Source: an uncultured Acidobacteriota bacterium (GTDB taxonomy: Bacteria > Acidobacteriota > UBA6911). Taken from it: a stretch of DNA of 64,000 nt. Below, in pieces: positions 1 to 64,000 of the stretch. Position numbers and translations under genes: made by a program. The stretch covers positions 96,001 to 160,000 of the forward strand of contig CAWJKZ010000009.1 of the NCBI GenBank assembly GCA_963843575.1, written 5' to 3'. How positions within the stretch are numbered: position 1 is the stretch's first letter; each line of letters begins with the position of its first letter. A model generated the notes under the pieces. That model saw only the letters and a list, made by a program, of their open reading frames with translations. It had not been told where the DNA came from and searched no databases.

Positions 1-1
1 G

Positions 2-79
2 AACGAGTCAAACTGGCAAGCGCTCTGCAGGCAATACCACAACCGAAAGACCGCCTCAACTCAGGGCGGGTGGGGGTAG
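2..79 (+). CDS. C-terminal end of a phage-type HNH endonuclease (cut by window edge)
   Basis: Frame 2 reads NESNWQALCRQYHNRKTASTQGGWG*, matching the NWQxLCxxCHxxKT...GGxG ending of small HNH nucleases. The second Cys is replaced by Tyr. Confidence 0.6.
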   Translation, partial: NESNWQALCRQYHNRKTASTQGGWG

Positions 80-715
80 ATGAGAGAGTATCTCCACAGA
101 CCTGGAAGTTGCGCCTGCAGGCCAGGAGGATCGATATTCCTGAGTTCATGGCGAGAAGGTTCGGACTCCTGATTTTTACCTGTAACTATAGGTAGCGGAT
201 AGTGCGGCGCGTAGGCGGCTCACTGGATTAACGGTTGTGGGCTTTCGACTCCACGTTAACTTGCGCTTGCGTTCATTCAAACGACTCTATCGAAACGGCT
301 CCGGACCGGTCTCCTGCTACACCTGCCGGAGCCCCTCCGATAGAGATCTGCCGTCTATGGGGAACCGACCTGTCGCAAGCACCTCGAGATCCCCGTAAGT
401 GCCGCTGATTCAGCTGCCCACGGCTTCATCAGCCGATTAACATGGCGACAACATCAGGTGCGTCAGGTTCAATTCTGCGAATTGCCAGTGGAGGCATTCT
501 CTATGATCGACACGACCCTTGCGCACTGCCAAATCCTTGAAAAACTCAGTAACCGCGAAATGACGTAGAATCTCTCAACATGTGACAAGGTGAAACGTTT
601 CTGGAGTGTTGAGCGTATAAATCGGATAAGACCTAAGTCAGATAAAGAGGCCTGCTGAATGGCTCCGTCGCTTGCTTGATAATTCTTTGGAATCTCTCGG
701 AAAAGGAGCGCTGAA

Positions 716-2029
716 ATGAAAAACAGATGCCTAGTTGAATTCATCCTGTTTTTAACAATCGCACCGGGACTTTCCAACGCTGAAACTATCTACAGCAGTT
801 TCTTGCCTGGAAAGACTTACCAATGCTGTGTTGGACAATTTGTCAGTGGCCCTACTGCTGCCATTGCTGGAAAACTGATTGGGCAAAGAAAAATAGCCGC
901 AGCTTTCACACCCATTCATAACTATATCCTTGCTCAAATTGAGGTGGCCTTTTATTTCCCCAATGGACCAAACACAAGCCGGTTCAACCTCAGTTTGAGT
1001 CAAGACGCCGGGGGCGTGCCCGGAGCAACAATTGAGTCATGGGGTGGGCTTACCGCTCCTCCACAATATGGCGGAACATCCTCCATCGTGCAAACGGTGG
1101 TCTCGTTGCCAAACGTTCAGCTCTCAACTGGAAGTCAGTACTGGATTGTGGCCTCTCCGGCCGACTCCAATACTTACGTCGTCTGGAATTTGAATGCCTC
1201 GGACAGAACTGGTCCGGGCGGTAGAGTTGCAGAAAACTCTGGCTCCGCCTGGATCGTAGTCGATCTGCCCTTCGACAACCTTGCATTTGAGGTTCAAGGA
1301 TCGCCAGAATATCCTTTCATTGGCTATTTCCCCCAGGTAGCAGCTGGAGGCGGCTACACCACATTATTTACAATAACTAACACGGGCTCAACTACAGCAT
1401 CGGGTAGTCTTCTATTGACTGATCCGCAAGGGAATCCTCTATCCGTAAACGGAGCGTTAGTCGATTCATCAGGAATCGCACAGCCTGCATTGAGTGGACA
1501 TGCCTTTTCTTTTGCGGTTCCCGCTGGAGGAACTATTTTCTTATCTACTGGTCTGGCTGCAGAGGACCCGATAAAAACCGGTTGGGGGCAACTGGAAAGT
1601 ACAGGAGGATTACTAACCGGAGTGGCAACCTATGAGTATCTGGTCGGTTCGACGGTGCAGACAATCGTGGGCGTGTTGCAGTCGCAAACGCTGCAATACG
1701 CAACGATTCCTGTAGATTATGACAGCAGTCAAAGTAAGCAGATCTCCTACGCCATTGCCAACCCAAGCAGCCAAACGATTGCCATTAAATTGGCTCTTGT
1801 GGGACAAGACGGGACGGTCGTTGATGACACCGTCGCCGTAACACTCGGTCCGGGAGAGCAGATTGCACGGTACTTGTGGCAGGAGATGGCTCGCACGAAC
1901 TTCAAAGGTTCTCTGGTCCTCCGGGGTCAGGCGGGCGCGAGCTTTATCGCAGTAGCACTGCTTGATAAGCAGGGCCTCTCTACTGTGGTCCCGCTTATTG
2001 CAGGAAAGGCATCGAGCGTGCCGGATTAA
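716..2029 (+). CDS. Secreted protein with a choice-of-anchor R-like N-domain and an Acidobacteria-type YFPQVAxGGGY beta-sandwich C-domain
   Basis: 437-aa ORF with a signal peptide, an AAAFTP...DAGGVPG...GSQYWIVA domain, then YFPQVAAGGGYTTLFTITN...AIANP. Lower GC than the flanks. Confidence 0.7.
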   Translation: MKNRCLVEFILFLTIAPGLSNAETIYSSFLPGKTYQCCVGQFVSGPTAAIAGKLIGQRKIAAAFTPIHNYILAQIEVAFYFPNGPNTSRFNLSLSQDAGGVPGATIESWGGLTAPPQYGGTSSIVQTVVSLPNVQLSTGSQYWIVASPADSNTYVVWNLNASDRTGPGGRVAENSGSAWIVVDLPFDNLAFEVQGSPEYPFIGYFPQVAAGGGYTTLFTITNTGSTTASGSLLLTDPQGNPLSVNGALVDSSGIAQPALSGHAFSFAVPAGGTIFLSTGLAAEDPIKTGWGQLESTGGLLTGVATYEYLVGSTVQTIVGVLQSQTLQYATIPVDYDSSQSKQISYAIANPSSQTIAIKLALVGQDGTVVDDTVAVTLGPGEQIARYLWQEMARTNFKGSLVLRGQAGASFIAVALLDKQGLSTVVPLIAGKASSVPD

Positions 2030-2345
2030 GTAGGGTGTTTTAGGTAGGGTCGGAAGTATTCGGGATCCGCGCCCGATGCCCGACGCTAGTGCAGACACTC
2101 ACACACTGCCCCGTCCGGTCTGCTAATTCCGGATAGCCCTGTTACGCAATTGTCAATGAGTCCCGTTCTCGCAGGTAAACCTTTCGCCGGCAGACGCGTC
2201 CCAGCCCGGTGTGATTGGGGAACGCAAGGACGTTTCTGACCAACATTTTAATGGCGCCGCCTTCCCCGGCGCGGAGCGCTGCCTCATCTTGCGCTTTCCA
2301 GGAGCGTGCGTGATCACGCTGCGCAATGGGGGACACCCACCTTGG

Positions 2346-2642
2346 ATCCAAAACGCTGCGGCGTTTCAGGAATTGGACCTTATGATCTCGGACCTCGCAA
2401 TCACGGAAATCATATCGGCGATATCGTGCCGACGTCGCGAGGGGGCACTTCCGGCATCATCATGTGCACGCCTCCACCAGCGAATCCTGGCGGACGTTGA
2501 GAGCGGGTTCTACATCAAGAATGACCTCGTGCCGGAGGTGCATCGTGAAGCCGAACGTTTGTTGCTGGCTATTGAAAATGTTGCTTTGCGTGCCGCGGAT
2601 GCTCTTCATCTGGCGCTTGCCAGCCTGATCAGCCCACTTTGA
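2346..2642 (+). pseudogene. PIN-domain (VapC-like) toxin fragment
   Basis: ISDLAITEIISAISCRRREG...LRAADALHLALA is typical of VapC. The N-terminal DTS motif and the C-terminus are missing. Confidence 0.6.
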
Positions 2643-2685
2643 GGGCTCCGCGACCGGTAAATTCTCCGGCTCTGCCGGAGGATAC

Positions 2686-3087
2686 TTACTGTGCGGTCCT
2701 GGCCAAGCCCCTCGCCAGCCGAATGGCAAACAGCGCGCCCGCGATCACATCAAACGCGAGGCAGAACCCGGGCCACCAGGCGGGCACGCCGGGGTTATCT
2801 ATAAAGACATGGTGAACAAAATCAAACATCCCGTGCCCGGCCAGGGCGGCGGCAACCAGCCTGAGGTTTCTCCTGAATCCGAGTACTGCCACCAGGGAAA
2901 AGCCGCACAATACTGCGATTTCCAGTCCGAGAGTGCGGTTGCCGGCTCCCATCACCGCGAACAAAACATAGTAGGAGGCGACAACGATCAGCACGGTTGG
3001 ATAGAATGCCCGCCCGCGCTCCAATCCGGTCACGGCGGCAAATCCAACAACGGCCAATCCCAGCACTGCACCCACCAGATATTCCAT
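2686..3087 (-). CDS. Small integral membrane protein of unknown function
   Basis: 133-aa hydrophobic ORF with ATG and a GGAG RBS. Motifs YPTVLIVVASYY, HGMFD and GVPAWWPGFCLAFD. Confidence 0.75.
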   Translation of the reverse strand: MEYLVGAVLGLAVVGFAAVTGLERGRAFYPTVLIVVASYYVLFAVMGAGNRTLGLEIAVLCGFSLVAVLGFRRNLRLVAAALAGHGMFDFVHHVFIDNPGVPAWWPGFCLAFDVIAGALFAIRLARGLARTAQ

Positions 3088-3583
3088 GTGGTTATCTCCC
3101 GCCCGATCCGCGATGCGATCCAGATTCTACGACGAACGTCCTAAAGGAGATTATACAGTTCCCGGAGCGGGCATCAGGATCAGTCGCCAGATAAACAAGG
3201 TACCTCACGGCCAGAAACGAGCAGGCAGGCGCCCTGCATTTTACTATCCTGTCGCACAGGCCTCAAAAAGGAACCAGACAAGCTGCATCCTATAGGATGC
3301 AACGGAGTAAGATCCTGGCGGGATTTCCGGCAGGCCTGACAGGCACGAAGGAGCGGGCCCTTCTGCGGCGAGGACATCATGAGACGAACAATGGACGCTT
3401 CCCTGGGAGTTGTCGCCATTTTCGCCGGCGGCGCGGCGGCGCTTCCGGATACCCGGCATTCTGGCCGGCGGGACCGTCGCGGGATTCGGTGCCCGGGCCA
3501 GCCGGAAAGCATCGCCTTTGCAGCCTCGATGCGGCCGCCGTCCCAGCGCGCGAAACGGATCTTCCCGGGCTGAGCCCGTTCGA

Positions 3584-3760
3584 GTCACAGCGCACGGCTG
3601 CACGCGTCGCAGGATTTGTTTTTCCGATCTCGTTCATCACTGTGGTTGCGGTTAATTTCGGCATCTTCGCGCGCCTCATCGTCAGCGGCGATCCGACGAA
3701 AACCGCGCAAAACATCCTCGCGAACGAAACACTATTTCGTATCGGCATCGCGGGCTGCAT
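3584..3760 (+). pseudogene. DUF4386-like membrane protein N-terminal fragment
   Basis: SQRTAARVAGFVF...LIVSGDPTKTAQNILANETLFRIGIAG. Similarity stops abruptly. Confidence 0.55.
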
Positions 3761-4444
3761 AGCGATCTCCACGACCCTGGAATTGCGCACCGGAGAGCTC
3801 CCCCCGAAGCCCCCCGCGGATAGGAAGCTTGAGCCGCCTCTAATGGGTCGGCATCTCCTCGGTTTCATCCCTTCGAGCTTCGATTATGTCAACTTATGTC
3901 GATTTGGAGCCCGCTTGGCTTCGTCGAGTGCGGATTTTACAGGCTTCGTCGGAAGGAAGGTTTCGATCGGGTTGCGCGGCGACGCTTTGTTGTTCACTTG
4001 CGGAAATTCCGGGCGTTGCGGCCCGGGCGACCCTCCACGTCGACCTGGATGCTCATCCGTGACCTTGATGTCCTTCAGGAGCCGACCCCTGAATTTTCTT
4101 TTCACGGGTCGGATTTTTGTCCGGCCGCGGATCTTCAGAGCCGGTAAGCCAGGCCCAAAAGAGGCCGGTTCCCGTTCCTCCTGCCCGGGACGCGCAACGC
4201 GATCGAACCCGGCGGCCAAGGCTGCGCGCGGCTGCCTCCGGCTGATTATTGAAACCCCTGGGTATGGAAGCACATCTGAATCTTCCGCTTTGATCTCCAG
4301 TTTGCTCGTCGCCTGGTAGAGGTGTAGACCGCGGAGGCCGGCGTCTGCGAAACCGATGCAATGTATCGCTGTCGCGATCTTGAGGAGCTGTGCTCATTCC
4401 TCGCCTACGGCGTTCCCCATCCGCTCTCGTGATCTGAAGCTCGG

Positions 4445-7159
4445 TTAGAAGTTGATCCGGGCACCTAACTGGATCGTGCGCCCGCCGCCGTACTTATCGA
4501 ATACCCGCCCGAACCGGTCCGGGTCTCCGATATCTGTCTCAGGATCGCTGATCCACGTACGGTTGAAGAGGTTGGTAATATCTGCGCGCAGCTCGAAGTT
4601 CGCGCCCTCGCCGATAAACCGCAGCCGGGTCCGTTTGATCATCGAAAAGGACTCGCCACCGCGCGCGAAGCCTCTGAGATTCGGCTCCCGGCGTACGCCG
4701 TTGCCGAGGCGTGTGGCGACGTTAAACTCCGTAACCGGAACCGCACCCCAGGCGTTGATGTTGAGGTATGGAGTCCCGGCTCCCCGGTCCGGATCCGACG
4801 GCTTCGAGCCGATGATCTGCTGGTCTCTCGACAGCAGCGTGTCGACATAATAGCCGTTGTTGAAGAGCGCTCCGGTATCCGGTCCGGCGCTGTTGCCGAT
4901 GCTGATCGGTGAGCCCGAGCAGTAGTTCTGGATGGCACTTACGGTCCAGCCGCCGAGAACGTAGCTCAGAGGGCCGTTTCGCAGCCAGCGGCCCTCAGGT
5001 CCGAAAGGCAGATCGTAAATCCACGTGATCCGCAGGTCATGCGGGACGTTGAGGCTGGTGATGGAGTAGTCGAGCGCGCGATTATAAATGCTCTGCCCGT
5101 AACCACCGTAGTAGCCGAGAACGTCATCCGTGGTGGCAAGGGCTTTTGAGAAGGTGTAGGCGAGCAGGAAGCTCAACCCATGCGCCGAACGCTTCGTCGC
5201 CGTCACCTGCAGCGAGTGATAGTTCGACCAGCCGCCGTTGCTGCGATGGGAATTCACACCGCGGTACTGGGGGAATTCCCGCAACGACTGGCCGACCGTC
5301 CCGGAGAAGCTGGGGTAGGGCTTCTGGAACTCAGGATGCAGATCGATATGCTCGACCAGGGCGTTGCCGAGTGAAAGATACTTCGGATCAAGCTGATCCC
5401 GGTTGAACTTGTAGCCGTCGTTCAGACGCGTCCCCTTCGTCCCCACGTAGTTTGCTTCCAGCCTCGTGGCCCACGGCAGCTCCATCTGGACGCCGAAGTT
5501 CCAGTTGTGGACTTTCGGCATCTTGCGAGTCTCCGGGGGATAATAGGGTATAGAATTGTCGTTAAGCTGGGTCGGATCGTAGTTCGGCAGCGCCGCCGGG
5601 TATTGGGGATAGGGCGTATCCCAATAGTACGCCGGATCGTCGCCGCGTCCGGGGCGTCCCGTCTTCGAAACAATATTGTTGGTACCATCAAACCCCGCCC
5701 ACCACCCGAAGGCCCAGCCGTCGAGCAGAGGCGGGGCGTAGTTGATGCCGTATCCGCCGCGCAGCACAATGGTGTTGCCTGCGGAGTAGGCAAATCCCAG
5801 CCGCGGCGCAACCTGGCCGTAGTAAATATCCGCCCAGGCCGTTTTGCCGTTGCACTGCGCACAATCGCCCAGGAAGACGAGGGCCCCCGGATAGTTGTCT
5901 GCGCCGGGATTGGGCATCGTGGGATCCAGCCCGGACATCATGTTGTTCGGATTGGTGTACGACGTCGGGATGTCCCAGCGGAGACCCAGACTCAGGGTCA
6001 GGTTGTCGTTGATCTTCCAGTTATCGTGGACGTAGAAGGCGGTTGTTCGGCTCCTGACGGCATAGGTTATACCATGGATATCGACTTCGGAGTTTCGTAC
6101 GGCGCCGAGTATGAAACTCGAGAAAGCAAAACCCGTACTCTGATTGAAGCCAGGCAGAGCCGTCTGGTTGGAATTGAAGGTGTAGGTCCCGGGTGTGTCG
6201 CTGAGTTGGGAATTGATGTAATACCGCCGGTGCTCTATCCCGAACCGGAAGCTGTGCTTGGATTTTATCCAAGTCAGGTCGTTCTGGACGATGTTGCTTC
6301 CGTTGGGTTTCCTATACCCGCTTGTCTGATTCCCCCACCACAGATAACTGCCGCTCAGGGTGTTGTTCTCGCCGCGAAAAACAAGTTCCGGGAAAGTCGC
6401 TCCACCCACATTTTGAAATCCCAGCTCCGACGCCCAGTTTTTTCCGACAAGGAAACTGTTGGAGACGATGTTGTTGCTGATCCTGTTATAGCCGTAGCCC
6501 AAATGGTTCAGCATGGTCGGACTGATCGACCAGTCCTCGGCGACACGGACGATCTGGCCGGGTGTCCTCTGGATCACGTCGCCCGCGGCAGGTGTATTGG
6601 GTATCTTCCCGGGAAGGGAGTAATTGTTGAAGCCGTATCCGTAGCGGTACCGGTCGTTCTCCGTGAAAGAACCGGAGATCTTGTGCTTCTGGCTGATCAC
6701 CTGGTCTATCTTGATGCTGGAGTTCTTGATGTGCAGCTCAGGAACGCCGGTGGAGATGCGCGGTGTGTTCAGCCGCAGCGTCTCCCCCCCAACCAGACCC
6801 AACCTCGGGAAAGTAGGGTCCGGCAGGGCGTATGCCGGATTGAGGATCTTCTTCGTGACCGCGCTGAACCGGTTTGCCGGGATGATGTTGCCCGGGAACG
6901 GGTCCCGGATCCACGTCCCGTCCGCCAGCAGCCTGGTCGATAGCGGATCGTAGATCTGCCCGAACCGGACCTCCCGGCCCAGGGCATCCGTGCCGACGAC
7001 GCTGCCGGATCTCGCGTCCTCCGTGAATTTTGGATCGAAGAGCCGGGAGAAATCCCCCTGCTTCATCTGAGCCGTAGGCGAGCTCTGGTAGCTCGAACCG
7101 GGAACGTAGTCCGCCTGCTTGTTCTGTAGGATCGTTTGTGGCGGAACAGTGCGGAACAA
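4445..7159 (-). pseudogene. Oar-type TonB-dependent receptor, N-terminally truncated
   Basis: PTAQMKQGDFS, AFYVHDNWKINDNLTLSLGLRWD, APRLGFAY and C-terminal RTIQLGARINF. It lacks a signal peptide, the carboxypeptidase-like domain and the plug. Confidence 0.8.
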
Positions 7160-7927
7160 CTACGGGCGGTTCAGGTCGTAAATGATTCTCAAGCCGTCGA
7201 GGGTGAGCCAGGGGGCGACGATTCGGAAGATCGTGGTCTCGCGGGCGATGATCTCCGCCAAGCTACCCGTGGCGACAACCTTCATCGTCGGCCCAAGCTC
7301 AGCGCGGAAGCGGGCGACCATACCCTCAACAAGGCCTACATAACCGAAGAGGAGACCCGACTGCAGCGAGTGGACGGTGTTCCTCCCGATCACCGACGGA
7401 GGCCGCTGCAGGTCGACTCGAGGCAGCTTCGCAGCCCTCTGGAACAGTGCATCCGCCGCGATCCCGATCCCAGGCGCGATAGCGCCACCGAGGTAATCCC
7501 CTTCCGCGGAGATCGCATCGAATGCAGTAGCCGTGCCGAAGTCCACGACGCACGCGGGTACGCCATAGAGGGCACGGACGGCTGCCGCATCGGCCACGCG
7601 GTCGGCGCCAACCTGCCTGGGATCTTCGTACTTGAGCCGCACTCCGGTTTTGACGCCGGCATCCAGTATGAGCGGATCACGCCCGAAGTAGTCGTGGCAG
7701 ACCCGTTCGAATGTTCCGGTCAATGGCGGCACGACGGACGCTATCACCGCACCCTCCACGTCCGCTGGGATTCGCCCCTGGTGCCGGAAGAGTTGGGTGA
7801 TCGTGATTCCGTATTCGTCGGGCATGCGCTCATGGTCTGTCGCCAGCCTCCAGCGCGGACCCAACGTGTCACCGTCGTACAGTCCCAGGGTAATGTTCGT
7901 GTTCCCGATATCGATTGCGAGCAGCAT
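7160..7927 (-). CDS. coaX: Type III pantothenate kinase
   Basis: MLLAIDIGNTN, VGADR, VVDFGTAT, YLGGAIAPG and VVATG motifs. ATG at 7927. Confidence 0.95.
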   Translation of the reverse strand: MLLAIDIGNTNITLGLYDGDTLGPRWRLATDHERMPDEYGITITQLFRHQGRIPADVEGAVIASVVPPLTGTFERVCHDYFGRDPLILDAGVKTGVRLKYEDPRQVGADRVADAAAVRALYGVPACVVDFGTATAFDAISAEGDYLGGAIAPGIGIAADALFQRAAKLPRVDLQRPPSVIGRNTVHSLQSGLLFGYVGLVEGMVARFRAELGPTMKVVATGSLAEIIARETTIFRIVAPWLTLDGLRIIYDLNRP

Positions 7928-7980
7928 ACGCCTCCGAGCGCCGAAAACGGCTCGCGACAGCCATGGGCCGCCGCGGGAAT

Positions 7981-8811
7981 TCACAGCAATAGGTTGTCTA
8001 TTAGCCTCGTCCTCCCAATCGTCACCGCAAGAGACAGCAGGACACGATCCTGTACCTGGCTGAGTTCGACCAGAGCCTCCGGATCCGCTGCCGAGACATA
8101 GTCCTCGTGAACGAGCGGTTCAGCGGCGATCAGTGCGCGCATAGCAGTGCGGAGCACCTCCGCATCGCGCTCGCCTGCCTCGTATCTTGCGCGCGCTGCG
8201 CTCAAGGCACGGTACAGGACAGTCGCAGCCCGCCGTTCCGCAGTCGTGAGATACGTGTTGCGGCTGCTCATCGCAAGCCCATCGGGCTCCCGGACCGTCG
8301 CACAAACAACGATTTCAGCGGGAAAATTCAGGTCCTCTACGATGCGCCGAATTACAGTCACCTGCTGCGCATCTTTCTGGCCAAAATAGGCCCGATCGGG
8401 AGCAAACACGTTGAGCAGCTTAGCCACCACGGTGGAGACTCCTCGAAAGTGACCAGGCCTGCACGTCCCTTCCAGCGGGATTGAAAGCTGTTCGACAGAC
8501 ACAGAGGTCTGGAATCCAGGCGGGTAGACCGTCTCCGGCGATGGAGTCCAGACAAGGTCCGCTCCCGCCTGCTCGAGCAGGTCGAGATCTCGTTCGAGGT
8601 CCCGCGGGTAAGTCGCCAGGTCCTCGCCGGGCCCGAATTGGGTCGGGTTGACGAAAATGCTGACGCCCACATGATCGCACTCAGCTCTCGCGCGAGCGAC
8701 GAGCGAAAGGTGACCGCGGTGCAGGGCGCCCATTGTAGGAACCAGTCCGAAGGTTCCGGCGAGAGACTTGCGCAGAGTCCGCAACTCGTTCAGTTCTGAC
8801 GTCACTTTCAT
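7981..8811 (-). CDS. panC: Pantoate--beta-alanine ligase
   Basis: VPTMGALHRGH, SIFVNPTQF, RPGHFRGV, FGQKDAQQ, DGLAMSSRN, RLIDN. Confidence 0.96.
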   Translation of the reverse strand: MKVTSELNELRTLRKSLAGTFGLVPTMGALHRGHLSLVARARAECDHVGVSIFVNPTQFGPGEDLATYPRDLERDLDLLEQAGADLVWTPSPETVYPPGFQTSVSVEQLSIPLEGTCRPGHFRGVSTVVAKLLNVFAPDRAYFGQKDAQQVTVIRRIVEDLNFPAEIVVCATVREPDGLAMSSRNTYLTTAERRAATVLYRALSAARARYEAGERDAEVLRTAMRALIAAEPLVHEDYVSAADPEALVELSQVQDRVLLSLAVTIGRTRLIDNLLL

Positions 8812-8822
8812 GGATAGGTCGG

Positions 8823-9704
8823 TCACTCTCCGGAGAGCACGACAGCGGCCCGGACAAGCCGCCACAAGGTTTCATTTACGGGGGTTGGGATCTTCAACCT
8901 CTGGCCCTCCCGAACCACGGCTCCGTTAATCGCATCGCATTCGGTTGGCGCGCCCCGGAGAACATCCTGTAGCATGGAAGACAGGTTCCCTGCGGTTCGC
9001 CTCGCGACCTCGCGCGTGTGCCCGGCGGGATCGTCAAAGGGCAGCGCGATCCCCTTCGCGCGCGCTACTGCCGCGCACTCAGCAGCGGCTCGCCCCATGA
9101 GTGCGTCGGCATCGGGGCGAGCAAGCAATTCGCCGTTGGGAACGCGAAGCAGGGCGGTCAGTGCATTAATTCCGCAGTTCGCCACGAGCTTCCCCCAGAT
9201 GAGCCCTTCGACGTCCTGGTCGCTGCAGCGGTGCGCATCGAAACCGGCTCGCCGAAGCAGATCGATAGCCCATTCAGGGGCTGCGGCATGTGTCGGGCCA
9301 TCACCTCCAGGCCGGATATGCCCTGGACCGACGAGTGAGGCTCCGGCAGCAGTAATCCCAGCGTGCGCCGCCGACCCCAGAACCTCACGATTGCCCAAGC
9401 CGTTCTGGAGAGTGAGCGCAATACCTTCCGGGGAGAGCAGCCGACCCAGATGAGGGGCGACTGCCTGATTCTGCCAGGTCTTTACGAGTACGAGGACAAG
9501 TTCCGCGGGCTCAATCGGTTCCCCAAGCCGCGCCGCGTTCACGCGCAAGGGTGCAGCGGAAGCCCCTGCCATTCGAACGCCCCGCGCCCGGATCGTGTCG
9601 ATCGCGTCCGCCCATGTCCCTACCATCGTCACGCTGGCGACAGGCGCGAGCCGCGCCCCGAACAGACAAGCCATCGCCCCGGTACCACAGATAATCACGC
9701 GCAT
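8823..9704 (-). CDS. panE: 2-dehydropantoate 2-reductase
   Basis: GTGAMA, LVKT, LQNGLG, WGKLVANCGINALTAL, SSMLQD, TECDAINGAVV. Confidence 0.93.
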   Translation of the reverse strand: MRVIICGTGAMACLFGARLAPVASVTMVGTWADAIDTIRARGVRMAGASAAPLRVNAARLGEPIEPAELVLVLVKTWQNQAVAPHLGRLLSPEGIALTLQNGLGNREVLGSAAHAGITAAGASLVGPGHIRPGGDGPTHAAAPEWAIDLLRRAGFDAHRCSDQDVEGLIWGKLVANCGINALTALLRVPNGELLARPDADALMGRAAAECAAVARAKGIALPFDDPAGHTREVARRTAGNLSSMLQDVLRGAPTECDAINGAVVREGQRLKIPTPVNETLWRLVRAAVVLSGE

Positions 9705-9743
9705 CGGACCCTTCTGCTTGGTTCTAGGTTCAGGATCGTCTCG

Positions 9744-10640
9744 TTACCTCACTCGTCGAAGTCTTCCTTTCGACGCCCGCAGTTGTTTGAGCAATGCAGC
9801 GAAATCATCATCCTCCATGGTGGGCGAATGTTCCCGAGCGGGAAAGCGGCGGACTGCGACGTCTCCTATGTAGCCTTTAAACGCTTCGGTCATTCGGGAG
9901 TGCAGGTCTTCGTACTTCCGGACAAATCGCGGCGTGAAACGGTCAAACAGTCCCAGGAGGTCATGGGTAACCAGCACCTGTCCATCGCAGGCGCCACCCG
10001 CCCCGATCCCGATCACCGGGATTTCGACACGGTCGCGGACGAGTTGGGCGACACGGTCGGGCACAGCCTCGAGCACCAGCGCGTAGCAGCCTGCCTGCTG
10101 CAGGATGTCCGCGTCTTCCACGAGGCGAAGGGCGGCACTGGTCGATCGGGCCTGAATCTTCCAGCCTCCGAGCCGGCGAACGCTCTGAGGAGTCAGCCCG
10201 AGGTGCCCCATGACCGGAATGCCTGCAGAGCAGATCGCCTCGATGGCAGCAGCGCGCTCCCGCCCCCCTTCCAGCTTGACAGCGTCCATTCCGGCCTCCT
10301 GAAGAAAACGGCCGGCGTTGTGGACCGCTTCAGAATCCGAGCACTGGTACGACATGAAAGGCATGTCGCCGACGAGGTGGGCCCTCACTGCGCCGCGGGC
10401 GACGGCCTTACAGTGGTGCAGCATGTCTTCCATGGTCACCGGAAGGGTTGTCTCATATCCGAGTACGACCATCCCGAGCGAATCGCCCACGAGGATCGCG
10501 TCGATCCCTGCGCGGTCCAACGCAAGAGCTGTCGGATAGTCGTATGCCGTGAGCATGGTGATCGGCTCGCAACGCTCCTTCTTTGACTGCAGGTATTGAA
10601 TCGTGACTTTGGTCGCGGCGGGTGTGCGAAGTGCGGACAT
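9744..10640 (-). CDS. panB: 3-methyl-2-oxobutanoate hydroxymethyltransferase
   Basis: MLTAYD, ILVGDSLGM, DMPFMSY, AVKLEGG, GHLGLTPQ, IGIGAG..CDGQVLV. Confidence 0.97.
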   Translation of the reverse strand: MSALRTPAATKVTIQYLQSKKERCEPITMLTAYDYPTALALDRAGIDAILVGDSLGMVVLGYETTLPVTMEDMLHHCKAVARGAVRAHLVGDMPFMSYQCSDSEAVHNAGRFLQEAGMDAVKLEGGRERAAAIEAICSAGIPVMGHLGLTPQSVRRLGGWKIQARSTSAALRLVEDADILQQAGCYALVLEAVPDRVAQLVRDRVEIPVIGIGAGGACDGQVLVTHDLLGLFDRFTPRFVRKYEDLHSRMTEAFKGYIGDVAVRRFPAREHSPTMEDDDFAALLKQLRASKGRLRRVR

Positions 10641-10697
10641 GGGCTATCTTCTCCTCGGAGTAAGATGCCGCTGAAGAGCAGACACCGATTAATGAAA

Positions 10698-10730
10698 ACC
10701 GTCCCGGTCCGGAAAAGGGATCCAGGCGGC
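10698..10730 (-). ncRNA. pan RNA motif hairpin (cis-regulatory, 5' of panB)
   Basis: The minus strand GCCG-CCUGG-A-UCC-CUUUUCC-GGA-CCGGG-A-CGGU folds into a stem with two bulged A's, 58 nt upstream of panB. This is the described hallmark of the pan motif. Confidence 0.75.
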
Positions 10731-10838
10731 CGAAAGGATTATCCACCGCCGGCGCACCGAGGTCAACCGGTCACTAAAAGGCTCGTTTCATTGATGATTT
10801 CGCCCCACTCCTCGGTGGAACGTACCATAAAACGATCT

Positions 10839-11282
10839 CTAAAGCAGTTCCGCACAAAACAGAGACTCCTCGGACCCCGCCCTCGAGCTGTCTGTTGACT
10901 GGCTATTTACTGCGAAAGCCCGGTTGATGGTCGAGAGGAAGAGCCGAACGGATACTATGTGCTTATCGCCGCCATGGTCGACCTTTTCAAGAACCATTTC
11001 GCCCGTCTTGGAAGGTGCGTTTTTCGCATGTTTGCCCAGCTCGACAAAGATCAGATGGCCGCTCCCCTCTGCGGATTGCCACAGTTCCTGGAGTCTCCGA
11101 TGCAGCAACCGGTTGGCGCCGTTTTTGACAAACACGATCTCCCGGATCAAATTCCACACTCGAACCTGATGAGGAGAGAGCCGATCGGTGCGGATAGCCG
11201 CCAGAGTTTCGGGAATTTCGGGAGTCACCGTCAGCAACGAAACCGCGAAAATCATCCTCGATAAGATCGATCGGTGTGCCAT
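10839..11282 (-). CDS. Hypothetical exported protein, possibly truncated
   Basis: 147-aa ORF with a GGAAAGG RBS and signal-like N-terminus, divergent from the ECF gene. Confidence 0.45.
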   Translation of the reverse strand: MAHRSILSRMIFAVSLLTVTPEIPETLAAIRTDRLSPHQVRVWNLIREIVFVKNGANRLLHRRLQELWQSAEGSGHLIFVELGKHAKNAPSKTGEMVLEKVDHGGDKHIVSVRLFLSTINRAFAVNSQSTDSSRAGSEESLFCAELL

Positions 11283-11516
11283 GGGGCCTTTCCTTCCGCG
11301 GCCTTGTCCTGCCGCGTTCGGCCCCTAATGCGCAGATCGTTCGGAAAGGGGAACATGTCGTCGATCTTCAATAGCTCGCACCGCCGTGGTAAGGCCCAGG
11401 GACATGGAGAGCCGAGCGGGTAGGGTGATCATTCCCTGCGGGGAGGAGAGTCGGAAGATGGGTGTATAATTGCGGACAATTCGGGATCAGCTTCTCACCA
11501 ACTTGGGATTGCCGAG

Positions 11517-12088
11517 ATGCCATCCCCGCACGAAGTCACTCATCTGCTCCAGGCCTGGTGCGGCGGCGACCAGGCGGCCCTGGATAAGCTCGTCCCTCTG
11601 GTTTATGACGAACTGCACAGGCTGGCCCACATCTACATGGTGCGCGAGCGGCCGGGCCACACGCTGCAGACCAGTGCCCTGGTCAATGAGGCCTATCTCC
11701 GGCTCATCGATGCCAACCAGGTTCAGTGGCAGGACCGCACCCACTTTTTTGCCATCTCGGCCAATGTGATGCGCCGCATCCTGGTGCAATTTGCGCGCTC
11801 GCGCGGTTCCCGGAAGCGGGGCGGCGGCGCCGGGCAAGTGGACCTCGACGAAGCGCTCATTCCGTCGCCGGAACGCGATGCCGACCTGATGGCGCTGGAC
11901 GACGCGCTGACTGCGCTGGCCGCGATCGATCCGCGGGAAGGGAGGGTGGTGGAGCTGCGTTTTTTCGGCGGAATGAGCGTGGACGAGACCGCGGAGGTCC
12001 TGCACTCTCGGGCATGATGGTGAAGCGGGATTGGAATCATGCGAAGGCGTGGTTGCTGCAGGAGTTGAAACGAGGGGCGCGCGGATGA
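11517..12088 (+). CDS. ECF sigma factor (kinase-associated, TIGR02999-like), frameshifted near 12005
   Basis: EVTHLLQAW..GDQAALDKLVPLVYDELHRLA, HTLQTSALVNEAYLRL, VVELRFFGG. The C-terminus VKRDWNHAKAWL is in another frame, and its TGA overlaps the kinase ATG (ATGA at 12085-12088). Confidence 0.88.
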
Positions 12089-13947
12089 GTATCGATCGGT
12101 GGCAGCGGGTCAAGGAGATCTACAACTCGGCCCTGGATCTCGAGCCGGGAGGGCGCGAGGCCTACCTGCGAGAGGCCTGCGGGGGAGACCAGTCCCTGCG
12201 GCAAGAGGTCGAGGCTCTGCTGGCCAACCTGCCGGAGGCCGAGGGATTCATGAAGGATCCCGCAATGGAAGTGGCGGCCCGAGGTCTGGCGAAAGACCAG
12301 GAAAACGCGCTGGCGGGAGAGCTGGCGGGCCGCACCGTTTCGCATTACCGCATCATCGAAAAGATCGGCCAGGGGGGCATGGGAGAGGTATTCCTTGCCG
12401 AGGACACCTCCCTGCATCGCAAAGTCGCGCTGAAATTCCTGCCGCCGGAAATGCAGCGGGATCCCGTCGCCCGAAAGCGCTTCCTGCGGGAAGCCCATTC
12501 GGCCGCTGCGCTGGACAATCCCTACATCTGCAGCATCCATGAAGCCGGCGCGTTCGAAGGCAAGGACTTCATTGTAATGGAGTACGTGGACGGTCAAACA
12601 CTGATGGACAAGCTCCGTCGCCATCTGCCGCTGAAGCAGGTCCTGCAGATCGCCACAGAGGTTGCGGAGGCGCTGGAGGCGGCGCACGGGAAGGGGATCA
12701 TCCACCGGGACCTGAAGCCCGCGAACATCATGCTGGCGCAGACAGGTCATGCCAAGGTGATGGACTTCGGGCTGGCCAAGCAGTTGATTCCGCCCGGAGG
12801 AATCGGCAGCCAGGAAGAGTCGGTGACGGCGCTGACCCGAAGCGGGATGACGCTGGGGACTTTGGCCTACATGTCGCCGGAACAGTTACGGGGGGCGACC
12901 GTCGACGCCCGGTCGGACATTTTCTCGTTTGGCGTCGTTCTCTACGAGATGCTGGCCGGTGTTCATCCCTTCAAGAAGGAGACGGGGATGGACACAGCTG
13001 GCGCGATCCTCAACTCGGCGCCTCAGCCTGTTGGAGAGCTTCGCGCGGATACTCCCGCTCTGATCCAGCACATTGTGAGGAAGATGCTCGCCAAAGATCC
13101 GCAGGATCGGTATTCATCGATGCACGATGTAAAGACCGACCTGAAGGAGTTGATGGAGGAGTCGAATCGGCCGGCACCGGGGTTACGTCGAGGGCTTAAA
13201 CCTATGTGCTGGATTGCCGCAAGCGCATTGGTAGTCGTCGGCGTGGGAATCTGGACGTTTTTCATGTTCGCTCCTCGCGAGATGGCATTACCGCCACCGA
13301 GAATCGTGCCTGTAACAACGTCCGGTGGCGCAAATGCTGACCCGTCACTTTCACCGGATGGAAACTGGATCGCGTTTGTCTGGATGGGTGAAAAGCAGGA
13401 CAACTTGGACATCTACGTCAAAGAGTTGAATGGTCCCGGCTTCAATCGATTGACGACCGACCCGGCAGATGACTGGTGCCCCGCATGGTCTCCCGATGGC
13501 CTCCAGATCGCTTTCCTGCGATCCTCGGGGGATCGATGGATCCTGTACCTCATCAGCCCGTTGGGCGGTGGAGAAAGGAAATTGGCTGAGGTAGGCGGCG
13601 GAAAACTCAGCTGGTCGCCAGACGGAAAGAACATCGCGTTTAACGACAGGAAATCGCCGAAAGATCCGCCGAGTATCTGGTTGCTGTCGGTGGAAACGCT
13701 GGAAAAGAAGCAGATGACCGCCCCAGATGTAAGTTACTACGGCGACCATGGGCCGGCCTTTTCACCCAACGGTCGCTACCTTGCATTCGTCAGGTATATT
13801 GAGAGTTCAAGATCCGCGCTTTATGTCATGGATCTTCCCCGTGGAGAGCCAAGGCTTGTGACGGACTATAACTCTCCTGCGGGGCCATGCTGGACTGCCG
13901 ACAGCCGCGAGATTGTCTTCGCCACTGATCCTGTAACAGGAGAAACG
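12085..13947 (+). pseudogene. Ser/Thr protein kinase with TolB/WD40-like (PD40) repeats, 5' part, interrupted by IS1111 element
   Basis: IGQGGMGEVF, VALK, HRDLKPAN, DFGLAK, GTLAYMSPEQ, a TM helix and SPDG repeats. The frame is restored (TGET|ALWRI) when the IS is removed. Confidence 0.92.
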
Positions 13948-13995
13948 CATTATGAAAGCCCGCCGCGTGATATCGGCATTTATACATTGAAGGCC

Positions 13996-14333
13996 GGCTG
14001 TCTGGCGACAGCCCAGGGGCTCTGCCCCTGGCCCCGGGATTTTGTGAGGCATGACTCTGGTGTCCGATAGATAAATGAGGCCTCTGACGATTGTTAGTCG
14101 CCAGAGGCCCGATGCACCATCGGCGCACCGTCGGCCTGACTATCCCTTGCCGGGTTGCGTCCCCGCAGAGCCCGACGCCGTTTCGTCAGGCGGGCCCAGT
14201 CTAGCACGTAGGAGATTGCAGTTTTGAAGATTTGGTCGCGAGCATAGAAGACATCATGAAAAGAAGACGCTCCAACAGCGGTAAGATTGGGATCGGTTCA
14301 AGACACCACTCAAAACCGCCAAAGGAGCGTCTG
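13996..14333 (+). other. Structured non-coding left end of the IS (multiple hairpins, RBS-occluding stem)
   Basis: Hairpins at 13996-14013, 14013-14031, 14079-14109 and 14134-14191. AGACGCTCC (14265-14273) pairs with GGAGCGTCT (14324-14332) over the transposase RBS. Confidence 0.6.
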
Positions 14334-15386
14334 ATGAAAAAGTATATCGGCATGGATGTCCACAAAGCAACAACGGTGATAGCGGTTATCGGTGAGTCGG
14401 GCAAAAGGATTACTGACGGCGTGGTGGAAACATCCCCAGAGGCAATCCTGGATTTCATCAACGGGCAGCGCGGGGCGCTGCATGTCACTCTGGAGGAGTG
14501 CGCACAGGCGGCCTGGCTTTATGACATGCTCCGACCTTACGTCGCAGACGTGTTGGTCTGCGATCCACGCAAGATCGCCAAGGCAAGTAACAAGGCAGAC
14601 AAGTCCGATGCTGCGCGGCTGGCGGAGTTGCTTCGCACGAATGCGCTGACGCGAGTCTACCATGGCGAACAGAGCACTCTGGGATTGAAGGAACTCGCGC
14701 AGGGGTACGCCTGTTTAATCGAGGACAGGACCAGGGTCAAAAATCGCCTGAAGGCTTTGTTCCGGGCCCGCGGGATACCTTGTGAAGGCGCCGGAGTCTA
14801 CGGTCTTGAGGAACGGGAGGAGTGGCTGGCGAAACTGGACTCGGCAGCCGTGCGTGTCCGAGCTGGACGACTCTGCAATCAACTTGACTGCGCCGACTGG
14901 CTGTCGATAGAAGCGGAGCAGGAACTGACAGCTGAGGCACGGAAACATCCCGCTACAAAGATACTTCGCAGCATACCTGGAATCGGGTATGTGCGCGCCG
15001 CTGTAATCATCGGCGTCGCTGGTACTCCGCACCGATTTCGAACCAAGAGACAGTTCTGGAGTTACTGCGGGCTGGGTGTACGAACCGAGGCCAGTTCGGA
15101 ATACAAGATGCTCGCCGGGAAGGTCGTTCGATCCAACAGGCGGCCGCTTGTCCGCGGCTTGAATCAAAACTACAGCCGGGCGCTGAAGTCTGTGTTCAAG
15201 AGCGCGGCCAGGACTGTTGCCTCAGGACCGTGGCGGTCATATTTCGAGGCCATGATCGAAAACGGCACCCCTGAATCACTGGCATACCTGACTTTGGCGA
15301 GGAAGATTGCGTCGGTCACGCTGGCACTCTGGAAAAGAGGAGAACGCTATAGCCAAAAGAAACTGAAGATACCGCACGCGGCATGA
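14334..15386 (+). CDS. IS110-family transposase (DEDD recombinase)
   Basis: MKKYIGMDVHK, LEE, KADKSDAARLAELLR, SIPGIG, F.....FWSYCGL, SS, LARK. AAAGGAG RBS before ATG 14334. Confidence 0.96.
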   Translation: MKKYIGMDVHKATTVIAVIGESGKRITDGVVETSPEAILDFINGQRGALHVTLEECAQAAWLYDMLRPYVADVLVCDPRKIAKASNKADKSDAARLAELLRTNALTRVYHGEQSTLGLKELAQGYACLIEDRTRVKNRLKALFRARGIPCEGAGVYGLEEREEWLAKLDSAAVRVRAGRLCNQLDCADWLSIEAEQELTAEARKHPATKILRSIPGIGYVRAAVIIGVAGTPHRFRTKRQFWSYCGLGVRTEASSEYKMLAGKVVRSNRRPLVRGLNQNYSRALKSVFKSAARTVASGPWRSYFEAMIENGTPESLAYLTLARKIASVTLALWKRGERYSQKKLKIPHAA

Positions 15387-15575
15387 AGCGTCTCGAGGAC
15401 CGACTGAGCAGGTCGGCAATGGTATTCAAATTGAAACCCGAACGAGACGCGAGGTCGAGGGTGAGTCTCAAGAACGCCGTTAGGCCCGGAGATGGAGTCT
15501 CCTTGAAACCATAGGCCCCCTCGCATGACCAAATAAAGCAATAGGCTTCCAAGTCTCAGATAGGACCATGGTCGG
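15387..15575 (+). ncRNA. Predicted bridge/seek RNA (target- and donor-binding loops)
   Basis: GAACGCCGT (15472-15480) and GAAAC (15505-15509) match the two strands of the target. ATAAAGC (15533-15539) and ATAGGAC (15560-15566) match the donor junction. Each pair sits in an internal loop. Confidence 0.8.
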
Positions 15576-15771
15576 CAACACGGCCGCTGTGCTTTGAAAG
15601 TCTCGAACGGATTTGAATTCCGCTGCCCCTTGAACAGCCGGCTTCGTATGCATAGTGCATGCGTTATTCCGGAAATGATCGCAGGATCAGCAGGGCAGCA
15701 CTGAACGAGCGTTGGCTGGATGTCGTGGACCGAAAAAACGCGCCCTGTTCCTGGGGCGGAAGAGTTTGTCC

Positions 15772-15777
15772 TTGACA
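15772..15777 (+). promoter_or_regulatory. -35 box of the circle-junction promoter
   Basis: TTGACA. On circularisation it is exactly 17 bp from CATTAT (13948-13953). Confidence 0.75.
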
Positions 15778-15791
15778 TCCGCTTTCATAGG

Positions 15792-16769
15792 ACGGCGTTG
15801 TGGCGGATCTTCGTGGACGGCGGAGAGCCTCGCAGAGTCCCGGCACGTGGCGAGCGGGTTCATCAGCCCACGGTCAGCCGGAATCGTCTGGCGTACCGAA
15901 GCCTAACCTATAACTCGGATATTTGGAGAATGGAGCTGACCGGGCAGGGGGCGATGAAACCGCCATCGAAGCCTTTATTCTCCTGGTCGTCAGGTGAGAT
16001 AGACCAGCGTATTTCGCCGGACGGAAGCAGGATTGCCTTCGCGTCCGACAGTTCAGGAAGCTTGGAGATCTGGGTTTGCCATGCCGACGGCACAAAGCCG
16101 ATGAAGCGCACCGAAATGAAAGCCGGAAGCACCGGCAGTCCAAACTGGTCTCCCGACGGCAAGAACATCGCTTTCGATTCCACCAAATCGGGGAATGGCG
16201 ATATTTATGTGGTCAGCGCGGAAGGAGGGCCGGTACGCCGCATCACAACTGATCCAACGGAAGAGGTGGTCCCCCGCTGGTCACGGGACGGTCGCTGGAT
16301 CTACTTCGGCTCGAACAGGAGCGGGACCTGGCAGATCTGGAAGATGCCGTCCGATGGAGGCAAGGCGATTCAGATCACCAAGGACGGAGGCATGGTGGCC
16401 CGCGAATCAGCCGATGGGCAGCTCGTGTACTACCATGGTTACTATAATCTTCAGAAAAAAGGTGTGTGGCGAGTGCCGGTATCGGACGGCCAGGAGACGC
16501 TCGTACTGGACAAAGAGATTGACCCCCATAATTGGGATTTGACAGACCGGGGCATCTACTTCATTGATGGCAGTGGCACCGTCAGCCTATGGCGACCATA
16601 TGCTTCTACGATTTTGCGACCCGGTCCATAAGGACTCTGACTCCTGTCCATGGTGCTCCAGGATTTGTGGGTAGATGAGGGTTTGAGCGTCTCGCCCGAC
16701 GGTAAGTGGCTTCTCTACTCCGGTGGGATCTTCACTTCCGACATCATGATGATCGACAACTTCCGCTGA
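15792..16769 (+). pseudogene. 3' part of the interrupted kinase/TolB-repeat gene (frameshifts near 16570-16680)
   Basis: ISPDGSRIAFASD, WSPDGKNIAFDS, WSRDGRWIYFGSNRSG, ending GLSVSPDGKWLLY...SDIMMIDNFR*. Confidence 0.88.
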
Positions 16770-17279
16770 CAGAAGTTATCCACCCATCGCGATCCGTCAA
16801 ATCAGCATGCAGCAGAAGGACGAAACACACTCGATCGGTCTTTGCGCCCAAGGCCTCCGATCGGCTGCCCATCTCGGGTCCTCAGGTTTCTTGGATCGTT
16901 GCTGTCCCGAAGTCCTGTTCACGGAGATCATGCCCGCCAGCCTGAGGCCCCCACCGGGGTCCCGGTCATCTCCGCGAACGCCGTCTCACGTTCTTAACGA
17001 CCGGCGACGACGCGTCAGACTATTTTCCGTCTATGGCTTTGCCACAGGCCGAAAGCAAGCTTTCCTCAATCGCTTTTCCGCTCGATGCTAGGCACTTGCC
17101 TAGTTGTCACCGTCGGTCGCCTTCGTTATGGTGCCATTAGAACCGATACGGGCCGCCGGTGATGTTTGTCTTGCTCGCGCGTCACATCACCGAAAGCCTG
17201 CTCTCCATTGCTGAGAAGGGACGTTTTCTGGCGGCTCCAGTTTCGGCGATGAGTTCAGACAGCGCACCTAAACCATCTG

Positions 17280-18533
17280 GTGGAGGGCGCGGTGGCGCAT
17301 CGATTCAACGGGAGAGGGATGTCTCGCAGCCATCGGCACCAAAGGGAATGGTTTGCCACTACGCTCCGGAGCATCGGCGACGGCGTTATCGCCACGGACC
17401 GTGAGGGGCGGGTGACGTTCATGAACACGGTTGCGGAATCGCTGACCGGGTGGAGCGAGGCCGAGGGGGCCGGTCGGCCTCTAGCCGAGGTTTTTTCGAT
17501 CGTCCGCGCGGCCACGCGCGAGCCGGTTAGTGGCCTTGCAGAGCGTGTCCTGAGGGAAGGCGCCATCGTCGTGTTCCCCGAGCCCTCGCTCCTTTTGGCT
17601 CGCGACGGAACCGAGCGGCCGGTCGACGACTCGGCAGCCCCGATACGCGGCGAGAACGGGGAGACCATCGGCGTCGTGCTGGTCTTCCGCGACGTATCCG
17701 TAAGAGCGATCGCAGAGGCCGAGCGTGCCCAGTTCCTTGCCCGGGAGAGCGCCGCACTGCGCGAGGCCGAAACTGCCCGACTCGCCAAGGACACGTATCT
17801 CGCCACGATGGCGCACGACCTGCGCACTCCGCTCAACGCGATCCTCGGCTGGTCGAGCCTGCTACGCACCCGGAATCTCGATGGCCCGAAAATGGCCCGC
17901 GCTCTCGAGGTCATCGAACACAATGCGCAGGCTCAGGTGCAACTCATCAATGATCTTCTCGACACCTCCCGCATGGCACTCGGCAAGCTGCGGCTCGAGG
18001 TGCACTCGGTCGATCTGTCGCGCATCATCGAGGATGCAGCAGATGCGCTGCGCCCGGCTGCGGACGATAAGGGCTTGAGCCTGGATCTCGATCTCCAACC
18101 CGCGGACCGTCCTGTTGCCGGCAATACCAGCCGGCTCCGGCAGGTGTTCTGGAACCTGCTTTCGAATGCGATCCGTTTTACCCCGGGAGGCGGCCGGGTA
18201 CAGGTAGCCCTCAGATACACCAGTTCCGAAGCGCTCATCTCAATCGCGGACACGGGTGAGGGAATCCGCGACGATTTCAAACCGCACATTTTCAAACGGT
18301 TCAGCCAGGACGAACGCACGACCACGCCGGAACACCACGGTCTGGGCCTCGGGCTGGCAATTGTAAGCGAAATCGTGAAGCTGCACGGCGGCACAGTCTG
18401 GGCCGAGAGTCGCGGTGCAGGACAGGGTGCGACCTTCAAACTCACCCTGCCGCTCGCTGCGGAGATTCATCGCGGAGAATCCGGAGTCGGAGATGTCCCC
18501 GCCCGCAACGAGGTCGGGTGTGCGGGTCCATGA
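17280..18533 (+). CDS. PAS-domain sensor histidine kinase (5' end uncertain)
   Basis: TLRSIGDGVIATD PAS, AHDLRTPLNAILGW H-box, QVFWNLLSNA, DTGEGI, GLGLGLAIV. Confidence 0.88.
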   Translation: MEGAVAHRFNGRGMSRSHRHQREWFATTLRSIGDGVIATDREGRVTFMNTVAESLTGWSEAEGAGRPLAEVFSIVRAATREPVSGLAERVLREGAIVVFPEPSLLLARDGTERPVDDSAAPIRGENGETIGVVLVFRDVSVRAIAEAERAQFLARESAALREAETARLAKDTYLATMAHDLRTPLNAILGWSSLLRTRNLDGPKMARALEVIEHNAQAQVQLINDLLDTSRMALGKLRLEVHSVDLSRIIEDAADALRPAADDKGLSLDLDLQPADRPVAGNTSRLRQVFWNLLSNAIRFTPGGGRVQVALRYTSSEALISIADTGEGIRDDFKPHIFKRFSQDERTTTPEHHGLGLGLAIVSEIVKLHGGTVWAESRGAGQGATFKLTLPLAAEIHRGESGVGDVPARNEVGCAGP

Positions 18534-18808
18534 TCGCTTCAAACGGCCGCATCAGTCTGACCGGCCTCGGGTTCTTCCCCTCCAAAGCTAGGCTGTTTCC
18601 TAGCTTTACAAACGACCGCTTCCTGCTACGTTAGCATTGGTTGATCCTGCGCCGGCCGCATTGCACAACGAATTGGCGAACCTGCAAAGGCACTCGCGGG
18701 ACACCGACAACCGCGTCAACGGGCGCCCCCCAATCGTTTACACGGAAGCAGGTTGTTACAGCGTCAAGGAGTGCGTCTCAACTTGACGCGGCAACGAGAG
18801 GAGGAATT

Positions 18809-19600
18809 ATGCTGGCAAGCCAGCTAGGTATGATTCCCCTGAAAAACAACGCGAAGCAGCATCCTGCAGCCGCCAGCATGGCAAGGATCAAGCGCGCGGA
18901 AACCAGCAATCTCGATGTTGAGGAACAGCCAGAGATGGAGGCGGTTTTGGATGTGAAGACCGAGCGTGTTGACTGGGAAAGCATTCTCACAGGGATCTTC
19001 CGTGGGAAGACCGTGATCGAATGTGGCATGGACCGTAACGTCTTCCGGCAGGGCCAACCTGCCGATTCATTGTTCTATATCAGGCGGGGCAAGGTGAAGC
19101 TCACGGTTATATCCCAGCAGGGCAAGGAAGCTATTGTTGCCATCGTGGGATCCGGGGAGTTCTTCGGCGAGGGATGCCTCGCAGGTCAACCATTGCGTAC
19201 GGCAACGGCTGTGGCGATGACGGATTGCACTCTCGATAAGATCGAGAGGTCGCTGATGGTGCGTATGCTTCACGAGAAGCACGACATTTCGGAATTGTTC
19301 GTCAAGCATCTGCTTTCACGCAACATCCGCTACGAAGCGGATCTCGTCGATCAGCTGTTCAATTCGAGCGAGAAGCGTCTGGCCCGGATTCTGCTGCTGC
19401 TGGCTCATTTCGGCAAGGAGAGCAGAGCCGAGACCGTACTACCCATGGTAAATCAGGATACGTTGGCGCAGATGGTCGGCACGACCCGTTCGCGGGTCAG
19501 TCATTTCATGAACAAGTTCAGGAAGCTTGGCTTCATCGACTACGATGGCGCCGGATTGACGGTCCATAGCGGCCTTCTCAACGTAGTCCTGCACGACTAG
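18809..19600 (+). CDS. Crp/Fnr family transcriptional regulator
   Basis: VFRQGQPADSLFYI..GKVKL, EFFGEGCLAGQ, LAQMVGTTRSRVSHFMNKFRKLG. Start is uncertain (GGAGG RBS before ATG 18809). Confidence 0.9.
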   Translation: MLASQLGMIPLKNNAKQHPAAASMARIKRAETSNLDVEEQPEMEAVLDVKTERVDWESILTGIFRGKTVIECGMDRNVFRQGQPADSLFYIRRGKVKLTVISQQGKEAIVAIVGSGEFFGEGCLAGQPLRTATAVAMTDCTLDKIERSLMVRMLHEKHDISELFVKHLLSRNIRYEADLVDQLFNSSEKRLARILLLLAHFGKESRAETVLPMVNQDTLAQMVGTTRSRVSHFMNKFRKLGFIDYDGAGLTVHSGLLNVVLHD

Positions 19601-19673
19601 CGGCCTTTGGTGTGAGTTGTATTCGGTCAGATGATCAATGCCGGGAAGCGTGGGATATTCAGGGATTGGCGTG

Positions 19674-19920
19674 ATGTGCCACCAAGTCGTGCTCGCCGAT
19701 GATTACCCTTCATTTCGGCAATGCGTCAGGGAGATCCTAGCCGAAACAGAGGATCTTGAAGTAGTCGCGGAAGCCGACGATGGTCAAGCTCTGCTCGACC
19801 TGCTGTGTGATGGTTCCACCGCTGAACCCGTTCTACGACATGCCGTATAACCCGGACGGCGAGAACTGGGTTGACCCGGGCCTGGGCGGCTTCCTCAAGT
19901 CTGCCGGCTACCTGGAGCTA
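19674..19920 (+). pseudogene. Adjacent remnants: response-regulator receiver N-terminus, then cytochrome c peroxidase-like fragment
   Basis: VVLADDYPSFRQCVREIL...VVAEADDGQALL, then in another frame PLNPFYDMPYNPDGENWVDPGLGGFL. Confidence 0.5.
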
Positions 19921-20174
19921 GATTGGGGGCCCGCGTGGGGCAAGCACAGGCGATTGCGGAAGCACCGTCCGCGTCAAGATATGTCGCTATAGCTGTTTGC
20001 GGCTCGGCCGAATATCTTTCCTCACGGAGTGTTCAAAAGTGAACAGACAGCGTTCTTGACCGTTGCTTATTATATTGGGGAGGAAGCAAAAGGACTGTCG
20101 TCTGGGCCAATATTGCAGCTTCAGCCCTAATGTACTAACGGTTCCTAGAATGCCAAAGAGAGAGGAGTCGAGGT

Positions 20175-20543
20175 ATGGATAGAGAGGCCAAGTACGGTGT
20201 CGTTTCGGCATCCAAGATCATCGGCGAGGCGGTGATCAATCGCCAGAATGAAAATCTGGGCAAAATCCATGAGCTGGTAATCGACGCCGAGGATGGGCGT
20301 ATGGCCTACGCGGTTCTCTCCTTCGGCGGCTTCATGGGTATGGGGAACAAGCTGTTCGCCATGCCTTGGAAGGCATTCGAGTTCGCCAAGACTGAGAACA
20401 AGCTCGTTCTGAACGTGGACAAGGAGAAGCTGAAGAACGCTCCTGGGTTTGACGAGGCCGCCAAGTGGCCAGATTTCGCGGACAGGACTTGGGGAAGCAG
20501 CATTTACAAATATTACGGCTACGAGCCCTACTGGAAGCCGTAG
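20175..20543 (+). CDS. PRC-barrel domain protein
   Basis: SASKIIGEAVIN...LGKIHELVID..GRMAYAVLSFGGFMGMG.KLFAMPW, KLKNAPGFD. Confidence 0.92.
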   Translation: MDREAKYGVVSASKIIGEAVINRQNENLGKIHELVIDAEDGRMAYAVLSFGGFMGMGNKLFAMPWKAFEFAKTENKLVLNVDKEKLKNAPGFDEAAKWPDFADRTWGSSIYKYYGYEPYWKP

Positions 20544-20939
20544 GATAAACGATTCGGGCGCTCGCTGATTTCGATGGCCTGGATCGGCGAGCGCGCTGCC
20601 GCGCGTGAGAGCCGTCGCTCAACGGGCGCGACCGGATCTCCATAGCAAAGCCCGACGGCACAGCACGGGAGAGCCTGCTGGCTGTGATGAACCGCCGGGA
20701 CGAGATCACGGCCAGGCTGGCAGATGCCGACCCGGCAGTCAAGGAGAAGCTCGGGGCACTGTACACGGAGTTCTTTCGACTGGCCTAGCCAGCCGGCTGC
20801 GCACCGCCGCAGGCCGGAAGAAAAAGACAGATTACGATCCACATCAGGCTGCTCACAATGGCTCCCGCCGCGGCTTGGCTCCCCCCTTGAAGAGCAAAAA
20901 CAGGCAATTCCCTTCTCAAGTGAAGGAGAGGTATAAGCG

Positions 20940-21803
20940 ATGAATAGATTTCGAATGACCATCCTATCTTGTCTGGTCGGCATTATCGCCTCAGCGCCAG
21001 CGCTGTGCCAGTCGACCACCCGGTCTGATCTCCAGGTGGAGGAGAGCACGACCTCCGGAACAATCGTTTCCTCGACCCGGAACACGCTGGTGGTGAAGGC
21101 CGATAGCGGCCGGTACGTTCTCTTCGTCTTTGATCGCGACACGACGCGGCCGCGGGTGCTGCCTGCGGGAACTCGAGTCAATGTTACATCCACTCCTGGT
21201 GACGAGCCGGGAGTGAGGGTGGCGAGCACTATTACCACCCCGGAGGCGACTCCGGCCGCCACCGCCCCCTCCACGGCACCGGCCACTCCCCGGCGCGGGA
21301 CCAGAATCCCAGCGGACGACCAATCTATTCCACCTGAGGTGCGGCGGCTCGAACGCCAGATCGAGCGCCAAACCAGGAAGTACAACGTGGGAGTTCGCGC
21401 AGGCGCCACACTCGACCCGGAACTTGTCTTTGTTGGAGTCCACACCAGGTTGGGCCCGATTTTCCACCCGGATGTTTTCTTCCGGCCAAACGCCGAAATC
21501 GGCTTCGGCGAGGTCACGACGCAGATTGGTCTGAACCTCGAGGCGGTATACCGACTGCCCCTGAATGTGCGGTCGGGGCGCTGGTCCGCCTACGTCGGCG
21601 CGGGGCCGGGCTTCTCTTTCAGCCACAGGGGATTCTCCGAAGCCGAGAGCGGGGGAAGAGACATCGATTTCGGCGACTTCGACTGGCACACGGGCCTCAA
21701 CGTGCTCACAGGCATAGAATATCGTGGCGGGATGTTTATCGAATTCAAGACCACCGCCTATGCTACACCCCATTTCCGGATGATGATCGGCTACAGCTTC
21801 TGA
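20940..21803 (+). CDS. Secreted protein with a C-terminal outer-membrane beta-barrel-like domain
   Basis: Signal peptide, OB-like N-domain, PAT-rich linker, alternating beta strands and terminal GYSF. Confidence 0.75.
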   Translation: MNRFRMTILSCLVGIIASAPALCQSTTRSDLQVEESTTSGTIVSSTRNTLVVKADSGRYVLFVFDRDTTRPRVLPAGTRVNVTSTPGDEPGVRVASTITTPEATPAATAPSTAPATPRRGTRIPADDQSIPPEVRRLERQIERQTRKYNVGVRAGATLDPELVFVGVHTRLGPIFHPDVFFRPNAEIGFGEVTTQIGLNLEAVYRLPLNVRSGRWSAYVGAGPGFSFSHRGFSEAESGGRDIDFGDFDWHTGLNVLTGIEYRGGMFIEFKTTAYATPHFRMMIGYSF

Positions 21804-22265
21804 AAGCGACCGGCCTCGGGGGCGAGGTCCGTTCTGCCGCCGTGTGGGCTTCCCATTTCCGGGTTTTCGCTCTTCTCCCGTTCGGCGCAGAAGCCGCCTC
21901 CGAGTGGCCCCGGGTCTTTTGGTTCGGCCCCTTCGCCACGCCATCTCAATGTCGCCTGACGGGCGGCCCCTTCTCTGTTCTCAAGCCGACTACCAGATCG
22001 GTGACTTGATGATTGTGAATGATGTGCGATAGGCGGGCCGGGAGCTGGAGGATGCCGGGTGTCCTTTCCATTTGCCATTTCTGGCGCATCCCAACAGATA
22101 CATCCCAATGAAATGTGATTTTCCAGCAATAGCAAATTGCGCATACACCTTGCCTGCGGAAAGTGGATCAAGGTTACACGGCAAGTGGCTGGTCCTCACC
22201 CAATTTCCAAGTCCCGATGTGGGAAATGATTAGTATTGGCAGACGAGAAGTTCGGAGTGGGGGAT

Positions 22266-22778
22266 TTACCGCGCGGCAGGATACTTGACGACGACGGGAG
22301 AACGGAGCTGCCCGGGCCGCGGCCAGGTGTCGTAGCGCGCCCCGTTCCAATACGCCGTGTCCGTGGTCGTGAGCTCCCGGACGAGGTCGGTCGTGCGGAG
22401 GGCGCCGTACGCGGCGACTAGCAAAAGGATCGCCGCGGCCGCCCCGAGCCGCAGTCCGGGCGACGCGGGCCGCCGGGCGGCCAGCAGGCTCGTGACTGTG
22501 AGGAAGCCGATGGCCGCCGAGGCCAGCATAAAGAACCGGCCGGAATAGAATTCCCAATTGTGGCCCTGGAACGATCCTATGAAGCTATACGCCAGGATCA
22601 ACAGCCAGGGGTAGAGCAGCAGCGCGTAGGCGCAGGACAGGCGCTGCCGCAGATGCGGGTTGAGCAACGCCAGCGCGCTGAAGACCACCACCAGGATGTG
22701 GCCCGGCAGCGCGGGGTGGCGGGCGAATCCCCATGCATCGGCCGCGCCGAGGCGCGTGATGTAGTCGGCGGCGTTCAC
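22266..22778 (-). pseudogene. C-terminal fragment of a membrane protein truncated at the IS1634 remnant
   Basis: Hydrophobic ORF without a credible start, abutting the truncated transposase. Confidence 0.45.
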
Positions 22779-22786
22779 GAATCTGT

Positions 22787-23876
22787 TACGAGGTGATGGA
22801 TGGAAACACCAGCGATCGAACCACGCTGCGGCAGTATCTCAATAAGATTGAAAACCAGTACGGCAAAGCACGCCGCGTGTGGATCATGGACCGTGGCATT
22901 CCCACGGAGGAAGTGCTCTCCGAGATGCGGCAATCGGATACCCCGATCCACTATCTGGTGGGAACACCGAAAGGACGGCTGAACAAACTCGAAGCACAGC
23001 TGCTGCCACTGCCTTGGGAAAAGGTGCGCGACAGCCTGAGCGTCAAACTGCTCAAGCAAGAGCAGGAATTGTATGTGCTGGCGTGCAGTACGAGCCGGCA
23101 GGCGAAAGAGTGGGCCATGCGCCGCCGGCGACTGAAGCAATACTGGAATCGGCTTCGTGAACTTAGCGGCCAGAAGTTAGATCGTGACCGACTGTTGATG
23201 AAAATCGGAGCGGCCAAAAAGGAAGCCGGCCATGCCGCTCGGTTGGTGGAACTATCCCTGCCTTTTCCACACCAAGCGGTCACACCGGAAACGTTTCGCT
23301 TCAGCTTGTGCAAAGACAAGCTCCGTAAGGTTCGCAAACAGGAAGGACAATACCTGCTGCGCTCGAATTTGACTGGCGAAGATCCGGCCACGTTATGGAG
23401 GTACTACATACAACTGGTCGAGGTTGAACAAGCGTTCAAGACCCTCAAAATGGATCTTTCCCTACGGCCCATCCACCACCAGAAAGACGAGAGGATTGAA
23501 GCGCATATTTTCGTGGCCTTCCTGTCGTACTGTCTTCAGGTAACTCTGCAGCAGCGATTGAAAGCCCTTGCTCCTGGTCTCACTGTGCGGTCGGTTCTGG
23601 AAAAGTTTGCCTCCATACAATTGGTAGATGTCCACCTGCCCACGACGGACGGCCGAGAGCTGCGGTTACCCAGATATACCGAGCCGGATAAAGAGCACCT
23701 TCTGTTGCTTTCCAGACTGGATCTGACGCTGCCTCCGCAGCCGCGGCCAGAACTCCTGGACAAAAAACCTACGATGACCAAGTTGAAGATGAACGTGTAG
23801 TGAAGACTTTCGGGGATGCTTTCTAATGGAATCAATAACTTACGGGCAGCCTACCCCCTCAGTTGTCAAAGTCGGG
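22787..23876 (+). mobile_element. IS1634-family element, 5'-truncated (transposase 22793..23800)
   Basis: YEVMDGNTSD, WIMDRGI, YLVGTPKGRL, YLLRSN, VEQAFKTLK.DL.LRPIHHQ..ERIEAHIFVAFLSYCL. The end resembles ...AAAGTCGGG at 23876. Confidence 0.85.
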
Positions 23877-23905
23877 CTAGTAATGTAAATACCAACAAGG
23901 GCCTT

Positions 23906-23926
23906 CGAAGTCCCGTTCGAGGAGAT
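23906..23926 (+). repeat. 21-bp direct repeat, copy 1
   Basis: CGAAGTCCCGTTCGAGGAGAT, identical at 28096..28116. Confidence 0.8.
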
Positions 23927-24199
23927 GACTGCCACTGGCTGTCGCTCACCTTGCCCAGCGAGGGGTGATTGACGCGAACGCCGTCCTATGAAAGCGGATG
24001 TCAAGGACAAACTCTTCCGCCCCAGGAACAGGGCGCGTTTTTTCGGTCCACGACATCCAGCCAACGCTCATTCAGTGCTGCCCTGCTGATCCTGCGACAC
24101 TTCCGGAATAACGCATGCACTATGCATACGAAGCCGGCTGTTCAAGGGGCAGCGGAATTCAAATCCGTTCGAGACTTTCAAAGCACAGCGGCCGTGTTG

Positions 24200-24388
24200 C
24201 CGACCATGGTCCTATCTGAGACTTGGAAGCCTATTGCTTTATTTGGTCATGCGAGGGGGCCTATGGTTTCAAGGAGACTCCATCTCCGGGCCTAACGGCG
24301 TTCTTGAGACTCACCCTCGACCTCGCGTCTCGTTCGGGTTTCAATTTGAATACCATTGCCGACCTGCTCAGTCGGTCCTCGAGACGCT
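24200..24388 (-). ncRNA. Predicted bridge/seek RNA, copy 2
   Basis: Same guide segments as 15387..15575. Confidence 0.8.
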
Positions 24389-25441
24389 TCATGCCGCGTG
24401 CGGTATCTTCAGTTTCTTTTGGCTATAGCGTTCTCCTCTTTTCCAGAGTGCCAGCGTGACCGACGCAATCTTCCTCGCCAAAGTCAGGTATGCCAGTGAT
24501 TCAGGGGTGCCGTTTTCGATCATGGCCTCGAAATATGACCGCCACGGTCCTGAGGCAACAGTCCTGGCCGCGCTCTTGAACACAGACTTCAGCGCCCGGC
24601 TGTAGTTTTGATTCAAGCCGCGGACAAGCGGCCGCCTGTTGGATCGAACGACCTTCCCGGCGAGCATCTTGTATTCCGAACTGGCCTCGGTTCGTACACC
24701 CAGCCCGCAGTAACTCCAGAACTGTCTCTTGGTTCGAAATCGGTGCGGAGTACCAGCGACGCCGATGATTACAGCGGCGCGCACATACCCGATTCCAGGT
24801 ATGCTGCGAAGTATCTTTGTAGCGGGATGTTTCCGTGCCTCAGCTGTCAGTTCCTGCTCCGCTTCTATCGACAGCCAGTCGGCGCAGTCAAGTTGATTGC
24901 AGAGTCGTCCAGCTCGGACACGCACGGCTGCCGAGTCCAGTTTCGCCAGCCACTCCTCCCGTTCCTCAAGACCGTAGACTCCGGCGCCTTCACAAGGTAT
25001 CCCGCGGGCCCGGAACAAAGCCTTCAGGCGATTTTTGACCCTGGTCCTGTCCTCGATTAAACAGGCGTACCCCTGCGCGAGTTCCTTCAATCCCAGAGTG
25101 CTCTGTTCGCCATGGTAGACTCGCGTCAGCGCATTCGTGCGAAGCAACTCCGCCAGCCGCGCAGCATCGGACTTGTCTGCCTTGTTACTTGCCTTGGCGA
25201 TCTTGCGTGGATCGCAGACCAACACGTCTGCGACGTAAGGTCGGAGCATGTCATAAAGCCAGGCCGCCTGTGCGCACTCCTCCAGAGTGACATGCAGCGC
25301 CCCGCGCTGCCCGTTGATGAAATCCAGGATTGCCTCTGGGGATGTTTCCACCACGCCGTCAGTAATCCTTTTGCCCGACTCACCGATAACCGCTATCACC
25401 GTTGTTGCTTTGTGGACATCCATGCCGATATACTTTTTCAT
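24389..25441 (-). CDS. IS110-family transposase
   Basis: Protein identical to 14334..15386. Confidence 0.96.
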   Translation of the reverse strand: MKKYIGMDVHKATTVIAVIGESGKRITDGVVETSPEAILDFINGQRGALHVTLEECAQAAWLYDMLRPYVADVLVCDPRKIAKASNKADKSDAARLAELLRTNALTRVYHGEQSTLGLKELAQGYACLIEDRTRVKNRLKALFRARGIPCEGAGVYGLEEREEWLAKLDSAAVRVRAGRLCNQLDCADWLSIEAEQELTAEARKHPATKILRSIPGIGYVRAAVIIGVAGTPHRFRTKRQFWSYCGLGVRTEASSEYKMLAGKVVRSNRRPLVRGLNQNYSRALKSVFKSAARTVASGPWRSYFEAMIENGTPESLAYLTLARKIASVTLALWKRGERYSQKKLKIPHAA

Positions 25442-25922
25442 CAGACGCTCCTTTGGCGGTTTTGAGTGGTGTCTTGAACCGATCCCAATCTTACCGCTGT
25501 TGGAGCGTCTTCTTTTCATGATGTCTTCTATGCTCGCGACCAAATCTTCAAAACTGCAATCTCCTACGTGCTAGACTGGGCCCGCCTGACGAAACGGCGT
25601 CGGGCTCTGCGGGGACGCAACCCGGCAAGGGATAGTCAGGCCGACGGTGCGCCGATGGTGCATCGGGCCTCTGGCGACTAACAATCGTCAGAGGCCTCAT
25701 TTATCTATCGGACACCAGAGTCATGCCTCACAAAATCCCGGGGCCAGGGGCAGAGCCCCTGGGCTGTCGCCAGACAGCCGGCCTTCAATGTATAAATGCC
25801 GATATCACGCGGCGGGCTTTCATAATGCGTTTCGGAGTCTCTTGTCATGAATTAAGCTGTAAGTAGTTGTTCCCGCTGAGGTAAAATGACATTATCAAGA
25901 GTGGTTCGAGGCGGAGATACAC

Positions 25923-26411
25923 GTGCGGTCGGGCAAGGTGATCCATTACATCGTCGCGGTTGTTGCGGGTATGATCTCCTTTGTTCTCGGTCATGCGCTG
26001 CTGCAGGAATTCGTAACCCGCAATCTTCCCGACGATTCTGTCTTGCAGTTGGCGACGAGGTTTATTCTCAACTTCTCCGCAGCGGGATTCATGAGCGGTG
26101 CCGTTTATGCCGCCACCTTCAAGGGCGCTTACCTTCCGATAGCGACCATTCCCGCGACCCTGGTCGGTGGTTTCTTTCTCGGAGTCGCAATAGTCCGCGG
26201 AGAGATCGGCTATGGGCTCGAGCACAGTCTGAGTGCATGGCAGTTTTGCGATCCCAGTCGTTTTGGGGATCACCTCCAGCTACATCAGTGCAAAGATCAT
26301 GCGCCGCTTGTTAGTACGACACTCGCATTGACACGCTTCAAGAGGTCCCGGTTCCACGAGACACTGCCGCTGAATCGCGCCGCCTCCCGCAACCGGGGTA
26401 ATGGACGATAA
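25923..26411 (+). CDS. Hypothetical membrane protein (3' end doubtful)
   Basis: GTG start after GGAG. Three hydrophobic segments in the first 100 aa. Confidence 0.45.
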   Translation: MRSGKVIHYIVAVVAGMISFVLGHALLQEFVTRNLPDDSVLQLATRFILNFSAAGFMSGAVYAATFKGAYLPIATIPATLVGGFFLGVAIVRGEIGYGLEHSLSAWQFCDPSRFGDHLQLHQCKDHAPLVSTTLALTRFKRSRFHETLPLNRAASRNRGNGR

Positions 26412-26486
26412 GGCCGTTTCGAGGGACCAGAACGATGCCACTGATTTAAGTTGCTGATACTCAGGTATCTAGAGTAAAGATTGCTT

Positions 26487-27059
26487 ATGCCCGTCCGGCG
26501 CAAGATCGTTTCACTCCTCGCCTGTTCCATCTTGGCTGTTTTCATTTTGGCCGGTCTGCTCCTCGAATCAAAACGAGACGACTTTCGTCGCCAAGACGGC
26601 TTTGCCCCAATGGTCGATGGCTTGTATATAGAGCCATGCCGTAGTTGTCCTGTTGCCGCTAGTAATGACAATGTTGAAGCACGCGTTTCTGCTAGTGGCA
26701 TGGGCAATTCGGCATGGTTTAACGCGAAGATCAAGAACAATAGGTATGAGAGCATTTGGCTGATTCCGAGTCTGGTCCGCTTCTTGATCGAGCCTAGCTC
26801 CTCAGCAAATAAGATCTACATCCTTCCAGTCGACCAGAACGGAAACGAGGGCGGGCTCGCAAGAACTGAGCAGGAAATTCTCCCCGGATCTCAGCGCGAG
26901 TTCAATATCAACGCACGTTGGGCCTCGCATGTACTCCAAAGGAGAACCTTCACCGAGCTTCGCCTTGCTTTCAGAGACGCTCGAAGCAAAGAGATGGCGA
27001 TCAACCTGCATTTCGCCCTCGCACCGGTCGATACGTACGGAGTGCCCCGTTTGGAATAA
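26487..27059 (+). CDS. Hypothetical membrane-anchored protein
   Basis: About 190-aa ORF with an N-terminal TM helix. Confidence 0.55.
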   Translation: MPVRRKIVSLLACSILAVFILAGLLLESKRDDFRRQDGFAPMVDGLYIEPCRSCPVAASNDNVEARVSASGMGNSAWFNAKIKNNRYESIWLIPSLVRFLIEPSSSANKIYILPVDQNGNEGGLARTEQEILPGSQREFNINARWASHVLQRRTFTELRLAFRDARSKEMAINLHFALAPVDTYGVPRLE

Positions 27060-27219
27060 AACCGAATCGCCTCGCGACCCCAGGCTGGGGGGATCTTCAC
27101 TGACCAGGCCGAGTTGCCATTATTACCGGGAACGTCGTTTCGGGACCGTGGGCAAGGGGTATTGATTCGGTCAAGTTCCCTCCCAGTAGGATCGTCTCGG
27201 CGTGTCCTCGATACAGTGG

Positions 27220-27933
27220 TCAACGGACACTCGGCCCAACTTCGCTCGGCGAAAGGACAAGATCCAATTTCTTCTCTGCACCGGTACGACCCACAATCGG
27301 GTTAGGGGTATAGCCCGGTTTCGATGCGTACACGATGTAGCTACCTGCGCGGGGGAGAGTCATTTCATAACGGCCGACACTGTCCGTTCGGCATTGTGTC
27401 GCAAGCCGATGGTCCCTGAGATCAACGGCAATGACGGTCGCCCCAGCAACCAGTTCCCCAGCGGAGGATCGCACTATGCCGTCCCACGTTATAGGAGGAA
27501 ATATCCCGTCGCCCTGCGGCGGAACGAGCCAGAAGTCTGTGACGTGTGTCGTTCCGGGCAATAACATCAAGCCCCAGTATTCGCTTCGGAGCCAGCCAGG
27601 GGCCTCGCAGGTAACTAAATATTCGCCAGACCGCAATCTGGGAATCGTGTAGTTCCCATTTGGATCTGACACTGCAGATAAGACCTTGTCGGCGCGATAT
27701 CTTTCGGGCGTTAAGGCTACGCCGCGATCCCCAGTGATTTTATAGACCGAAATGGTTGCTCCAGAAAGGGGAGGAAGGGCGGCACTGACCGGACCGGCAC
27801 GGACGGTCCCCGTGATGGTTGCAGTGTCTTTATCGTCCGCAGAAGTCGCCTGCGCAGCCCGTTCGACACCGGCGGGAAAGGTCAACAAATGGAGAGCCAG
27901 GCAGGATGTTACATAGAGCGTGAACTCTCGCAT
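27220..27933 (-). CDS. Secreted carboxypeptidase regulatory-like (two-repeat) domain protein
   Basis: Signal peptide. ITGTV..PLSGATISV..SDPNGNYTI..L.SGEYLVTCEAPG and GIVRS..GELVAGATV..TDSVGRYEM..GSY.VYASKPGY. Confidence 0.7.
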   Translation of the reverse strand: MREFTLYVTSCLALHLLTFPAGVERAAQATSADDKDTATITGTVRAGPVSAALPPLSGATISVYKITGDRGVALTPERYRADKVLSAVSDPNGNYTIPRLRSGEYLVTCEAPGWLRSEYWGLMLLPGTTHVTDFWLVPPQGDGIFPPITWDGIVRSSAGELVAGATVIAVDLRDHRLATQCRTDSVGRYEMTLPRAGSYIVYASKPGYTPNPIVGRTGAEKKLDLVLSPSEVGPSVR

Positions 27934-28095
27934 AGAGCGCCCCTTTGAATGATTGAGGCGAAACCCAAGATCATTTATTCGTTCGCATCCTAAGTAATCC
28001 TCGATCGAATCTTGGTACTTGTACAGCAAAATCGCGTGGCGAACCTAAGTTACTGAGGAGTTATGACTTGACTTACTTCGCCGTAGTTATCCCCC

Positions 28096-28116
28096 CGAAG
28101 TCCCGTTCGAGGAGAT
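28096..28116 (+). repeat. 21-bp direct repeat, copy 2
   Basis: Identical to 23906..23926. Confidence 0.8.
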
Positions 28117-28292
28117 CTGCCGTACACAGAGGTTTGACCGACTGCGGCATCCTTCGAGCCCGGATGATGACGGTCCGGAACCAGCCGATGTCAGTTTCCC
28201 AGATCTGCCGCTTATCGTTCCGCAATGTCGCGTCGAGGACTAAACCCCGAAGTTTCGGCGAATGATCGCTGCCGGTTGTGCGCCTTGGAGGA

Positions 28293-29754
28293 TTAGAAAG
28301 GTCGACGGTAAGCATCCACAATGGCCATCAGCCCCGAGATGCGCACCTGCCCATCCGGCATGTCTCGTACGTACTTGAGCGCACGTTCAAAATCATCAAT
28401 CGCCAGTTCCGAGATGAGTGCGCGCTCAAGCATGTCTCCTGCGGAACGTCCCCCTCTGGGTGCTCGCCCAACCTGCTTCCCCTGTCCAGATTCTGCATCT
28501 CTGATCTCGGCAACGAGAGCAAAACCCTCCTTGTAGAGTTGCGGGTCAACTTCCCCGTCACAGCGTCTGCTGGTACGCAGCAATTGAGCGAATACCTGCA
28601 TTCTTGCGGCCATCGGCTCGACACGCGCAACAAGCTTACGCGCCTGTTCTAGCGCCATGGCCGACAGATCGGGGTATTCCAAAGCCGCAGAGTAAGCCAA
28701 GTTTAACAGGTCACACACCTTCGCTGGCGACGGGCTCATGCCGGACAGCTTTCCGCGAATGAAATTATCGTCCTTTCCGCGTAACTGCGCGTAGAGCAAC
28801 TGGTCGCCGTAAGCTGAATCGGGGCCATAATGAGTCGTTGTCTCTAATACCCCCTGCTGTCCATAGCTCAGTTCGACAGGTCCCTCTGCCAGAACCCTGT
28901 CGACGCCGCCCACCGGTTCCAGCTTGGACTTGAGATTCGGCATTGAGTCTAAAACCCTCGTCACCAACGTGGGCCTCTGCTGAATATCCTTCAACATGTT
29001 GAGTGCCACGGCCTCGGAGTTGTCGAGGAATACAACCTGATCGCCGATCTTTACTGAGGGGGAGCCACCTGCGGGTATACTCGCCAGTGAACCAACAAGC
29101 AGGCTGAATGCGTCCGGAAACCGTTCGGGCGTGACACGTGACAGCGTTTGCGTCAGAAACATCAAATCCATCGGCGCTATCTGGGTGGCGTCGCAAGAGG
29201 AAAGATCCCAAAAGGTTTGCTCCATCAACGCGACCGCATCTTCCTTGCGGCCTGCACGCATCATCGAGTCTGCAAGACTTGCCCTCAGGCCAAAATCAAT
29301 GGGTTCCGTGTCATTGGAGTTCGGCCAGAGCTTGAGTGCCGCGTCAGGATCTCTTGCGCCGATCAGGCGTGCGGCATCGCGCCTGAACTGGCTCTCCATT
29401 TCGGACTTACACTTACGGGCAGCTTCTCCCAGAGATTGTGAGGGTTCCGGCCACTTTATTGCGGTCTTGTAAGGCGTCGTCAGAGTCCAGTTGACAGAGA
29501 GCTACTAAGAGTTGCCCCGCGGACGTCGTCGCATCCGTATACTCCCGTGGTTCTCGGGCGTCCAGCGCGGCGATCCTGAGGACGGACACGAGTTCTTTGA
29601 TGGAGCTTTTCGCTCTGGTGCGGTGCAACATGACCCAGGTGTTGCCCAGTTGTCGAAAGGAGGTGGACTGAAGCGGCCGGATACGCTTCGCCAAGTCCGT
29701 CGCCTCCTGTAATGCCTGTCGCGCATTCTTCAGCCGTTCGACTGATATCCGCAT
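28293..29754 (-). pseudogene. Alpha-helical hypothetical protein, split into 29413..29754 and 28293..29399
   Basis: Consecutive same-strand helical ORFs, probably one frameshifted gene. Confidence 0.5.
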
Positions 29755-29819
29755 CCGGTAGGCTGTTCGTTTAAGATCCTTCGACTCGGAATTAAGGAAA
29801 AACTGAGGGAGATATTGAG

Positions 29820-30125
29820 GTGAAGGGAGAAAAAGTAGAAGTTGTTAAGGGTAGCGGGAATGTTTTCCGAGCCCTCGGGTACGAGAATGCAGACGTCGAA
29901 CAATTCAAGGCGGTTCTCGCAGCCGAAATCATAAAGGCGCTCGACCGGGAAGGACTGAGCGTACGTGCCGCTCACCACCGCACCGGGACTGCCGCCGCCG
30001 ACTTCTCGCGCATCCGCAATGCAGACCTCGCGCGGTTCACCGTCGACCGTCTTATGTCAATCATCAACCGGCTCGGCTCGCGCATCGAAGTGAAGATTAA
30101 GGTACGTGCGGGCAGAGCCGCTTGA
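29820..30125 (+). CDS. XRE-family HTH protein (HigA-like antitoxin)
   Basis: VVKGSGNVFRALG..NADVEQFKAVLAAEII...AADFSRIRNADLARFTVDRLMSIINRLG. Confidence 0.88.
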   Translation: MKGEKVEVVKGSGNVFRALGYENADVEQFKAVLAAEIIKALDREGLSVRAAHHRTGTAAADFSRIRNADLARFTVDRLMSIINRLGSRIEVKIKVRAGRAA

Positions 30126-30204
30126 GGGAGTTGGTCGTTCGCCAAGACCACGGCCGATCGCCATCTACCGTAGGGTCGGAATATTCAGCCGAGCGGAAAC
30201 GGCA

Positions 30205-30306
30205 TTGCCCGTGCCTCGTTCCGTGTAAGCGCCCGAGAAGGGAAGGGTGGTAGATGTCCCCGAGGTCGGCGGACTTCACCACCGATACGAGAGACGCGCA
30301 CCGTAA
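30205..30306 (+). pseudogene. 3' remnant of an integrase-core (rve) transposase
   Basis: LPVPRSV*APEKGRVVDVPEVGGLHHRYERRAP*, with the characteristic GGLHHRYERRAA-type C-terminus and an internal stop. Confidence 0.7.
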
Positions 30307-30532
30307 CTCCGCTGTGCAGCCCCCTGAAGGTCGCTCATCCTGCAACGCCCCACGCTGCATTTTTCAACTCCCTCAGGCACTGCTGCCCGGCAAGCACCTG
30401 GTCGCAGGACGCGTTTTGGAGGACTCGTCGCCCTGCGGACGCCCGCCGGGCCATGGCAAGTAGAGGTCCTCCACACGAAAGGGGAAACCCTGGCACCGAA
30501 GGATTTTCCTGCGGGCCACCGCGCCAGTTCGC

Positions 30533-31990
30533 TCAGGGCTGCCTCGCCATGGAGCGGCGGCCGGGAGCTGGGTAGTTCTTCGCCACATCATCGAGAACAA
30601 GTACCCAGTCGTGACCTATCCCTCGCGTCGGCGGTTGAAAGCGCGCCTTTCCCGTGTTCGGGAAAACGCCGATTTCGGTTGCAGAGCCATCGCGAGGATT
30701 GAACCACCAACCCCTCAGACTGGCGCCCGAAATCCCCCCCATGTTCAAATCGATCACATTTCCCCCGGTCGAATACACAAACAGGTAGTCGGAGCCTTTA
30801 GTTGCCTGTAACCGGTCGTTAAAAGTCAATGGATCGGCCGCAAGCATGGTTTGGTCGGGAACGCGCATCAACATGGGTCTGGATTCGACCAACCGCCGCA
30901 GGTATTTCATCTGCAACGTACCGGGCCGGTTCAGCGCCTCCTTCCAGTGAGCCGCCGCGATACCGGCATAGGGTTCCACGCTCGGGGACAACAGCAGCAT
31001 CACGCTGAGCTCGCCATAAATGTGTCCGAACGCCCCGGCGAAAACGGCCCAGTAAGCGCGCTTCCGCACGTCGAAGTCTGTTGCCTCGCGATGTCCATTC
31101 CGAATGTGGTTCGGGAGGTTTTCGTACCACGGTTCAGCGTCCAGTACGGGCTTGACCGGCTTTCTATCGTAATCTGCGCTGATCGGTTCGTAAGCAGGGA
31201 CGTCGCTTTGACCCGTCTGGTGCATGTTGAAATCCAGCCAAGGATCATCATGGAACCAGGTAGAAGAGGTTGCACGGCCCGGAGGATGGAAGCTCATAAG
31301 CAGTTTCGTGTAGTCCTCGCTTCCCGAGACTCCGATCGCTGTTCCCCTGGCCATCTTCCGATGAATGCCAAGATGATCCGGGCTATGGTCGGGGCGAATA
31401 TCGCCTCCCATTATCCAAATGATATTGTCGAAGCGGCCGAAGCGTTCGCCCCAGTGACGTGCCACAGACTCACAGTTTTCCGCTGTGACTCGCCCGTCTT
31501 TGCGTCCGCCTTTCAGATGCCATGCTGAGTAAATGGGATTCAGGGCGACATACATTCCCCGGACCGCGGCCTCCTGGAGAAAGAACTCCACATGATCCCA
31601 GAAGTCGTACTCTTCGGGGTTGTCCGGGTTGTTCCCCTTCGTGACGAGCGGCCTGGTGAAGTCGTTGTTCACGTACGGCATGTCACCATATGCATTCGGG
31701 CCTTCCCCTCCCCTTTCCGAAATACCGGAGAGAAAGATCAGGTTGAATTCGTTCGCGAGACGATTGTCCAGGTAATGGATGATTTCCTCCCGATTGAGCA
31801 GATGAACGAAAGTCCACACCGTGTCTCCCAGCAGGAACACAGGCGATCCGTCTGAAGCACGGACCACGTACCGTCCGTTATCGGAGACCTTCAGATTCGT
31901 TGCCGAGGGAGTTTGTTGCGCATCCGAGGGCAGCACAAGACAGGCCAGGGTTGCGGCAAAGACCAGGACGACTATGCTCTTCTTTCGCAT
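30533..31990 (-). CDS. Secreted DUF4038 / GH140 apiosidase-like hydrolase #1
   Basis: Signal peptide. LKVSDNGRY..FLLGDTVW, IIWIMGGD, KPVLDAEPWYE, AYWAVFAGAFGHIYG, WWFNPRDG...DWVLVLDD. Confidence 0.88.
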   Translation of the reverse strand: MRKKSIVVLVFAATLACLVLPSDAQQTPSATNLKVSDNGRYVVRASDGSPVFLLGDTVWTFVHLLNREEIIHYLDNRLANEFNLIFLSGISERGGEGPNAYGDMPYVNNDFTRPLVTKGNNPDNPEEYDFWDHVEFFLQEAAVRGMYVALNPIYSAWHLKGGRKDGRVTAENCESVARHWGERFGRFDNIIWIMGGDIRPDHSPDHLGIHRKMARGTAIGVSGSEDYTKLLMSFHPPGRATSSTWFHDDPWLDFNMHQTGQSDVPAYEPISADYDRKPVKPVLDAEPWYENLPNHIRNGHREATDFDVRKRAYWAVFAGAFGHIYGELSVMLLLSPSVEPYAGIAAAHWKEALNRPGTLQMKYLRRLVESRPMLMRVPDQTMLAADPLTFNDRLQATKGSDYLFVYSTGGNVIDLNMGGISGASLRGWWFNPRDGSATEIGVFPNTGKARFQPPTRGIGHDWVLVLDDVAKNYPAPGRRSMARQP

Positions 31991-32418
31991 TGTGTTTCCT
32001 TTCCGACTGGCCCGCGCATGGCGAGACCCAAGAGAGTTGACTTCGTCGTTCAGAGGACCGACAAGGATGAGGCCACATCCTCTTGATGGGGGAGGGAAGT
32101 TTCCTGCGGTCAAAAGCAGGCGGGGCGTGACGCCGACAAGCGCTCGTGAGGGCGGGGGCCGTCCGTAAGAGAGATAGGAGGTCTCGGCAATCCGCAGCCT
32201 CTGCTACTTTGAACCACTGGTAACCGAGGTCCAGCAGCAACCTTTCCCTCCAGGATACTCCGTGTATGTTCGGTGCAAGGTCAACCATCAGCTCGCGCCG
32301 AATCAGGTTCAGGGTCTGCGGTATTCGTGAGGTCTGATCCAAACGAAGCAACTGCAGCCTTTTCCGGCGGATTCGAGATGACCGGATTCGTGCCGCCTGA
32401 GCCTTGGATTTGAGAGTT

Positions 32419-33879
32419 CTACCGCTCATGTTCAGGACTCAAGTTGCTCAAAGAATCCTCAATCCCGATCCGGCCGGAACGTGCTGCCTTCAGGGCGACG
32501 ACTACGTCGGTCATCGAGGTTTCCGCTCCGACGTTTCCGGGGAAGACGATATAGTTCATCCCGGGGAAGCGCGAGCCTGCGCCAAGGTGCCAGACCGGAA
32601 CGCCGGGAATGATCTGCCCCGCAACGACTGCCCTCTGAACACCCAGGGCCTTCGCCGCGATGTCGTTTGATGTGATGCCCCCTTTCGCAAGGATATAGCG
32701 GGGCTCGGCAGAAACACCGCTCACGGTCTCGATAAGGGCTGCCGCGACGCCGGCCTGCATCCGGATGCTCTCCTCCGCCGTCTCCCCCCTCACCAGCTCG
32801 CGGCTAGTGTAGATCACCGTATCGCGATTGCCATGCATGGCCTGGTTCACCCCTTTCGTCACCCTCTCGATCTCGACCTTCCTGTCGCCGGAAAAGAGCC
32901 GACTGACGTCCAACTCGACCCCGTGAACGCCGCCATGCCTCAGCAGGTGCATCAGCTGGCGCGTAGACATGGGCACGAAGGAGCCGACGACGACGAGGCC
33001 ACAAGCTCTTTGCACAGCAGGGAAATCCGATGAGGTTAACAGCGGGCGAGGAGTAAGACCGATGAGCGCCGGTATCAGGGCGGCGGCCGTCCGGAAGAGG
33101 AACCGCCGCCCCTGCTTCATAGCCCGGAAGACGGCCAGCGCGACGACATCCATGTCACTTCGCTCGCAGGCGTTGACGACGCAGAAGCTGCCGTCCGGAA
33201 ATCCTCCAAGTTTCCTCGCAACAATTCCTGGGCCTCCCTTGCGGATATCGTCCAGGGAGACGGAGCAGACATCCTCCCGTGCGACGGCGCCCCCGGTCTT
33301 CTCACAGACGTAGTCTCTCAAGTTTGAAAACGTGAAACCAAACGAGGGATCCTTTGCATAGGGGGTATCGGCCGCGGGGACCAATACGTCTCCGTCCTTC
33401 ACGTAGTGGATATCGTCGATAGTAAGACGTCCCCCCTCGAAGAAGGCGGGCACGCAGAGCGTCACAGCATTCTGCCACCCGAATTCCGCCTTCAGAGTAT
33501 CGATCTCGACTCGGAAGTGGCCGCGCAGCGTCGAGTCGCTGCGGCTCATGACCATGAATCGCCGGTTCGCTCGTGATGCGGCCTGCACCATGTTTCGGGC
33601 AACGTCGCGGTTCAGCGCCGCGGCCTCGGGGGCGGGCAGGCTTCTGCTGTTCGTGAGAATGAAAAAGACCGGGCTGCGCTCGAACTCCGCCGCCAGGACC
33701 TCGACAGGCCAGGCCGTGAGAATCGGGATGTCGTGGACGGTCTGACATCCCGTCGGGTCGTCGTCCATGATGACCAGCGTCGTATCGGCCTCGGCGAAAG
33801 CCTCACGGATCGACGGAACCAGGTCTTCCCTCCAGGGAGCCGGGAGGCTGCGCATGATTTCGGAACAGGGTATTCGCAT
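32419..33879 (-). CDS. Four-carbon acid sugar kinase family (DUF1537)
   Basis: DDDPTGCQTVHD, LTNSRS, SRSDSTLRGH, PAFFEGGR.T, AKGGITS, FPGNVG. Confidence 0.92.
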   Translation of the reverse strand: MRIPCSEIMRSLPAPWREDLVPSIREAFAEADTTLVIMDDDPTGCQTVHDIPILTAWPVEVLAAEFERSPVFFILTNSRSLPAPEAAALNRDVARNMVQAASRANRRFMVMSRSDSTLRGHFRVEIDTLKAEFGWQNAVTLCVPAFFEGGRLTIDDIHYVKDGDVLVPAADTPYAKDPSFGFTFSNLRDYVCEKTGGAVAREDVCSVSLDDIRKGGPGIVARKLGGFPDGSFCVVNACERSDMDVVALAVFRAMKQGRRFLFRTAAALIPALIGLTPRPLLTSSDFPAVQRACGLVVVGSFVPMSTRQLMHLLRHGGVHGVELDVSRLFSGDRKVEIERVTKGVNQAMHGNRDTVIYTSRELVRGETAEESIRMQAGVAAALIETVSGVSAEPRYILAKGGITSNDIAAKALGVQRAVVAGQIIPGVPVWHLGAGSRFPGMNYIVFPGNVGAETSMTDVVVALKAARSGRIGIEDSLSNLSPEHER

Positions 33880-33964
33880 GGCGCCTTCTTCGAGTGCTTC
33901 GAGTCTCTCGAGGGAGCAGTAGATTCACCCCCAAAGCAGCCAAGACTCAAAAATCTCAAGGGTA

Positions 33965-33995
33965 CATAGTATGATATGTAATACATCATACTATG
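33965..33995. promoter_or_regulatory. Palindromic operator-like site
   Basis: CATAGTATGAT-N9-ATCATACTATG, perfect 11-bp arms, between divergent genes. Confidence 0.7.
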
Positions 33996-34013
33996 AGGTA
34001 AAGGAGCTCAGCA

Positions 34014-35333
34014 ATGTCCCGAAAGCGGATTCGCACCATCGTTCCTGTCGTGCTTCTGGCCTTCATGGGCGCGGTCACAACGGCGGTTGCCCAGACGGGC
34101 GTGTCGTTTCCCCTGCGGGTCAGCGAGGACAGAAGACACCTGGTCGACAGCAGAGGCGTGCCGTTTTTCATGAACGGCGACAGTCCATGGGAGATCAGCT
34201 GGCAGCTGACGAAGGAGGAAGCCGAAGCCTACCTTGAAAACCGGCGCCAGAAGGGGTTCAACACGGTGCTTGTCGACACCGTCCCGTACACCGAGTGGTC
34301 CGACCATCTCACCCAGACAAACCGCTACGGACATGCCCCCTTCCCGAGTACCGGGGACCTCGGGCAGCCCAACGAAGCGTACTTCAGGGATCTCGACGCG
34401 GTCGTCGAGGCTGCCGCCAGGAAAGGCATGCTGGTCCTGTTGTGCGCGGCGGATCTGGGCTCCAGCGACATGTGGCGGCCGCAGTACATCTCGAGCGGGG
34501 TGGCGAAGTGCGGCGAGTATGCCCGTTTCCTCGGCCGGCGCTTCAGCCGGTTCGACAACATCCTCTGGGTGCTCGGAGGTGATCGCGACCCTCATGGAGT
34601 CTTTGCCCATGTGGAAGAGATGGCCAGGGCATTGAGGGAGACGGCGCCGAAACATCTGATCACCTATCACGCGGGGGCGAAATCGAGTGGAATGTTCTTT
34701 CAGCCAGCGGATTGGTTCGATGTGAACATGTCCTACGGTTACCGCGACCCGCACGGCTTCGTGTCCGAGGACTACAAGAGAACACCGGTAAAGCCGGCCT
34801 TCCTTGGAGAAAGCGGATACGAGGGTGAAAACCTGGACGGGAGAGGCGGCAGCCCCCACCGCGTCCGGCGGCAGGCCTACTGGTCGGTTCTCTCCGGGGC
34901 GTTTGGCCACCTTTACGGTTCGGCGGCCTGGACGATGAAACCGCTCTGGAAGGACTGGATGGATTCGCCCGGCGCATTCCACATGTCTCACCTCGGCGCG
35001 TTTTTCCAATCGCTGCCCTGGCACAAACTTGTCCCCGATTTCGGGCGCAGCGTGATCGTCGAAGGCAACGAGGAGGGGAGCACGGTGGCGACTACGGCGC
35101 GGATACCCGACGGCAGTCTTGCGGTCAGCTACCTGCCGACGCCGCGGCGCGTCACTGTCGACCTTTCCCTGTTCAACGGCAAAGTGGAGGCGCGCTGGTT
35201 TGACCCGACCTGCGGGAAATACTTGCCGGTTGCCAATTCGCCGTTTGAAAACAAAGGCAGCCGCACCTTCACCACCCCCGAGAAGAACTCCGCCGGGGAC
35301 GGCGACCTCGTCCTTGTCCTTTCGGCTCTGTGA
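34014..35333 (+). CDS. Secreted DUF4038 apiosidase-like hydrolase #2
   Basis: FPLRVSEDRRHLVD..GVPFFMNGDSPW, ILWVLGGD, KPAFLGESGYE, RRQAYWSVLSGAFGH, WFDPT. Confidence 0.88.
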   Translation: MSRKRIRTIVPVVLLAFMGAVTTAVAQTGVSFPLRVSEDRRHLVDSRGVPFFMNGDSPWEISWQLTKEEAEAYLENRRQKGFNTVLVDTVPYTEWSDHLTQTNRYGHAPFPSTGDLGQPNEAYFRDLDAVVEAAARKGMLVLLCAADLGSSDMWRPQYISSGVAKCGEYARFLGRRFSRFDNILWVLGGDRDPHGVFAHVEEMARALRETAPKHLITYHAGAKSSGMFFQPADWFDVNMSYGYRDPHGFVSEDYKRTPVKPAFLGESGYEGENLDGRGGSPHRVRRQAYWSVLSGAFGHLYGSAAWTMKPLWKDWMDSPGAFHMSHLGAFFQSLPWHKLVPDFGRSVIVEGNEEGSTVATTARIPDGSLAVSYLPTPRRVTVDLSLFNGKVEARWFDPTCGKYLPVANSPFENKGSRTFTTPEKNSAGDGDLVLVLSAL

Positions 35334-35367
35334 CAAGAACAAAAGCTTATAGATACGCTCACGTTCC

Positions 35368-35498
35368 CAGAACGCGGATTTGCGCTGATTCACGCGGAAG
35401 TTGACTCGGTGACAGGCCGCGCCCGGCATTCCTCCCGCGAACTGCCGGGTGCGACAGATCCGCGTAAATTCGTAAAATCCGCGAAAATCCGCGTTCTG
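35368..35498. repeat. REP-like inverted repeat (ACGCGGAT units)
   Basis: CAGAACGCGGATTT / AAATCCGCGTTCTG perfect 14-bp IR with internal 9-10-nt periodic units, between convergent genes. Confidence 0.7.
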
Positions 35499-35560
35499 CT
35501 GTTTTAACCGGTGGCCAGCTCCATCCCAAGAATTCGTTAGCGTGTTCATGAAATCGGGTA

Positions 35561-36826
35561 CTAAGAACGCATCGTTGCGTTCTTCACCAATGGGCGGGCG
35601 CGGACACCCAGGAATGCGATGTACGCCAGCGGCAGGAAAAGCACGAGCATTCCGGCGCGCAGGCCTGCCACGTCCGCAATCCTCCCTATGAGCACAGGCC
35701 CAAACGCTCCGCCGACGGCGCTGGAAAACAGTATTCCCATGAGCGCTCCGTGGTGCTTCTCCAGCGAATTGAGTGCGAGCTCGGCGATGAGCGGCCACAG
35801 CACGGAAAGGAAGAGTCCGACGAGCGGAAAGAAGATCAGTGCCATCGTTCTGTTGCCCAGGATCGCGCAGGAGAAGCATCCCAGCGCAAGCAAGCTGGAG
35901 ACCGTCACCACGCGCCGGCTTTCGAATATTTTGATTAGCAGCATTCCCCCCGCGCAGCCGGCCGTAAGCAGAGTCCAGAACCACGACAGCGTTCTTGCGC
36001 CCGTGGTTTCGGGGTCGCAGCCGTGGTATGCCTTCAGGAACTGCGACATCCAATTCGCGTTACCCTGCTCGCAAGCCGAATAGCAGAGAACGCCGCAGAC
36101 GAAAAGCAGGACGGTAGGGTTCTTCAACAGCCCGAGATAAACCTGGAGCGAACCGGCACGTTCCTCTTCCGTCAACTGCACGCGGGGAAACTTCACGAAA
36201 ATCAGCACGCCAATAGTCACAGCGAGCACGGCCGAGAAGATCCAGTATAGGGAAACCCAGTTGAACGATCCCTGCACCAGCCTGCTCAAGCCTTTGCCTA
36301 CAAGGCCCCCGCTCCCGGGGGCGGCGAGCCTCTGAACCGCCATCGAGTAGACGTGAGGGCTGAGCATCGAGCCGAGGCCGTACATCATATTGGTCAGCAC
36401 CGTGAAAAACGCCAGGTTCTCGCCTCCGCACGCGCTCTTCAGCAGGGGATAGAGCGGTATCTGCCCGGCAGCCAGCCAGCAGCCCACCAGGAATAATGAA
36501 ATCAGCACCACCGGATATTGGGGCCGTATTGCGAACGAAAAAGTCCCCGCGAACGCCAGAACGAAGGAGGCAACGACAACCTTTTTGGCCGAGAGCTTCT
36601 CGGTAAGGATGCCGGCGGGAATGGAGATTACGCCGAAGGCGATGAAATAGGAAAAAGGGAGCAGGGCAGCGAGCGTGTAGCTCAGACGCAGATCCCGGAT
36701 CATGTCCGGCAGCAGGGCCCCGACTGCATTCGCGATGACCCCTGTCTCGAACAGTATGCAGTTCAACAGCACTACGACGAAGTAGTTAATCCGCGGTTTG
36801 GGCGCCGCCGCTGGCAATGGGTTCAT
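35561..36826 (-). CDS. MFS sugar transporter (FucP-like)
   Basis: About 12 TM segments. LLPFSYFIAFGVISIPAGIL, CEQG.ANWMSQFL, SVLWP, VGGAFGP. Confidence 0.88.
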   Translation of the reverse strand: MNPLPAAAPKPRINYFVVVLLNCILFETGVIANAVGALLPDMIRDLRLSYTLAALLPFSYFIAFGVISIPAGILTEKLSAKKVVVASFVLAFAGTFSFAIRPQYPVVLISLFLVGCWLAAGQIPLYPLLKSACGGENLAFFTVLTNMMYGLGSMLSPHVYSMAVQRLAAPGSGGLVGKGLSRLVQGSFNWVSLYWIFSAVLAVTIGVLIFVKFPRVQLTEEERAGSLQVYLGLLKNPTVLLFVCGVLCYSACEQGNANWMSQFLKAYHGCDPETTGARTLSWFWTLLTAGCAGGMLLIKIFESRRVVTVSSLLALGCFSCAILGNRTMALIFFPLVGLFLSVLWPLIAELALNSLEKHHGALMGILFSSAVGGAFGPVLIGRIADVAGLRAGMLVLFLPLAYIAFLGVRARPLVKNATMRS

Positions 36827-36972
36827 ATTAATCCGATCTTCGCTTACCGGAGCTGGAGGCGACAGAGCGAAATGGCATTCCGGGATTTCTTTGCGAGATC
36901 GACGGCATCCTCGTCCGTCCTATGAGCGTCCTCACCCAGGAACGATGTTTTTCCGCCCCATTTTACGCCCTG

Positions 36973-37001
36973 CTTGTCATAATATGTGTGATGTATGATA
37001 G
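36973..37001. promoter_or_regulatory. Operator-like heptamer array
   Basis: CTTGTCATAATATGTGTGATGTATGATAG carries GTATGAT/GTGTGAT, shared with the 33965 and 47088 sites. Confidence 0.5.
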
Positions 37002-37236
37002 GATAACCGGCGTCAGCAGATCTACTACCTTCGCTGGGGCGATCCGCAATACCGGGGAGACAGTCCCATGAATCGAAGACGTTTCCTTGAGCCCCGGGGG
37101 GGGCGGAACCGTAATCCTTCCCTTCGGGCCGCGCTTTTCCCGGCCCCGCCGTCCTGTTCTGTTCAACCCGTAAACCCGGCTCGCGAGAGTGCCTTGCAGG
37201 CATGCCACAAAAACCAAGAATTCACGAGGGATCAAC

Positions 37237-38652
37237 ATGTTCGGGAAATTACTCGTCCTGTTGCTGGCCGCGTCCCCGGCGATTGCCGGTCCCGCATATC
37301 CCCTGAAGGTGAGCGCCAACAAGCGCTACCTGGTCGATCAGCGAGATGTCCCGGTGTTTCTCAACGGTGACACCGCGTGGTCGCTGATCGCGCAGGTCTC
37401 CAAGGAAGACGCCGAGCTCTACTTGCGTGACCGCGCCTCGAGGGGCGTCAATTCGATAATCGTCACCTCTCCCGAGGTCTACTACTGCAGCAACTGCCGG
37501 GACAAGGACGGTCCTCAGAATTTCTACGGCGACAGCCCGTTCAACAAAGTCAACGACTTCACCACTCCGAACGAGGCTTACTGGAAGCATGCCGACTGGG
37601 TCATCAGGAAAGCAGCCGAGTACGGCATCCAGGTCCTGCTCTGCCCCTGCTACACCGGCTTCCAGAAGAACAAGGACGGCTGGTGGACCGACGACTGGGA
37701 GAAGAGGAATTCCGTCGAGGACTGCGCCTGGTATGGAGGCTGGGTCGGTAAACGCTACCGGGACTTTCCGAACATCGTCTGGGTGATGGGAAACGACCGG
37801 AACCCCGGCGAGTTGTTCGGCAGAATCGACGCGATGGCCAAAGGGATCAGGTCGGAGGACGCGAATCACCTGTTTACCCATCATTCGCGCAGCGGTATGT
37901 CGTCAGCGGATCCCGCCGTTTGGGCGCCGCAGCCGGTTCCGTCCTGGCTGACACTGAACGGCACCTATGACTATCCAGGCGATGCGGCGCCGAGCGACTG
38001 GATGTACGTCAGATCCTACGCCGACTACAACCGCAACCCGGTAATGCCTTTCTACCTGTTCGAGTCGCATTACGAATACGCCAAGAGTTGGGGCAACGGC
38101 ACGATCCAGGGAATCCCGCTCAACGTCAGAAAAGAGGCCTACCAGTCCGCCTTCTGCGGTTCGACCGGGCACCATTACGGGAACAACGCGATCTGGGGAA
38201 TGAATTCCGTGCCCGATTATCAGCCGGGCTGCGACCTGCCGTGGAAGGAGCATTTCAAGGATCCCGGTACGTCGGTTCTTTTCATAGGGAAGCTGTTGAA
38301 CTCCAGGGCTTGGCACACCCTCGTGCCCGACCAGGATCACACGGTCATGACCGCCGGCTACGGTTCCGGGAGTTCCTACGCCCCATGCGCCAGGACTACC
38401 GACGGTGCGACGATGATGGCGTTCATTCCAGACTCGCGTTCTGTGACCATCGACATGGCGAAGATTTCAGGTAAAGCAGCCAAGTGCTGGTGGTTCAACC
38501 CGCGTTCAGGCGAAAGCCGTCCCATCGGCGACTACCCGACTTCCGGCAAGAAAGACTTCCGTACGCCGGACAACAACGACTGGGTGCTGGTCATCGATGA
38601 TGCGGCAAAGAAGCTCCCGGCCCCCGGCGCAACCCCGAAGGGGAAGCAATAG
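37237..38652 (+). CDS. Secreted DUF4038 apiosidase-like hydrolase #3
   Basis: YPLKVSANKRYLVD..FLNGDTAW, IVWVMGND, PFYLFESHYE, WWFNPRSG, DWVLVIDD. Confidence 0.88.
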   Translation: MFGKLLVLLLAASPAIAGPAYPLKVSANKRYLVDQRDVPVFLNGDTAWSLIAQVSKEDAELYLRDRASRGVNSIIVTSPEVYYCSNCRDKDGPQNFYGDSPFNKVNDFTTPNEAYWKHADWVIRKAAEYGIQVLLCPCYTGFQKNKDGWWTDDWEKRNSVEDCAWYGGWVGKRYRDFPNIVWVMGNDRNPGELFGRIDAMAKGIRSEDANHLFTHHSRSGMSSADPAVWAPQPVPSWLTLNGTYDYPGDAAPSDWMYVRSYADYNRNPVMPFYLFESHYEYAKSWGNGTIQGIPLNVRKEAYQSAFCGSTGHHYGNNAIWGMNSVPDYQPGCDLPWKEHFKDPGTSVLFIGKLLNSRAWHTLVPDQDHTVMTAGYGSGSSYAPCARTTDGATMMAFIPDSRSVTIDMAKISGKAAKCWWFNPRSGESRPIGDYPTSGKKDFRTPDNNDWVLVIDDAAKKLPAPGATPKGKQ

Positions 38653-38709
38653 GTACTTTGAGTCTTGGAAGCCTTTGTGAAGAGGTGAAACGGATGGGGG
38701 CGACAAGAC

Positions 38710-39870
38710 ATGGAATACTCCCGACAGGAATCCATCGTTGAAGCATACAAACCAGCGCTTGGTCGCAAGCGCTGCGACCTGATGACGCCGGCCCTGATAC
38801 TCGACCTTGACGTGGCACAGCAAAACATCCAGTGCATGGCGGAGCGCCTTCGCGACCTGCATGTCAACCTTCGCCCGCACGTAAAGGCGCACAAGTGCGC
38901 GGAGCTTGCCAGGCGGCAGATCCAGGCCGGGGCGATCGGAATCTGCACGGCAACCGTATGGGAGGCCATTGCGATGAGCCGGGCCGGCATTGAGGACATC
39001 TACATCGCAAACGAGGTCTGCGGCTGGGAGAAGATTTCCGCGCTGGCGCGCGAGGCTGCGCTCCGGCACATCGGTGTCGCAGTCGACGATCCCTGCAACG
39101 CGGCGGAACTCTCCGATGCGGCGCGCTGTGCGGGAAGCACACTGGACGTGCTGATCGAGGCGGATGTCGGCATGGGCCGCGGCGGAGTCCGGTCCGTCAA
39201 AGAAGCGCTCACACTGGCCGACTGCGTTACCAGACTTCCCGGTCTGTGCCTGCGCGGCATTCAGGCCTACGAAGGACACTGCATGCTGGAACGCGACCGG
39301 ACCGTGCGGACCCGAAAGGCCGCGGAAGCGATGGGCGTTGCCGCCGAGGTCATCGAAGCGTTGTCTGGGGCGGGATTCGCTTGCGAGACCGTGTCCGCCG
39401 GCGGCACCGGAACTTACGACATCACCGGCAGGGACCCGCGGGTGACCGAGATTCAGGCGGGATCGTACGTGTTCATGGACAACTTTCACGGCAGCCTCGT
39501 GCCGGGCTTCTCGCGGTCGCTCACGGTGCTTGCGACCGTGGTCATCCAACACGATCGCACGATTGTGCTGGATGCGGGCCTGAAATCCATCGGTGTCGAT
39601 GAAGCGCTTCCCACGATGGTGCCCTATCCTTTCTACCGCGCCGAGTTCCATGAGGAGCACGCGCTTTTTACCGTCGATGACCGGTGCGGGCTGAAGCGGG
39701 GAGACACGGTCGAGCTCATCCCAGGCTATGCCCCGACGACCGTGAATGTCTATGATGTGTACCATGTGGTCGAGGACGGGATAGTGACCGGAATCTGGCC
39801 GGTAGCACCACGCGGACCCGGGCACGCAGGCTGGTCAGCATCTTGGCCGCCGGCGGGGGACGCACAGTAG
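38710..39870 (+). CDS. PLP-dependent DSD1 / D-threonine aldolase-like enzyme (alanine racemase fold)
   Basis: TPALILDLD, LRPHVKAHK, DVGMGRGGV, GIQAYEGH, VSAGGTGT, EIQAGSYVFMD, DAGLKS, EEH. Confidence 0.9.
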   Translation: MEYSRQESIVEAYKPALGRKRCDLMTPALILDLDVAQQNIQCMAERLRDLHVNLRPHVKAHKCAELARRQIQAGAIGICTATVWEAIAMSRAGIEDIYIANEVCGWEKISALAREAALRHIGVAVDDPCNAAELSDAARCAGSTLDVLIEADVGMGRGGVRSVKEALTLADCVTRLPGLCLRGIQAYEGHCMLERDRTVRTRKAAEAMGVAAEVIEALSGAGFACETVSAGGTGTYDITGRDPRVTEIQAGSYVFMDNFHGSLVPGFSRSLTVLATVVIQHDRTIVLDAGLKSIGVDEALPTMVPYPFYRAEFHEEHALFTVDDRCGLKRGDTVELIPGYAPTTVNVYDVYHVVEDGIVTGIWPVAPRGPGHAGWSASWPPAGDAQ

Positions 39871-39902
39871 ATAGTTCGTATTTCGCCCCAGGAGGAGAGA
39901 CC

Positions 39903-41381
39903 ATGCAATTGCCCGCGCTACGTCTGCTGAGCCGCGACGAGTTGGAGAGGATCCATCAGGCAGCGTTACGTATCCTCGACGAGGTCGGGATTCTGCTCGA
40001 GCACACCGGGGCACAGGATCTTCTCGAGGGCGCCGGGGCTCGTGTCGATCGGGCGACCAACCGCGTGTACATGCCGCCCGATCTCGTGGAAGCGAAAAGA
40101 GTCCTCATCCCGAAGCGCTTCACCTATCACGGCCGGACGCCGGAGTACGACTACACCGCCGCGCTGGACGGCGACATCGGCGGCCGGAGTTCGGGGGGCC
40201 CGCCCTACTATATCGACCCGGTGACCGGCGCTGCGCGCCGGGCCAATATCGCCGACTGGCGCGATTTCTGCAAAGTTACGGACGCGCTGCCCAACATAAC
40301 GGCCACCGCTAACCAACACTGCGGCGACGTGCCGGGTCTGACGTCCGACCTGTACAGCCTCAGGACCATGCTGGAATGCCAGCGCAAGTGCTCGGTTCAC
40401 GGTGCGGCGACGGTAACGAACCTCCGTTACCAGATCGAGATGATGCTTGCGGTGCGCGGCACACGCGAGGCGCTCGCAGAGCGCCCGATGGTTCACCACA
40501 TGGTCCCACCGGATAATCCGCTTTTCCTGCACGAAGACCTCGTCGCACAGATCCTTTTGGCCGTGGAGTACGGGCTGCCGATGGACATGCCCGTGATGTC
40601 GATCGCGGGCGTCTCGTCCCCCGCAACACTGGCCGGCACACTCGCCCAGAACCTGGCCGAAGAACTCGCCGCCACCACCCTTGTCCAGACCGCCCGGCCG
40701 GGACACCCGCAGGCCTTTTTCATCGACCCGATGGTGGGGAACATGAGGACCGCGGAGGCGCTGGGAGGAGCACCGGAATCCGCGCTCCTTCTCGGTGCTA
40801 TCTGCCAGCTGGGCACCGAGCTGTTCGGGGTGCCCACCGAAGCCATCGGTTTCGTCAGCGACGGCTTCACAGGGGCACAGACCATGTTCCACAAGGCGCA
40901 GAACCTCATTTTTCAGGTTCTGTCCGGCGGCAAGCTCATCGTCGGGGCGGGTACCGTCGAGAGCATCATGGCCCTCAGCCCCATACAGCTGGTCATCGAC
41001 GACGAACTCATCGCGATCGCCAGGCGCTGGCTCGAGGGGATCAAGGTGGACGAGGAGTCGCTCGCCGTCGACACGGTGGCACGAGTGGGGCCGCGCGGCA
41101 GCTACCTGGCCGATGCGCACACGGTCTACGCGATTCGCACGCGGCAACTCGTCACTCTGCAGCTCGCCGAAAGGGAGAGCCGCCGCCAGGTTTGGGAAGC
41201 CGCGGGGAAGAAAACTTTGGAGTCGAGGGCAGCAGAGAAGGCGCAGTCGATCATCGAGCGCCATGAGGTCCCGCCTCTCCCCGATGAAGTCCGGAGAGAG
41301 CTGGCCGTCATTCTAAAGAAAGCCGACATACAGGTCGCGGGGGCCGACGGCAGCGCCGCCTCGACGCCGGCAGGAGCTTAA
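39903..41381 (+). CDS. Trimethylamine methyltransferase (MttB) superfamily protein #1, no pyrrolysine codon
   Basis: LLSRDELERIHQAALRILDEVGI, AGVSSPATLAGTLAQ..AE, GAPES, GAG, S..QLVIDDE, GI.VDEESLA.D....VGPRG.YL...HT. Confidence 0.9.
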   Translation: MQLPALRLLSRDELERIHQAALRILDEVGILLEHTGAQDLLEGAGARVDRATNRVYMPPDLVEAKRVLIPKRFTYHGRTPEYDYTAALDGDIGGRSSGGPPYYIDPVTGAARRANIADWRDFCKVTDALPNITATANQHCGDVPGLTSDLYSLRTMLECQRKCSVHGAATVTNLRYQIEMMLAVRGTREALAERPMVHHMVPPDNPLFLHEDLVAQILLAVEYGLPMDMPVMSIAGVSSPATLAGTLAQNLAEELAATTLVQTARPGHPQAFFIDPMVGNMRTAEALGGAPESALLLGAICQLGTELFGVPTEAIGFVSDGFTGAQTMFHKAQNLIFQVLSGGKLIVGAGTVESIMALSPIQLVIDDELIAIARRWLEGIKVDEESLAVDTVARVGPRGSYLADAHTVYAIRTRQLVTLQLAERESRRQVWEAAGKKTLESRAAEKAQSIIERHEVPPLPDEVRRELAVILKKADIQVAGADGSAASTPAGA

Positions 41382-41412
41382 CTGAGGTGACAGACGACAA
41401 AGGAGACGTGAC

Positions 41413-42195
41413 ATGGGTAAGGGTACTGGCAGGGTTGCCGGGAAGCGAGCCATCGTTACAGGGGCCGGCAGCGGCATCGGGCGGGCGACCGCGATTTTGT
41501 TTGCACGCGAGGGTGCCAGGGTCGGGCTGATCAGCCGGCGCGAATCGATGTTGCGCGAGGTGGAGTCGGTCATCGCGGAAGAGGGCGGGGAATCTCTGGT
41601 TCTGCCGTGCGATGTCTCGAAACAAGATCAGGTCGCCGGCGCCTTCGCGGCGGTCGAGGAACGCTGGGGAGGCGTGGATGCCTGCGTTGCGGTTGCGGGC
41701 ATCGAACGCTGGGCGGAGGGAGACGACCGCGTCGACCGCCTGGAGCTCGCGGTCTGGCAGGAGATCATCGACATCAATCTGACCGGGATGTTCCTGACTC
41801 TGAAATGCGCGGTCCGCGCCATGCTGAAGATCGGAGGCGGGGCTATCGTCGTAACAGGCTCGCCGACCGGCCTGTACGGTTTTGCGGCAGGCGAAAATGC
41901 TTACAGCGCCAGCAAAGCTGGCTGTCATGGACTCGCCCGGGTCCTCGCGAACGAAGTCGCCCCGGAGCACATCCGGGTAAATATCGTCGTGCCGGGATTC
42001 ATCGAGGCCGGGGTCAACGAGAAATTCATGCGAGAGAACCCACAGGGAGTGGAGGACTATTGTCGGGCCACTCCCATGCGTCGTATAGGGCAACCTGAAG
42101 AGGTCGCACCGATGAACCTCTTCCTCTGCACCGACGAGGCATCGTTCACTACTGGCGGCTACTTTGTAGTGGACGGCGGTTATATCGCAATCTGA
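41413..42195 (+). CDS. SDR-family oxidoreductase
   Basis: VTGAGSGIG, INLTG, YSASK, RVN.VVPG, PMRRIGQPEEVA, VDGG. Confidence 0.93.
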   Translation: MGKGTGRVAGKRAIVTGAGSGIGRATAILFAREGARVGLISRRESMLREVESVIAEEGGESLVLPCDVSKQDQVAGAFAAVEERWGGVDACVAVAGIERWAEGDDRVDRLELAVWQEIIDINLTGMFLTLKCAVRAMLKIGGGAIVVTGSPTGLYGFAAGENAYSASKAGCHGLARVLANEVAPEHIRVNIVVPGFIEAGVNEKFMRENPQGVEDYCRATPMRRIGQPEEVAPMNLFLCTDEASFTTGGYFVVDGGYIAI

Positions 42196-42226
42196 GGTCT
42201 ATCTACAAACAAACAAGGAGGCAGCG

Positions 42227-43183
42227 ATGCTGAACAGAAGTCTTTTACCACCTGAACCAAAGGAACGCATCATCTACGTGAACGGCGAATTTCTGCCGCA
42301 AAGCAAGGCTCTCATCTCGGTGCTCGATCACGGCCTGATGTACGGAGACGGCTGTTTCGACGCGTGGTGCGGCAGGAACGGGTTCATCTTCCAGCATGAG
42401 ATGCATACACAGCGGCTGTTCCGGTCGATTCGTGCGTTGAAACTCGATCGCTGGATGAAGATGACCTATGACGAAATGTTCAACGCGATCATCGAAACCG
42501 TGCACCGCAACGTGGTCACCGATTTCTACATCAAGGTGCTGGTGACCCGCGGCATCAGTTCCGAGCCGGTCATCAACATGCGTGACTGCAAGGAGGCGAG
42601 CGTCATTATTTATGCCCGCCCGACCATCTATGAACAAGACATGAACAAGATGGAGACTCAGGGCATGCGGATAAAAGTCCTGTCCACCCGCCGCGTGTCG
42701 CATGAAGCGCTCGATCCGAAGGTGAAGAGCCTGAACTACCTGAACATCGTCATGGGCAAGCTCGAGGCCTGGGACAGCGGTTACAACGACGGCGTGATGC
42801 TCGATTCGAACGGCTGGGTGGCGGAATGCCCGGGCTACAACATCATGGGTATCCGAGGCAACAAGCTGTTCACGCCCTCGCACGAACTGCTGGAGGGGAT
42901 CACCAGGGCGTCGGTGATGGAGATGGCGCGGGATCTCGGGATGGAGGTCGAGACGGGGTTCTATTCCGCTATGGAATTCGCGATGGCCGACGAAGTGTTC
43001 ATGACCAACACCGTTTCCGGCGTGGCGCCCGTGACGGAGATCGACGGCTGGAAGGTCGGCAGCGGCAAGCCGGGGCAGCGCACGATCCAATTCGCCAAGA
43101 CCTATCTGAGCTGGTTGGAAAGCGGCCGGCACGGCACCCAGTGCTTCCCCGAAGCCTGGCAGGACGCCGCCACCGCGCGCTAA
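42227..43183 (+). CDS. Class IV aminotransferase (branched-chain / D-amino acid type)
   Basis: ISVLDHGLMYGDGCF, KVKSLNYLN, VAECPGYN, LEGITR, ADEVFMTNT. Confidence 0.9.
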   Translation: MLNRSLLPPEPKERIIYVNGEFLPQSKALISVLDHGLMYGDGCFDAWCGRNGFIFQHEMHTQRLFRSIRALKLDRWMKMTYDEMFNAIIETVHRNVVTDFYIKVLVTRGISSEPVINMRDCKEASVIIYARPTIYEQDMNKMETQGMRIKVLSTRRVSHEALDPKVKSLNYLNIVMGKLEAWDSGYNDGVMLDSNGWVAECPGYNIMGIRGNKLFTPSHELLEGITRASVMEMARDLGMEVETGFYSAMEFAMADEVFMTNTVSGVAPVTEIDGWKVGSGKPGQRTIQFAKTYLSWLESGRHGTQCFPEAWQDAATAR

Positions 43184-43223
43184 AAATACTCATCAGTGTC
43201 TTTGGGGTGAACCAAGAAATAGG

Positions 43224-43346
43224 CGGACGCGGATTTCACGGATGCACGCGGATTTTTGTTTCTACGAATGCGCGACAACAGGGCGCGCTTGAGAAAGCCG
43301 CATCCTGAGCTGAATCCAACCACTCCAATCCGTGAATCCGCGTCCG
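43224..43346. repeat. REP-like inverted repeat (ACGCGGAT/CACGGAT units)
   Basis: CGGACGCGGATT-TCACGGAT ... ATCCGTG-AATCCGCGTCCG, between convergent genes. Confidence 0.7.
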
Positions 43347-43360
43347 AATGTCTTTCCGAT

Positions 43361-44999
43361 TTAGTTTTCTGACCTGAGAGTGAGGACCCAATCATTGGGG
43401 TCGGGCATGCTGAAGGATTGGGATGCGCCGCCTTTGACGGTGCCGAGCGTGGTTTCCCGGCCCGTTCGCGGATCGAACCTGAGGACGTGGTAGCTGCCGG
43501 AAGGAAGGTTGAGGGCAAAGGATCCGCCCTTTGCGGCGTAGACGACGTACTGACGGCCCGGTTCCGCCAGCACGTAGGTTCGCTCCCCCGAGGTCAACAG
43601 TTCGTTGTGACTGGACATGGTCCAGTACCGGATTTCCTTCGCCGTGAAGAAGTCGACCATTCGCTTGATGTCCCCGTATTCCTCCGGAGCGTCGTACCAG
43701 TCCCCGGTGATCTCCACGTGGCCCATGCCGTCCGGGGTGATCCTCATGTCCCCGGCGCTGCCGTATCCACCGGCCGTCGCGATGCCCCATATGGCCCCCC
43801 GCAACTTCGTCCGGTTCATATCGACCCGGATTCGGAGCGGCGGGTTGTGCTGGCCGAAATAGCCGTACTCGTCGTTGACGACGGGCATGTTGTGGCCGAG
43901 GTTGGAGACGATGCCGGCGTTCCCCCACGCGTCGCCTTCGTCGTACTTCGGGTTCCAGCCGCCGTACTGGAGGCAGGCATAGCTGGGCCAGTTCGACTGA
44001 AAGAACGCGAAACCGGCGCGGATCGGTCCTTCGCCCTGTCCCGGGTGAATCGACAGGGCGCGCAGAGATCCGCCCTCCGCCGCCCACGGATCCGTCTGTC
44101 GCACGATGGCGCCCATGCGCTCGAAATCGGATTTCGCCTGCGGATGCGTTCCCTTGTACCGTCGGCGAGAGATCCCACTCATTGCACATGCACCAGATCA
44201 CGTTGGAATAGGCGGCGTACCGGGCGACCACGTAACGCACGAACCGGTCGTTCTGGTCGGGAAGACCGAACATCCTATTGGCCGCGTAGGGATTCGCGAT
44301 AATCAGGTCCGCTACCATCCCGCTGGAGTCCATGTATTGCACCATTTCGTCCAGCTTCCGCCAGTACGGCAGATTCAGGCGGTCGCGGTCGGGGTTCTGA
44401 GCGTCGCCCAGGTACGGCTGGGCGTCGCGGTAGTTGTTGAACTCGACGTTGCACGTGTAGGAATTCTGCGCGTAGACGTGCATTCGAATCTTGTTCATCC
44501 CGTACTTGAGCGAGTTCGCGACCGAAGTCTTCCAGTTGTCGTTGGCGAGCGCAGCCTGGATCCAGTCGTAATAGGTTTGCCCCCACATGAAGTACCGCGT
44601 CCCATCGTCCCAGACGAAGCTGTAAGGATGCTCCCTGTCGATGCGGAGGAACCCGTGCTTCCCGGCCTTCGGCGCGACGCAGGTAAGTTTCCCGGTTTTG
44701 CCGTTCAGGCCCGGGTCGGCGGAACTGGTCTGGTACGACCAGTTCCCTTCGACTGTGGGCGTGAAGCGGAGCTTGAAGGCGTTGTCGCCGTCCCAGAATC
44801 CGGTCAATGTTCTGGTGACACCTCCCGGCCCGGCGAAACTGGCGCTGACGGTTGCCGCAGGATCCGTGTAGGGATTCGGATATGTCCGTTCGGCCTTGAG
44901 CGTGATTTCGTAGGTTGACCATCGGGCCACCGACTGAGCCATCGCCGGGGAAGGGACAATTGCAGGAAACAGCAGCAAGGCGAGCGCGGGCATGCACAT
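43361..44999 (-). CDS. DUF5060-DUF4038-DUF5605-like secreted hydrolase #4 (frameshift near 44170)
   Basis: RWSTYEITL..YPNPY, GFWDG..FKLRFTP, HGFLR, YVVARYAAYSNVIWCMCNEW, then PVVNDEYGY, LAEPGRQYVVY, FDPRTG, DWVL in another frame. Confidence 0.82.
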
Positions 45000-45033
45000 G
45001 AGAGCCTGTTTCGACAGATCTCCTCCTGCGGGT

Positions 45034-46008
45034 TCACGCCATCACGCGGCGTATCGCTTCAATAATGTCTTCGTCGTCGGGCAGGACCTCGCGCTCGAGG
45101 ATGGGCGCGAAGGGGATGGGCGTGTCCTTTGCCGCGACCCGCTCGATGGGTGCATGGAGATAATCGAAGGCAAGGTAACCCACGCGCGCGGCGATTTCAG
45201 CGCCGACGCCGCCCGTCAGGTTGGCCTCGTGCGCCACCACCACCCGCCCGGTCTTGCGCGCGGACTCCGCCATGGTTTCCACGTCCAGCGGGGAGACGGT
45301 GCGCGGGTCGATCACCTCGACGGAGATACCCTCGTCTTCCAGCCTGGCGGCCGCCTTGAGCGAGAAGTCCACCATGTCGCTGACGGCGATTACGGTGACG
45401 TCCGTCCCCGGCCGCACCACGGCGGCTCTGCCCCACGGCACGAAGTACGGCTCCTCCGGCACCTCGCCCTTGACGTTGTACAGCATCTTGTTCTCAAAAA
45501 CGATCGTCGGATTCGGATCGCGCACGGCGGTCTTCAGCAGGCCCTTGGCATCGCGCGGGTTGGACGGCATCGCGACCTTTATCCCCGGGATGTGCATGAA
45601 CCAGGCTTCGAGGCACTGGCTGTGATGCGCCGCTGCCGAGCGCCGGCCGCCCGTGGTGGTGCGGATGGTCAGCGGGAGAGAGAGCTTGCCGCCGAACATG
45701 AAGCGCATCTTGGCGGCCTGGTTCAGGACCTGGTCCATGGCCATGCCGAAGAAGTCGCTGTACATGATTTCTGCGATCGGCCGCAGCCCGGTCGCGGCCG
45801 AGCCGATCGCGGCGCCGATGATCGCCATCTCGGAGATGGGCGTGTTGCGGATACGCCTCGGGCCGAATTCGTCCAGCAGTCCCAGCGTGACCTTCAGCGA
45901 GCCGCCGAACTCGGCAATGTCTTCTCCGATGAGGTACACCCGCTCGTCGTTCTGTAATTCTTCGCGCAGCGCCTGGCGAACTGCGTCACGATAGGTCATC
46001 AGAGCCAT
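45034..46008 (-). CDS. ThDP-dependent dehydrogenase E1 beta subunit (pyruvate/acetoin type)
   Basis: YRDAVRQAL, GEDIAEFGG, NTPISE, RPIAEIM, HHSQCLEAWF, PSNPRDAKGLL, EVIDPRT..PLD. Confidence 0.93.
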   Translation of the reverse strand: MALMTYRDAVRQALREELQNDERVYLIGEDIAEFGGSLKVTLGLLDEFGPRRIRNTPISEMAIIGAAIGSAATGLRPIAEIMYSDFFGMAMDQVLNQAAKMRFMFGGKLSLPLTIRTTTGGRRSAAAHHSQCLEAWFMHIPGIKVAMPSNPRDAKGLLKTAVRDPNPTIVFENKMLYNVKGEVPEEPYFVPWGRAAVVRPGTDVTVIAVSDMVDFSLKAAARLEDEGISVEVIDPRTVSPLDVETMAESARKTGRVVVAHEANLTGGVGAEIAARVGYLAFDYLHAPIERVAAKDTPIPFAPILEREVLPDDEDIIEAIRRVMA

Positions 46009-46995
46009 GTTACGCCTCCAGGACAGAAGGGAGTGAATATGTCGGTGCACGCCTCGGCGGGATCCGGCAGCGGGCTCTTCTCCGCGAACTCGATGGCCGC
46101 CTTCAGCTCGTCGGCCACGCGGGCCTCGATCTCGTCCAGCGTCCTGTCGAGAACGCCGTCCCCGAGAAGCACCTTCCGCCAGCGGGCGACGGGCAGAATC
46201 CCGGCAGCTCTGAAGTTCTTCTTTCGACCGGTAGCTCTGGTTGTCGGCGTCATGGTGGCCGCTCCAGCGGTGGTCTTGGCTTCGATCAGGGTTGGGCCGC
46301 CGCCGGAGCGGGCTCGCGCTACGGCTCTCGAAGCAGCCACATACACCGCGCCCACATCGTTACCGTCCACAATTTCCGCCGGGCATGTCGTAGGAGAGGG
46401 CCCGCGTGGCGATGTCCTTGATCTTCTGGTGCTGGCGCCGCGGGGTTGATTCGGCATAACCGTTGTTTTCGCACACGAACACCACCGGCAGACTCCACAC
46501 CGAAGCCAGGTTCATCGATTCGTGGAACGTCCCGGTATTGGATGCGCCGTCACCGAAGAAGCAGACGGCCACATAGTCCAGCCCCAGGTATTGCGCGGTG
46601 AGCGCAGCCCCGTTCACGATCGCCAGTCCCGCTCCGACAATGCCGTTCGCGCCGAGCATCCCGAGATCCGGCTCGGCAATGTGCATCGAGCCGCCTTTGC
46701 CCTTGTTGTAACCCGTGCGCTTGCCGAACAGCTCGGCCATCGCCTTGTCGAAGCGCCCCCTTTGGCGATCAGATGACCGTGGCCGCGGTGCGTGCTGACG
46801 ATCTTGTCGCCGGGCCGAAGCGCACCGCATACGCCCGACGCCACCGCTTCTTCGCCGATGTACGTGTGCAGAAACCCCGGGATTCTCCCACGTGCGAACA
46901 GGTCCAGCACCGCCTGTTCGAACTTGCCGGATTCGGACCATCGTCCTGTACAGCTCGAGTTTGGTACCGGAGGGAATCTCACCGTAGCCACCCAT
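45999..46995 (-). CDS. ThDP-dependent dehydrogenase E1 alpha subunit (several frameshifts)
   Basis: IPGFLHTYIGEEA, STHRGHGH, GKGGSMH, GDGASN.G.FHESMNLA, ENNGYAEST, VDGNDV, GPTLIEAKT across three frames. Confidence 0.88.
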
Positions 46996-47087
46996 TGCCT
47001 GCCTCTCTGCGTTTCGACCCGTTGGACACCAAGCACGCCAACATACGATTTTCGTTGCTTTTACCACCAATCATGCCGTACTGTCAA

Positions 47088-47117
47088 TGTCATATCATAC
47101 GTAATATGTCCTACAAG
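47088..47117. promoter_or_regulatory. Operator-like site
   Basis: TGTCATATCATACGTAATATGTCCTACAAG carries ATCATAC, between divergent genes. Confidence 0.5.
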
Positions 47118-47146
47118 AAATCCGAGGACTGGTGGAGGAAAGCGCC

Positions 47147-48611
47147 ATGAAAGCGCCGCTTCGTCTTTTGTCGGAGGAACAGCTCCAGGCTATTCACAAC
47201 GGGTCGCTGGAGGTCCTTGAACAAACGGGAATGCTTGTCGACCACGACCGTGCGCGTGAGATATTGCAGGGGGCCGGGGCAGAGGTCGATCACGATACAA
47301 AGATAGTCAGGTTCCCCCGTTCGCTTGTTGAAGCGAAGTTGAAACAGGTGCCGCGCACAGTCACGTATCACGGCCGCACGCCCGAATTCGATTTCACTGT
47401 GGCAGCCGGCGGGGACATCTACTCGCGCGTCCCCGGGGGCGCCACGAACTATATCGATCTGAGAACCGGCGAGAACCGCCGTGCTCGTCTCGCGGACTGG
47501 GCGGAATTCGCCCGGCTGGTCGACGCCCTGCCCAACATCCACTCGGTGTCGACCCTTCACTGCGGCGATGTGCCGCTGGCCACGGCCGACATCCACTCGA
47601 TGCGGACGCTGCTGGAAAATCAGCGTAAGTGCATTGTTCACAATGCGTTCAGCATCCGGAATCACACCTATCTGCTCGAACTGGCCATCGCGGTGGCCGG
47701 CGACCGCGAGGCGCTGGCGAAGCGGCCGCTTTTTCACCACATGCTGTCCCCGATCTCACCGCTGTTTCTCAACGAGGACGACACGGCGCAGCTGCTTCTT
47801 GCCTGCGATTACGGGATCCCGACGGACATCCCGATCATGCCCACGACAGGCTACCACGGCCCCCATCACTCTTGCCGGTACCCTCGTTCTCGCCAACGCC
47901 GAATACCTGGGCACGATGACGCTGGCGCAGATCGTACAGACCGGGGCACGTGATGCCTTATTTCACGGACCCGGTCGTCGCCGATATGCGCTCGGCGGCG
48001 ACCGCTCTTTGCCGCCCCTGAAGTCGGGTCTCCTGGTCGCCGCGATCGCGCAGCTCGGCTCCGAACTCTACGGCCTCGCCCCTGAAGGGATCGGTCTTCC
48101 GGCGGACGGCTACATCCCGGAGCAGACCCTCTTCCACAAGGCGCAGAACACTATCTTCCAGTGCATGGCGGGCGGGAAACTGATCATCGGCGCGGGCTCG
48201 ATCGCCGGGGTCATGGCGCTCAGCCCTGCGCAGCTCGTGATCGACGACGAGATCATGCACATCGCGCGGCGCTGGGTACGCGGTATCCGGGTGGACGAGG
48301 AGTCCCTTGCCGTCGACGTGATCCACAGGGTGGGACCGCGGGGGCACTTCATCACCGAAGATCACACGCTCGCGCATCTGCGCACAGGCGAACTGATTTC
48401 CACGACGATATTCGATCGCGACCGGTTCGAAGCCTGGCAGCAGAAGGGCTCGAGAACGCTGATCGACAAAGCGCGCGAAAAGGGTCTCGAGTTGCTGTCG
48501 AAACACCAGGTTCCGCCCCTGCCCGGCGAGGTCCTGAGGGAATTGGACGCCATAGTGAAACGAGCCGACGGGGAGCTGGCAGGCCAACCCGCCGCTTCCG
48601 CACACGCCTGA
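47147..48611 (+). CDS. MttB superfamily methyltransferase #2 (frameshifts at about 47850-48020)
   Basis: Paralog of 39903..41381: LRLLSEEQLQAIH..SLEVLE, TAPITLAGTL, LFHKAQN, QLVIDDE, VGPRGHF. Confidence 0.88.
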
Positions 48612-48628
48612 AAGGAAGGAGATCTTCG

Positions 48629-49264
48629 ATGGACGAGACCCTGAAGGCAGTTTTCGAAGCGGTTTTGAGCGGGGATGCCGCTGCCGTGAAAAATGGGGTA
48701 CAAACGGCACTGGCCAGCGGAGTGGACCCGGCTGACATCCTCAACGACGGCCTGATTGCCGCGATGGGTGAGGTGGGCCGCCGGTTTGAATGCGGCGAGT
48801 ATTTCGTCCCCGAGATGCTGATCGCGGCGCGTGCCATGAAAGGGGGCATGACGCTCCTGAAACCGCACCTTCTTCAGGCGAACATCCAGCCGGTCGGCAA
48901 GGTGGCGATCGGCACCGTACGCGGCGACCTGCACGATATCGGCAAGAACCTCGTCGGCATGATGCTCGAAGGCGCGGGATTCGAGGTCATGGACCTCGGG
49001 ACCGACGTCGCACCTGAAAAATTCGTTGCAGCGGCGCAGGCCGGCGTCAACGTGGTAGGGCTCTCGGCCCTGCTGACCACCACGATGCCCAACATGCGAA
49101 TGACTGTTCAGGCGCTCAGAAGGGCCGGGCTGCTCGACAAGGTCAAGGTGATGGTGGGAGGTGCTCCGGTTACCGAACAGTACGCCCGCGAGATCGGTGC
49201 ACACGCGTATGCGGCCGACGCCAGCCGCGCCGCCGCTCTCGCCAAATCGCTGGTCTCCCAATAG
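48629..49264 (+). CDS. Corrinoid (B12-binding) protein, MttC/MtbC-like
   Basis: GLIAAMGEVG..FE.GEYFVPEML, GTVRGDLHDIGKNLV, DLGTDV, GLSALLTTT, VMVGGAP. Confidence 0.95.
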   Translation: MDETLKAVFEAVLSGDAAAVKNGVQTALASGVDPADILNDGLIAAMGEVGRRFECGEYFVPEMLIAARAMKGGMTLLKPHLLQANIQPVGKVAIGTVRGDLHDIGKNLVGMMLEGAGFEVMDLGTDVAPEKFVAAAQAGVNVVGLSALLTTTMPNMRMTVQALRRAGLLDKVKVMVGGAPVTEQYAREIGAHAYAADASRAAALAKSLVSQ

Positions 49265-49334
49265 TCTTCGAGCCCTGGAGCCATCTTGGAGTTTGGACAA
49301 GAATACTTCAAACATCCTTAGCCGGGAGAAACCA

Positions 49335-50948
49335 GTGAGAAAGCTCCTTGTCCTGCCGTTGCTGTCGTGCCTGCCTCGTTCCGTGTGCTTACGCTCAGAT
49401 CCAGGTGCCGCGGTGGTCCGTCCATGAGATCACCCTGGCGGCCTCGGGAACATATGCGAATCCGTACACTGAAGCCGGCGTGACTGCCATCTTCCGCGGA
49501 CCCGGTGGTATCGCCCGCACGGTGTCCGGATTCTGGGATGGCGGGGCAACTTTCAAAATCCGTTTTGCTCCGACCGTGCAGGGCAAGTGGTTCTGGTCGA
49601 CGGCTTCCCGCTGACCCCGGCCTCGACAAGCGTTCAGGCGAAATTACATGCACGGCGCCACGGCCCGGCCGACACGGATTTCTGCGGCGCGACCAGGCCC
49701 ACCCCTACAGCTTCGTGTGGGACGACGGCACACGTTACTTCATGTGGGGGCAGACCTACTACGACGTTATGCTGAACCTTCTGGCCGGCGGCGGCTGGAA
49801 GGCGGGGGTGGACAATACCGCGGCACACGGCATGAACAAGATCCGTCTCCATGTTTTCGCCCAGAAGGATTACAAAACCGGTGTCGAGGACATGACCTAC
49901 CCGCAGGCGGTCCCGTACGGCGGCACCTTCTCCAGTCTCGATCGCGATCGCCTGAATATCGCGTACTGGCAAGGACTGGACGAGTACGTCCGGTACGTGG
50001 ACTCCAGGGGACTGATCGCCGACCTCATCCCATTCAATCCTTACGGCGACAATGTCATGTGGGGCACCCAGGAACAGGACGAACGCTATCTCCGCTATAT
50101 CCTCGCCCGGTACGCGGCGTTTCCACACGTGATCTGGTGCGTCTGCAACGAGTGGAACTACTCCACGAGGCCCCAGTCCTACTTCGACCGCATGGGAGAG
50201 ATCATACGGAACGAAGACCCCTGGATTAAAGAAGGACCCAACCTCCGCGCGCTGTCGATCCACCAGGGAACCCGCATCGAGTTCAATTTCTTCCGCTCCG
50301 CGTGGCCGGTGCACTCGATTGTTCAGTACGGGGTCCGGAACAACGTGCAGAACACGCGTCCCGAGACCGACGAAAGAGCCGAAGACGCGATACTACAACG
50401 GCGACGAGTGGGGGAACGCGAGCATCGTCGTAAACCTCGGGCACGACATGCCCGTCGTGAACGACGAATACGGTTACCTTGGCGAGAAGACTCCGATCGA
50501 ACTGACCCAAGTACAACATCGACATGCCATGTGGGGCATTGCGGCGGCGGGTGGGTACGGATCTGTGGGCGACTTCCGCCGGCCGCCCACGGGGAATCCT
50601 GAGATCACCGGCGACTGGCTGGATGCGCCCGAATACGACGACATCCAGCGCATTGTGAGGTTCTTCGATACGAAAGGGCTCGAGTACTGGAAGATGGCCA
50701 GCCACAACGAACTGAAAACCGCGGGCGAACGCATCTATGTGCTCGCGGAACCCGCACGGCAATACCTGTTCTATGCGGCAGTGGGCGGCCCCTTCGCCGT
50801 CAATCTCGCGCCAGGGACATATTCCGTCCGCCGCTACAACCCGCGCACGGGCGAGGACGTTTCGTTGCCGGATCAGCCCGGCGGCGGCCCGGTCTCGTTC
50901 ACCGTCCCCGACACCAACGACTGGGTGATCTACCTCAAGCGGAAATAA
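49335..50948 (+). CDS. DUF5060-DUF4038-DUF5605-like secreted hydrolase #5 (frameshifted)
   Basis: Close paralog of 43361..44999 (YSFVWDDGTRYFMWGQTYYD, VIWCVCNEW, PVVNDEYGY), split over several frames. Confidence 0.82.
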
Positions 50949-50958
50949 AAGCAAAAAG

Positions 50959-51059
50959 CACGGCAGAGGCGCAAAGCGCCGAGAGCCGCAGAGTCGAAAG
51001 TGTATTGTTGTTTAAGTCTGTCCTCTGCGTTTGTCAGCGATCTCGGCATCTCTGCGGTG
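50959..51059. repeat. REP-like inverted repeat (CGCAGAG units)
   Basis: CACGGCAGAGGCGC...GCCGCAGAG / CTCTGCG...GCATCTCTGCGGTG, between convergent genes. Confidence 0.6.
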
Positions 51060-52411
51060 GGGATTGACTAGGATTCTGGCTCCCGCCTGGGGCGGGGCGG
51101 TTCTTTGCGGCGTCGTCAAGCACGAGTAACCAGTCGCCCGGGCCGGGAGTCTTGAATTCCCGGAAGCCCTTCTGACCGATGCCTCCCGCTTCTGTCGACT
51201 TCCCGCTCCGCGGATCGAACCAGTAACCCCGAACCTTCTGTCCCGACAGCCGGTTCAGGTCGATCGTGACCGTGTGCTTGTCGGTCATATAGACGATCAG
51301 GGTGTCCCGCGCCGCGGTTGCCGCGGCCTGCACACCGTCGTCGTTGCCGAAGTCTCCGTGGCCGCGCACGACGAACACGTGGTCGATATCGGGCTGCAAC
51401 TCGTACCACGCCCTTGATTCGAACAGTGTGCGGACGTGGGTCATGTAGTGCGATCCGGGAAGTTCGAGCGCCTTCTCCCAGCCGTAGCCGCAGAACCAGA
51501 GCGGCTTGTTACCGAACAGGTGGCCAGCCGCGCCGGCCAGCACCGCCCGGTACGGGTAGCGTCGGACGTCGTCCGCGGTTCTCTTCCCGAAGTCTTCCTC
51601 GTAGTGCGTCTCGATCAGGAAGGTGGGCCTGTCGGGATGGCGCGCCCGGTCGTACAGAATGCGCCAGGCCACCGGGCCGTAAGTGTAGGAGCTGTTGAAG
51701 TCGAGCCAGCCCTCGCCGGCGAAGCGCTCCAGCGCAGCGGTGTTGCTCGCCCAGTGTGCGGTGTGCAGGTGCCCGGGAGCGGATTCGCGGATACCCTTTG
51801 CGACGGCGCGCACCTCATCGGGCACTTCGTAAGGATTGCGGTCGCCGCCGTGCACCCAGATGATGTTGGCGAATTTCGCATAGCGTTTGCCGATCCAGCG
51901 GCCGTAGGTGAGACACTTGGCGGGCCCGTTTTTCTTCATCAGGTCGATGTAGCCGTCCTTGCCGGCGCCGATGTAGGCCGGGGTGACCATCAGGAGGAAT
52001 ATCCAGTTCTACCGCTTTTTTGAACACCCGGTCGACATTGGCCCAGTAGGGCTCGTTTGGCTGCGTCATGTCGTCGTTGACGAACGGGTGATTGCCGTAC
52101 CTGTCCGGCGGATAGCTGGGCTTGCCGTCGGGCGCATACGCGTCGGGCTCGGACACGAGCAGAGTATTGAATCCGCGGGTGCGCCTGTCCTCCATGTAGC
52201 GCACCGATTCTTCGTAGGTGAGATTGTGGGTTATGGACCAGGGTGTGTCCCCGTTGATGAAGAACGGTTTGTTGTTACTGTCGACGAAGTAACGTCCGCT
52301 GGAATGTATCTTCACCGGAAACGCCGGGCGTTCCGCCCCTGCCGCAACGGTGGAGAGGACCAGCACGGTGGCGATCACAGCCAGCACGAAACGGCTCTTC
52401 TGAAGAGTCAT
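51034..52411 (-). CDS. Secreted DUF4038 hydrolase #6 (frameshift near 51990)
   Basis: FPVKIHSSGRYFVD..PFFINGDTPW, then IIWVHGGD, PTFLIETHYE, WFDPRSG, DWLLVLDD. Confidence 0.85.
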
Positions 52412-52425
52412 ACAGCACCTCCGAT

Positions 52426-53016
52426 TTATGGCTTCGCGTTCTGAGTCTGCAGAGTTCTTCGGACCCTGGAAATACCCTCGGCCAACGCCTGCTGGTAGAT
52501 CCACAGGTCTGCCACATAAACCAGGAACCTGTACCCTTTGAGGGGAGCCGCCGCCAACTCCTCCAGGTCGAGAGACCCAAAGCCCGCCGCCTTGCCGTGC
52601 CTGGCGCAGGCGTCGAGCACCCGGTCCGCCGCACGCAGGAACACGGGATTCTGGACGAAAGTCATGGCGGAGGCGGCCATGGGCCGGCGGACGCCGTTCG
52701 GCGCGTTCGTGACCATGATTCCGGCGTCAGTGCAGGCTTGGACATCGATGCCATCGTACCCCGCGCCGTAGCGCGCTACCAGCACGAGCCGGTCTGCGCC
52801 TTCCAGCGATCGTGCCGTCACGCGCGGTCCTTCGACCAACAGGCCATCGCGACCGGCGACGTCTTCGGGACGCAATTCGGGTACTTTTTGAGAAAGGTAA
52901 TCCCATTCGACGTTCCTGGAGCCTTCGAGCAGACCCAGTCCGAGATCCCCGAACACGGAGACCCCGTCGTTGCGCAGGAAGTCGCGGGTAATGCCGATGC
53001 GGAATTTCCCGTTCAT
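52426..53016 (-). pseudogene. Chimeric ORF: D-2-hydroxyacid dehydrogenase N-terminus joined to HpcH/HpaI aldolase C-terminus
   Basis: ARYGAGYDGIDVQACTDAGIMVTNAP.GVRRPMA is followed directly by NPVFLRAADRVLDACARHGKAAG...GYRFLVYVAD. Confidence 0.7.
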
Positions 53017-53936
53017 AGGTTCACGTCCCGGGCGGCTGCCGCACTAACGGCGCCCTGGTTTGCGGGGCCGGTCTCGATCGCAAGCATGACCCCCGCGACG
53101 AGGGCGAACACGATGCCAAGCCCCTTTATCCAATCAATGGGCTCGTGATACACAAAGACGGCTGCCAGGACGGTTATGACCGGATAAAGCTGAACGAACG
53201 GGCTGACGACGGTCGCCTTACCGTGCCGGAAGGCGGCGTAGAGGGTCAGGGTCCCGATTCCCATCAAGACGCCGATTACAAGGCTGATCACCCCGGGCAC
53301 AGCCGGTATGCTCCACGACAGCGATTTCTCCGTGAGTACCAGGTATAGGGCCACAAGTATGAAGGAAACAGTGTAGACCACCGTCGAAAGCTCGTCGGAG
53401 ATGTGGTAAGTCGCGGCTTTCTGTGTGGTCAGCGCAACTCCGTATGAGAGCAGGCAGAGCAGCGTGAACAGCATCCATGGAGCGATCAGCTTCGTCTCTT
53501 TTAGAGAGGCCCCCGGCTCCGAGACCATGTTGAGGAGGACGATGGCCGCCAGAGCGAGCACAATACCTGTTCCCTGGAATTTGTTGATCCGCTCCTTGAA
53601 GAGAAAGGGAGCCACCATTACGGGCAGCAGCGGTATGGCGGTCAGCGGGAAGACCAGGCTTGGAGGCCCATTCTCGGCCAAAGAGCGGTACAGCATCAGA
53701 TTCCCCACGGCGGACGCGACGCCGCAGCCGGTCGCAAAGAGAATGCCCCTTCCATAGTTCGTGGCCTTTTTCAGCTTCTTGGAAAATAGCAGAAGTATCG
53801 CGAAAGGCACCAGCCCGACAGTCGAGAGGATCTGGACCATATAGGCGGACAGGTCCCTGGTCGCGATCGGGGCGATAAGGCTCCAGATCCCGAACATCAG
53901 CATCGCCGTAGTGCAATAGATCAACCATTTGGGCAT
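53013..53936 (-). CDS. EamA/DMT family transporter
   Basis: 10 TM, duplicated EamA repeat (FKERI, GKATVVSPF.QLYPVITVL). Confidence 0.9.
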   Translation of the reverse strand: MPKWLIYCTTAMLMFGIWSLIAPIATRDLSAYMVQILSTVGLVPFAILLLFSKKLKKATNYGRGILFATGCGVASAVGNLMLYRSLAENGPPSLVFPLTAIPLLPVMVAPFLFKERINKFQGTGIVLALAAIVLLNMVSEPGASLKETKLIAPWMLFTLLCLLSYGVALTTQKAATYHISDELSTVVYTVSFILVALYLVLTEKSLSWSIPAVPGVISLVIGVLMGIGTLTLYAAFRHGKATVVSPFVQLYPVITVLAAVFVYHEPIDWIKGLGIVFALVAGVMLAIETGPANQGAVSAAAARDVNL

Positions 53937-53963
53937 AGGTGCTCCTGATTCGCTACGAACAGA

Positions 53964-54848
53964 TCAAACCCCGGCAGTCGTCTTCTCCATACTGAGCACC
54001 ACGCCGGCCAGGATGGCGGCGACGATGCCGGTACCCCTGAGCAAATCGATGGATTCCTGGAACAGCGGCACCGCCGCGAGGACTGTGATGACCGGGTACA
54101 GCTGCGAGTAAGGAGTGACTATGCTCGCCTTGCCGTTCCTGTAGGCGGCAAACATCGTCAAAACCCCTCCTCCCATCAGCACGCCGATAACCAGACTCAG
54201 CCAGCCGGCCCGCACCGGGATGTCCCAGTCCAGGCTCGTGTCAGTGCAGGACAGAACGAGCGCGAGCACGATGAACGAACCCGTGAACGCCACCGTCGAG
54301 AGCTCTTCGGAAATGAAGTAGGTGGCGCCTTTCTGGGTGAGAAAGGTCAGCCCGAAAAGTACGAGCGATGCGACGGTGTACATCATCCAGGTGGACCGGA
54401 ACCCTGAACCGGCCTCTTGCGGTGACGACGGTGTCGCATTCAGCAGGACTATGGCGACCAGGGCCGCAACTATGCCGAGAGCCTGTATGCCGCGGATCCT
54501 TTCGTTGAACAGAAAAGGGGCGGCAACCACCGGTACGAGAGGGGCCAGGCTTATGATCGGGAACACCAGGGAAGCCGGGCCGTCGTGACCCAGGGCGTCG
54601 TAGAGCAGGATGTTTCCAATGCCGCCCATGAGGCCGGTCGCAGAGGCCAGAAGCAGTCCTTTCCAGAGGTGTGTGAACTTCCTCACCTTGGGAGAAAACA
54701 GGAGTGCGATCGCGACGGGTACGAGCCCCGCAGTCGACATGATCTGGATCATGACACCGGACATATCCCGGCTCACGAGCGTCGAGAGCAGGCTCCAGAC
54801 GGCCCAGATCAGCATTGAAATCGTCGCATACACAAACCACTTCGGCAT
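53964..54848 (-). CDS. EamA/DMT family transporter (tandem paralog)
   Basis: Same architecture. Shares MPKW, QK.ATY.IS.ELSTV and QLYPVITVLAA with its neighbour. Confidence 0.9.
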   Translation of the reverse strand: MPKWFVYATISMLIWAVWSLLSTLVSRDMSGVMIQIMSTAGLVPVAIALLFSPKVRKFTHLWKGLLLASATGLMGGIGNILLYDALGHDGPASLVFPIISLAPLVPVVAAPFLFNERIRGIQALGIVAALVAIVLLNATPSSPQEAGSGFRSTWMMYTVASLVLFGLTFLTQKGATYFISEELSTVAFTGSFIVLALVLSCTDTSLDWDIPVRAGWLSLVIGVLMGGGVLTMFAAYRNGKASIVTPYSQLYPVITVLAAVPLFQESIDLLRGTGIVAAILAGVVLSMEKTTAGV

Positions 54849-54890
54849 ACGTCCCGTTCCATCGCTTACATTTTCGTTGCGGCGCCGGCT

Positions 54891-56270
54891 CTACCGCTGC
54901 GGCGGGTCGGTTTCCAGGATCAGCACCCAGTCGCTGTCGCCGCCTTTGTTCTTACCGGGCGGCACGAAGTCGCGGTTGCCCTGATTCGGTAGGAGGTCCT
55001 CGTCGATACGGACCACATCTCCACTTGTTGGGTCAAACCACTGCCCCACAGTGGGAGCTGCGAGACGGCTCATCTGGACAGTGATCGAGCGCGCGCTGGG
55101 CATGTAGACCATCACGAGTTTGCCATCGCTCGAGCGTGCCGCAGTCGCGTAATCCTCGCCGCCGGGGGTGCTGCCGGCGTTGAAAAATCCGCGCCCCGCG
55201 ATGACGACGTTGTGGCCCCAGTCCGGTTCCAGAAGGTGCCACGGCCGGCCGAGAAATGCGCCGTTCAGCACGCCCATGGCCCGCGCTCCGGGATCGTTGA
55301 GACGCTCCAGCCAGCCTTTAGGGTGGGAATAGGTCGCACGGTGGCCATAGATGTGGCCGCAGGCCCCGCCCAGGTAGCTCCACCAGGCCTGGCGTCGGAT
55401 AAACTGCGCCGGCGCATCGCGTTCCATCTCATAGGCGCTTTCGCCCATCACAAAAGGCATTGCGGGCTGTGCAGACCACGCCTGGTAGTTGGCGAAGTAG
55501 ACGTGGTGGCGCTCGCGCCCCTGCATCGCCGGGTAGTAGTTGTACGTCATGTTGAGCGAGAGCCACTTCGCGTCGGGGATCCGGTCGCGAGCGGAGTAGT
55601 CGGACGCGGTGTGGTACGTGTGGATATGGTTGGGATCGGTCTCGGCGATCCCCTCGCACATCAGGATGCTGCGCCGGGTTTCGTTGTGATCCCCGCCTCC
55701 GACCCAGACGATGTTGGGAACATCCTTGTAACGACGCCCGATCCAGCGGCCGAATTCGCGGCATTTCTCGTCGGTGTTGGGTGGAGCCTCGAGAATCTCG
55801 GTCCAGCCGTCGCGGCAGCAGCCCAGGTAATGGGTTGAGACAAAGAGGACGAAACCGCGTTGGGTGCATTCCGCAAGCATCCGATCGATGCGCTTCCAGT
55901 ACGGCTCGTTGGGCTTCGACACGTCCCGGTCGATGAAAGCGTGCTGCCCCTCGAAATCGGGCTGATCGCCGGCGAGCAGGCGTCTGGCATCCCCTTCGCC
56001 GTAGGCATCGGGAACGAACTGGCAAAGGATCGTATTGATCCCTTTCGCCTTGCGATCGTCCAGGTAGGCGCGCAACTCATCCAGCGAAATCGCAAACAGC
56101 ACGCGCCAGCCGGCCTCGCCGTTAACGAAAAAAGGGACGCCGCGCTGGTCCACCAGGTGCCGGCGATTCCCGCTGACCTTCAGCGGGAATGTTGCCGGAG
56201 CTGCCGAGATAGAAAGCTGCAGCGCCAAGACCGCGACCGCCGTCAACAGGATCTTCGTTTTGCTATTCAT
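54891..56270 (-). CDS. Secreted DUF4038 hydrolase #7
   Basis: FPLKVSGNRRHLVDQRGVPFFVNGE, IVWVGGGD, PFVMGESAYE, RRQAWWSYLGGACGH, WFDPTSG, DWVLILE. Confidence 0.88.
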   Translation of the reverse strand: MNSKTKILLTAVAVLALQLSISAAPATFPLKVSGNRRHLVDQRGVPFFVNGEAGWRVLFAISLDELRAYLDDRKAKGINTILCQFVPDAYGEGDARRLLAGDQPDFEGQHAFIDRDVSKPNEPYWKRIDRMLAECTQRGFVLFVSTHYLGCCRDGWTEILEAPPNTDEKCREFGRWIGRRYKDVPNIVWVGGGDHNETRRSILMCEGIAETDPNHIHTYHTASDYSARDRIPDAKWLSLNMTYNYYPAMQGRERHHVYFANYQAWSAQPAMPFVMGESAYEMERDAPAQFIRRQAWWSYLGGACGHIYGHRATYSHPKGWLERLNDPGARAMGVLNGAFLGRPWHLLEPDWGHNVVIAGRGFFNAGSTPGGEDYATAARSSDGKLVMVYMPSARSITVQMSRLAAPTVGQWFDPTSGDVVRIDEDLLPNQGNRDFVPPGKNKGGDSDWVLILETDPPQR

Positions 56271-56342
56271 TCCGAACTCCGAAGGGAAAGCCTTTCAGAA
56301 CCCAATACAGGAGACCCAGGAAACACCAGCCGAAACCAAGCT

Positions 56343-57618
56343 TCATGGCGGCAGGACGACAGGCTGAACCAGATATAGGTGCAGACCACGAGGCCGGCTG
56401 CGGGCGCGAGCAGGGAGATCACTCGCTCCGACCGCAAGCCGGTATCGCCGCCAGGAGCGCAAGAGAGCCGAAAGGTTCACAAAAATGAAACCCAGGCAGG
56501 CACCGAAGTTAACGAACTGCGCCGCCTCGTCCAGGTTCATCACCAGAGGCCCGAGCGCCGAAAGCGCGCCCAAGAGAAGCACGGAGTACAACGGCGTGTT
56601 CAGCGTCGGGTGGATATAGCTGAATATCCTGCGCGGTAGCCGTCCCTCGCGCGCCATCCCGAACAGGAGCCTGGAGGCGCTGGCCTGGCTCGTGACGGCG
56701 CTGGTGAAGGCCTGGCCGACCACCAGCGCCGCTATGGCGGCGAAGAGTGCCGGGCCGCCGACGATCCGTCCGATTTCGCTGAACGCTGTTTCGGACGCGG
56801 GGATCTGGCGCCAGTCCGGACCAGCAAGCGCCCCGAGATAGGTCAGCAACGTGAATGTGCCGCCGCAGATCAGGCACGTGGCGATGGTCGCGAGCGGCAC
56901 GTCGCGCGGTGCGTTCCTGGCATCCTCCGCCAGCGTGGAGATGCCGTCGAATCCCAGGTACGAGAGCACGGCGATTGCGAATGCCGAGCGCGTCGCTCCC
57001 GAGGTCGAAATCCACCGGATTGAAGAACGGCTTGAACGAGACCAGCGTGCCCGCACCGGTGCCCGACAGCAGGGAGGTGATCGCAGCCACGACGAACCAG
57101 ACGACCGACAGGGCGAGCACGATCGTCCAGATGATCGTAAAACGCGCCGTGACCTCGATCCCGCGCAGGTTGATCGCGGTGATGAGAGCGGCCCACCCGA
57201 TGACCCACGCCCAGTGGGGCACCGACGGGAGCGAGCCGTCCCACGGTGGCGCTTATGATCACGACCGAGATGATCGGCATCAGGACATAGTCGAGCACCA
57301 TGGCCCAGCCCGCGAAGTAACCGGCGATCGGGTGCACTTCGGCAGAGGCGTAGGCATACGCCGAACCGGCATTCGGATGCGCTCGGACCATCCTGCCGTA
57401 ACTGATCGCCGTGAACACCATTGCGACGGCGGCGAGCACGTAGACCAGACGCGAAATGACCGCGCGAGTTCGCCGACACCGATCCCGAACATGGCGTAGG
57501 GGGCCGTCGGCCCCACGAACGCGACTCCGAAAAACGTCAGCGCCCCGAGACCGAGGACCGGACGGAAGGCCGGGCTGCCGGTCTGCGTCGAAGCTGTGCT
57601 CTTCCCGCGATCCGCCAC
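56343..57618 (-). CDS. APC-family amino acid/polyamine permease (multiple frameshifts)
   Basis: LGLGALTFFG, FTAISYGRM..AGSAYAYA, GYFAGWAMVLDY, LSYLGFDGISTLAED, ASRLLFGMAR, NFGA. Confidence 0.85.
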
Positions 57619-57621
57619 AAC

Positions 57622-58644
57622 TCACACCCTCACGGTCGATCCGGCCGCCGACGATTCGTAGCAGAGTTCCAGCAGCTTGAGGGTCTTTATGTTGTCCTCC
57701 GCGGTGGTCTCCGCCTCTCCTTCGCCCCGCAGGGCCGACAGCAGGTCCCGGTGGCAGTCGACGATGCTCGACGTGCTCACTTCGTACGCCGGATCACCCC
57801 ACGAGTAGCGCACGGGCGGGTGGCGGCGCGCATGGGTCCCGTTAGCCGTGGTGACCCGGATCCAGTAGTCGGGCGCGAGTTCCGCCGATCCGCGCTGCCC
57901 TTCGACAAAGATGGACGTCTGAATGTAGTGATCGCGTTCGACCGGGATCCGTGCCAGCGCGACCTCGATGACCACGGTCATGCCGCTCTGCATGCGCATC
58001 ATGATGGTCGCCATGTCCTCGCCCTTTATGTCGGGCTGGACCTTCGTTGCATGGCAGTAGAGCGTTTCCACCTCGCCGAACAGGAACCGCGCCGTATCCA
58101 GGAGATGGACGCCGGTGTCGGCCAGAAGGAGACGTTCCAGCTCTTTGAGAAAGGGCTGATTCACGTAGTCGTCCACGCCCGAGATCAGGCTCAGAGTGGC
58201 CCGCGCAGGGCGGCCGATGTCACCCGAATCCAGAACGGTCTTGAGCGCCCTGATAGGCGTCTGCCAACGCCAGTTCTCGTGGATGAGCAGCGGAACGCCT
58301 GCGGTCCGGCACGCGTCCATCATGTCCTCGCACTCGGCGAGGGTCGGCGCCATCGGTTTCTGGCAGATGACCGGCAGCCTGCGCGCCGCCGCGAGCTTGA
58401 CGAAGCGGCCGTGCGACGCGTTGTCGGTGATGATGTCGATGAAGTCGACCTGTTCGCGGTCGAGCATCGCTTCCGCGTCGTCGTACACTGCCGGGATCCC
58501 GAACCGCGCCGCCAGCTCCTCCGCCTTCGATTTCGTTCTGTTGTAGATGGCCACGCAACGGGCGCCCGGTATTTCCTTCCACGCCCCGATCTGGAACTGC
58601 GCCCAGAAACCGGCCCCCAGGATCGCAAACTTCAGTTCTGACAT
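57622..58644 (-). CDS. Gfo/Idh/MocA oxidoreductase, D-apiose dehydrogenase (ApsD)-like
   Basis: GAGFWAQFQ..AW, ICQKPMAP, HENWRWQTPI, QP.L....R....D.GVHLLD.ARF, IKGED.AT resemble ApsD as I recall it. Confidence 0.8.
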   Translation of the reverse strand: MSELKFAILGAGFWAQFQIGAWKEIPGARCVAIYNRTKSKAEELAARFGIPAVYDDAEAMLDREQVDFIDIITDNASHGRFVKLAAARRLPVICQKPMAPTLAECEDMMDACRTAGVPLLIHENWRWQTPIRALKTVLDSGDIGRPARATLSLISGVDDYVNQPFLKELERLLLADTGVHLLDTARFLFGEVETLYCHATKVQPDIKGEDMATIMMRMQSGMTVVIEVALARIPVERDHYIQTSIFVEGQRGSAELAPDYWIRVTTANGTHARRHPPVRYSWGDPAYEVSTSSIVDCHRDLLSALRGEGEAETTAEDNIKTLKLLELCYESSAAGSTVRV

Positions 58645-59801
58645 GCGCTTCTCTCCAAAGGGTAGCGACCGTGACGACGCACCGCCTTGGCCATCGACAC
58701 GATGTTCTCTGGCGGAACGTCCGGCTGTATGTTGTGGACCGAGGCGACGACGAAACCTCCTCCGGGACCAAGATCGAGTATCCGCCGCCGGACCTCCGCC
58801 TCGACGTCGGAGACAGACCCTGAGGGGAGCACCTTCTGGGTGTCGATGCCGCCCCAGAACGTTAGGCGGTCGCCGAATCGCGCCTTGAGTGCGGCAGTGT
58901 TTCCCATCGCCGAAACCTGAACGGGGTTGATCGCGTCGACGCCGATCTCGATCAGATCATCGAGCAGGCCGGTGATGTTGCCGCAACTGTGATAGAAGAC
59001 TTTCGCCTCCGTCTTCGATTTGACGAAATCGAAATAACACTTGTACACCGGCTTCAGCAACCGCCGGAACGTCGAAGGAGACATCAGGAGGCCCTGCTGC
59101 GTGGCGAGATCGTCGGCGGTGCGGAACACCTGGATATAGCGCCCTGCGGCTGCCAGGAACCGACCCGTGCCGGCGGTGTTGATTTCGAGCAGCTTCGACA
59201 TGAGCGCTTTGATGAATTCCGGGTTCTCCGCGACGTCGATGAGGATCCGCTCGAAACCGCGCATGATGAAGGCGAGCTCCCAGAAACTCTTGAATCCGCC
59301 GTCGGCCATGATCGCATAGGGTGTGTTCTCGTAAAGCGCGCGCGCCTCGTCGGCCACTCCCGCGGTGAAACCCGGATCCAGAGGGTCGGGCCAGGGATAC
59401 CGGTCGATGTCTGCGATCGTTGCTTCCGCCAGCGGGTGCCCGACGGCCTCCCAGTAGTACGCGTCGTCGGAATAGAACACTTGCTTCCAGGTGACGCCCC
59501 AGGGATCGATGTTCGTGCCCGGTGGAGAGGGCGGGGGTACCCAGGACGATGGTCCTCTTGAAGTAAGGGCGCGGGTGTCGCTGCCGAGGCGCACGGCGAC
59601 GGACTCGTCGACGCGCACGAGGCGGAACGTGTCGTCCATCATCTGCGTCGGGGCGGCGATGCCAAGGTGCTGCTTCAGGCGCTCGTAACCTTCGGCGAGG
59701 ATCGTCGTGCTGTAGCCCCCGCCGATGTCGATGGGCACGCGGTCCGGTTCCCGGTGGTTGAGGGCACGCATCACTCTTTCGCGCGGCGTCATCTCGCCCA
59801 T
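58632..59801 (-). CDS. Uroporphyrinogen decarboxylase family protein (MtaA/CmuA-like)
   Basis: MTPRERV..ALNHREPDRVP, DDLATQ...LMSP, FYHSCG, INPVQ, FWGGIDTQ, GPGGGFV..SVHNIQ.DVPPEN. Confidence 0.9.
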   Translation of the reverse strand: MGEMTPRERVMRALNHREPDRVPIDIGGGYSTTILAEGYERLKQHLGIAAPTQMMDDTFRLVRVDESVAVRLGSDTRALTSRGPSSWVPPPSPPGTNIDPWGVTWKQVFYSDDAYYWEAVGHPLAEATIADIDRYPWPDPLDPGFTAGVADEARALYENTPYAIMADGGFKSFWELAFIMRGFERILIDVAENPEFIKALMSKLLEINTAGTGRFLAAAGRYIQVFRTADDLATQQGLLMSPSTFRRLLKPVYKCYFDFVKSKTEAKVFYHSCGNITGLLDDLIEIGVDAINPVQVSAMGNTAALKARFGDRLTFWGGIDTQKVLPSGSVSDVEAEVRRRILDLGPGGGFVVASVHNIQPDVPPENIVSMAKAVRRHGRYPLERSACQN

Positions 59802-59849
59802 GGTGAACTCCAGAGTGCGGAGGTTCTGACAAAACCCGCCGATTCGAGG

Positions 59850-59940
59850 CGCGGCGATCGCAGAGAACCACAGACAATAACCTCGTAACAATGGGCTTTT
59901 GAGTCTGCGATCCTCTGCGGCCCCTGCGTCTCTGCGGTGA
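59850..59940. repeat. REP-like inverted repeat (CGCAGAG/CTCTGCG units)
   Basis: GATCGCAGAGAACCACAGA ... TCTGCGATCCTCTGCGGCCCCTGCGTCTCTGCGGTGA. Confidence 0.6.
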
Positions 59941-59993
59941 GTTCTTGCCTTCTCACAGCTACGTGAAGACTAACTATGTGCTTCAGTTGGAAG

Positions 59994-61379
59994 CTACCGT
60001 TTGGGGGCTTCCAGGATCAGGACCCAATCGTTGTCACGGGTGCCATTGTCCCCCGGGGTGACGAATTCCCGAAGTCCAGCATTCGGAAAAGGCGAATCCG
60101 TTATCCGTGTGAAGCTGCCCGTGGCGGGACTGAACCATTGCGCCGTCACCTGCCCGTGCAACCGGCTCATGTCGATGCGGAGCGTGCGGGTGGCGGCGTT
60201 GGTGGGGGGCACGTAGGCCATTACGAGACCGCCGTCGGCCGAACGGGCCGCTGTTACATAGTCCGCCTGCTCGAAGACGCCATACCCGGCGGTGACCGTT
60301 TCATGGTTTTGATCCGGAACCAGCATGTGCCAGGCACGCGACGCAAATATGGACGCCAGCCGACTCATGTCCCCGTTCGCAGGAGAGCCGACGCCGTTGG
60401 GGCCGTCCCAGCCGGGGCGGAAGGGCCAGACCGGATGGTTTCCGAAGAAATGACCGGCACAACCGCTGAGAACGGCCCAGTATGCCTGACGCCGCAGCCG
60501 GCCGCGATCGGACGTGTAAGTACCGCCGTACGTCGAACCGGTAAGATCCTCGTACCTGGCCTCGATCAAGTAGTTGGGTCTTGCGTCACGGCGATTGTAT
60601 TCCCTGAGAGACATCTTGTACGGCTCGTCCGGCGTCCCTCTTCGGCCGAGGTCGTCTCCCGTGTAGACGCCATTGAGTTGCAGGTACGGGGCGAACTTCG
60701 CGTGATCGAGTGAGGTCGTCGATCGGACTCCGTGGTAGCTGTGGAGCTTGTCCGGGTCCTGCTCTTTGATGCCGAGCAGGATCTCGAGCGCATGGGACAC
60801 GCCGGCGGTGTTTTCGGGCGGACTGTAGTCTCCCCCATGCACCCAGATGATGTTCGTGAAATTCCGATAGCGCCCGCCCAGGAAGCGCCCGTATTCGCGG
60901 GATTTTCGCGCGCCGTTCGCGTTGAGTTCTTTCCAGAATCCCTCGTCGCCGCCTCCCACTCCGAAGTAGCAGGGGAAGAGAAAGACGAGTATGCCGTTCT
61001 CTTCGGCTTTCCGGAGCACCCAGTCCGCATGCTTGAAATAGCGTTCGCTCGGCGTGGAAAAGTCGCCGGGAGTGAGAAACGGTCCCACGCCTTCCAGGTT
61101 ATTCGGGGGATTGTCGGCGAACTTGTGCTCGAGGAGATTCACTATCAGAGCGTTGTAGCCAGACCTCGCCCTCTCGGCCAGGTACCGTTCCGCGTCCGCC
61201 CTGTTGAGTTGCACCAGCAGGGACCATGCCGTATCTCCGTGGATGAAGAAAGGGGAGCCGTTCCTGTCGACGAGATACCGGTGATCGGCACTCAGCTTCA
61301 CCGGCAGCCTCGGGGCGGTCGGGGGATGGGACAGTGCGAGGCCGGCGTATACCGCGAAGAGGAGCACAAGGGAGTTCAT
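59994..61379 (-). CDS. Secreted DUF4038 hydrolase #8
   Basis: LPVKLSADHRYLVD..PFFIHGDTAW, IIWVHGGD, YLIEARYE, RRQAYWAVLSGCAGHFFG, DWVLILE. Confidence 0.88.
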   Translation of the reverse strand: MNSLVLLFAVYAGLALSHPPTAPRLPVKLSADHRYLVDRNGSPFFIHGDTAWSLLVQLNRADAERYLAERARSGYNALIVNLLEHKFADNPPNNLEGVGPFLTPGDFSTPSERYFKHADWVLRKAEENGILVFLFPCYFGVGGGDEGFWKELNANGARKSREYGRFLGGRYRNFTNIIWVHGGDYSPPENTAGVSHALEILLGIKEQDPDKLHSYHGVRSTTSLDHAKFAPYLQLNGVYTGDDLGRRGTPDEPYKMSLREYNRRDARPNYLIEARYEDLTGSTYGGTYTSDRGRLRRQAYWAVLSGCAGHFFGNHPVWPFRPGWDGPNGVGSPANGDMSRLASIFASRAWHMLVPDQNHETVTAGYGVFEQADYVTAARSADGGLVMAYVPPTNAATRTLRIDMSRLHGQVTAQWFSPATGSFTRITDSPFPNAGLREFVTPGDNGTRDNDWVLILEAPKR

Positions 61380-61397
61380 CCGTATAATCCAATGGCG

Positions 61398-61439
61398 AAA
61401 AAAGCCCGGCCGGGTTCCATAAGAAACACCCGGCCGGGC
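61398..61439 (-). terminator. Rho-independent terminator after the TonB receptor
   Basis: 12-bp stem GCCCGGCCGGGT/ACCCGGCCGGGC followed by T6 on the minus strand. Confidence 0.8.
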
Positions 61440-61445
61440 AGTGGA

Positions 61446-64000
61446 CTAGAAGATGGCCTTGAAGACCATCTGGACCGAGCGCATCGGGTAGAAACTGCTC
61501 GCCCGCGCAAACGAGGCGGACGTCAGCGATGCGGATGCTCCGGAAATATTGACGTGGTTCAGGATGTTTGATGACTGCAGCTGGTACTGCAGCGCAAGCC
61601 GCTCGCCAATGCGGAATTTCTTCCCGAAAGACAGGTCGAAGCGGGTGTAACCCGGTCTGTGGAAGTTGTTCCGGGGAAGTGTGCCGATGCGGATGTCTCC
61701 CGCGCTGGGAAGCGGGAAGATGCTCGCGCTCATGGCGCCGTTCATCCATTCAGACTTGCTGAAGGACGTGGGCACATTCGAGGTCGGCATATCGGGGCGG
61801 TCGCTGCGCTGCCCGTCGGCATTGAAGTCGCCGCCGTCGCCGTACCTGGAACCCGTTGTGGGGTTGAAGTATGGCCCGGACTCGATGTTGGCGATCCCGG
61901 AGAGCTGCCATCCTCCGAGGAATGTGCCCACCACATCGTTGCGTCCGCGGAACATGGGGAGATCCCACACCGCGTTCATCTTAATGCCGTGAGTAGAGGA
62001 CTCGTCGCGTGCCCAATCCAGTTCAGGATGGAACACTTCGGTGACGCCGCCATAGTTGGTGCGGCCATTGTGGTAGCTGTAGGAACCAGTCATTTGCCAT
62101 CCGTGGGCCAGTCGTTTGCTCAGCTCAAAGACCATGCCGTGGTAGATTCGCCGGCCGCCATTGTAATTGAGGTTGATCGAACCGTAGTGCGGGTTGATTC
62201 GATCGATGTTGCCGTCGAGGAGATCCCCGGATACCCGGTTGGTGTTATACGAAAGAAGATCGTTCGTGGACCGCCGGTAGTGATAGGCAACGGTGGCGGC
62301 CAGGTTCGTCAGGACCTGCCGCTGATAGGCGACGTTTACATCGTATACGGTCGGGGAAGCCAAGTCCCTCGCGTAGCCGGTGATCGTCGGCTGCGTGCCC
62401 TCGAATACTCCCCAGTTGGAGTCTATCCCGGGTCCGACAAGGTTGGGATTGATAGGGAAGTTCCGTGTCCCTTCCGGTGCGATGCCGTAGACGATGGGGA
62501 TCCCGTAGTCGGGTCCGGCGTTGAGCGTCGACGAGATGGGCGGGTTCCCGTAGAAGTTGCGGTAGAGGTTAAGGGAGTTGAATTCGTCATGCAGCAGGAA
62601 CAGCCCGGCGCGGATCACATTCTTACCCGTGCCTTTGGGATCCCACGCCATGCTGATCCGCGGGCTGAAGTTATTCAGGTCTTTGTCGAAACTCGTGGTA
62701 ACGGGCTTGTTCGCTACCGTTGTGACCCCCTGCGGATTGACTTGGCTATTGGTAAAGAGCGGGCCGTAGGTATCTCTCGGCTGCTGCATGCCGTCGAGTT
62801 TGTGGGGAGCGTAATAATCCCACCGGAGGCCGAGGTTCAGGGTCAGGCCGTGGCGTACCTGCCAGGAGTTCTGTGCGAAAAACGAAAGCTGCATGTTCCT
62901 GGCTTCCACGAACGGGTTCCTGAGCTCACCAGTTGCCGCGTCGACACTCCTGATCTCCGAATACGGGTTGTCATTGGCAAAGTCAATGGCACTCGCAAAC
63001 GTGTAGGCCGGAGTGTCGCCGTACAGGTAAGCCGGGTCGGTCAGATAGACGCGACGCCAGCTGCCGCCGAATTTCCAGGTCTGCGCCCCGCGGTTCCACG
63101 AGAAGGTGTCGTTGATCGAGTATACTTTCGCATCCTGGACCTCATAGGAGTAGCTGCACGCACCGGAGAACGTAGACGGGAAGCTGATACCGTCTTCGGT
63201 CTGGATACAGGGGACGTTGTACCGGTCCTTTTTGAACCGCCAGTCCCAGTTCGGGCCGTGCATTCTCGAGAACCGGAGTTCGTTCAGGGCGCTGGTTGTG
63301 AACGTGCGGACGTAGGCGAGGCTGACAAGGTCAGCCCCGGTCTTTTGCGCGTAATCCATGGTCGGGCGGACGTCCAGCTGGCTCTGATCGTTCCGGGTTC
63401 TCCAGAACGAGCCGTAAATCCTGTCTTTTGCGCTTCTGCTCTGGTAGTCCGCGCGACCGTTGTACTGGTTCCCCTGACGGTCGCTCGGGCGATCCATCGT
63501 GATCGTACCGATGTCCATGATTCCGTCATTGTTGAGATCGACCAGGTTGCGATCCGCATACTTGAAGGGGGGGTCGCTCGCCATCACTTTGGCGGCAACT
63601 GAGTTCGGACTCTTCGAGGTCACCCAGTCCTTGAACGCCTGCGTCTCCACGATGACATCCGAACCGCCGGGAGCCGATCTCTGTTCGCGCAAGCCTTCAT
63701 AGGCTCCAAAGAAGAACAGGCGATCCTTGATGACGGGGCCGCCAACCGTGCCGCCAAAGAAACGCTGGTACCAGGGGCCGACGTCTTCGGCCTTCGCGTT
63801 AAATGGCAGAGCGTTGAAGGTGTCGTCCAGGAAGGTGAAATGTCCGGTGCCGTGAATGTTGTTGGTGCCGCTCTTGGTCACCATCTGCACCTGGACGCCG
63901 CTGAGAATCCCTTCCTCCGCAGAGGTGGGGTTGGTGGAGACACGCATTTCTTCAACGGCATCAGGATTGGGGGTAAAGGCCAGGTTCCAGGAGGTGGCGT
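61446..64000 (-). CDS. Oar-type TonB-dependent receptor (5' part beyond window)
   Basis: VTKSGTNNIHG, FGGTVGGPVIKDRLFFF, FAQNSWQV...LTLNLGLRWDY, NNFSPRI, C-terminal RSVQMVFKAIF. Confidence 0.92.
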   Translation of the reverse strand, partial: ATSWNLAFTPNPDAVEEMRVSTNPTSAEEGILSGVQVQMVTKSGTNNIHGTGHFTFLDDTFNALPFNAKAEDVGPWYQRFFGGTVGGPVIKDRLFFFGAYEGLREQRSAPGGSDVIVETQAFKDWVTSKSPNSVAAKVMASDPPFKYADRNLVDLNNDGIMDIGTITMDRPSDRQGNQYNGRADYQSRSAKDRIYGSFWRTRNDQSQLDVRPTMDYAQKTGADLVSLAYVRTFTTSALNELRFSRMHGPNWDWRFKKDRYNVPCIQTEDGISFPSTFSGACSYSYEVQDAKVYSINDTFSWNRGAQTWKFGGSWRRVYLTDPAYLYGDTPAYTFASAIDFANDNPYSEIRSVDAATGELRNPFVEARNMQLSFFAQNSWQVRHGLTLNLGLRWDYYAPHKLDGMQQPRDTYGPLFTNSQVNPQGVTTVANKPVTTSFDKDLNNFSPRISMAWDPKGTGKNVIRAGLFLLHDEFNSLNLYRNFYGNPPISSTLNAGPDYGIPIVYGIAPEGTRNFPINPNLVGPGIDSNWGVFEGTQPTITGYARDLASPTVYDVNVAYQRQVLTNLAATVAYHYRRSTNDLLSYNTNRVSGDLLDGNIDRINPHYGSINLNYNGGRRIYHGMVFELSKRLAHGWQMTGSYSYHNGRTNYGGVTEVFHPELDWARDESSTHGIKMNAVWDLPMFRGRNDVVGTFLGGWQLSGIANIESGPYFNPTTGSRYGDGGDFNADGQRSDRPDMPTSNVPTSFSKSEWMNGAMSASIFPLPSAGDIRIGTLPRNNFHRPGYTRFDLSFGKKFRIGERLALQYQLQSSNILNHVNISGASASLTSASFARASSFYPMRSVQMVFKAIF

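Follow-up and report, generated by a model that had tools for sequence, protein, structure and literature searches.

A conserved structured module in the left end of an IS1111-type insertion sequence: a candidate small-RNA gene whose likeness to the insertion target appears coincidental

Introduction

The insertion sequences IS10 and IS200 carry short, stable, structured RNAs directed against the transposase leader (RNA-OUT and art200, respectively), both of which overlap the start codon and each of which is specific to one element family. In the IS110 family, the element ISPpu9 of Pseudomonas putida KT2440 is described as carrying an sRNA on either side of tnp, the antisense Asr9 upstream and Ssr9, which is part of a MITE-like module, downstream (PMC8450116; PMC12288879). 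The IS1111 group is characterized by Durrant et al. 2024 (PMC11208160) as having sub-terminal inverted repeats of 7-17 bp and short left ends. Here we describe an IS1111-type element from an uncultured Acidobacteriota bacterium, present twice in the window (the whole 64,000-nt stretch analyzed, contig CAWJKZ010000009.1), whose long left end holds a conserved structured module and a 10-nt sequence resembling the element's own target.

Results

The element combines a DEDD RuvC-like N-terminal domain with a C-terminal Transposase_20 domain, as expected of the IS110/IS1111 family, and its insertion followed the IS1111-group pattern, being site-specific with a short common core and no target duplication (Table 1). 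The core AC was common to copy 1 and its flank (13945-6 / 15792-3), to the six copies in the organism's own genome (c1-c6) and to metagenome relatives, one of which had AT. When copy 1 was removed in silico, a single 917-aa kinase-PD40 ORF was restored. The 9-bp sub-terminal inverted repeat of copy 1 falls within the range given for the group. An in-frame ATG at 14256, upstream of the transposase start, is a possible extension of the gene. Following the junction-promoter principle described in PMC12288879, we infer that a TTGACA-17-CATTAT promoter would arise across the circle junction.

Table 1. Positions of the element and of its features in the window
Feature	Position	Strand	Basis or remark
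IS110-family (IS1111-type) insertion sequence, copy 1	13947..15793	+	identity limits versus copy 2 and four further genomic copies
Copy 2, same element, inverted	23983..25828	-	same left-end module; 10-mer at 25591-25600
Left sub-terminal inverted repeat TATGAAAGC	13951..13959	+	partner GCTTTCATA at 15781-15789; 9 bp; read from sequence
Two plus-strand hairpins (13996-14013, 14014-14030), then GGGATTTTGT; terminator-like	13996..14045	+	base of second hairpin covaries
Module 5' segment GAGGCATGACTCTGGTGTCCGATAG	14046..14070	.	pairs with core, forming helix P1
Predicted small RNA, ~125 nt, antisense to transposase leader	14068..14191	-	promoter-like and terminator-like sites; approximate ends
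Variable G+C-rich hairpin, then minus-strand CATTTATCTA; terminator-like	14078..14110	-	terminator scan; also in L100, L133
Core 21-mer GCACCATCGGCGCACCGTCGG	14114..14134	.	identical in c1-c5 and L008; one change in c6
3' domain	14134..14191	.	outer stem 14134-14140/14185-14191, internal loop, inner stem 14149-14154/14171-14176, apical hairpin 14156-14159/14164-14167
TGCGTCC	14156..14162	+	5' arm and loop of apical hairpin
10-mer ACGCCGTTTC	14175..14184	+	spans 3' end of inner stem and 3' side of conserved internal loop
TGcTAGACT, extended -10-like box	14198..14206	-	7 nt upstream of outer stem
Transposase/recombinase gene	14334..15386	+	Pfam DEDD_Tnp_IS110 (PF01548) 1.3e-16, Transposase_20 (PF02371) 1.1e-11
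Right-end guide GAACGCCGT	15472..15480	+	reverse complement of core and right target half (AC GGCGTTC)
Right-end guide TTGAAAC	15503..15509	+	same sense as left target half and core
ATAGGAC, second AGTCTC-flanked loop, candidate donor guide	15560..15566	+	identical to right terminus of element
TTGACA, half of predicted circle-junction promoter	15772..15777	+	partner CATTAT at 13948-13953; sequence

The target and donor guides of this element appear to lie in a predicted right-end bridge/seek RNA. Two right-end segments change with the two target halves, while ATAGGAC matches the terminus; its counterpart in B-type elements, GATAGGTG, agrees with the terminus TTATAGGTG. Among the six genomic copies there were three target types, which the right-end guides tracked: GAAAC/GGCGTTC (slash between target halves) with GAACGCCGT and TTGAAAC, (G/A)ATAC/GGCGTTC with GATAC as the second guide, and CTTAC/CGCTTAC with GTAAGCGGT and CTTAC. 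Five further specificities (L126/134/143, L142, L159, L106/146 and L103) likewise had matching right-end guides, making eight among the module-bearing relatives (six genomic copies, L008 and ten metagenome elements). The guide for the core and right half differed with the target in c6, L126/134/143, L142, L159 and L106/146, and the variants of the left-half guide (GATAC in c4/c5, CTTAC in c6; CTTCAC, ATCAAC and TTTAC in metagenome relatives) each fit their own left flank. This clade therefore offers a clean natural demonstration, over eight specificities, of right-end guides of an IS1111-type element being reprogrammed with the target.

Both noncoding ends of copy 1 are long and structured (left 387 nt, 13947-14333; right 407 nt, 15387-15793), as the original prediction had noted. 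The left end departs from the short left ends of the IS1111 group because a module has been added to it. The closest module-less relatives share the terminus GCATTATGAAAG and have a left end of ~80 nt; those of other relatives are roughly 110-170 nt, and longer ones occur in one relative family (~270 nt) and, without the module, in a Sorangium family (~400 nt). Positions 13996-14200 form the core of the conserved structured module, which is ~190 nt long and not in Rfam: no Rfam 15 covariance model matched at E ≤1 in the window at 13800-15950 or in L133, L157, L100 or L137. The proposal of an extra structured layer thus held up in the form of an added, conserved left end, probably an RNA-level feature, in an element whose guide RNA sits in the right end.

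We observed covariation in the stems of the module. The predicted local hairpins and the stem GCCTGAC/GTCAGGC were all present. Nine pairs of the 3' domain had compensatory changes, its apical closing pair being GC in 32, AU in 24 and UA in 8 sequences; both sides had changed in 10/12 pairs of the hairpin at 14078-14110, and helix P1 had compensatory changes in L175 and L178, two unbiased copies. RNAalifold on the raw MAFFT alignment recovered the 3' domain only, and the other helices were set by hand from the window copy, so that their paired fraction is tilted towards it. Over the whole structure of 45 pairs, 87.9% of cells were paired versus 79.7% in shuffles. Compensated cells numbered 262 versus 101 in shuffles, and 0/500 shuffles reached the observed value, a contrast whose significance is overstated because the copies were sampled by exact match and many are related. 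A 9-bp long-range helix had also been proposed; its complementary 9-mers are present (14017-14025 and 14165-14173), but covariation lends the helix no support (59.2% of cells paired, 0 compensatory pairs, 500/500 shuffles at least as good), and the 5' arm is part of a local hairpin. A small peptide gene within the module was rejected, the ATG of the 5' segment being ATA or ATC in many copies.

The 10-mer ACGCCGTTTC had been put forward as a copy of the element's own target, serving as a decoy, an internal recombination site or an inversion off-switch. The match itself is real: the 10-mer is the reverse complement of GAAAC/GGCGT, extends to 11 nt at the copy-2 site, and occurs in the window only in the two IS copies (0.19 occurrences expected). 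Its chance probability, given as under 1 in 1000, was less extreme, though still low, when left ends simulated by a first-order Markov model were compared with the 22-nt empty site on both strands (P(≥10) = 0.009; P(≥11) = 0.002). The neighboring TGCGTCC is present as described, but its match to the donor junction carries no significance in the same simulation (P(≥7) = 0.51); it occurs in 28/65 copies, those linked to ISL3 and DUF1670 included, and its arm covaries with its pairing partner.

Comparison of relatives with different targets, which is the way to test such claims, showed that the 10-mer does not follow the target. Among 65 sequences it read ACTCCGTTTC in 25, ACTCCGCTTC in 21 and exactly ACGCCGTTTC in 2, with position 14177 being T in 63/65 aligned copies and G in 2/65. 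In the genomic copies the left-end motif stayed constant as GAC(G/T)C(C/G)GTTTC or GGCTCCGTTTC across the three target types, and in metagenome relatives of the five further specificities it stayed constant as ACTC(C/T)GTTTC; L008 and L102 have the same target as copy 1, yet their left-end motif is ACTCC. Over eight specificities, then, the 10-mer remained at its consensus ACTCCGTTTC while the right-end guides varied. The original prediction had itself named a motif kept regardless of target as evidence against it, and the covariation of 10-mer and guide that it had proposed to look for in homologs was absent. The 10-mer motif and TGCGTCC also recur in module copies on ISL3 and DUF1670 elements, where neither that target nor that donor exists. 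Since the motif is kept regardless of target and is shared with carriers outside IS110, the decoy, internal-site and off-switch readings fall; an inverted form of the left end was found in none of the copies read (six genomic, L008). A programmable guide loop would co-vary with target or donor, which the 10-mer does not, and would be confined to the IS110 family, whereas the same loop lies in modules behind ISL3 and DUF1670 genes. We likewise rejected a split bridge RNA in which the module would supply the loop that binds donor or target, its loops being invariant with both. The likeness of the 10-mer to the target thus appears to be a coincidence: the consensus ACTCCGTTTC by itself gives a 7-nt exact match, and G14177, probably a derived change, would have lengthened this match to 10-11 nt in copies 1-3.

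We observed the module well beyond this element. Its core 21-mer was found exactly in 86 metagenome contigs, 83 with module flanks and 3 as chance matches; the invariance of the 21-mer among these copies follows from the exact-match search that found them. In 10 contigs the module lies upstream of a transposase 58-84% identical to that of the window, on the transposase strand in all ten. In 28 it follows an IS110-family transposase of 25-29% identity at a distance of ~350 nt, and in 2 it precedes one of 27% identity; the module and neighboring transposase have the same orientation in 40/40 transposase-linked contigs. It also lies behind ISL3 transposases (L100, L150), behind DUF1670 ORFs (L157) and next to AAA_25 genes (L089, L161, L178); where the context is ISL3 or DUF1670, the 5' segment recurs in inverted orientation 115-122 nt after the core. 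These context counts rest on tblastn and Pfam; of the jackhmmer matches to distant transposases, we used those that were clear of the translated module. Within its own genome, module profile matches fell in the six IS copies only. Among 80 transposase-homologue loci, one matched the profile while 51 had a recognizable right end, suggesting that one sub-lineage of the IS1111-type element acquired the module in its left end. By DNA search, with two candidates scored per genome, the module matched in at least 3/401 genomes of the phylum, its own included. Neither PLSDB plasmids nor INPHARED phages yielded a BLAST match to the module, and the exact 21-mer gave 0 matches in IMG/VR. In a literature search with both strands and both alphabets, 16-mers of the core were unprinted and 12-mers matched unrelated primers only; nothing in the literature searched, supplementary tables of bridge RNA predictions aside, describes a module in the left end of an IS1111-type element.

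Signals on the minus strand suggest that the module is a small-RNA gene. A TAnnnT motif stands at the -10-like place in 48/62 non-redundant copies (3.0 expected from shuffles), most A-type copies reading TGn ahead of it, and a TTG lies 16-19 nt upstream of the -10-like box in 33/62 (0.26 expected), whereas the opposite orientation gave such signals in 0/62; reading these as a promoter assumes sigma-70-like rules for the host phylum. At the other end, the hairpin at 14078-14110 is followed by at least 4 T within 8 nt in 53/68 copies, and a terminator scan reported a hairpin with T-run in the window, L100 and L133. These boxes, together with the hairpin and its T-run, make a ~125-nt antisense RNA the most likely product. 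The minus-strand fold had z = -7.3. Against this reading, wobble pairs occur for both strands, roughly 15 independent events suiting the minus strand and 7 the plus strand. An Asr9-like arrangement, with its own promoter and terminator opposite the transposase, can be read here from such signals, which are weak in the window copy (TGn and TAGACT with no TTG -35; T-run of 4/8 in copy 1 and 2/8 in c4). The putative promoter would drive an RNA ending at the hairpin and T-run; it would be antisense to transposase transcripts arriving from upstream, from the junction promoter or host read-through, and would modulate the fate of the transposase transcript, as Asr9 does in ISPpu9. We put the probability at about 0.55 that the module is a minus-strand small-RNA gene acquired by one IS1111-type sub-lineage, with the 10-mer coincidental; its strand, RNA ends and role are what we infer.

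The 5' segment, which pairs with the core in P1, lies beyond the putative minus-strand terminator, so a terminated small RNA leaves its conservation unexplained; this suggests that the RNA is longer or comes from the plus strand, or that the module acts as DNA. A less probable account, though one to be taken seriously, is that the module works on the plus strand only, as a cis-acting leader here and a 3' UTR elsewhere with no separate antisense RNA, and governs how the transposase or bridge-RNA transcript is terminated, stabilized or translated. The uniform orientation in all 40 transposase-linked contigs agrees with this, as do the covariation of P1, which requires the 5' segment and core in one molecule, a single P1 G-T pair in L178 that suits the plus strand only, a plus-strand hairpin and GGGATTTT ahead of the module, and a plus-strand fold of z = -5.0. 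In c6, L106, L126 and L142 an upstream ATG lies ~15 nt from the module, and any mRNA with that ATG, if it is used, must therefore cross the module. However, a plus-strand role leaves unexplained why minus-strand -10/-35-like positions are conserved amid variable spacers and why a T-run follows the hairpin on the minus strand, and the AAA_25 genes of L089, L161 and L178 lie beside the module on the minus strand. An antisense RNA could also operate alongside such a role, as in ISPpu9.

We consider it improbable that the module acts as DNA without RNA function, either as a miniature transposon with terminal inverted repeats or as a folded single-strand recombination or origin site. Inverted copies of the 5' segment (25-33 bp) do bracket the cassette in 10/80 copies scanned (ISL3-type plus L152 and L153; perfect in L105), and the module is present in many kinds of mobile DNA. 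Yet the ends of these repeats show no target-site duplication, IS110-family carriers, the window element included, have no right repeat, and in this genome the module is confined to the six IS copies; internal stem covariation and loop conservation are moreover unneeded for transposon ends alone. We give as little weight to the module being a selfish or decaying passenger without a role for this insertion sequence: module-less relatives are multi-copy and therefore apparently active, and the promoter and T-run signals are weakest in the lineage of the window element, but large module blocks are identical between copies of 71-85% overall identity and the module is retained in ten of ten metagenome relatives (58-84% protein identity). 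Finally, that T-to-G at 14177 created a functional target mimic in copies 1-3, serving the right-end guide as an RNA decoy or permitting inversion or self-insertion at an internal pseudo-target, is very improbable: a 10-11 nt match is rare by chance (P = 0.002-0.009), and the minus-strand CGAAAC/GGCGT fits the left guide fully and the right half at 5/7 positions (copy 1's own target likewise has one mismatch in the right half), but 9/10 bases are family consensus unrelated to targets, the G is absent from relatives with the same target, the three G-bearing copies are intact, do not differ from one another and include no inverted variant, and RNA pairing with the guide would cover only 7 bp.

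Discussion

Together, our results remove an attractive but wrong idea, that of an RNA-guided insertion sequence retaining its target sequence within itself to serve as decoy or off-switch, and describe a conserved structured module outside Rfam that is common to unrelated transposons of uncultured soil bacteria. If the module is a small-RNA gene, it would widen the precedent set by ISPpu9, regulatory RNAs borne by transposons, to a cassette that is portable across families; this would be relevant to bridge-recombinase engineering, as natural elements may carry an extra layer of RNA-level control, and to the cataloguing of bacterial non-coding RNAs.

Conservation of sequence across such different carriers is not required by a purely cis-antisense role. 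We tentatively suggest, as a bolder possibility, that the module represents an undescribed family of portable small-RNA cassettes whose conserved loops and 21-nt core may act in trans on a conserved partner. Such cassettes would run from promoter to terminator, sometimes bracketed by inverted repeats, and would move among IS110/IS1111-type, ISL3, DUF1670 and AAA_25-linked elements; the partner would be a host factor or step common to transposon expression, so that the RNA would reach beyond mere cis antisense.

Unlike RNA-OUT and art200, the predicted RNA of the window element is a portable one and would lie ~140 nt before the start codon. The element resembles the IS1111-group systems with bridge or seek RNAs, as presented in PMC11208160 and by Siddiquee et al. 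2024 (PMC11187229), in its DEDD recombinase, its sub-terminal inverted repeats and a predicted non-coding RNA in the right end whose loops match target and donor; it differs from the short left ends given there in its 387-nt left end, whose module loops are not programmable guides. In layout the element also resembles ISPpu9 as described in PMC8450116 and PMC12288879. Like Asr9, the predicted small-RNA gene is antisense to the transposase leader and lies just upstream of tnp, and like Ssr9/MITEPpu9, related modules lie downstream of tnp and also hitchhike apart from the transposase. Whereas expression and function are reported as demonstrated for ISPpu9, those of the window module are deduced from sequence, and the likeness is one of layout alone. 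Asr9 overlaps the bridge-RNA region in the left end of an IS110-group element, whereas the predicted guide RNA of the window element is in the right end. The ISPpu9 modules, in these accounts, are mobilized by the end boxes of ISPpu9 within one species group; the window module, in contrast, spans IS110, ISL3 and DUF1670 elements across many soil metagenomes.

What sets this IS1111-type element apart from an ordinary member of its group is its left end alone, a copy captured from a structured and undescribed module that is widespread. The element is 1847 bp long and occurs in the window as two identical inverted copies, with non-coding ends of 387 nt (left) and 407 nt (right) and the dinucleotide AC common to target and element. 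Copy 1 splits a Ser/Thr protein kinase-PD40 beta-propeller fusion gene (12031-13946 and 15794 onwards), and its in-silico excision restores a single uninterrupted 917-aa kinase/PD40 ORF. Among public genomes, Acidobacteriota MAGs supply its nearest relatives at the protein level. Circularized ends would form TTGACA-17 nt-CATTAT, a putative junction promoter of the kind that PMC12288879 reports for the IS110 family. Upstream of the transposase ORF, an in-frame ATG (14256-14333) could add 26 basic residues (MKRRRSNSGK...), either as an extension of the N-terminus or as a leader peptide; the copy at 71% identity retains this frame, with an in-frame 6-nt indel.

Positions in the window, targets and guides (c1-c6, copies in the same genome, c1-c3 being copies 1-3; L numbers, loci elsewhere; a slash divides left and right target halves)
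Feature	Position or carrier	Strand	Sequence or content
Element, copy 1	13947-15793	+	
Element, copy 2	23983-25828	-	
Sub-terminal inverted repeat, 9 bp, element ends	13951-13959; 15781-15789		TATGAAAGC; GCTTTCATA
Complementary 9-mers	14017-14025; 14165-14173		
Module, 5' segment	14046-14070		
Module, variable hairpin	14078-14110		
Module, core 21-mer	14114-14134		
Module, 3' domain	14134-14191		
Stem	14134-14140; 14185-14191		
Apical hairpin motif	14156-14162		TGCGTCC
Left-end 10-mer	14175-14184		ACGCCGTTTC
TGn and -10-like box	14198-14206	-	TGCTAGACT
Transposase ORF	14334-15386	+	domains DEDD_Tnp_IS110 and Transposase_20
Further TTGAAAC, right end	15431-15437		
Guide	15472-15480		GAACGCCGT in c1-c5, GTAAGCGGT in c6; reverse complement of core + right target half
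Guide	15503-15509		TTGAAAC (c1-3), GATAC (c4/c5), CTTAC (c6); same sense as left target half + core
Inverted repeat, 125 nt	44565-44689; 49641-49765		74% complementarity, arms separated by 4951 nt
Target	copies 1-3		(G)GAAAC/GGCGTT(C/G)
Target	c4 + c5		GATAC or AATAC/GGCGTTC
Target	c6		CTTAC/CGCTTAC
Target and guides	L008		GAAAC/GGCGTTG; guides as copy 1; left end ACTCCGTTTC
Target and guides	L102		as copy 1; left end ACTCCGTTTT
Target and guides	L126/134/143		CTTCAC/CACGATT; AATCGTGGT + CTTCAC
Target and guides	L142		ATCAAC/AACTTAT; TAAGTTAT + ATCAAC
Target and guides	L159		TTTAC/ACCGGAA; TTCCGGTGT + TTTTAC
Right target half and guide	L106/146		TGGTGAC; AGTCACCAGT
Guide	L103		a further, different guide

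The left-end motif stays constant while targets and guides change

The left-end features described in the original prediction are all present: the hairpins, the two complementary 9-mers, the stem, TGCGTCC and the 10-mer, which is the reverse complement of GAAAC/GGCGT and agrees over 11 nt with the copy-2 site. Such a match is indeed improbable (Markov simulation, P = 0.009 for at least 10 nt and 0.002 for at least 11), but its significance had been overstated, and for a 7-nt match, as claimed between TGCGTCC and the donor junction, P = 0.51.

The genome holds six copies of the element (three identical, two at 85% identity and one at 71-76%), whose flanks define three target types. Two right-end segments track these target changes exactly, and the left-end motif is independent of them, reading GACGCCGTTTCGTC in c1-3, GACTCCGTTTCGCC in c4, GACTCGGTTTCGCC in c5 and GGCTCCGTTTCACC in c6. 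The further TTGAAAC, upstream of the guide loops, is the same in c4 and c5 despite their changed target and is therefore no guide. In c6, the most diverged copy (C10:639414-642559, outside the window; locus L006/L007), the right-end target-binding region is interrupted by another insertion sequence (~1.3 kb; inverted ends CAGGATGCTGAAA/TTTCAGCATCCTG; duplication of CTAG or TAG).

We then compared relatives elsewhere, namely L008 from another MAG (89% protein identity) and metagenome contigs retrieved by exact match to the invariant left-end 21-mer. This yielded 86 contigs, in 10 of which the module precedes a transposase with 58-84% identity to that of the element; the comparison was restricted to relatives with readable ends or guides. 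All metagenome relatives in the table keep ACTC(C/T)GTTTC in the left end, so that with the three genomic types the motif is constant over eight specificities. The most frequent 10-mers among 65 aligned sequences are ACTCCGTTTC (25) and ACTCCGCTTC (21). Position 14177 is G in 2/65 and T in 63/65; judged from this distribution and not from a rooted tree, the G apparently arose secondarily within the lineage of copies 1-3. The original prediction had taken the 10-mer for a target copy serving as a decoy or as a site of inversion, and had proposed this very comparison, naming constancy despite differing targets as grounds for refutation; since constancy is what we found, these readings are refuted.

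The left end is an acquired module with many carriers

A module profile search matched only the six IS copies in their own genome and, among 80 transposase-homologue loci, only L008; 51 of the 80 have a recognisable right end. The nearest module-less relatives (L009, L030 and L037; ~47-50% identity) start with the same GCATTATGAAAG and reach the start codon after ~80 nt. Left ends of other families span roughly 110-170 nt (~270 nt in one), and that of a Sorangium family, at ~400 nt, is without the module. On these grounds the module is an acquisition.

Other carriers are diverse. In 28 of the 86 contigs, the module goes with an IS110-family transposase of only 25-29% identity: it lies ~1373-1416 nt past the transposase start and ~350 nt after the stop codon, beyond the target- and donor-type loops of that element itself and ~230 nt short of the right terminus CTTCTTATAGGTG. 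The right end of this clade (B-type; L133, L163, L093 and 25 other metagenome loci) runs target loop, donor loop, module and terminus with TTGACT, and GATAGGTG of the donor loop matches TTATAGGTG of the terminus; the order is that of the present element read across its circle junction. In L119, a B-type right terminus is directly abutted by a repeat of its own transposase 3' end and right-end start, a possible tandem or partial duplication. In two contigs, a transposase of 27% identity lies 135 nt downstream of the module. It also stands behind an ISL3 DDE transposase (L100 and L150; sequence also in L091, L115 and L162) and behind two tandem DUF1670 ORFs (L157; sequence also in L109, L167 and L152), in both cases inside elements whose end is delimited by diverging flanks. 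In the DUF1670 element the module follows the second ORF by ~170 nt, and the element ends ~330 nt beyond it at ...GGTGACACTATTCAC(A/T)ATGTCCCCCTC, after which flanks diverge.

At L089, L161 and L178 (genome G068), the module adjoins an AAA_25 gene that is encoded on the other strand. Five contigs (L123, L136, L151, L155 and L170) break off directly after the 21-mer into the same foreign sequence, GCACGAATCGG..., which suggests a site-specific insertion or deletion, and three of the 86 matches are due to chance. The module matched no Rfam family, no plasmid or phage record and no IMG/VR contig, nor was its sequence found printed in the article texts searched.

The module has a covarying structure

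On a 65-sequence alignment we specified an upstream local hairpin, a helix pairing the 5' segment with the core (P1), the variable hairpin and a three-tiered 3' domain. In this structure 87.9% of cells are paired (79.7% in shuffles), 26 pairs are changed on both sides and 262 cells are compensated (101 in shuffles), values attained by 0/500 shuffles; slid controls are 34-44% paired. The metagenome copies were ascertained through the exact 21-mer, and many are mutually related. Retrieval by the core sequence prevents P1 from varying in this set; compensatory changes in it are present in two copies found without that key (L175 and L178, both in genome G068). The apical hairpin containing TGCGTCC alternates between TGCG with CGCA, TGCA with TGCA and TGCT with AGCA; as its arms switch together, TGCGTCC, found in 28/65 copies including ISL3- and DUF1670-linked ones, is structural.

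The long-range helix that had been proposed between the two 9-mers did not hold up: it is 59.2% paired with zero compensatory pairs and is equalled by 500/500 shuffles. Its 5' arm belongs to a local hairpin with a covarying base, in which it makes up the loop and the 3' side; the loop variants are uncompensated in the 65-sequence alignment, and GCAGAG is retained in B-type copies although the 5' arm is absent there. In 10/80 scanned copies (ISL3-type plus L152 and L153), the cassette is closed by the 5' segment repeated in inverted orientation over 25-33 bp, with no target duplication visible at these repeats; this closing copy is absent from IS110-family carriers.

Signals on the minus strand

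On the minus strand, TAnnnT lies 5-9 nt upstream of the outer stem in 48/62 non-redundant copies (3.0 expected from shuffles), and 33 of these 48 combine it with a TTG another 16-19 nt upstream, across unrelated spacers (0.26 expected); the opposite orientation has this arrangement in 0/62. Most A-type copies, this element's included, instead have TGn ahead of the -10. Beyond the variable G+C-rich hairpin, again on the minus strand, comes a T-run (at least 4 T within the next 8 nt in 53/68 copies); in the window (14110 to 14078), L100 and L133 the hairpin is also picked up by a terminator scan. Among non-Watson-Crick cells of the 3' domain, plus-strand A-C, equivalent to minus-strand G-U, is the commoner (42 vs 10), a bias that is a weak point when counted as independent events (~15 vs 7, with one doubtful pair set aside).

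Together, the promoter-like boxes, the hairpin with T-run and the wobble bias point to a minus-strand gene. Its RNA would be ~125 nt long, running from near 14191 to near 14068, and would be antisense to any transposase transcript starting upstream. We put the probability of this small-RNA reading at about one half. Against it, the signals are weakest in this lineage, which is without the TTG and has a T-run of 4/8 in copy 1 and 2/8 in c4, and P1 covaries though its 5' strand would fall past the putative terminator. That the sequence is conserved from carrier to carrier favours a partner in trans, or an additional function of the plus-strand RNA.

By analogy, the module appears closest in kind to the small-RNA modules of ISPpu9. 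Experiments described in PMC8450116 and PMC12288879 place the antisense RNA Asr9 upstream of tnp, where it promotes translation of a structured leader; the other small RNA, Ssr9, belongs to a MITE-like module that occurs downstream and also at other sites. Like Asr9, the putative antisense RNA would lie upstream of the transposase; unlike the ISPpu9 modules, this one is common to unrelated transposon families.

Follow-up and report, generated by a model that had tools for sequence, protein, structure and literature searches.

The DNA stretch analysed here, referred to as the window, comprises 64 kb and is part of contig C9 of an assembly of 6.68 Mb that is 88% complete. It contains two copies of an insertion sequence (IS). 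Copy 1 splits a Ser/Thr kinase-PD40 gene; kinase and PD40 domains are found on both sides of it. The element has the following features:

13947..15793, + strand: IS copy 1, 1847 bp; the count starts directly behind the left core and includes the right core copy AC (15792-93)
14334..15386, + strand: transposase gene, 350 aa, with a DEDD RuvC-like domain and a Tnp domain
13942..13946, + strand: left flank GAAAC of copy 1, consisting, in transposase-strand reading, of the right target half and the core AC (13945-46)
15794..15799, + strand: right flank GGCGTT of copy 1, left half of the target in reverse complement
13951..13959, + strand: left subterminal inverted repeat TATGAAAGC, reverse complement of 15781-89
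15781..15789, + strand: right subterminal inverted repeat GCTTTCATA, counterpart of the left repeat
15772..15777, + strand: candidate -35 box TTGACA of a putative junction promoter
13948..13953, + strand: candidate -10 box CATTAT of the same putative promoter, which would form upon circularization of the element
23983..25828, - strand: IS copy 2, 1846 bp
~24155-24388: predicted bridge RNA gene of IS copy 2, with the left target guide at 24295-24303

The element, its insertion sites and its transposase

The ends were located by conserved-end patterns, as a generic inverted-repeat search was too noisy. The subterminal inverted repeats have a length of 9 bp, and each of them lies 4 bases inside its element end. 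Both non-coding ends are long (387 nt on the left, 407 nt on the right), and the RNA is situated in the right end. The genome contains three copies that are 99.8-100% identical, two in the window and one on contig C10. In addition, two near-identical copies of an 85% variant are present (C9 and C15) as well as one broken copy of a 71% relative (C10). The latter carries a 1.3-kb insert. Self-insertion at its own guide was considered and discarded, as the insert proved to be another IS of 1326 bp, which is unrelated and has inverted repeats at its own ends. It is located in CTAG of the RNA gene and has a 372-aa ORF which, judged by eye, is DDE-type and IS5-like. The idea that the left end stores a copy of the target (GACGCCGTTTC, 14174-84) was rejected, too: GACTCCGTTTC is conserved there in relatives with unrelated targets.

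On the transposase strand, the flanks of both main-type copies in the window read GAAAC...GGCGTT and those of the third main-type copy GGAAC...GGCGTT. The flanks of the variant copies are GATAC...GGCGTT and AATAC...GGCGTT. When the flanks of all genomic copies were examined, all five full-length ones were found in one orientation between NNNAC and GGCGTT. Since left flank and element both end with AC, the core they share is AC, which reads GT on the opposite strand. This agrees with the preliminary description of this DNA, which had named a GT/AC core and had stated that both copies in the window rejoin to one empty site. Indeed, contig C22 has a paralogous gene in which the rejoined site GAAACGGCGTT is uninterrupted, and the identity extends over another 12 bases. 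This means that the empty site in the paralogue equals the joined flanks over 23 bases. Free exact 11-mers are no commoner in the genome than expected by chance (5 vs. 6 for the reversed control).

The transposase gene is preceded by the ribosome-binding site AAGGAG. An alternative in-frame ATG at 14256 would add 26 residues, which are basic. The protein matches PF01548 (E 1.3e-16) and PF02371 (E 1.1e-11), both above the curated cut-offs, and scores 146.4 bits with the NCBIfam model NF033542 'IS110 family RNA-guided transposase' (cut-off 140). In a comparison with solved structures, the C-terminal domain alone aligns, namely to the recombinases of ISCro4 (E 8e-7) and IS621 (E 2e-5). This means that the transposase is a distant relative of the studied enzymes. 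Among 27 homologues, no variation was found at residues D8, E54, E55, D89 and D92. S254, part of a GL....S(S/A/G) motif, is S or T in 27 of 27 homologues and is aligned to the S of 'SG' in ISCro4. Based on the alignment and on published work, D8, E54/E55, D89 and D92 together with S254 are candidate catalytic residues. The Tnp motif reads GLGVRTEASS here and GL.(V/I).....(S/T)(S/A/G) in the relatives. Compared to the published IS1111 form GL-P----S(t)G, the spacing and the S/T are kept, whereas the P and the G are not.

Assignment of the element to the IS1111 type of the IS110 family is supported by several properties. With 9 bp, the subterminal inverted repeats are in the range of 7-17 bp that characterizes IS1111 elements. 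The guide RNA and a long non-coding region are located 3' of the transposase gene; the left end is long, too. As in IS110 elements, insertion is oriented and sequence-specific, and at five of five copies the core dinucleotide is the sole duplication. In IS1111 RNAs, the segment matching the transposase-sense strand precedes, in 5' to 3' direction, the one matching the opposite strand (PMC11187229). The same order is found here: the 5' GAACGCCGT is complementary to the + strand ACGGCGTTC, the 3' GAAAC to the - strand. The IS110/IS1111 bridge or seekRNA architecture proposed in the preliminary description is thus supported by both Pfam domains, NF033542, the subterminal repeats, the 3' location of the RNA and the strand order.

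Relatives are abundant. Among 8000 candidates scored, 7427 match the protein at E <= 0.001, many of them with 60-88% identity. Loci were gathered from metagenomes (80), genomes (80) and a sample of the phylum Acidobacteriota (23); this sample comprised 401 genomes, 12 of which contain a match. A homologous RNA segment was found at 153 of 194 loci, and the loci of the named relatives belong nearly all to Acidobacteriota/Terriglobia MAGs. The element had been attributed to a poorly sampled lineage, a view which these numbers contradict. For 96 of 156 RNA hits, both flanks were placed with the help of the conserved-end patterns.

The predicted bridge RNA gene and its stems

Downstream of the transposase gene, two consecutive loops can be drawn, each with a pair of guides:

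15387..15620, + strand: predicted bridge RNA (seekRNA) gene, extent approximate, conserved in relatives
15388..15450, + strand: 5' domain with an inner hairpin, enclosed by a possible stem of GCGTCTCG (15388-95) and CGAGACGC (15443-50)
15456..15523, + strand: target-binding loop, P1 CGAGGG 15456-61/CCCTCG 15518-23, P2 GUCU 15465-68/AGGC 15513-16
15472..15480, + strand: left target guide GAACGCC plus core GT = GAACGCCGT, reverse complement of right flank and core
15488..15502, + strand: distal hairpin GGAGAU/GUCUCC (GGAGA 15488-92/TCTCC 15498-502), a fold prediction
15505..15509, + strand: right target guide GAA plus core AC; GAAAC equals the left flank
15526..15574, + strand: donor-binding loop, P3 UGACC 15526-30/GGUCG 15570-74, P4 AGGCU 15543-47/AGUCU 15552-56
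15533..15539, + strand: left donor guide ATAAAGC, 6/7 to ATAATGC, the reverse complement of the first 7 IS bases
15560..15566, + strand: right donor guide ATAGG plus core AC; ATAGGAC equals the last 7 IS bases (15787-93), 7/7

Every motif named in the preliminary description is present, at most one base away from where it had been placed, and its counts for the donor guides, 6/7 for ATAAAGC and 7/7 for ATAGGAC in the second loop, were reproduced. The same applies to the target guides GAACGCCGT and GAAAC in the first loop, which equal the element's own flanks: the left guide including the core matches 9/9 at four of the five genomic copies and 8/9 at copy 1. The left target guide has the sense of the strand opposite to the transposase and would pair with the transposase-sense strand. 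The right target guide extends only 3 bases past the core, and at two of the five genomic sites, insertion has tolerated a single mismatch to it. On both strands of the 64-kb window, the 9-mer GAACGCCGT was found six times compared to a mean of 0.98 in shuffles. As it is expected about once per window, its presence inside one loop is not due to chance.

The claim that the RNA is fully decodable applies to the target guides and the right donor guide; the left donor guide matches 6/7 and shows AA opposite the core GT. Consequently, a match to the element end including the core was found for the right half of the donor loop, but not for the left half. A CAT does follow both right guides, as had been noted, and part of each CAT abuts the closing stem. 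When checked by eye, the CA after the right guides pairs with neither positions 6-7 of the donor (GC) nor positions 6-7 of the target (CC), so that a handshake of the IS621 type is not evident.

A scan of 13800-15900 with Rfam covariance models yielded no match at E <= 1. Folding with ViennaRNA, proposed earlier as a check, gave the isolated stretch energies no better than those of shuffles (z -1.3 and -0.1). Support for the stems comes from covariation in relatives and not from energy. For this purpose, alignment A2 was used. It contains 71 sequences that are <90% identical and, in addition, the 85% variant. For the 71, 70 of 156 candidates were kept at <90% identity, and L004 was added by hand. 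Seven odd RNA hits that are interrupted, partial or duplicated (L007_0, L006_0, L106_1, L106_2, L026_0, L126_0, L108_0) were left out. Across the 71 sequences, 94.9% of the cells of 27 named pairs are paired compared to 27-51% with partners slid by 1-3 columns, a comparison that favours the structure since it was partly derived from the same sequences; independent of that are the two-sided changes, which occur at 18 of the 27 pairs vs. 4-10 in the slid controls. None of 500 shuffles reached any of the five structure measures.

In the target loop, helices 1 and 2 (P1 and P2) are paired to 98.6% and 98.2%, and at pair 71-145, both sides have changed in 15 of the 71 sequences. The distal helix 3 is formed by AGGC with GUCU in relatives (84.6% paired) and corresponds to 15482-85/15497-500 here. 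The GGAGA/TCTCC hairpin reported before is present and thermodynamically good in this RNA, yet it is not conserved in the family, and the A to C exchange at 15492 in the variant breaks it without a compensating change. Helices 5-7 of the donor loop are paired to 96.9%, 98.6% and 94.3%, with changes on both sides of pair 158-219 in 14 sequences. Here, the GACCA/TGGTC stem (15527-31/15569-73) of the preliminary description does exist, but the conserved stem UGACC/GGUCG is one base off this register. Taken together, the two guides of each pair occupy opposite sides of an internal loop that is bordered by a basal helix and a distal one, which is also the arrangement in IS621.

Alternative pairings are conceivable at two places. 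A terminator-like hairpin can form between the 3' strand of P3 and 15581-85. As a conserved alternative to P3, this hairpin downstream of the right donor guide was dismissed, since support in relatives is weak: it is perfect in 22 of 52 cases vs. 153 of 762 in the cross control. CGAGACGC (15443-50) has GTCTCG (15600-05) as alternative partner, and both of its pairing possibilities remain complementary in L038 and L039 according to a reading of the alignment.

Guide matches, retargeting and alternative readings

Retargeting has occurred naturally within this genome. Between main type and variant, the RNA stretch is 92-93% identical, the whole elements 85%. Differences in the target loop of the variant are confined to 15492 in the hairpin, 15503-04 and the guide base 15507 (A to T). 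The latter exchange converts the right target guide GAAAC into GATAC, and the variant copies are inserted at GATAC and AATAC. By comparison, the sites of the GAAAC guide in the genome are GAAAC twice and GGAAC once. Another Acidobacteriota MAG contains an element (L115) whose transposase is 89% identical; there, right target guide and site are both GAAAC. Three more left junctions that keep GAAAC were found in contigs of runs X1 and X3, with outer flanks unlike all sites of the assembly. Among the sequencing runs listed, no RNA run was found, and Logan contigs of four DNA runs were used, X1 and X3 being two of them. These contigs are short pieces that possibly originate in part from the source sample of the assembly, and their junctions serve as extra sites only. 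Guide base and site agree without exception, with A at all 7 GAAAC-guide sites and T at the 2 GATAC-guide sites, although the numbers are small.

Two further contig 'joints' (13735-13887 and 15578-15771), which have short sides or are located in diverged relatives, were set aside.

Among relatives, the 96 elements with both flanks were reduced to 20 representatives, the 13-nt right-guide regions of which differ at >3 positions. For the left target plus core, the element's own RNA matches on average 8.20 of 9 positions and the RNAs of other elements 5.67. For the right target plus core, the corresponding values are 6.25 and 4.65 of 7. None of 2000 permutations of the RNA/flank pairing reached the observed sum. 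Both the retargeting within one genome and the covariation of guides and flanks in relatives favour a target choice that would be guided by the RNA.

Matches of the donor guides are asymmetric. The right donor guide has a fixed position and is identical to the IS end (7/7) in 91 of the 96 related elements, and five words (ATAGGAC, ATAGAAC, ATAGGAT, ATAGAAT and ATAGGTC) shift together with the end. The left donor guide including the core matches 5-6 of 9 positions across the family. Its position 5 is always A vs. T at the end throughout the clade, and position 2 is free. At the core positions, AA is found here and variable bases in relatives vs. the core GT or AT. Position 4 tracks the end (A with ATAATGC, T with ATATTGC), perhaps owing to a single ancestral change in one lineage. 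The right target guide is also involved at the DNA level: in two relatives, its coding sequence was used as crossover site, which resulted in tandem tail duplications.

Based on the sequences, the region from 15387 to about 15620 very probably encodes the bridge RNA (seekRNA) of an IS1111-type IS110 element. Three other explanations have to be weighed against this reading. The copies of end and target inside the element might be mere DNA-level features, i.e. protein-binding sites or relics of recombination, with no guide RNA involved. Such a view would account for the presence of ATAGGAC both inside the element and at its end, for an unremarkable fold energy and for the use of the right-target-guide DNA as a recombination site in two relatives; moreover, the RNA is known here from the sequence alone. 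But a DNA site does not need compensatory changes, which keep four stems paired in the 71 sequences, and the guides covary with the flanks. Furthermore, the target halves are stored in opposite senses in one loop, as in experimentally proven bridge and seek RNAs. Therefore, we regard this view as barely credible. RNA and element could also be genuine but immobile, a fossil family kept by drift. Mobility is read from the sequence here, and one relative in the same genome has been broken by another IS. That three copies with open frames are 99.8-100% identical, that the variant has two near-identical copies, and that junctions absent from the assembly are seen in contigs of two runs speaks against a fossil, which is highly improbable. 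The same identity of copies and the same further junctions fit the earlier statement that the element was recently active.

The role of the second loop is a separate question. The RNA might be a short seekRNA whose target loop is the sole guide, with the ends recognised mainly by the protein via the subterminal repeats and the second loop serving a structural role. It is in line with this that the left donor guide is imperfect family-wide and ignores the core, that the P3 stem competes with a downstream hairpin, and that the predominant RNAs bound by IS1111 transposases have 82-96 nt, with only target matches described in the available text of the source (PMC11187229). This is difficult to reconcile with a right donor guide whose position is fixed, which matches 7/7 in 91 of 96 elements and whose five words change with the end. 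P3 and P4 covary as well, and position 4 of the left donor guide tracks the end, though maybe due to one event in one lineage. Hence, a purely target-guiding RNA is quite unlikely. A bridge RNA with two guiding loops remains our preferred reading. A variation of it would be a split donor recognition in this Acidobacteriota clade, with the right end read by the RNA and the left one largely by the protein via the subterminal repeat, given a left guide that has lost its core pairing and shows fixed A-for-T mismatches. This would fit the competition of the donor-loop closing stem with the downstream hairpin and the use of the right-target-guide DNA as crossover site in two relatives. We propose it as a speculation that is more likely to be wrong than right by far.

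Proposed mechanism and comparison with known systems

By analogy with IS621 and ISEc11, the element would excise as a circle. If base 15793 is joined to base 13947, the right-end TTGACA is located 17 nt upstream of the left-end CATTAT, and this putative promoter could drive a transcript comprising the transposase gene and the RNA 3' of it. Junction promoters have been described for this family (PMC11187229; PMC12288879), and a pattern starting with TTGAC is present in the right end after 135 of the 156 RNA hits. A scan for sigma-70-like promoters inside the element found 0 sites. This fits a reliance on a junction or outside promoter, without proving it. Transcription through the transposase gene into the RNA and subsequent processing would follow what is described in PMC12288879 and PMC11187229. 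The processed RNA would then be bound by the putative DEDD/Ser recombinase. In the target loop, GAACGCCGU is predicted to pair with the left target half and the core on one strand, and GAAAC with the core and the right half on the other. In the donor loop, AUAAAGC would pair imperfectly with the left end. Strand exchange at the GT/AC core could then yield insertion in one orientation with the core as the sole duplication. The production of the RNA, the circle, the promoter and the chemistry are thus deduced by analogy.

Elements of this kind have been known since 2024. The IS1111 seekRNA elements ISEc11, ISPa11, ISKpn4 and ISPst6 (PMC11187229) constitute the comparison set and are compared here by their published description. 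For four IS1111 members, the seekRNAs were examined experimentally (PMC11187229). With the ISEc11 group, our element shares the RNA 3' of the transposase gene, the subterminal inverted repeats, a transposase of about 350 aa, a 5' match to the transposase-sense strand and a 3' match to the other strand with an overlap at the crossover, and a right end with a -35 box for a junction promoter, which is a candidate here (PMC11187229). As reported for the IS1111 group, related IS with altered guide bases reside in altered sites (PMC11187229); natural redirection via guide changes is in print for ISMch6 vs. ISEc21 (PMC11187229). Unlike most IS1111 elements, both non-coding ends are long (387 and 407 nt), which is recorded for a minority, 26 of >350 IS (PMC11187229). 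It differs from the ISEc11 group also in the Tnp motif, GLGVRTEASS instead of GL-P----S(t)G, and in the host, which belongs to the Acidobacteriota.

Bridge RNAs were predicted by covariance models in the right ends of 93% of the IS1111 elements in ISfinder (PMC11208160). Our RNA resembles those predicted for ISCARN28, ISAzs32 and ISPa11 in its right-end position; their complementarities to target and donor span 8-14 nt (PMC11208160). In contrast to many IS1111 elements, for which a multi-loop donor site is described there (PMC11208160), the donor site here is a simple internal loop.

As regards IS621, the published descriptions (PMC11208160; PMC11208158) permit the following comparison. Common to both are two internal loops for target and donor, in each of which the 5' guide (7 + 2 nt) is longer than the 3' guide and both guides meet at a core dinucleotide with T as its second base. 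Judged by its candidate residues, the transposase here would be a DEDD + Ser recombinase like that of IS621. Unlike in IS621, the RNA is located in the right and not in the left end, the core is GT and not CT, and the RNA would be transcribed toward the element end, which gives the opposite strand order with respect to the transposase. In IS621, the core is paired in all four guides, whereas the left donor guide here lacks core pairing, and the handshake complementarity of IS621 (PMC11208158) was not seen. The protein is distantly related, too, with the C-terminal domain alone aligning (E 2e-5).

Therefore, the element is a new member from Acidobacteriota of a known kind and leaves the known picture unchanged. 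It adds a cleanly decodable pair of IS1111-type recombinase and guide RNA from this phylum. Two guide alleles in one genome, each with its own sites, provide a natural read-out of specificity at one position of the right target, and the alignment of 71 RNAs fixes stems and guide registers. In addition, a family-wide view of the imperfect left donor guide is obtained. Specialists might pick up the pair of guide alleles within one genome and the degenerate left donor guide. The alleles, the alignment and the view of the left donor guide can be used as starting points, for the mining of bridge recombinases and for studies on the share of the RNA in donor recognition by IS1111 elements. If the split recognition is true, this clade would represent a naturally occurring transition form between a seekRNA that reads the target only and a complete bridge RNA, and a liability to self-targeting would be built in.

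Insertion sites of the element and its relatives

Copy 1 of the IS1111-type element splits a gene for a Ser/Thr kinase with a PD40 domain (TolB-like propeller), whose halves lie at window 12031-13946 and 15794-16631. The insertion point is the motif G-E-T-A-L-W-R, which is common to paralogues on the contigs C14, C24 and C22 of the same assembly. Among these three, only the C22 paralogue carries the exact target. A similar sequence, GAGAAAC / GGCGTTGTGG, was found at the insertion of L115, a relative from another MAG with an 89% identical transposase. The right flanks of copy 2 (window 23940-23982) and of L004, a copy of the 85%-identical variant, are alike for 17 bases, GGCGTTCGCGTCAATCA. At these two sites, the target may be carried by a short genomic repeat.

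Left non-coding end and transposase start

In the left non-coding end, about 200 nt form a block with 78-80% identity to relatives whose transposases are only 60-70% identical:

Window 13995-14208: conserved left-end block, with GGTTGCGTCCCCGCAGAGCC inside it
Window 14016-35, plus strand: terminator-like hairpin
Window 14078-14110, minus strand: terminator-like hairpin

Some relatives are shorter elements of about 1535-1550 bp, i.e. about 300 nt below the window element. Within the block, GACGCCGTTTC (14174-14184) resembles the element's own target in 10 of 11 bases. It was considered as a target copy and rejected: The motif GACTCCGTTTC is kept at this position in relatives with different targets, so that the likeness is coincidental.

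An in-frame ATG located 78 nt upstream of the transposase start at 14334 would add a basic extension of 26 aa, MKRRRSNSGKIG... (window 14256-14333). The two variants, which are 85% identical overall, hardly differ in this stretch, and many database homologues comprise 375-379 aa instead of 350-352 aa; the true start may therefore be located upstream. Residues 119-305 of the transposase match NCBIfam NF052498, 'TIGR-Tas system RNA-guided endonuclease', below threshold (60.5 bits vs. a cut-off of 100).

Bridge RNA gene and repeated element tails

[quoted passage not shown]

Window 15569-15586: GGUCGGC...GCCG, followed by CUGUGCUUUG, overlapping the 3' strand of P3

In 22 of 52 relatives, a hairpin of this kind (GGUUGGC/GCCAACC) is perfectly paired, compared to 153 of 762 cases in the cross control.

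Three loci from relatives have a rearranged bridge RNA gene or element tail:

C10 about 639414-642556, minus strand: 71% relative in the same genome (L007/L006)
L106:2687-3317: element tail repeated in tandem units
L026, around the second RNA hit, reverse strand: repeated element tail

In the 71% relative, the bridge RNA gene is interrupted by an unrelated 1326-bp IS (L007:1784-3109). It has GCAGGATGCTGAAA as its terminal inverted repeats and encodes an ORF of 372 aa, judged by eye to be DDE-type and IS5-like. This IS occupies CTAG directly 3' of the right target guide and thereby splits the guide RNA.

In L106 and L026, two unrelated relatives, the tandemly repeated unit extends from the right end back to just after the right target guide. 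The L106 units of 261 bp are present in at least 2.4 copies and identical at 252 of 261 bases. The repeat junction connects the element's right end to the core AC within the DNA encoding the right target guide, which suggests that guide-coding DNA itself can act as a half-target.

Follow-up and report, generated by a model that had tools for sequence, protein, structure and literature searches.

Do the apiosidase-like hydrolases and the B12-dependent methyltransferases encoded side by side in this DNA serve a common catabolic route? The window, by which we mean the whole stretch of 64,000 nt that was analyzed, comes from a soil acidobacterium. An earlier note had described positions 30533 to 64000 as such a coupled system, and every protein family listed there was located by Pfam searches and translation, as follows.

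30533-32113, minus strand: GH140_1, PF13204 apiosidase-like catalytic domain (276 bits) and C-terminal PF12904 (92 bits); signal-like N-terminus starting at an internal Met; catalytic D and E columns retained
32419-33879, minus strand: kinase of the DUF1537-type four-carbon acid-sugar kinase family (SBD_N and NBD_C, Pfam)
34014-35333, plus strand: GH140_2, PF13204; signal-like N-terminus
35561-36826, minus strand: MFS transporter, glucose/galactose or fucose permease type (gluP subfamily, 63 bits, under cut-off)
37189-38652, plus strand: GH140_3, PF13204; opens a plus-strand run
38710-39870, plus strand: DSD1-type PLP enzyme (Ala_racemase_N and D-ser_dehydrat), of the kind acting on D-beta-hydroxy-alpha-amino acids; NCBIfam BhcC-like, 243 bits against a cut-off of 690
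39903-41381, plus strand: MttB1, full-length non-Pyl MttB (246 bits, profile positions 27-490 of 500)
41413-42195, plus strand: SDR (short-chain dehydrogenase; Pfam)
42227-43183, plus strand: class IV aminotransferase (AT4), BCAT/D-amino-acid/R-amine type; NCBIfam 256 bits against a cut-off of 363
43361-44999, minus strand: GH140_4, DUF5060, divergent PF13204 ("NE" type), and PF12904; two frames (frameshift)
45034-46050, minus strand: ThDP E1 beta; NCBIfam PDH E1 beta subfamily, 383 bits
45999-47070, minus strand: ThDP E1 alpha; two frames
47132-48611, plus strand: MttB2, same clade as MttB1; frame change near 47850
48629-49264, plus strand: corrinoid (B12-binding) protein with a GDLHDIG (DxHxxG) motif; MtgC-type 209 bits and pyl_corrinoid 193 bits, both under cut-off (NCBIfam)
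49505-50948, plus strand: GH140_5, divergent "NE" type PF13204; two frames
51034-52504, minus strand: GH140_6, PF13204; two frames; signal-like N-terminus
52426-53016, minus strand: D-2-hydroxyacid dehydrogenase (2-Hacid_dh) fragment, a catalytic-domain piece (profile positions 31-102 of 134) with no NAD-domain match in Pfam
53013-53936, minus strand: EamA transporter (Pfam)
53964-54848, minus strand: EamA transporter, second copy (Pfam)
54891-56270, minus strand: GH140_7, PF13204; signal-like N-terminus
56343-57618, minus strand: APC amino-acid-type permease, only the C-terminal half in frame (profile positions 190-375 of 427)
57622-58644, minus strand: Gfo/Idh/MocA oxidoreductase (Pfam), candidate sugar 1-dehydrogenase
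58632-59801, minus strand: URO-D/MtaA-CmuA family protein; HxC motif (HSCG) present; NCBIfam score 63 bits, cut-off 235
59994-61379, minus strand: GH140_8, PF13204; signal-like N-terminus
61446-64000 and on to 64886, minus strand: TonB-dependent-type outer-membrane barrel (OMP_b-brl_4; 1146 aa)

These genes are tightly interleaved on both strands. One plus-strand run consists of GH140_3, DSD1, MttB1, SDR, and AT4, separated by gaps of 58, approximately 32, 32, and 32 nt, and a long minus-strand run headed by the TonB-type receptor gene extends down to 51034. The island continues for about 17 kb beyond the window end; encoded there are two split transketolases, GntR, a second E1/E2 set, an ApnL-like lactonase, a class III aminotransferase, a racemase-like protein, and a protein resembling DUF6298/GH140. 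It thus spans approximately 50 kb, from 30.5 kb in the window to about 81.5 kb. We give a probability of roughly one half to the reading that this is a glycan or glycoside utilization system whose corrinoid methyltransferase takes methyl groups off a methylated (amino)sugar or sugar acid. The odds are about even that the island is an accessory one of this kind, with its MttB branch working within carbohydrate catabolism.

PF13204 occurs at 12 places in the 6.68-Mb genome, and nine of these are in the window, where they represent eight genes, one of them split. This clustering is far beyond chance. Pairwise identity among the eight proteins is 25-38%, a range by which the copies are judged to have diverged anciently. 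Seven of the eight have hydrophobic, signal-like N-termini (judged by eye), the catalytic Asp and Glu columns are preserved in the alignment, and the closest solved relatives are apiosidases (8t9w, 3kzs/5msy). GH140_2, which has GGD and GE..YE motifs, is closest to 8t9w ("Apiosidase," E 2.8e-43).

The ORF of MttB1 opens at 39843, contains no internal stops, and has its probable start at the Met at 39903. Among 119 MttB database matches, 95 fall at 48-97% identity, after which values drop to 37% or less (about 33% past the gap), and the clade forms 21 rows of a 46-row tree with an SH-aLRT of 100. On sequence grounds, the two island MttBs belong to a distinct non-Pyl clade. None of 400 other Acidobacteriota genomes sampled carries this clade, and the system is a rare, accessory trait. 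The URO-D/MtaA-like protein is a candidate methylcorrinoid methyltransferase (MT2), and a RamA-type corrinoid activase is encoded elsewhere in the genome.

The earlier proposal that the hydrolase and methyl-transfer sets belong together is borne out by a comparison of 42 loci of this clade with 59 loci of other MttB homologs, dereplicated at 95% DNA identity. With genes called by a GC3 heuristic and tblastn at 30-35% identity in loci of unequal length, and with contrasts that overstate independence because the compared loci are interrelated and taxonomically different from the controls, GH140 was found at 8 of 42 clade loci, DUF6298 at 5, either of the two at 12, an ApnL-like lactonase at 16, E1 alpha/beta at 11, AT4 at 6, and DSD1 at 5, each against 0 of 59 other MttB loci, while SDR was found at 16/42 against 4/59 and the corrinoid protein was comparable in both sets (12/42 and 19/59). 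Co-occurrence in other genomes, which the note had named as its check, therefore does exist. GH140 lies immediately upstream or downstream of the clade MttB, on the same strand and at most 700 nt away, at seven of nine loci, and the ApnL-family lactonase lies within 1 kb at 13 of 17.

Gene orders recur on unrelated contigs, including GH140-EamA-TBDR-DUF6298-DSD1-ApnL-MttB-Corr (L060), GH140-lactonase-GFO-Dak1-DSD1-EamA-ApnL-MttB-GH140-GFO (L063), and ApnL-FGGY-..-GH140-x-GH140-MttB-SDR-GH27-GH2 (L055). The TonB-type receptor has a 56% identical homolog in L060, beside DUF6298, DSD1, ApnL, MttB, and Corr. On metagenome contigs, MttB2 homologs (67-71% identity) have ApnL, GH140, and SDR genes next to them, and homologs of other island proteins are also found next to the clade: the DUF1537 kinase (76% identical, with MttB and ApnL in L065), the APC permease (62%, with SDR, MttB, and ApnL in L062), the EamA transporter at 53013-53936 (40-52%, in L032, L033, L060, and L063), the Gfo/Idh/MocA oxidoreductase (64-65%, in Planctomycetota loci), the SDR (53-71%, in other phyla), and AT4 (52-62%, in Chloroflexota, Actinomycetota, and Spirochaetota loci). 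A 57% identical paralog of the Gfo/Idh/MocA oxidoreductase adjoins the second ApnL-like gene, on C12. Within the compared DNA, GH140 and DUF6298 are absent from 30 of the 42 clade loci. The partners in Chloroflexota, Actinomycetota, and Spirochaetota are usually aminotransferase, E1, and SDR, and in most other phyla the clade occurs with these three and without GH140, so the hydrolase link is lineage-restricted.

The alternative that survives best, itself unlikely, is that two independent pathways with no common substrate share one island. One would be a quaternary-amine or amino-acid-betaine route, in which demethylation by MttB, corrinoid, and MtaA-like proteins is followed by the class IV or III aminotransferase, the racemase, and DSD1, and then by E1/E2 decarboxylation; the other would be a separate GH140 glycan system. 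The characterized non-Pyl MttBs named in the accessible portion of the literature all use small quaternary amines (glycine betaine, proline betaine, carnitine, gamma-butyrobetaine, choline), none of them a sugar. Consistent with such a route, loci L014-L017, L021, L023, L029, and L030 carry the clade with AT4, E1 alpha/beta, and Corr and without GH140, the island has an amino-acid-type permease, and its extension encodes an E2, a racemase-like protein, and a class III aminotransferase. However, the close, often same-strand placement of GH140 and ApnL argues against two separate pathways, and the sugar-type partners are missing at the 59 control loci and at this genome's four other MttB loci, near which GH140, ApnL, DSD1, AT4, and E1 are absent. 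The glycine-betaine-binding residues of MtgB (Y97, R312, H348, and F356, as given in the accessible part of PMC13080624) align with S117, E333, a gap, and I375 of MttB1, and this replacement leads us to expect a substrate other than glycine betaine. In other phyla, moreover, the transport genes next to the clade belong to ABC systems of the sugar type (Peripla_BP_4, SBP_bac_1) rather than to BCCT or betaine-binding types.

In this genome the system is probably in partial decay: seven of the 25 genes (GH140_4, GH140_5, GH140_6, E1 alpha, MttB2, 2-Hacid_dh, and APC) are in two frames or fragmentary in the assembly, and next to the ApnL-like gene only some 70 residues of a third MttB are left. 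It is nonetheless improbable that the island is a decaying remnant with no function as a whole, or that the disruptions are assembly errors and the genes are intact in the cell. E1 alpha is probably decaying: it has 68-71% amino-acid identity to the copy in a same-genus relative, with 14 small indels, whereas its neighbors have 96-98% (E1 beta 96%). The indels against this relative cluster in E1 alpha and in MttB2 (7), mostly outside homopolymer runs, and at 46926-47038 the same pattern as in the relative is also seen in a short contig from an independent soil metagenome run. There are IS elements 5-17 kb upstream. The MttB2 frameshift site is outside the coverage of independent read sets, and an assembly error is possible there. 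Against a loss of function as a whole, the DSD1-MttB1-SDR-AT4 run has no indel over 4.5 kb, with proteins 90-98% identical to those of the relative (MttB1 96%), and intact genes include five GH140s, the transporters, the receptor, and the Gfo/Idh/MocA and MtaA-like genes.

It is very improbable that this is an ordinary D-apiose or RG-II-type locus (outlined in the accessible part of PMC13753588) with apiosidases, ApsD, ApnL, an OiaK-like kinase, AptAB-like split transketolases, and incidental methyltransferases: the GH140s do have apiosidases as closest structures, an ApnL-family protein does span the full model (E 4.9e-95), and a DUF1537 kinase, a Gfo/Idh/MocA dehydrogenase, and two split transketolase pairs do occur, but a RuBisCO-like protein has no match in the genome (88% complete), the scanned ORFs include no recognizable ApnO candidate, ApnL reaches 319 of the 750 bits that its NCBIfam cut-off requires, the kinase matches threonate/tetronate kinases weakly, the MttB association is recurrent, and apiose routes leave the many amine-handling enzymes without a role. 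None of the proteins reaches an NCBIfam equivalog cut-off. The earlier labels "ApsD-like" and "OiaK-like" hold at the family level but not as specific names, the best NCBIfam matches being IolG (108 bits against a cut-off of 355) and D-threonate kinase (82 against 450). AptAB is indeed absent inside the window; however, two split transketolase pairs and the ApnL-family lactonase lie 1-16 kb past its end, which weakens the earlier argument that the lack of AptAB sets the locus apart from a canonical apiose route.

For a glycan or glycoside system with corrinoid-dependent demethylation, we infer the following substrate, activities, and order of steps. The TonB-type receptor would take up an oligosaccharide or glycoside, from which up to eight secreted GH140-family hydrolases would free unusual sugar units that enter the cell via the MFS, EamA, and APC carriers. 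A Gfo/Idh/MocA or SDR dehydrogenase may then convert the sugar to a lactone, and the ApnL-family lactonase may convert this to an aldonic acid. The MttBs would strip the sugar-derived substrate of one or more methyl groups and load them onto the corrinoid protein, from which the MtaA-like protein would hand them on to an acceptor. An amino group, if present, could be taken off by the DSD1-type enzyme or the class IV/III aminotransferases, after which the DUF1537 kinase would phosphorylate the skeleton and ThDP enzymes (E1/E2, split transketolases) would cleave it. Going by the family names, the substrate may be branched-chain and N- or O-methylated, and deamination and C-C cleavage may take place.

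A literature search found no published account of such a system and none linking MttB with apiose, in keeping with the earlier view of the combination as undescribed. The pairing of GH140 hydrolases with a B12-dependent methyltransferase recurs in other bacteria, and it appears to be a previously undescribed one.

The genes considered here form an island that begins at position 30533 of the window. Its source genome (6.68 Mb in 27 contigs, 88% complete) has a same-genus relative that carries a matching locus at about 90% DNA identity. Reading frames were picked by third-position GC content and then scanned with Pfam, and every gene family that the earlier note had named from the sequence was recovered at its place. 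The window part of the island encodes a TonB-type barrel, eight PF13204/GH140 proteins (GH140_1 to GH140_8), MFS, APC and two EamA transporters, a DUF1537 kinase, a Gfo/Idh/MocA oxidoreductase (GFO), an SDR, E1 alpha and E1 beta subunits, a DSD1-type PLP enzyme, and a class IV aminotransferase. The methyl-transfer set comprises two MttB proteins (MttB1 and MttB2), a corrinoid protein with a DxHxxG motif, and a URO-D/MtaA-like protein with an HxC motif. A single run on the + strand holds GH140_3, DSD1, MttB1, the SDR and the aminotransferase with gaps of 32-58 nt, and a long single run on the - strand holds the receptor, GH140_8, the MtaA-like gene, GFO, APC, GH140_7, both EamA genes, a 2-hydroxyacid dehydrogenase (2-Hacid_dh) and GH140_6. 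Two ORFs, of 681 aa (34008-36053, - strand) and 317 aa (48362-49315, - strand), were rejected as lacking a family match and overlapping real genes.

Because no island protein reached an equivalog cut-off in the NCBIfam scan, the terms "ApsD-like" and "OiaK-like" that had been applied to two of these proteins are family labels. They do not assign either protein to a specific function. The receptor is of the OMP_b-brl_4 type, and no SusD-family Pfam match was found among the island ORFs scanned. An Rfam scan of the window and of the DNA just beyond its end (L048) gave 0 matches and hence no cobalamin riboswitch.

Just before the island, GC content drops to 0.55-0.57 across 24-30 kb of the window. 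The window also contains an IS110-family element with a 384-aa transposase in two copies (13942-15677 and 24098-25833), which are 1736 nt each, 100% identical, inverted in orientation and 8420 nt apart. Copy 1 is flanked by a Ser/Thr kinase-PD40 gene (12031-14070) and a PD40-repeat ORF (15720-16631), and therefore may have split one gene. A DDE-type transposase ORF (22793-23800) is located between both copies. A second OMP_b-brl_4 TonB-type receptor (904 aa, 4445-7159, - strand) occupies a position unrelated to the island.

The end of the system had been implied to fall at 64000. In L048, the island instead runs 17 kb further and carries the following features, in window numbering:

To 64886: remainder of the receptor
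65232-67286: split transketolase (N/C pair), matching generic transketolase models only, below cut-offs
67264-69360: second E1 alpha and E1 beta, the beta subunit frameshifted
After the second E1 alpha/beta and before E2: xylose-isomerase-like TIM protein
70225-71454: E2 acyltransferase
71547-72227: GntR/FCD regulator
Between the GntR/FCD regulator and the second split transketolase: class III aminotransferase
73781-75612: second split transketolase (N/C pair), matching generic transketolase models only, below cut-offs
After the second split transketolase: IolO-like epimerase
After the IolO-like epimerase: Asp/Glu-racemase-like protein
77438-77647 (G000:C9:173438-173647 in the source genome): third-MttB stub of about 70 residues with one in-frame TGA, just upstream of the ApnL-like gene
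77814-79745: D-apionate lactonase (ApnL) family protein, 644 residues
79818-81545: DUF6298/GH140-like gene

In the same-genus genome, the corresponding position holds a split but longer copy of the third MttB. The earlier remark that no AptAB-like gene is present applies to the window alone, as two split transketolase pairs lie beyond 64000. The ApnL-family protein matches NF049900 over positions 3-593 of 595 (E 4.9e-95; 319 bits against a cut-off of 750) and has an Atlas feature score of 0.99 to the PF25837/PF25838 clusters. Three ORFs in L048 (479, 207 and 258 aa) are Arg-rich, lack a family match and were rejected as antisense artefacts; the + strand under them encodes E1 alpha, AP_endonuc_2 and E2.

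Two comparison contigs with a GC content of 0.43-0.45 carry copies of the island's second E1 alpha at 76% identity (L066:549-1240 and L067:6734-7420), a conservation that is unusually high across such different base compositions. The arrangement on these contigs is that of the island (E1 alpha, E1 beta, TIM-barrel protein, E2), followed by GntR, a corrinoid protein and MttB. The source genome has a second ApnL-family gene on another contig (G000:C12:229184-232000; 322 bits to NF049900) with no MttB nearby. Immediately after it comes a Gfo/Idh/MocA gene, a paralogue of the window GFO at 57% identity, and these two genes are a candidate dehydrogenase-lactonase pair.

MttB1 is an uninterrupted ORF that covers positions 27-490 of the 500 in the PF06253 profile, with no in-frame stop where pyrrolysine would be encoded, and MttB2 spans the same profile in two frames. 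A B12-binding protein with the DxHxxG motif neighbours the island MttB, and the URO-D/MtaA-like protein is a candidate second methyltransferase (MT2). MttB1 scores 331 bits against TIGR02369, the equivalog for the Pyl-type trimethylamine methyltransferase, which is below the cut-off of 525, and it is about 30% identical to the solved MtgB and MttB proteins. Its relatives are sharply divided, with 95 of 119 database matches being 48-97% identical and the remaining ones at most 37%. In a 46-row tree (quick search, midpoint root), MttB1 and MttB2 belong to a clade of 21 rows with an SH-aLRT value of 100.

Four residues of MtgB bind glycine betaine: Y97, R312, H348 and F356 (PMC13080624). In a phmmer alignment to 9yce, these positions correspond in MttB1 to S117, E333, a gap and I375. 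Given that the betaine-binding residues are not kept, the alignment makes glycine betaine an unlikely substrate of MttB1. A search for fused MttB forms of 897-2560 aa, which provides weak evidence, returned none at E <= 1e-60. Outside the island, the source genome carries a RamA-type corrinoid reductive activase (PF14574, 206 bits) at G000:C25:135198-138025, about 2 kb from another corrinoid protein that is 56% identical to that of the window.

Genomic context in other organisms bears most directly on whether the methyl-transfer genes and the sugar genes work together. With an alignment of clade members as the query, loci were fetched from species-representative genomes (35 loci, 24 with the clade) and from metagenome contigs (80 loci), and all were searched with the island proteins by tblastn. 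The 24 clade loci of the species-representative set belong to 14 assemblies, labelled as Chloroflexota (8), Acidobacteriota (2), Planctomycetota (2), Actinomycetota (1) and Spirochaetota (1). After loci with 1 kb or more in common at 95% identity had been merged, 42 clade groups and 59 groups with MttB homologues outside the clade remained.

Genes found beside MttB in dereplicated groups (clade; other MttB)
GH140: 8/42; 0/59
DUF6298: 5/42; 0/59
GH140 or DUF6298: 12/42; 0/59
ApnL-like: 16/42; 0/59
E1 alpha/beta: 11/42; 0/59
Class IV aminotransferase: 6/42; 0/59
DSD1: 5/42; 0/59
GntR: 7/42; 0/59
SDR: 16/42; 4/59
Corrinoid protein: 12/42; 19/59

The co-occurrence of hydrolase and methyltransferase genes elsewhere had been proposed as the point on which their coupling should stand or fall, and the coupling survives (GH140 or DUF6298 in 12 of 42 clade groups versus 0 of 59), in a contrast between interrelated loci of differing length with control loci drawn from other taxa. 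The frequency of the corrinoid protein differs little between the two sets, as expected. Within the source genome itself, the four other MttB loci have none of these partners. Proximity points the same way, with GH140 on the same strand and at most 700 nt from the clade MttB in 7 of 9 loci, and ApnL less than 1 kb away in 13 of 17.

Entire gene orders are found again in contigs that share only about 40% protein identity with the window. The acidobacteria-like contigs below carry the MttB2 type at 67-71% identity:

L060: GH140, EamA, TonB receptor (56%), DUF6298, DSD1, ApnL, MttB, corrinoid protein
L063: GH140, gluconolactonase, GFO, Dak1, DSD1, EamA, ApnL, MttB, GH140, GFO
L055 and L026: ApnL, FGGY kinase, .., GH140, x, GH140, MttB, SDR

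In L055, GH27 and GH2 lie next door to this arrangement. The partners differ in Chloroflexota and Actinomycetota, where they are GntR, the corrinoid protein, ApnL, SDR, E1 alpha/beta, the class IV aminotransferase and split transketolases (up to 75% identical to the window's); sugar-type ABC transporters occur too. In L026, x (7346-8527) encodes the alpha subunit of a Rieske ring-hydroxylating oxygenase; it separates two GH140 genes and lies directly upstream of the clade MttB, and an ORF at L055:7432-8598 is its positional match. The L026 oxygenase might serve this operon as an additional demethylase, one that depends on O2. Chloroflexota and Actinomycetota clade loci also place MttB near an N,N-dimethylformamidase-beta-like protein (DMFA2_C), a Peptidase_S15 hydrolase and a Peripla_BP_4 sugar-type ABC transporter (e.g., L016:18824-21124 and L016:12390-14315).

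From co-occurrence and adjacency, the part of the original interpretation that joined hydrolases to B12-dependent methyl transfer stands, and we assign a probability of roughly one half to the reading that methyl transfer is functionally coupled to a carbohydrate-derived substrate. Among the alternatives, the one that survives best is that two unrelated pathways share one island. GH140 or DUF6298 was not seen in 30 of the 42 clade groups within the available locus DNA, and on the other side stand the recurrent arrangements and short same-strand distances; we regard this alternative as unlikely. The clade was found at E <= 1e-90 in none of the 400 other Acidobacteriota genomes sampled (at most three candidates scored per genome), and among 60 relatives, matches of at least 50% identity came from the same-genus genome only. 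The clade-containing system is rare and has probably spread horizontally.

The hydrolase genes score 44.7-276 bits against PF13204 (gathering cut-off 26.5). Of 12 PF13204 places in the whole genome, nine fall within a 33-kb stretch and together make up the eight genes. Seven of the eight proteins have a hydrophobic, signal-like start as judged by eye, and their closest solved relatives are apiosidases. Pairwise identity among the paralogues is 25-38%, so several specificities are likely within this apiosidase-related set, as far as divergence can tell. For comparison of catalytic sites we used BT_1012, the GH140 apiosidase of the Bacteroides thetaiotaomicron RG-II utilisation locus, and columns were placed on its numbering by motif rather than by direct alignment to 3kzs. 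The catalytic positions of BT_1012 are Asp187 and Glu284, with Asp or Glu at the first (PMC4032388). The G(G/N)D column is kept in six GH140 genes and reads N-E in GH140_4 and GH140_5. All six genes that can be read at the xE..YE column retain it; in GH140_4 and GH140_5 this second site lies past a frameshift.

These families suggest a scheme that builds directly on membership, gene order, adjacency and recurrence, and from which we infer the flow of substrate. The receptor would import a glycan or glycoside, which a periplasmic battery of GH140-family enzymes would trim. The released unit could then enter through the MFS, EamA or APC carriers, be oxidised to a lactone by GFO or the SDR, and be opened by the ApnL-family lactonase. 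MttB, the corrinoid protein and the MtaA-like protein would demethylate the sugar-derived unit, and the DSD1-type enzyme or an aminotransferase would deaminate it if an amine is present. In this regard, 2-amino-aldonic acids belong to the D-beta-hydroxy-alpha-amino acids, the kind of compound on which the DSD1 family acts. Finally, the DUF1537 kinase would phosphorylate the skeleton and the ThDP enzymes would cleave it. We infer on chemical grounds that a methyl on quaternary nitrogen may be favoured over one on oxygen, because we know of no way for non-Pyl MttBs to activate poorer leaving groups.

The locus thus represents a partly supported case, as judged from sequence comparisons, of a distinct MttB clade co-opted for the catabolism of glycans and sugar acids. 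A bolder version is tentative and well short of even odds: the clade might be the first MttB-superfamily branch in carbohydrate catabolism, a cobalamin-dependent, O2-independent demethylase of methylated sugars, amino sugars or aldonic acids that GH140-family enzymes free from plant, moss or microbial glycans, with the methyl passed to the C1 pool.

To our knowledge, every characterised non-Pyl MttB enzyme is linked to a small quaternary amine. The island resembles these systems (MtgB/MtgC for glycine betaine, MtpB, MtcB, MtyB, choline, and the aerobic MtgBCD of Ruegeria) in having a full-length PF06253 TIM-barrel protein without pyrrolysine, an adjoining DxHxxG corrinoid protein, a candidate second methyltransferase, and a RamA-type activase in the genome. 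It differs in its separate clade, in residues at the MtgB substrate-binding positions that do not match those of MtgB, in a candidate MT2 that is URO-D/MtaA-like, and in its neighbours, which include glycoside hydrolases, a lactonase and a kinase for sugars, and ThDP enzymes in place of betaine transporters. Corrinoid MttB systems do operate in aerobes (PMC12478193).

A plain apiose or RG-II locus is a less probable alternative than two pathways sharing an island. The routes for D-apiose, as reportedly described by Carter et al. in 2018, use ApsD, ApnL, ApnO, OiaK and an RLP decarboxylase or transcarboxylase, or else the AptAB transketolase. D-apiose routes are also outlined in a further source (PMC13753588). 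The island shares with them a Gfo/Idh/MocA dehydrogenase, an ApnL-family lactonase, a DUF1537 kinase and split transketolases. In contrast, all matches are below equivalog cut-offs, and methyltransferase, aminotransferase, DSD1 and E1/E2 genes are added. The oxidative route is further disfavoured because a RuBisCO-like protein was not found (0 PF00016 matches in the 88%-complete genome) and NCBIfam scans of island ORFs returned no ApnO name. With the Bacteroides RG-II locus and its GH140 protein BT_1012 (PMC4032388), the island shares the PF13204 plus PF12904 architecture, the catalytic Asp/Glu and a link to a TonB-type outer-membrane importer. It departs from that locus in having eight diverged GH140 paralogues rather than one, an OMP_b-brl_4 receptor, no SusD-like protein among the ORFs scanned, and embedded genes for cytoplasmic methyl transfer and amine handling. 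The island shares parts with betaine demethylases, D-apiose routes and the RG-II locus, and is a member of none as a whole.

The system in the source genome appears partly decayed. In this assembly, seven of 25 genes are fragments or are spread over two frames: GH140_4, GH140_5, GH140_6, E1 alpha, MttB2, the 2-hydroxyacid dehydrogenase and the APC permease. Relative to the same-genus genome, E1 alpha has 14 small indels and MttB2 has seven, and E1 alpha protein identity to the same-genus copy is 68-71% compared with 96-98% for its neighbours. Among sequencing runs, the locus was found only in two soil-metagenome contig sets, as short low-depth pieces (shares 0.07 and 0.06), and no RNA run was among those listed as containing it. 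An independent short contig from soil repeats the indel pattern of the same-genus relative at 46926-47038. The disruptions look more like real decay than random assembly error, with the MttB2 frameshift site itself (bin 47725-48041) lying outside the cover of those two contig sets. That the locus is simply dead is improbable, in view of these breaks on one side and, on the other, a 4.5-kb DSD1-MttB1-SDR-AT4 run with 0 indels.

Methyl-group removal from sugars is poorly understood outside the P450 route, in which a P450 enzyme demethylates the 6-O-methyl-galactose of porphyran. The nearest concept to the coupled pathway favoured here is porphyran utilisation, a polysaccharide utilisation system that includes a built-in demethylation step (PMC9400963). 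The porphyran route is O2-dependent and releases formaldehyde, whereas corrinoid transfer in the island would retain the methyl group and proceed without O2, with a methyl ether substrate being hypothetical here. No published link between MttB and apiose was found. Literature matches listed for MttB with glycoside hydrolases were by title general surveys rather than studies of this link, and searches on cobalamin-dependent demethylation of methylated sugars and on ApnL gave nothing relevant.

If the coupling is true, the presence of this clade in glycoside-hydrolase and sugar-acid operons would widen the substrate range of the MttB family, and a sugar methyl ether as donor would also be a new reaction type for it. 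The partner set (MttB, corrinoid protein, ApnL-like lactonase, SDR and DSD1-type enzyme) would help to assign functions to the many uncharacterised GH140, DUF6298 and ApnL-family proteins. Such a pathway would connect vitamin B12 with the breakdown of complex glycans in soil. The methyl groups found on many plant and microbial sugars would also gain a route of removal that is independent of oxygen.
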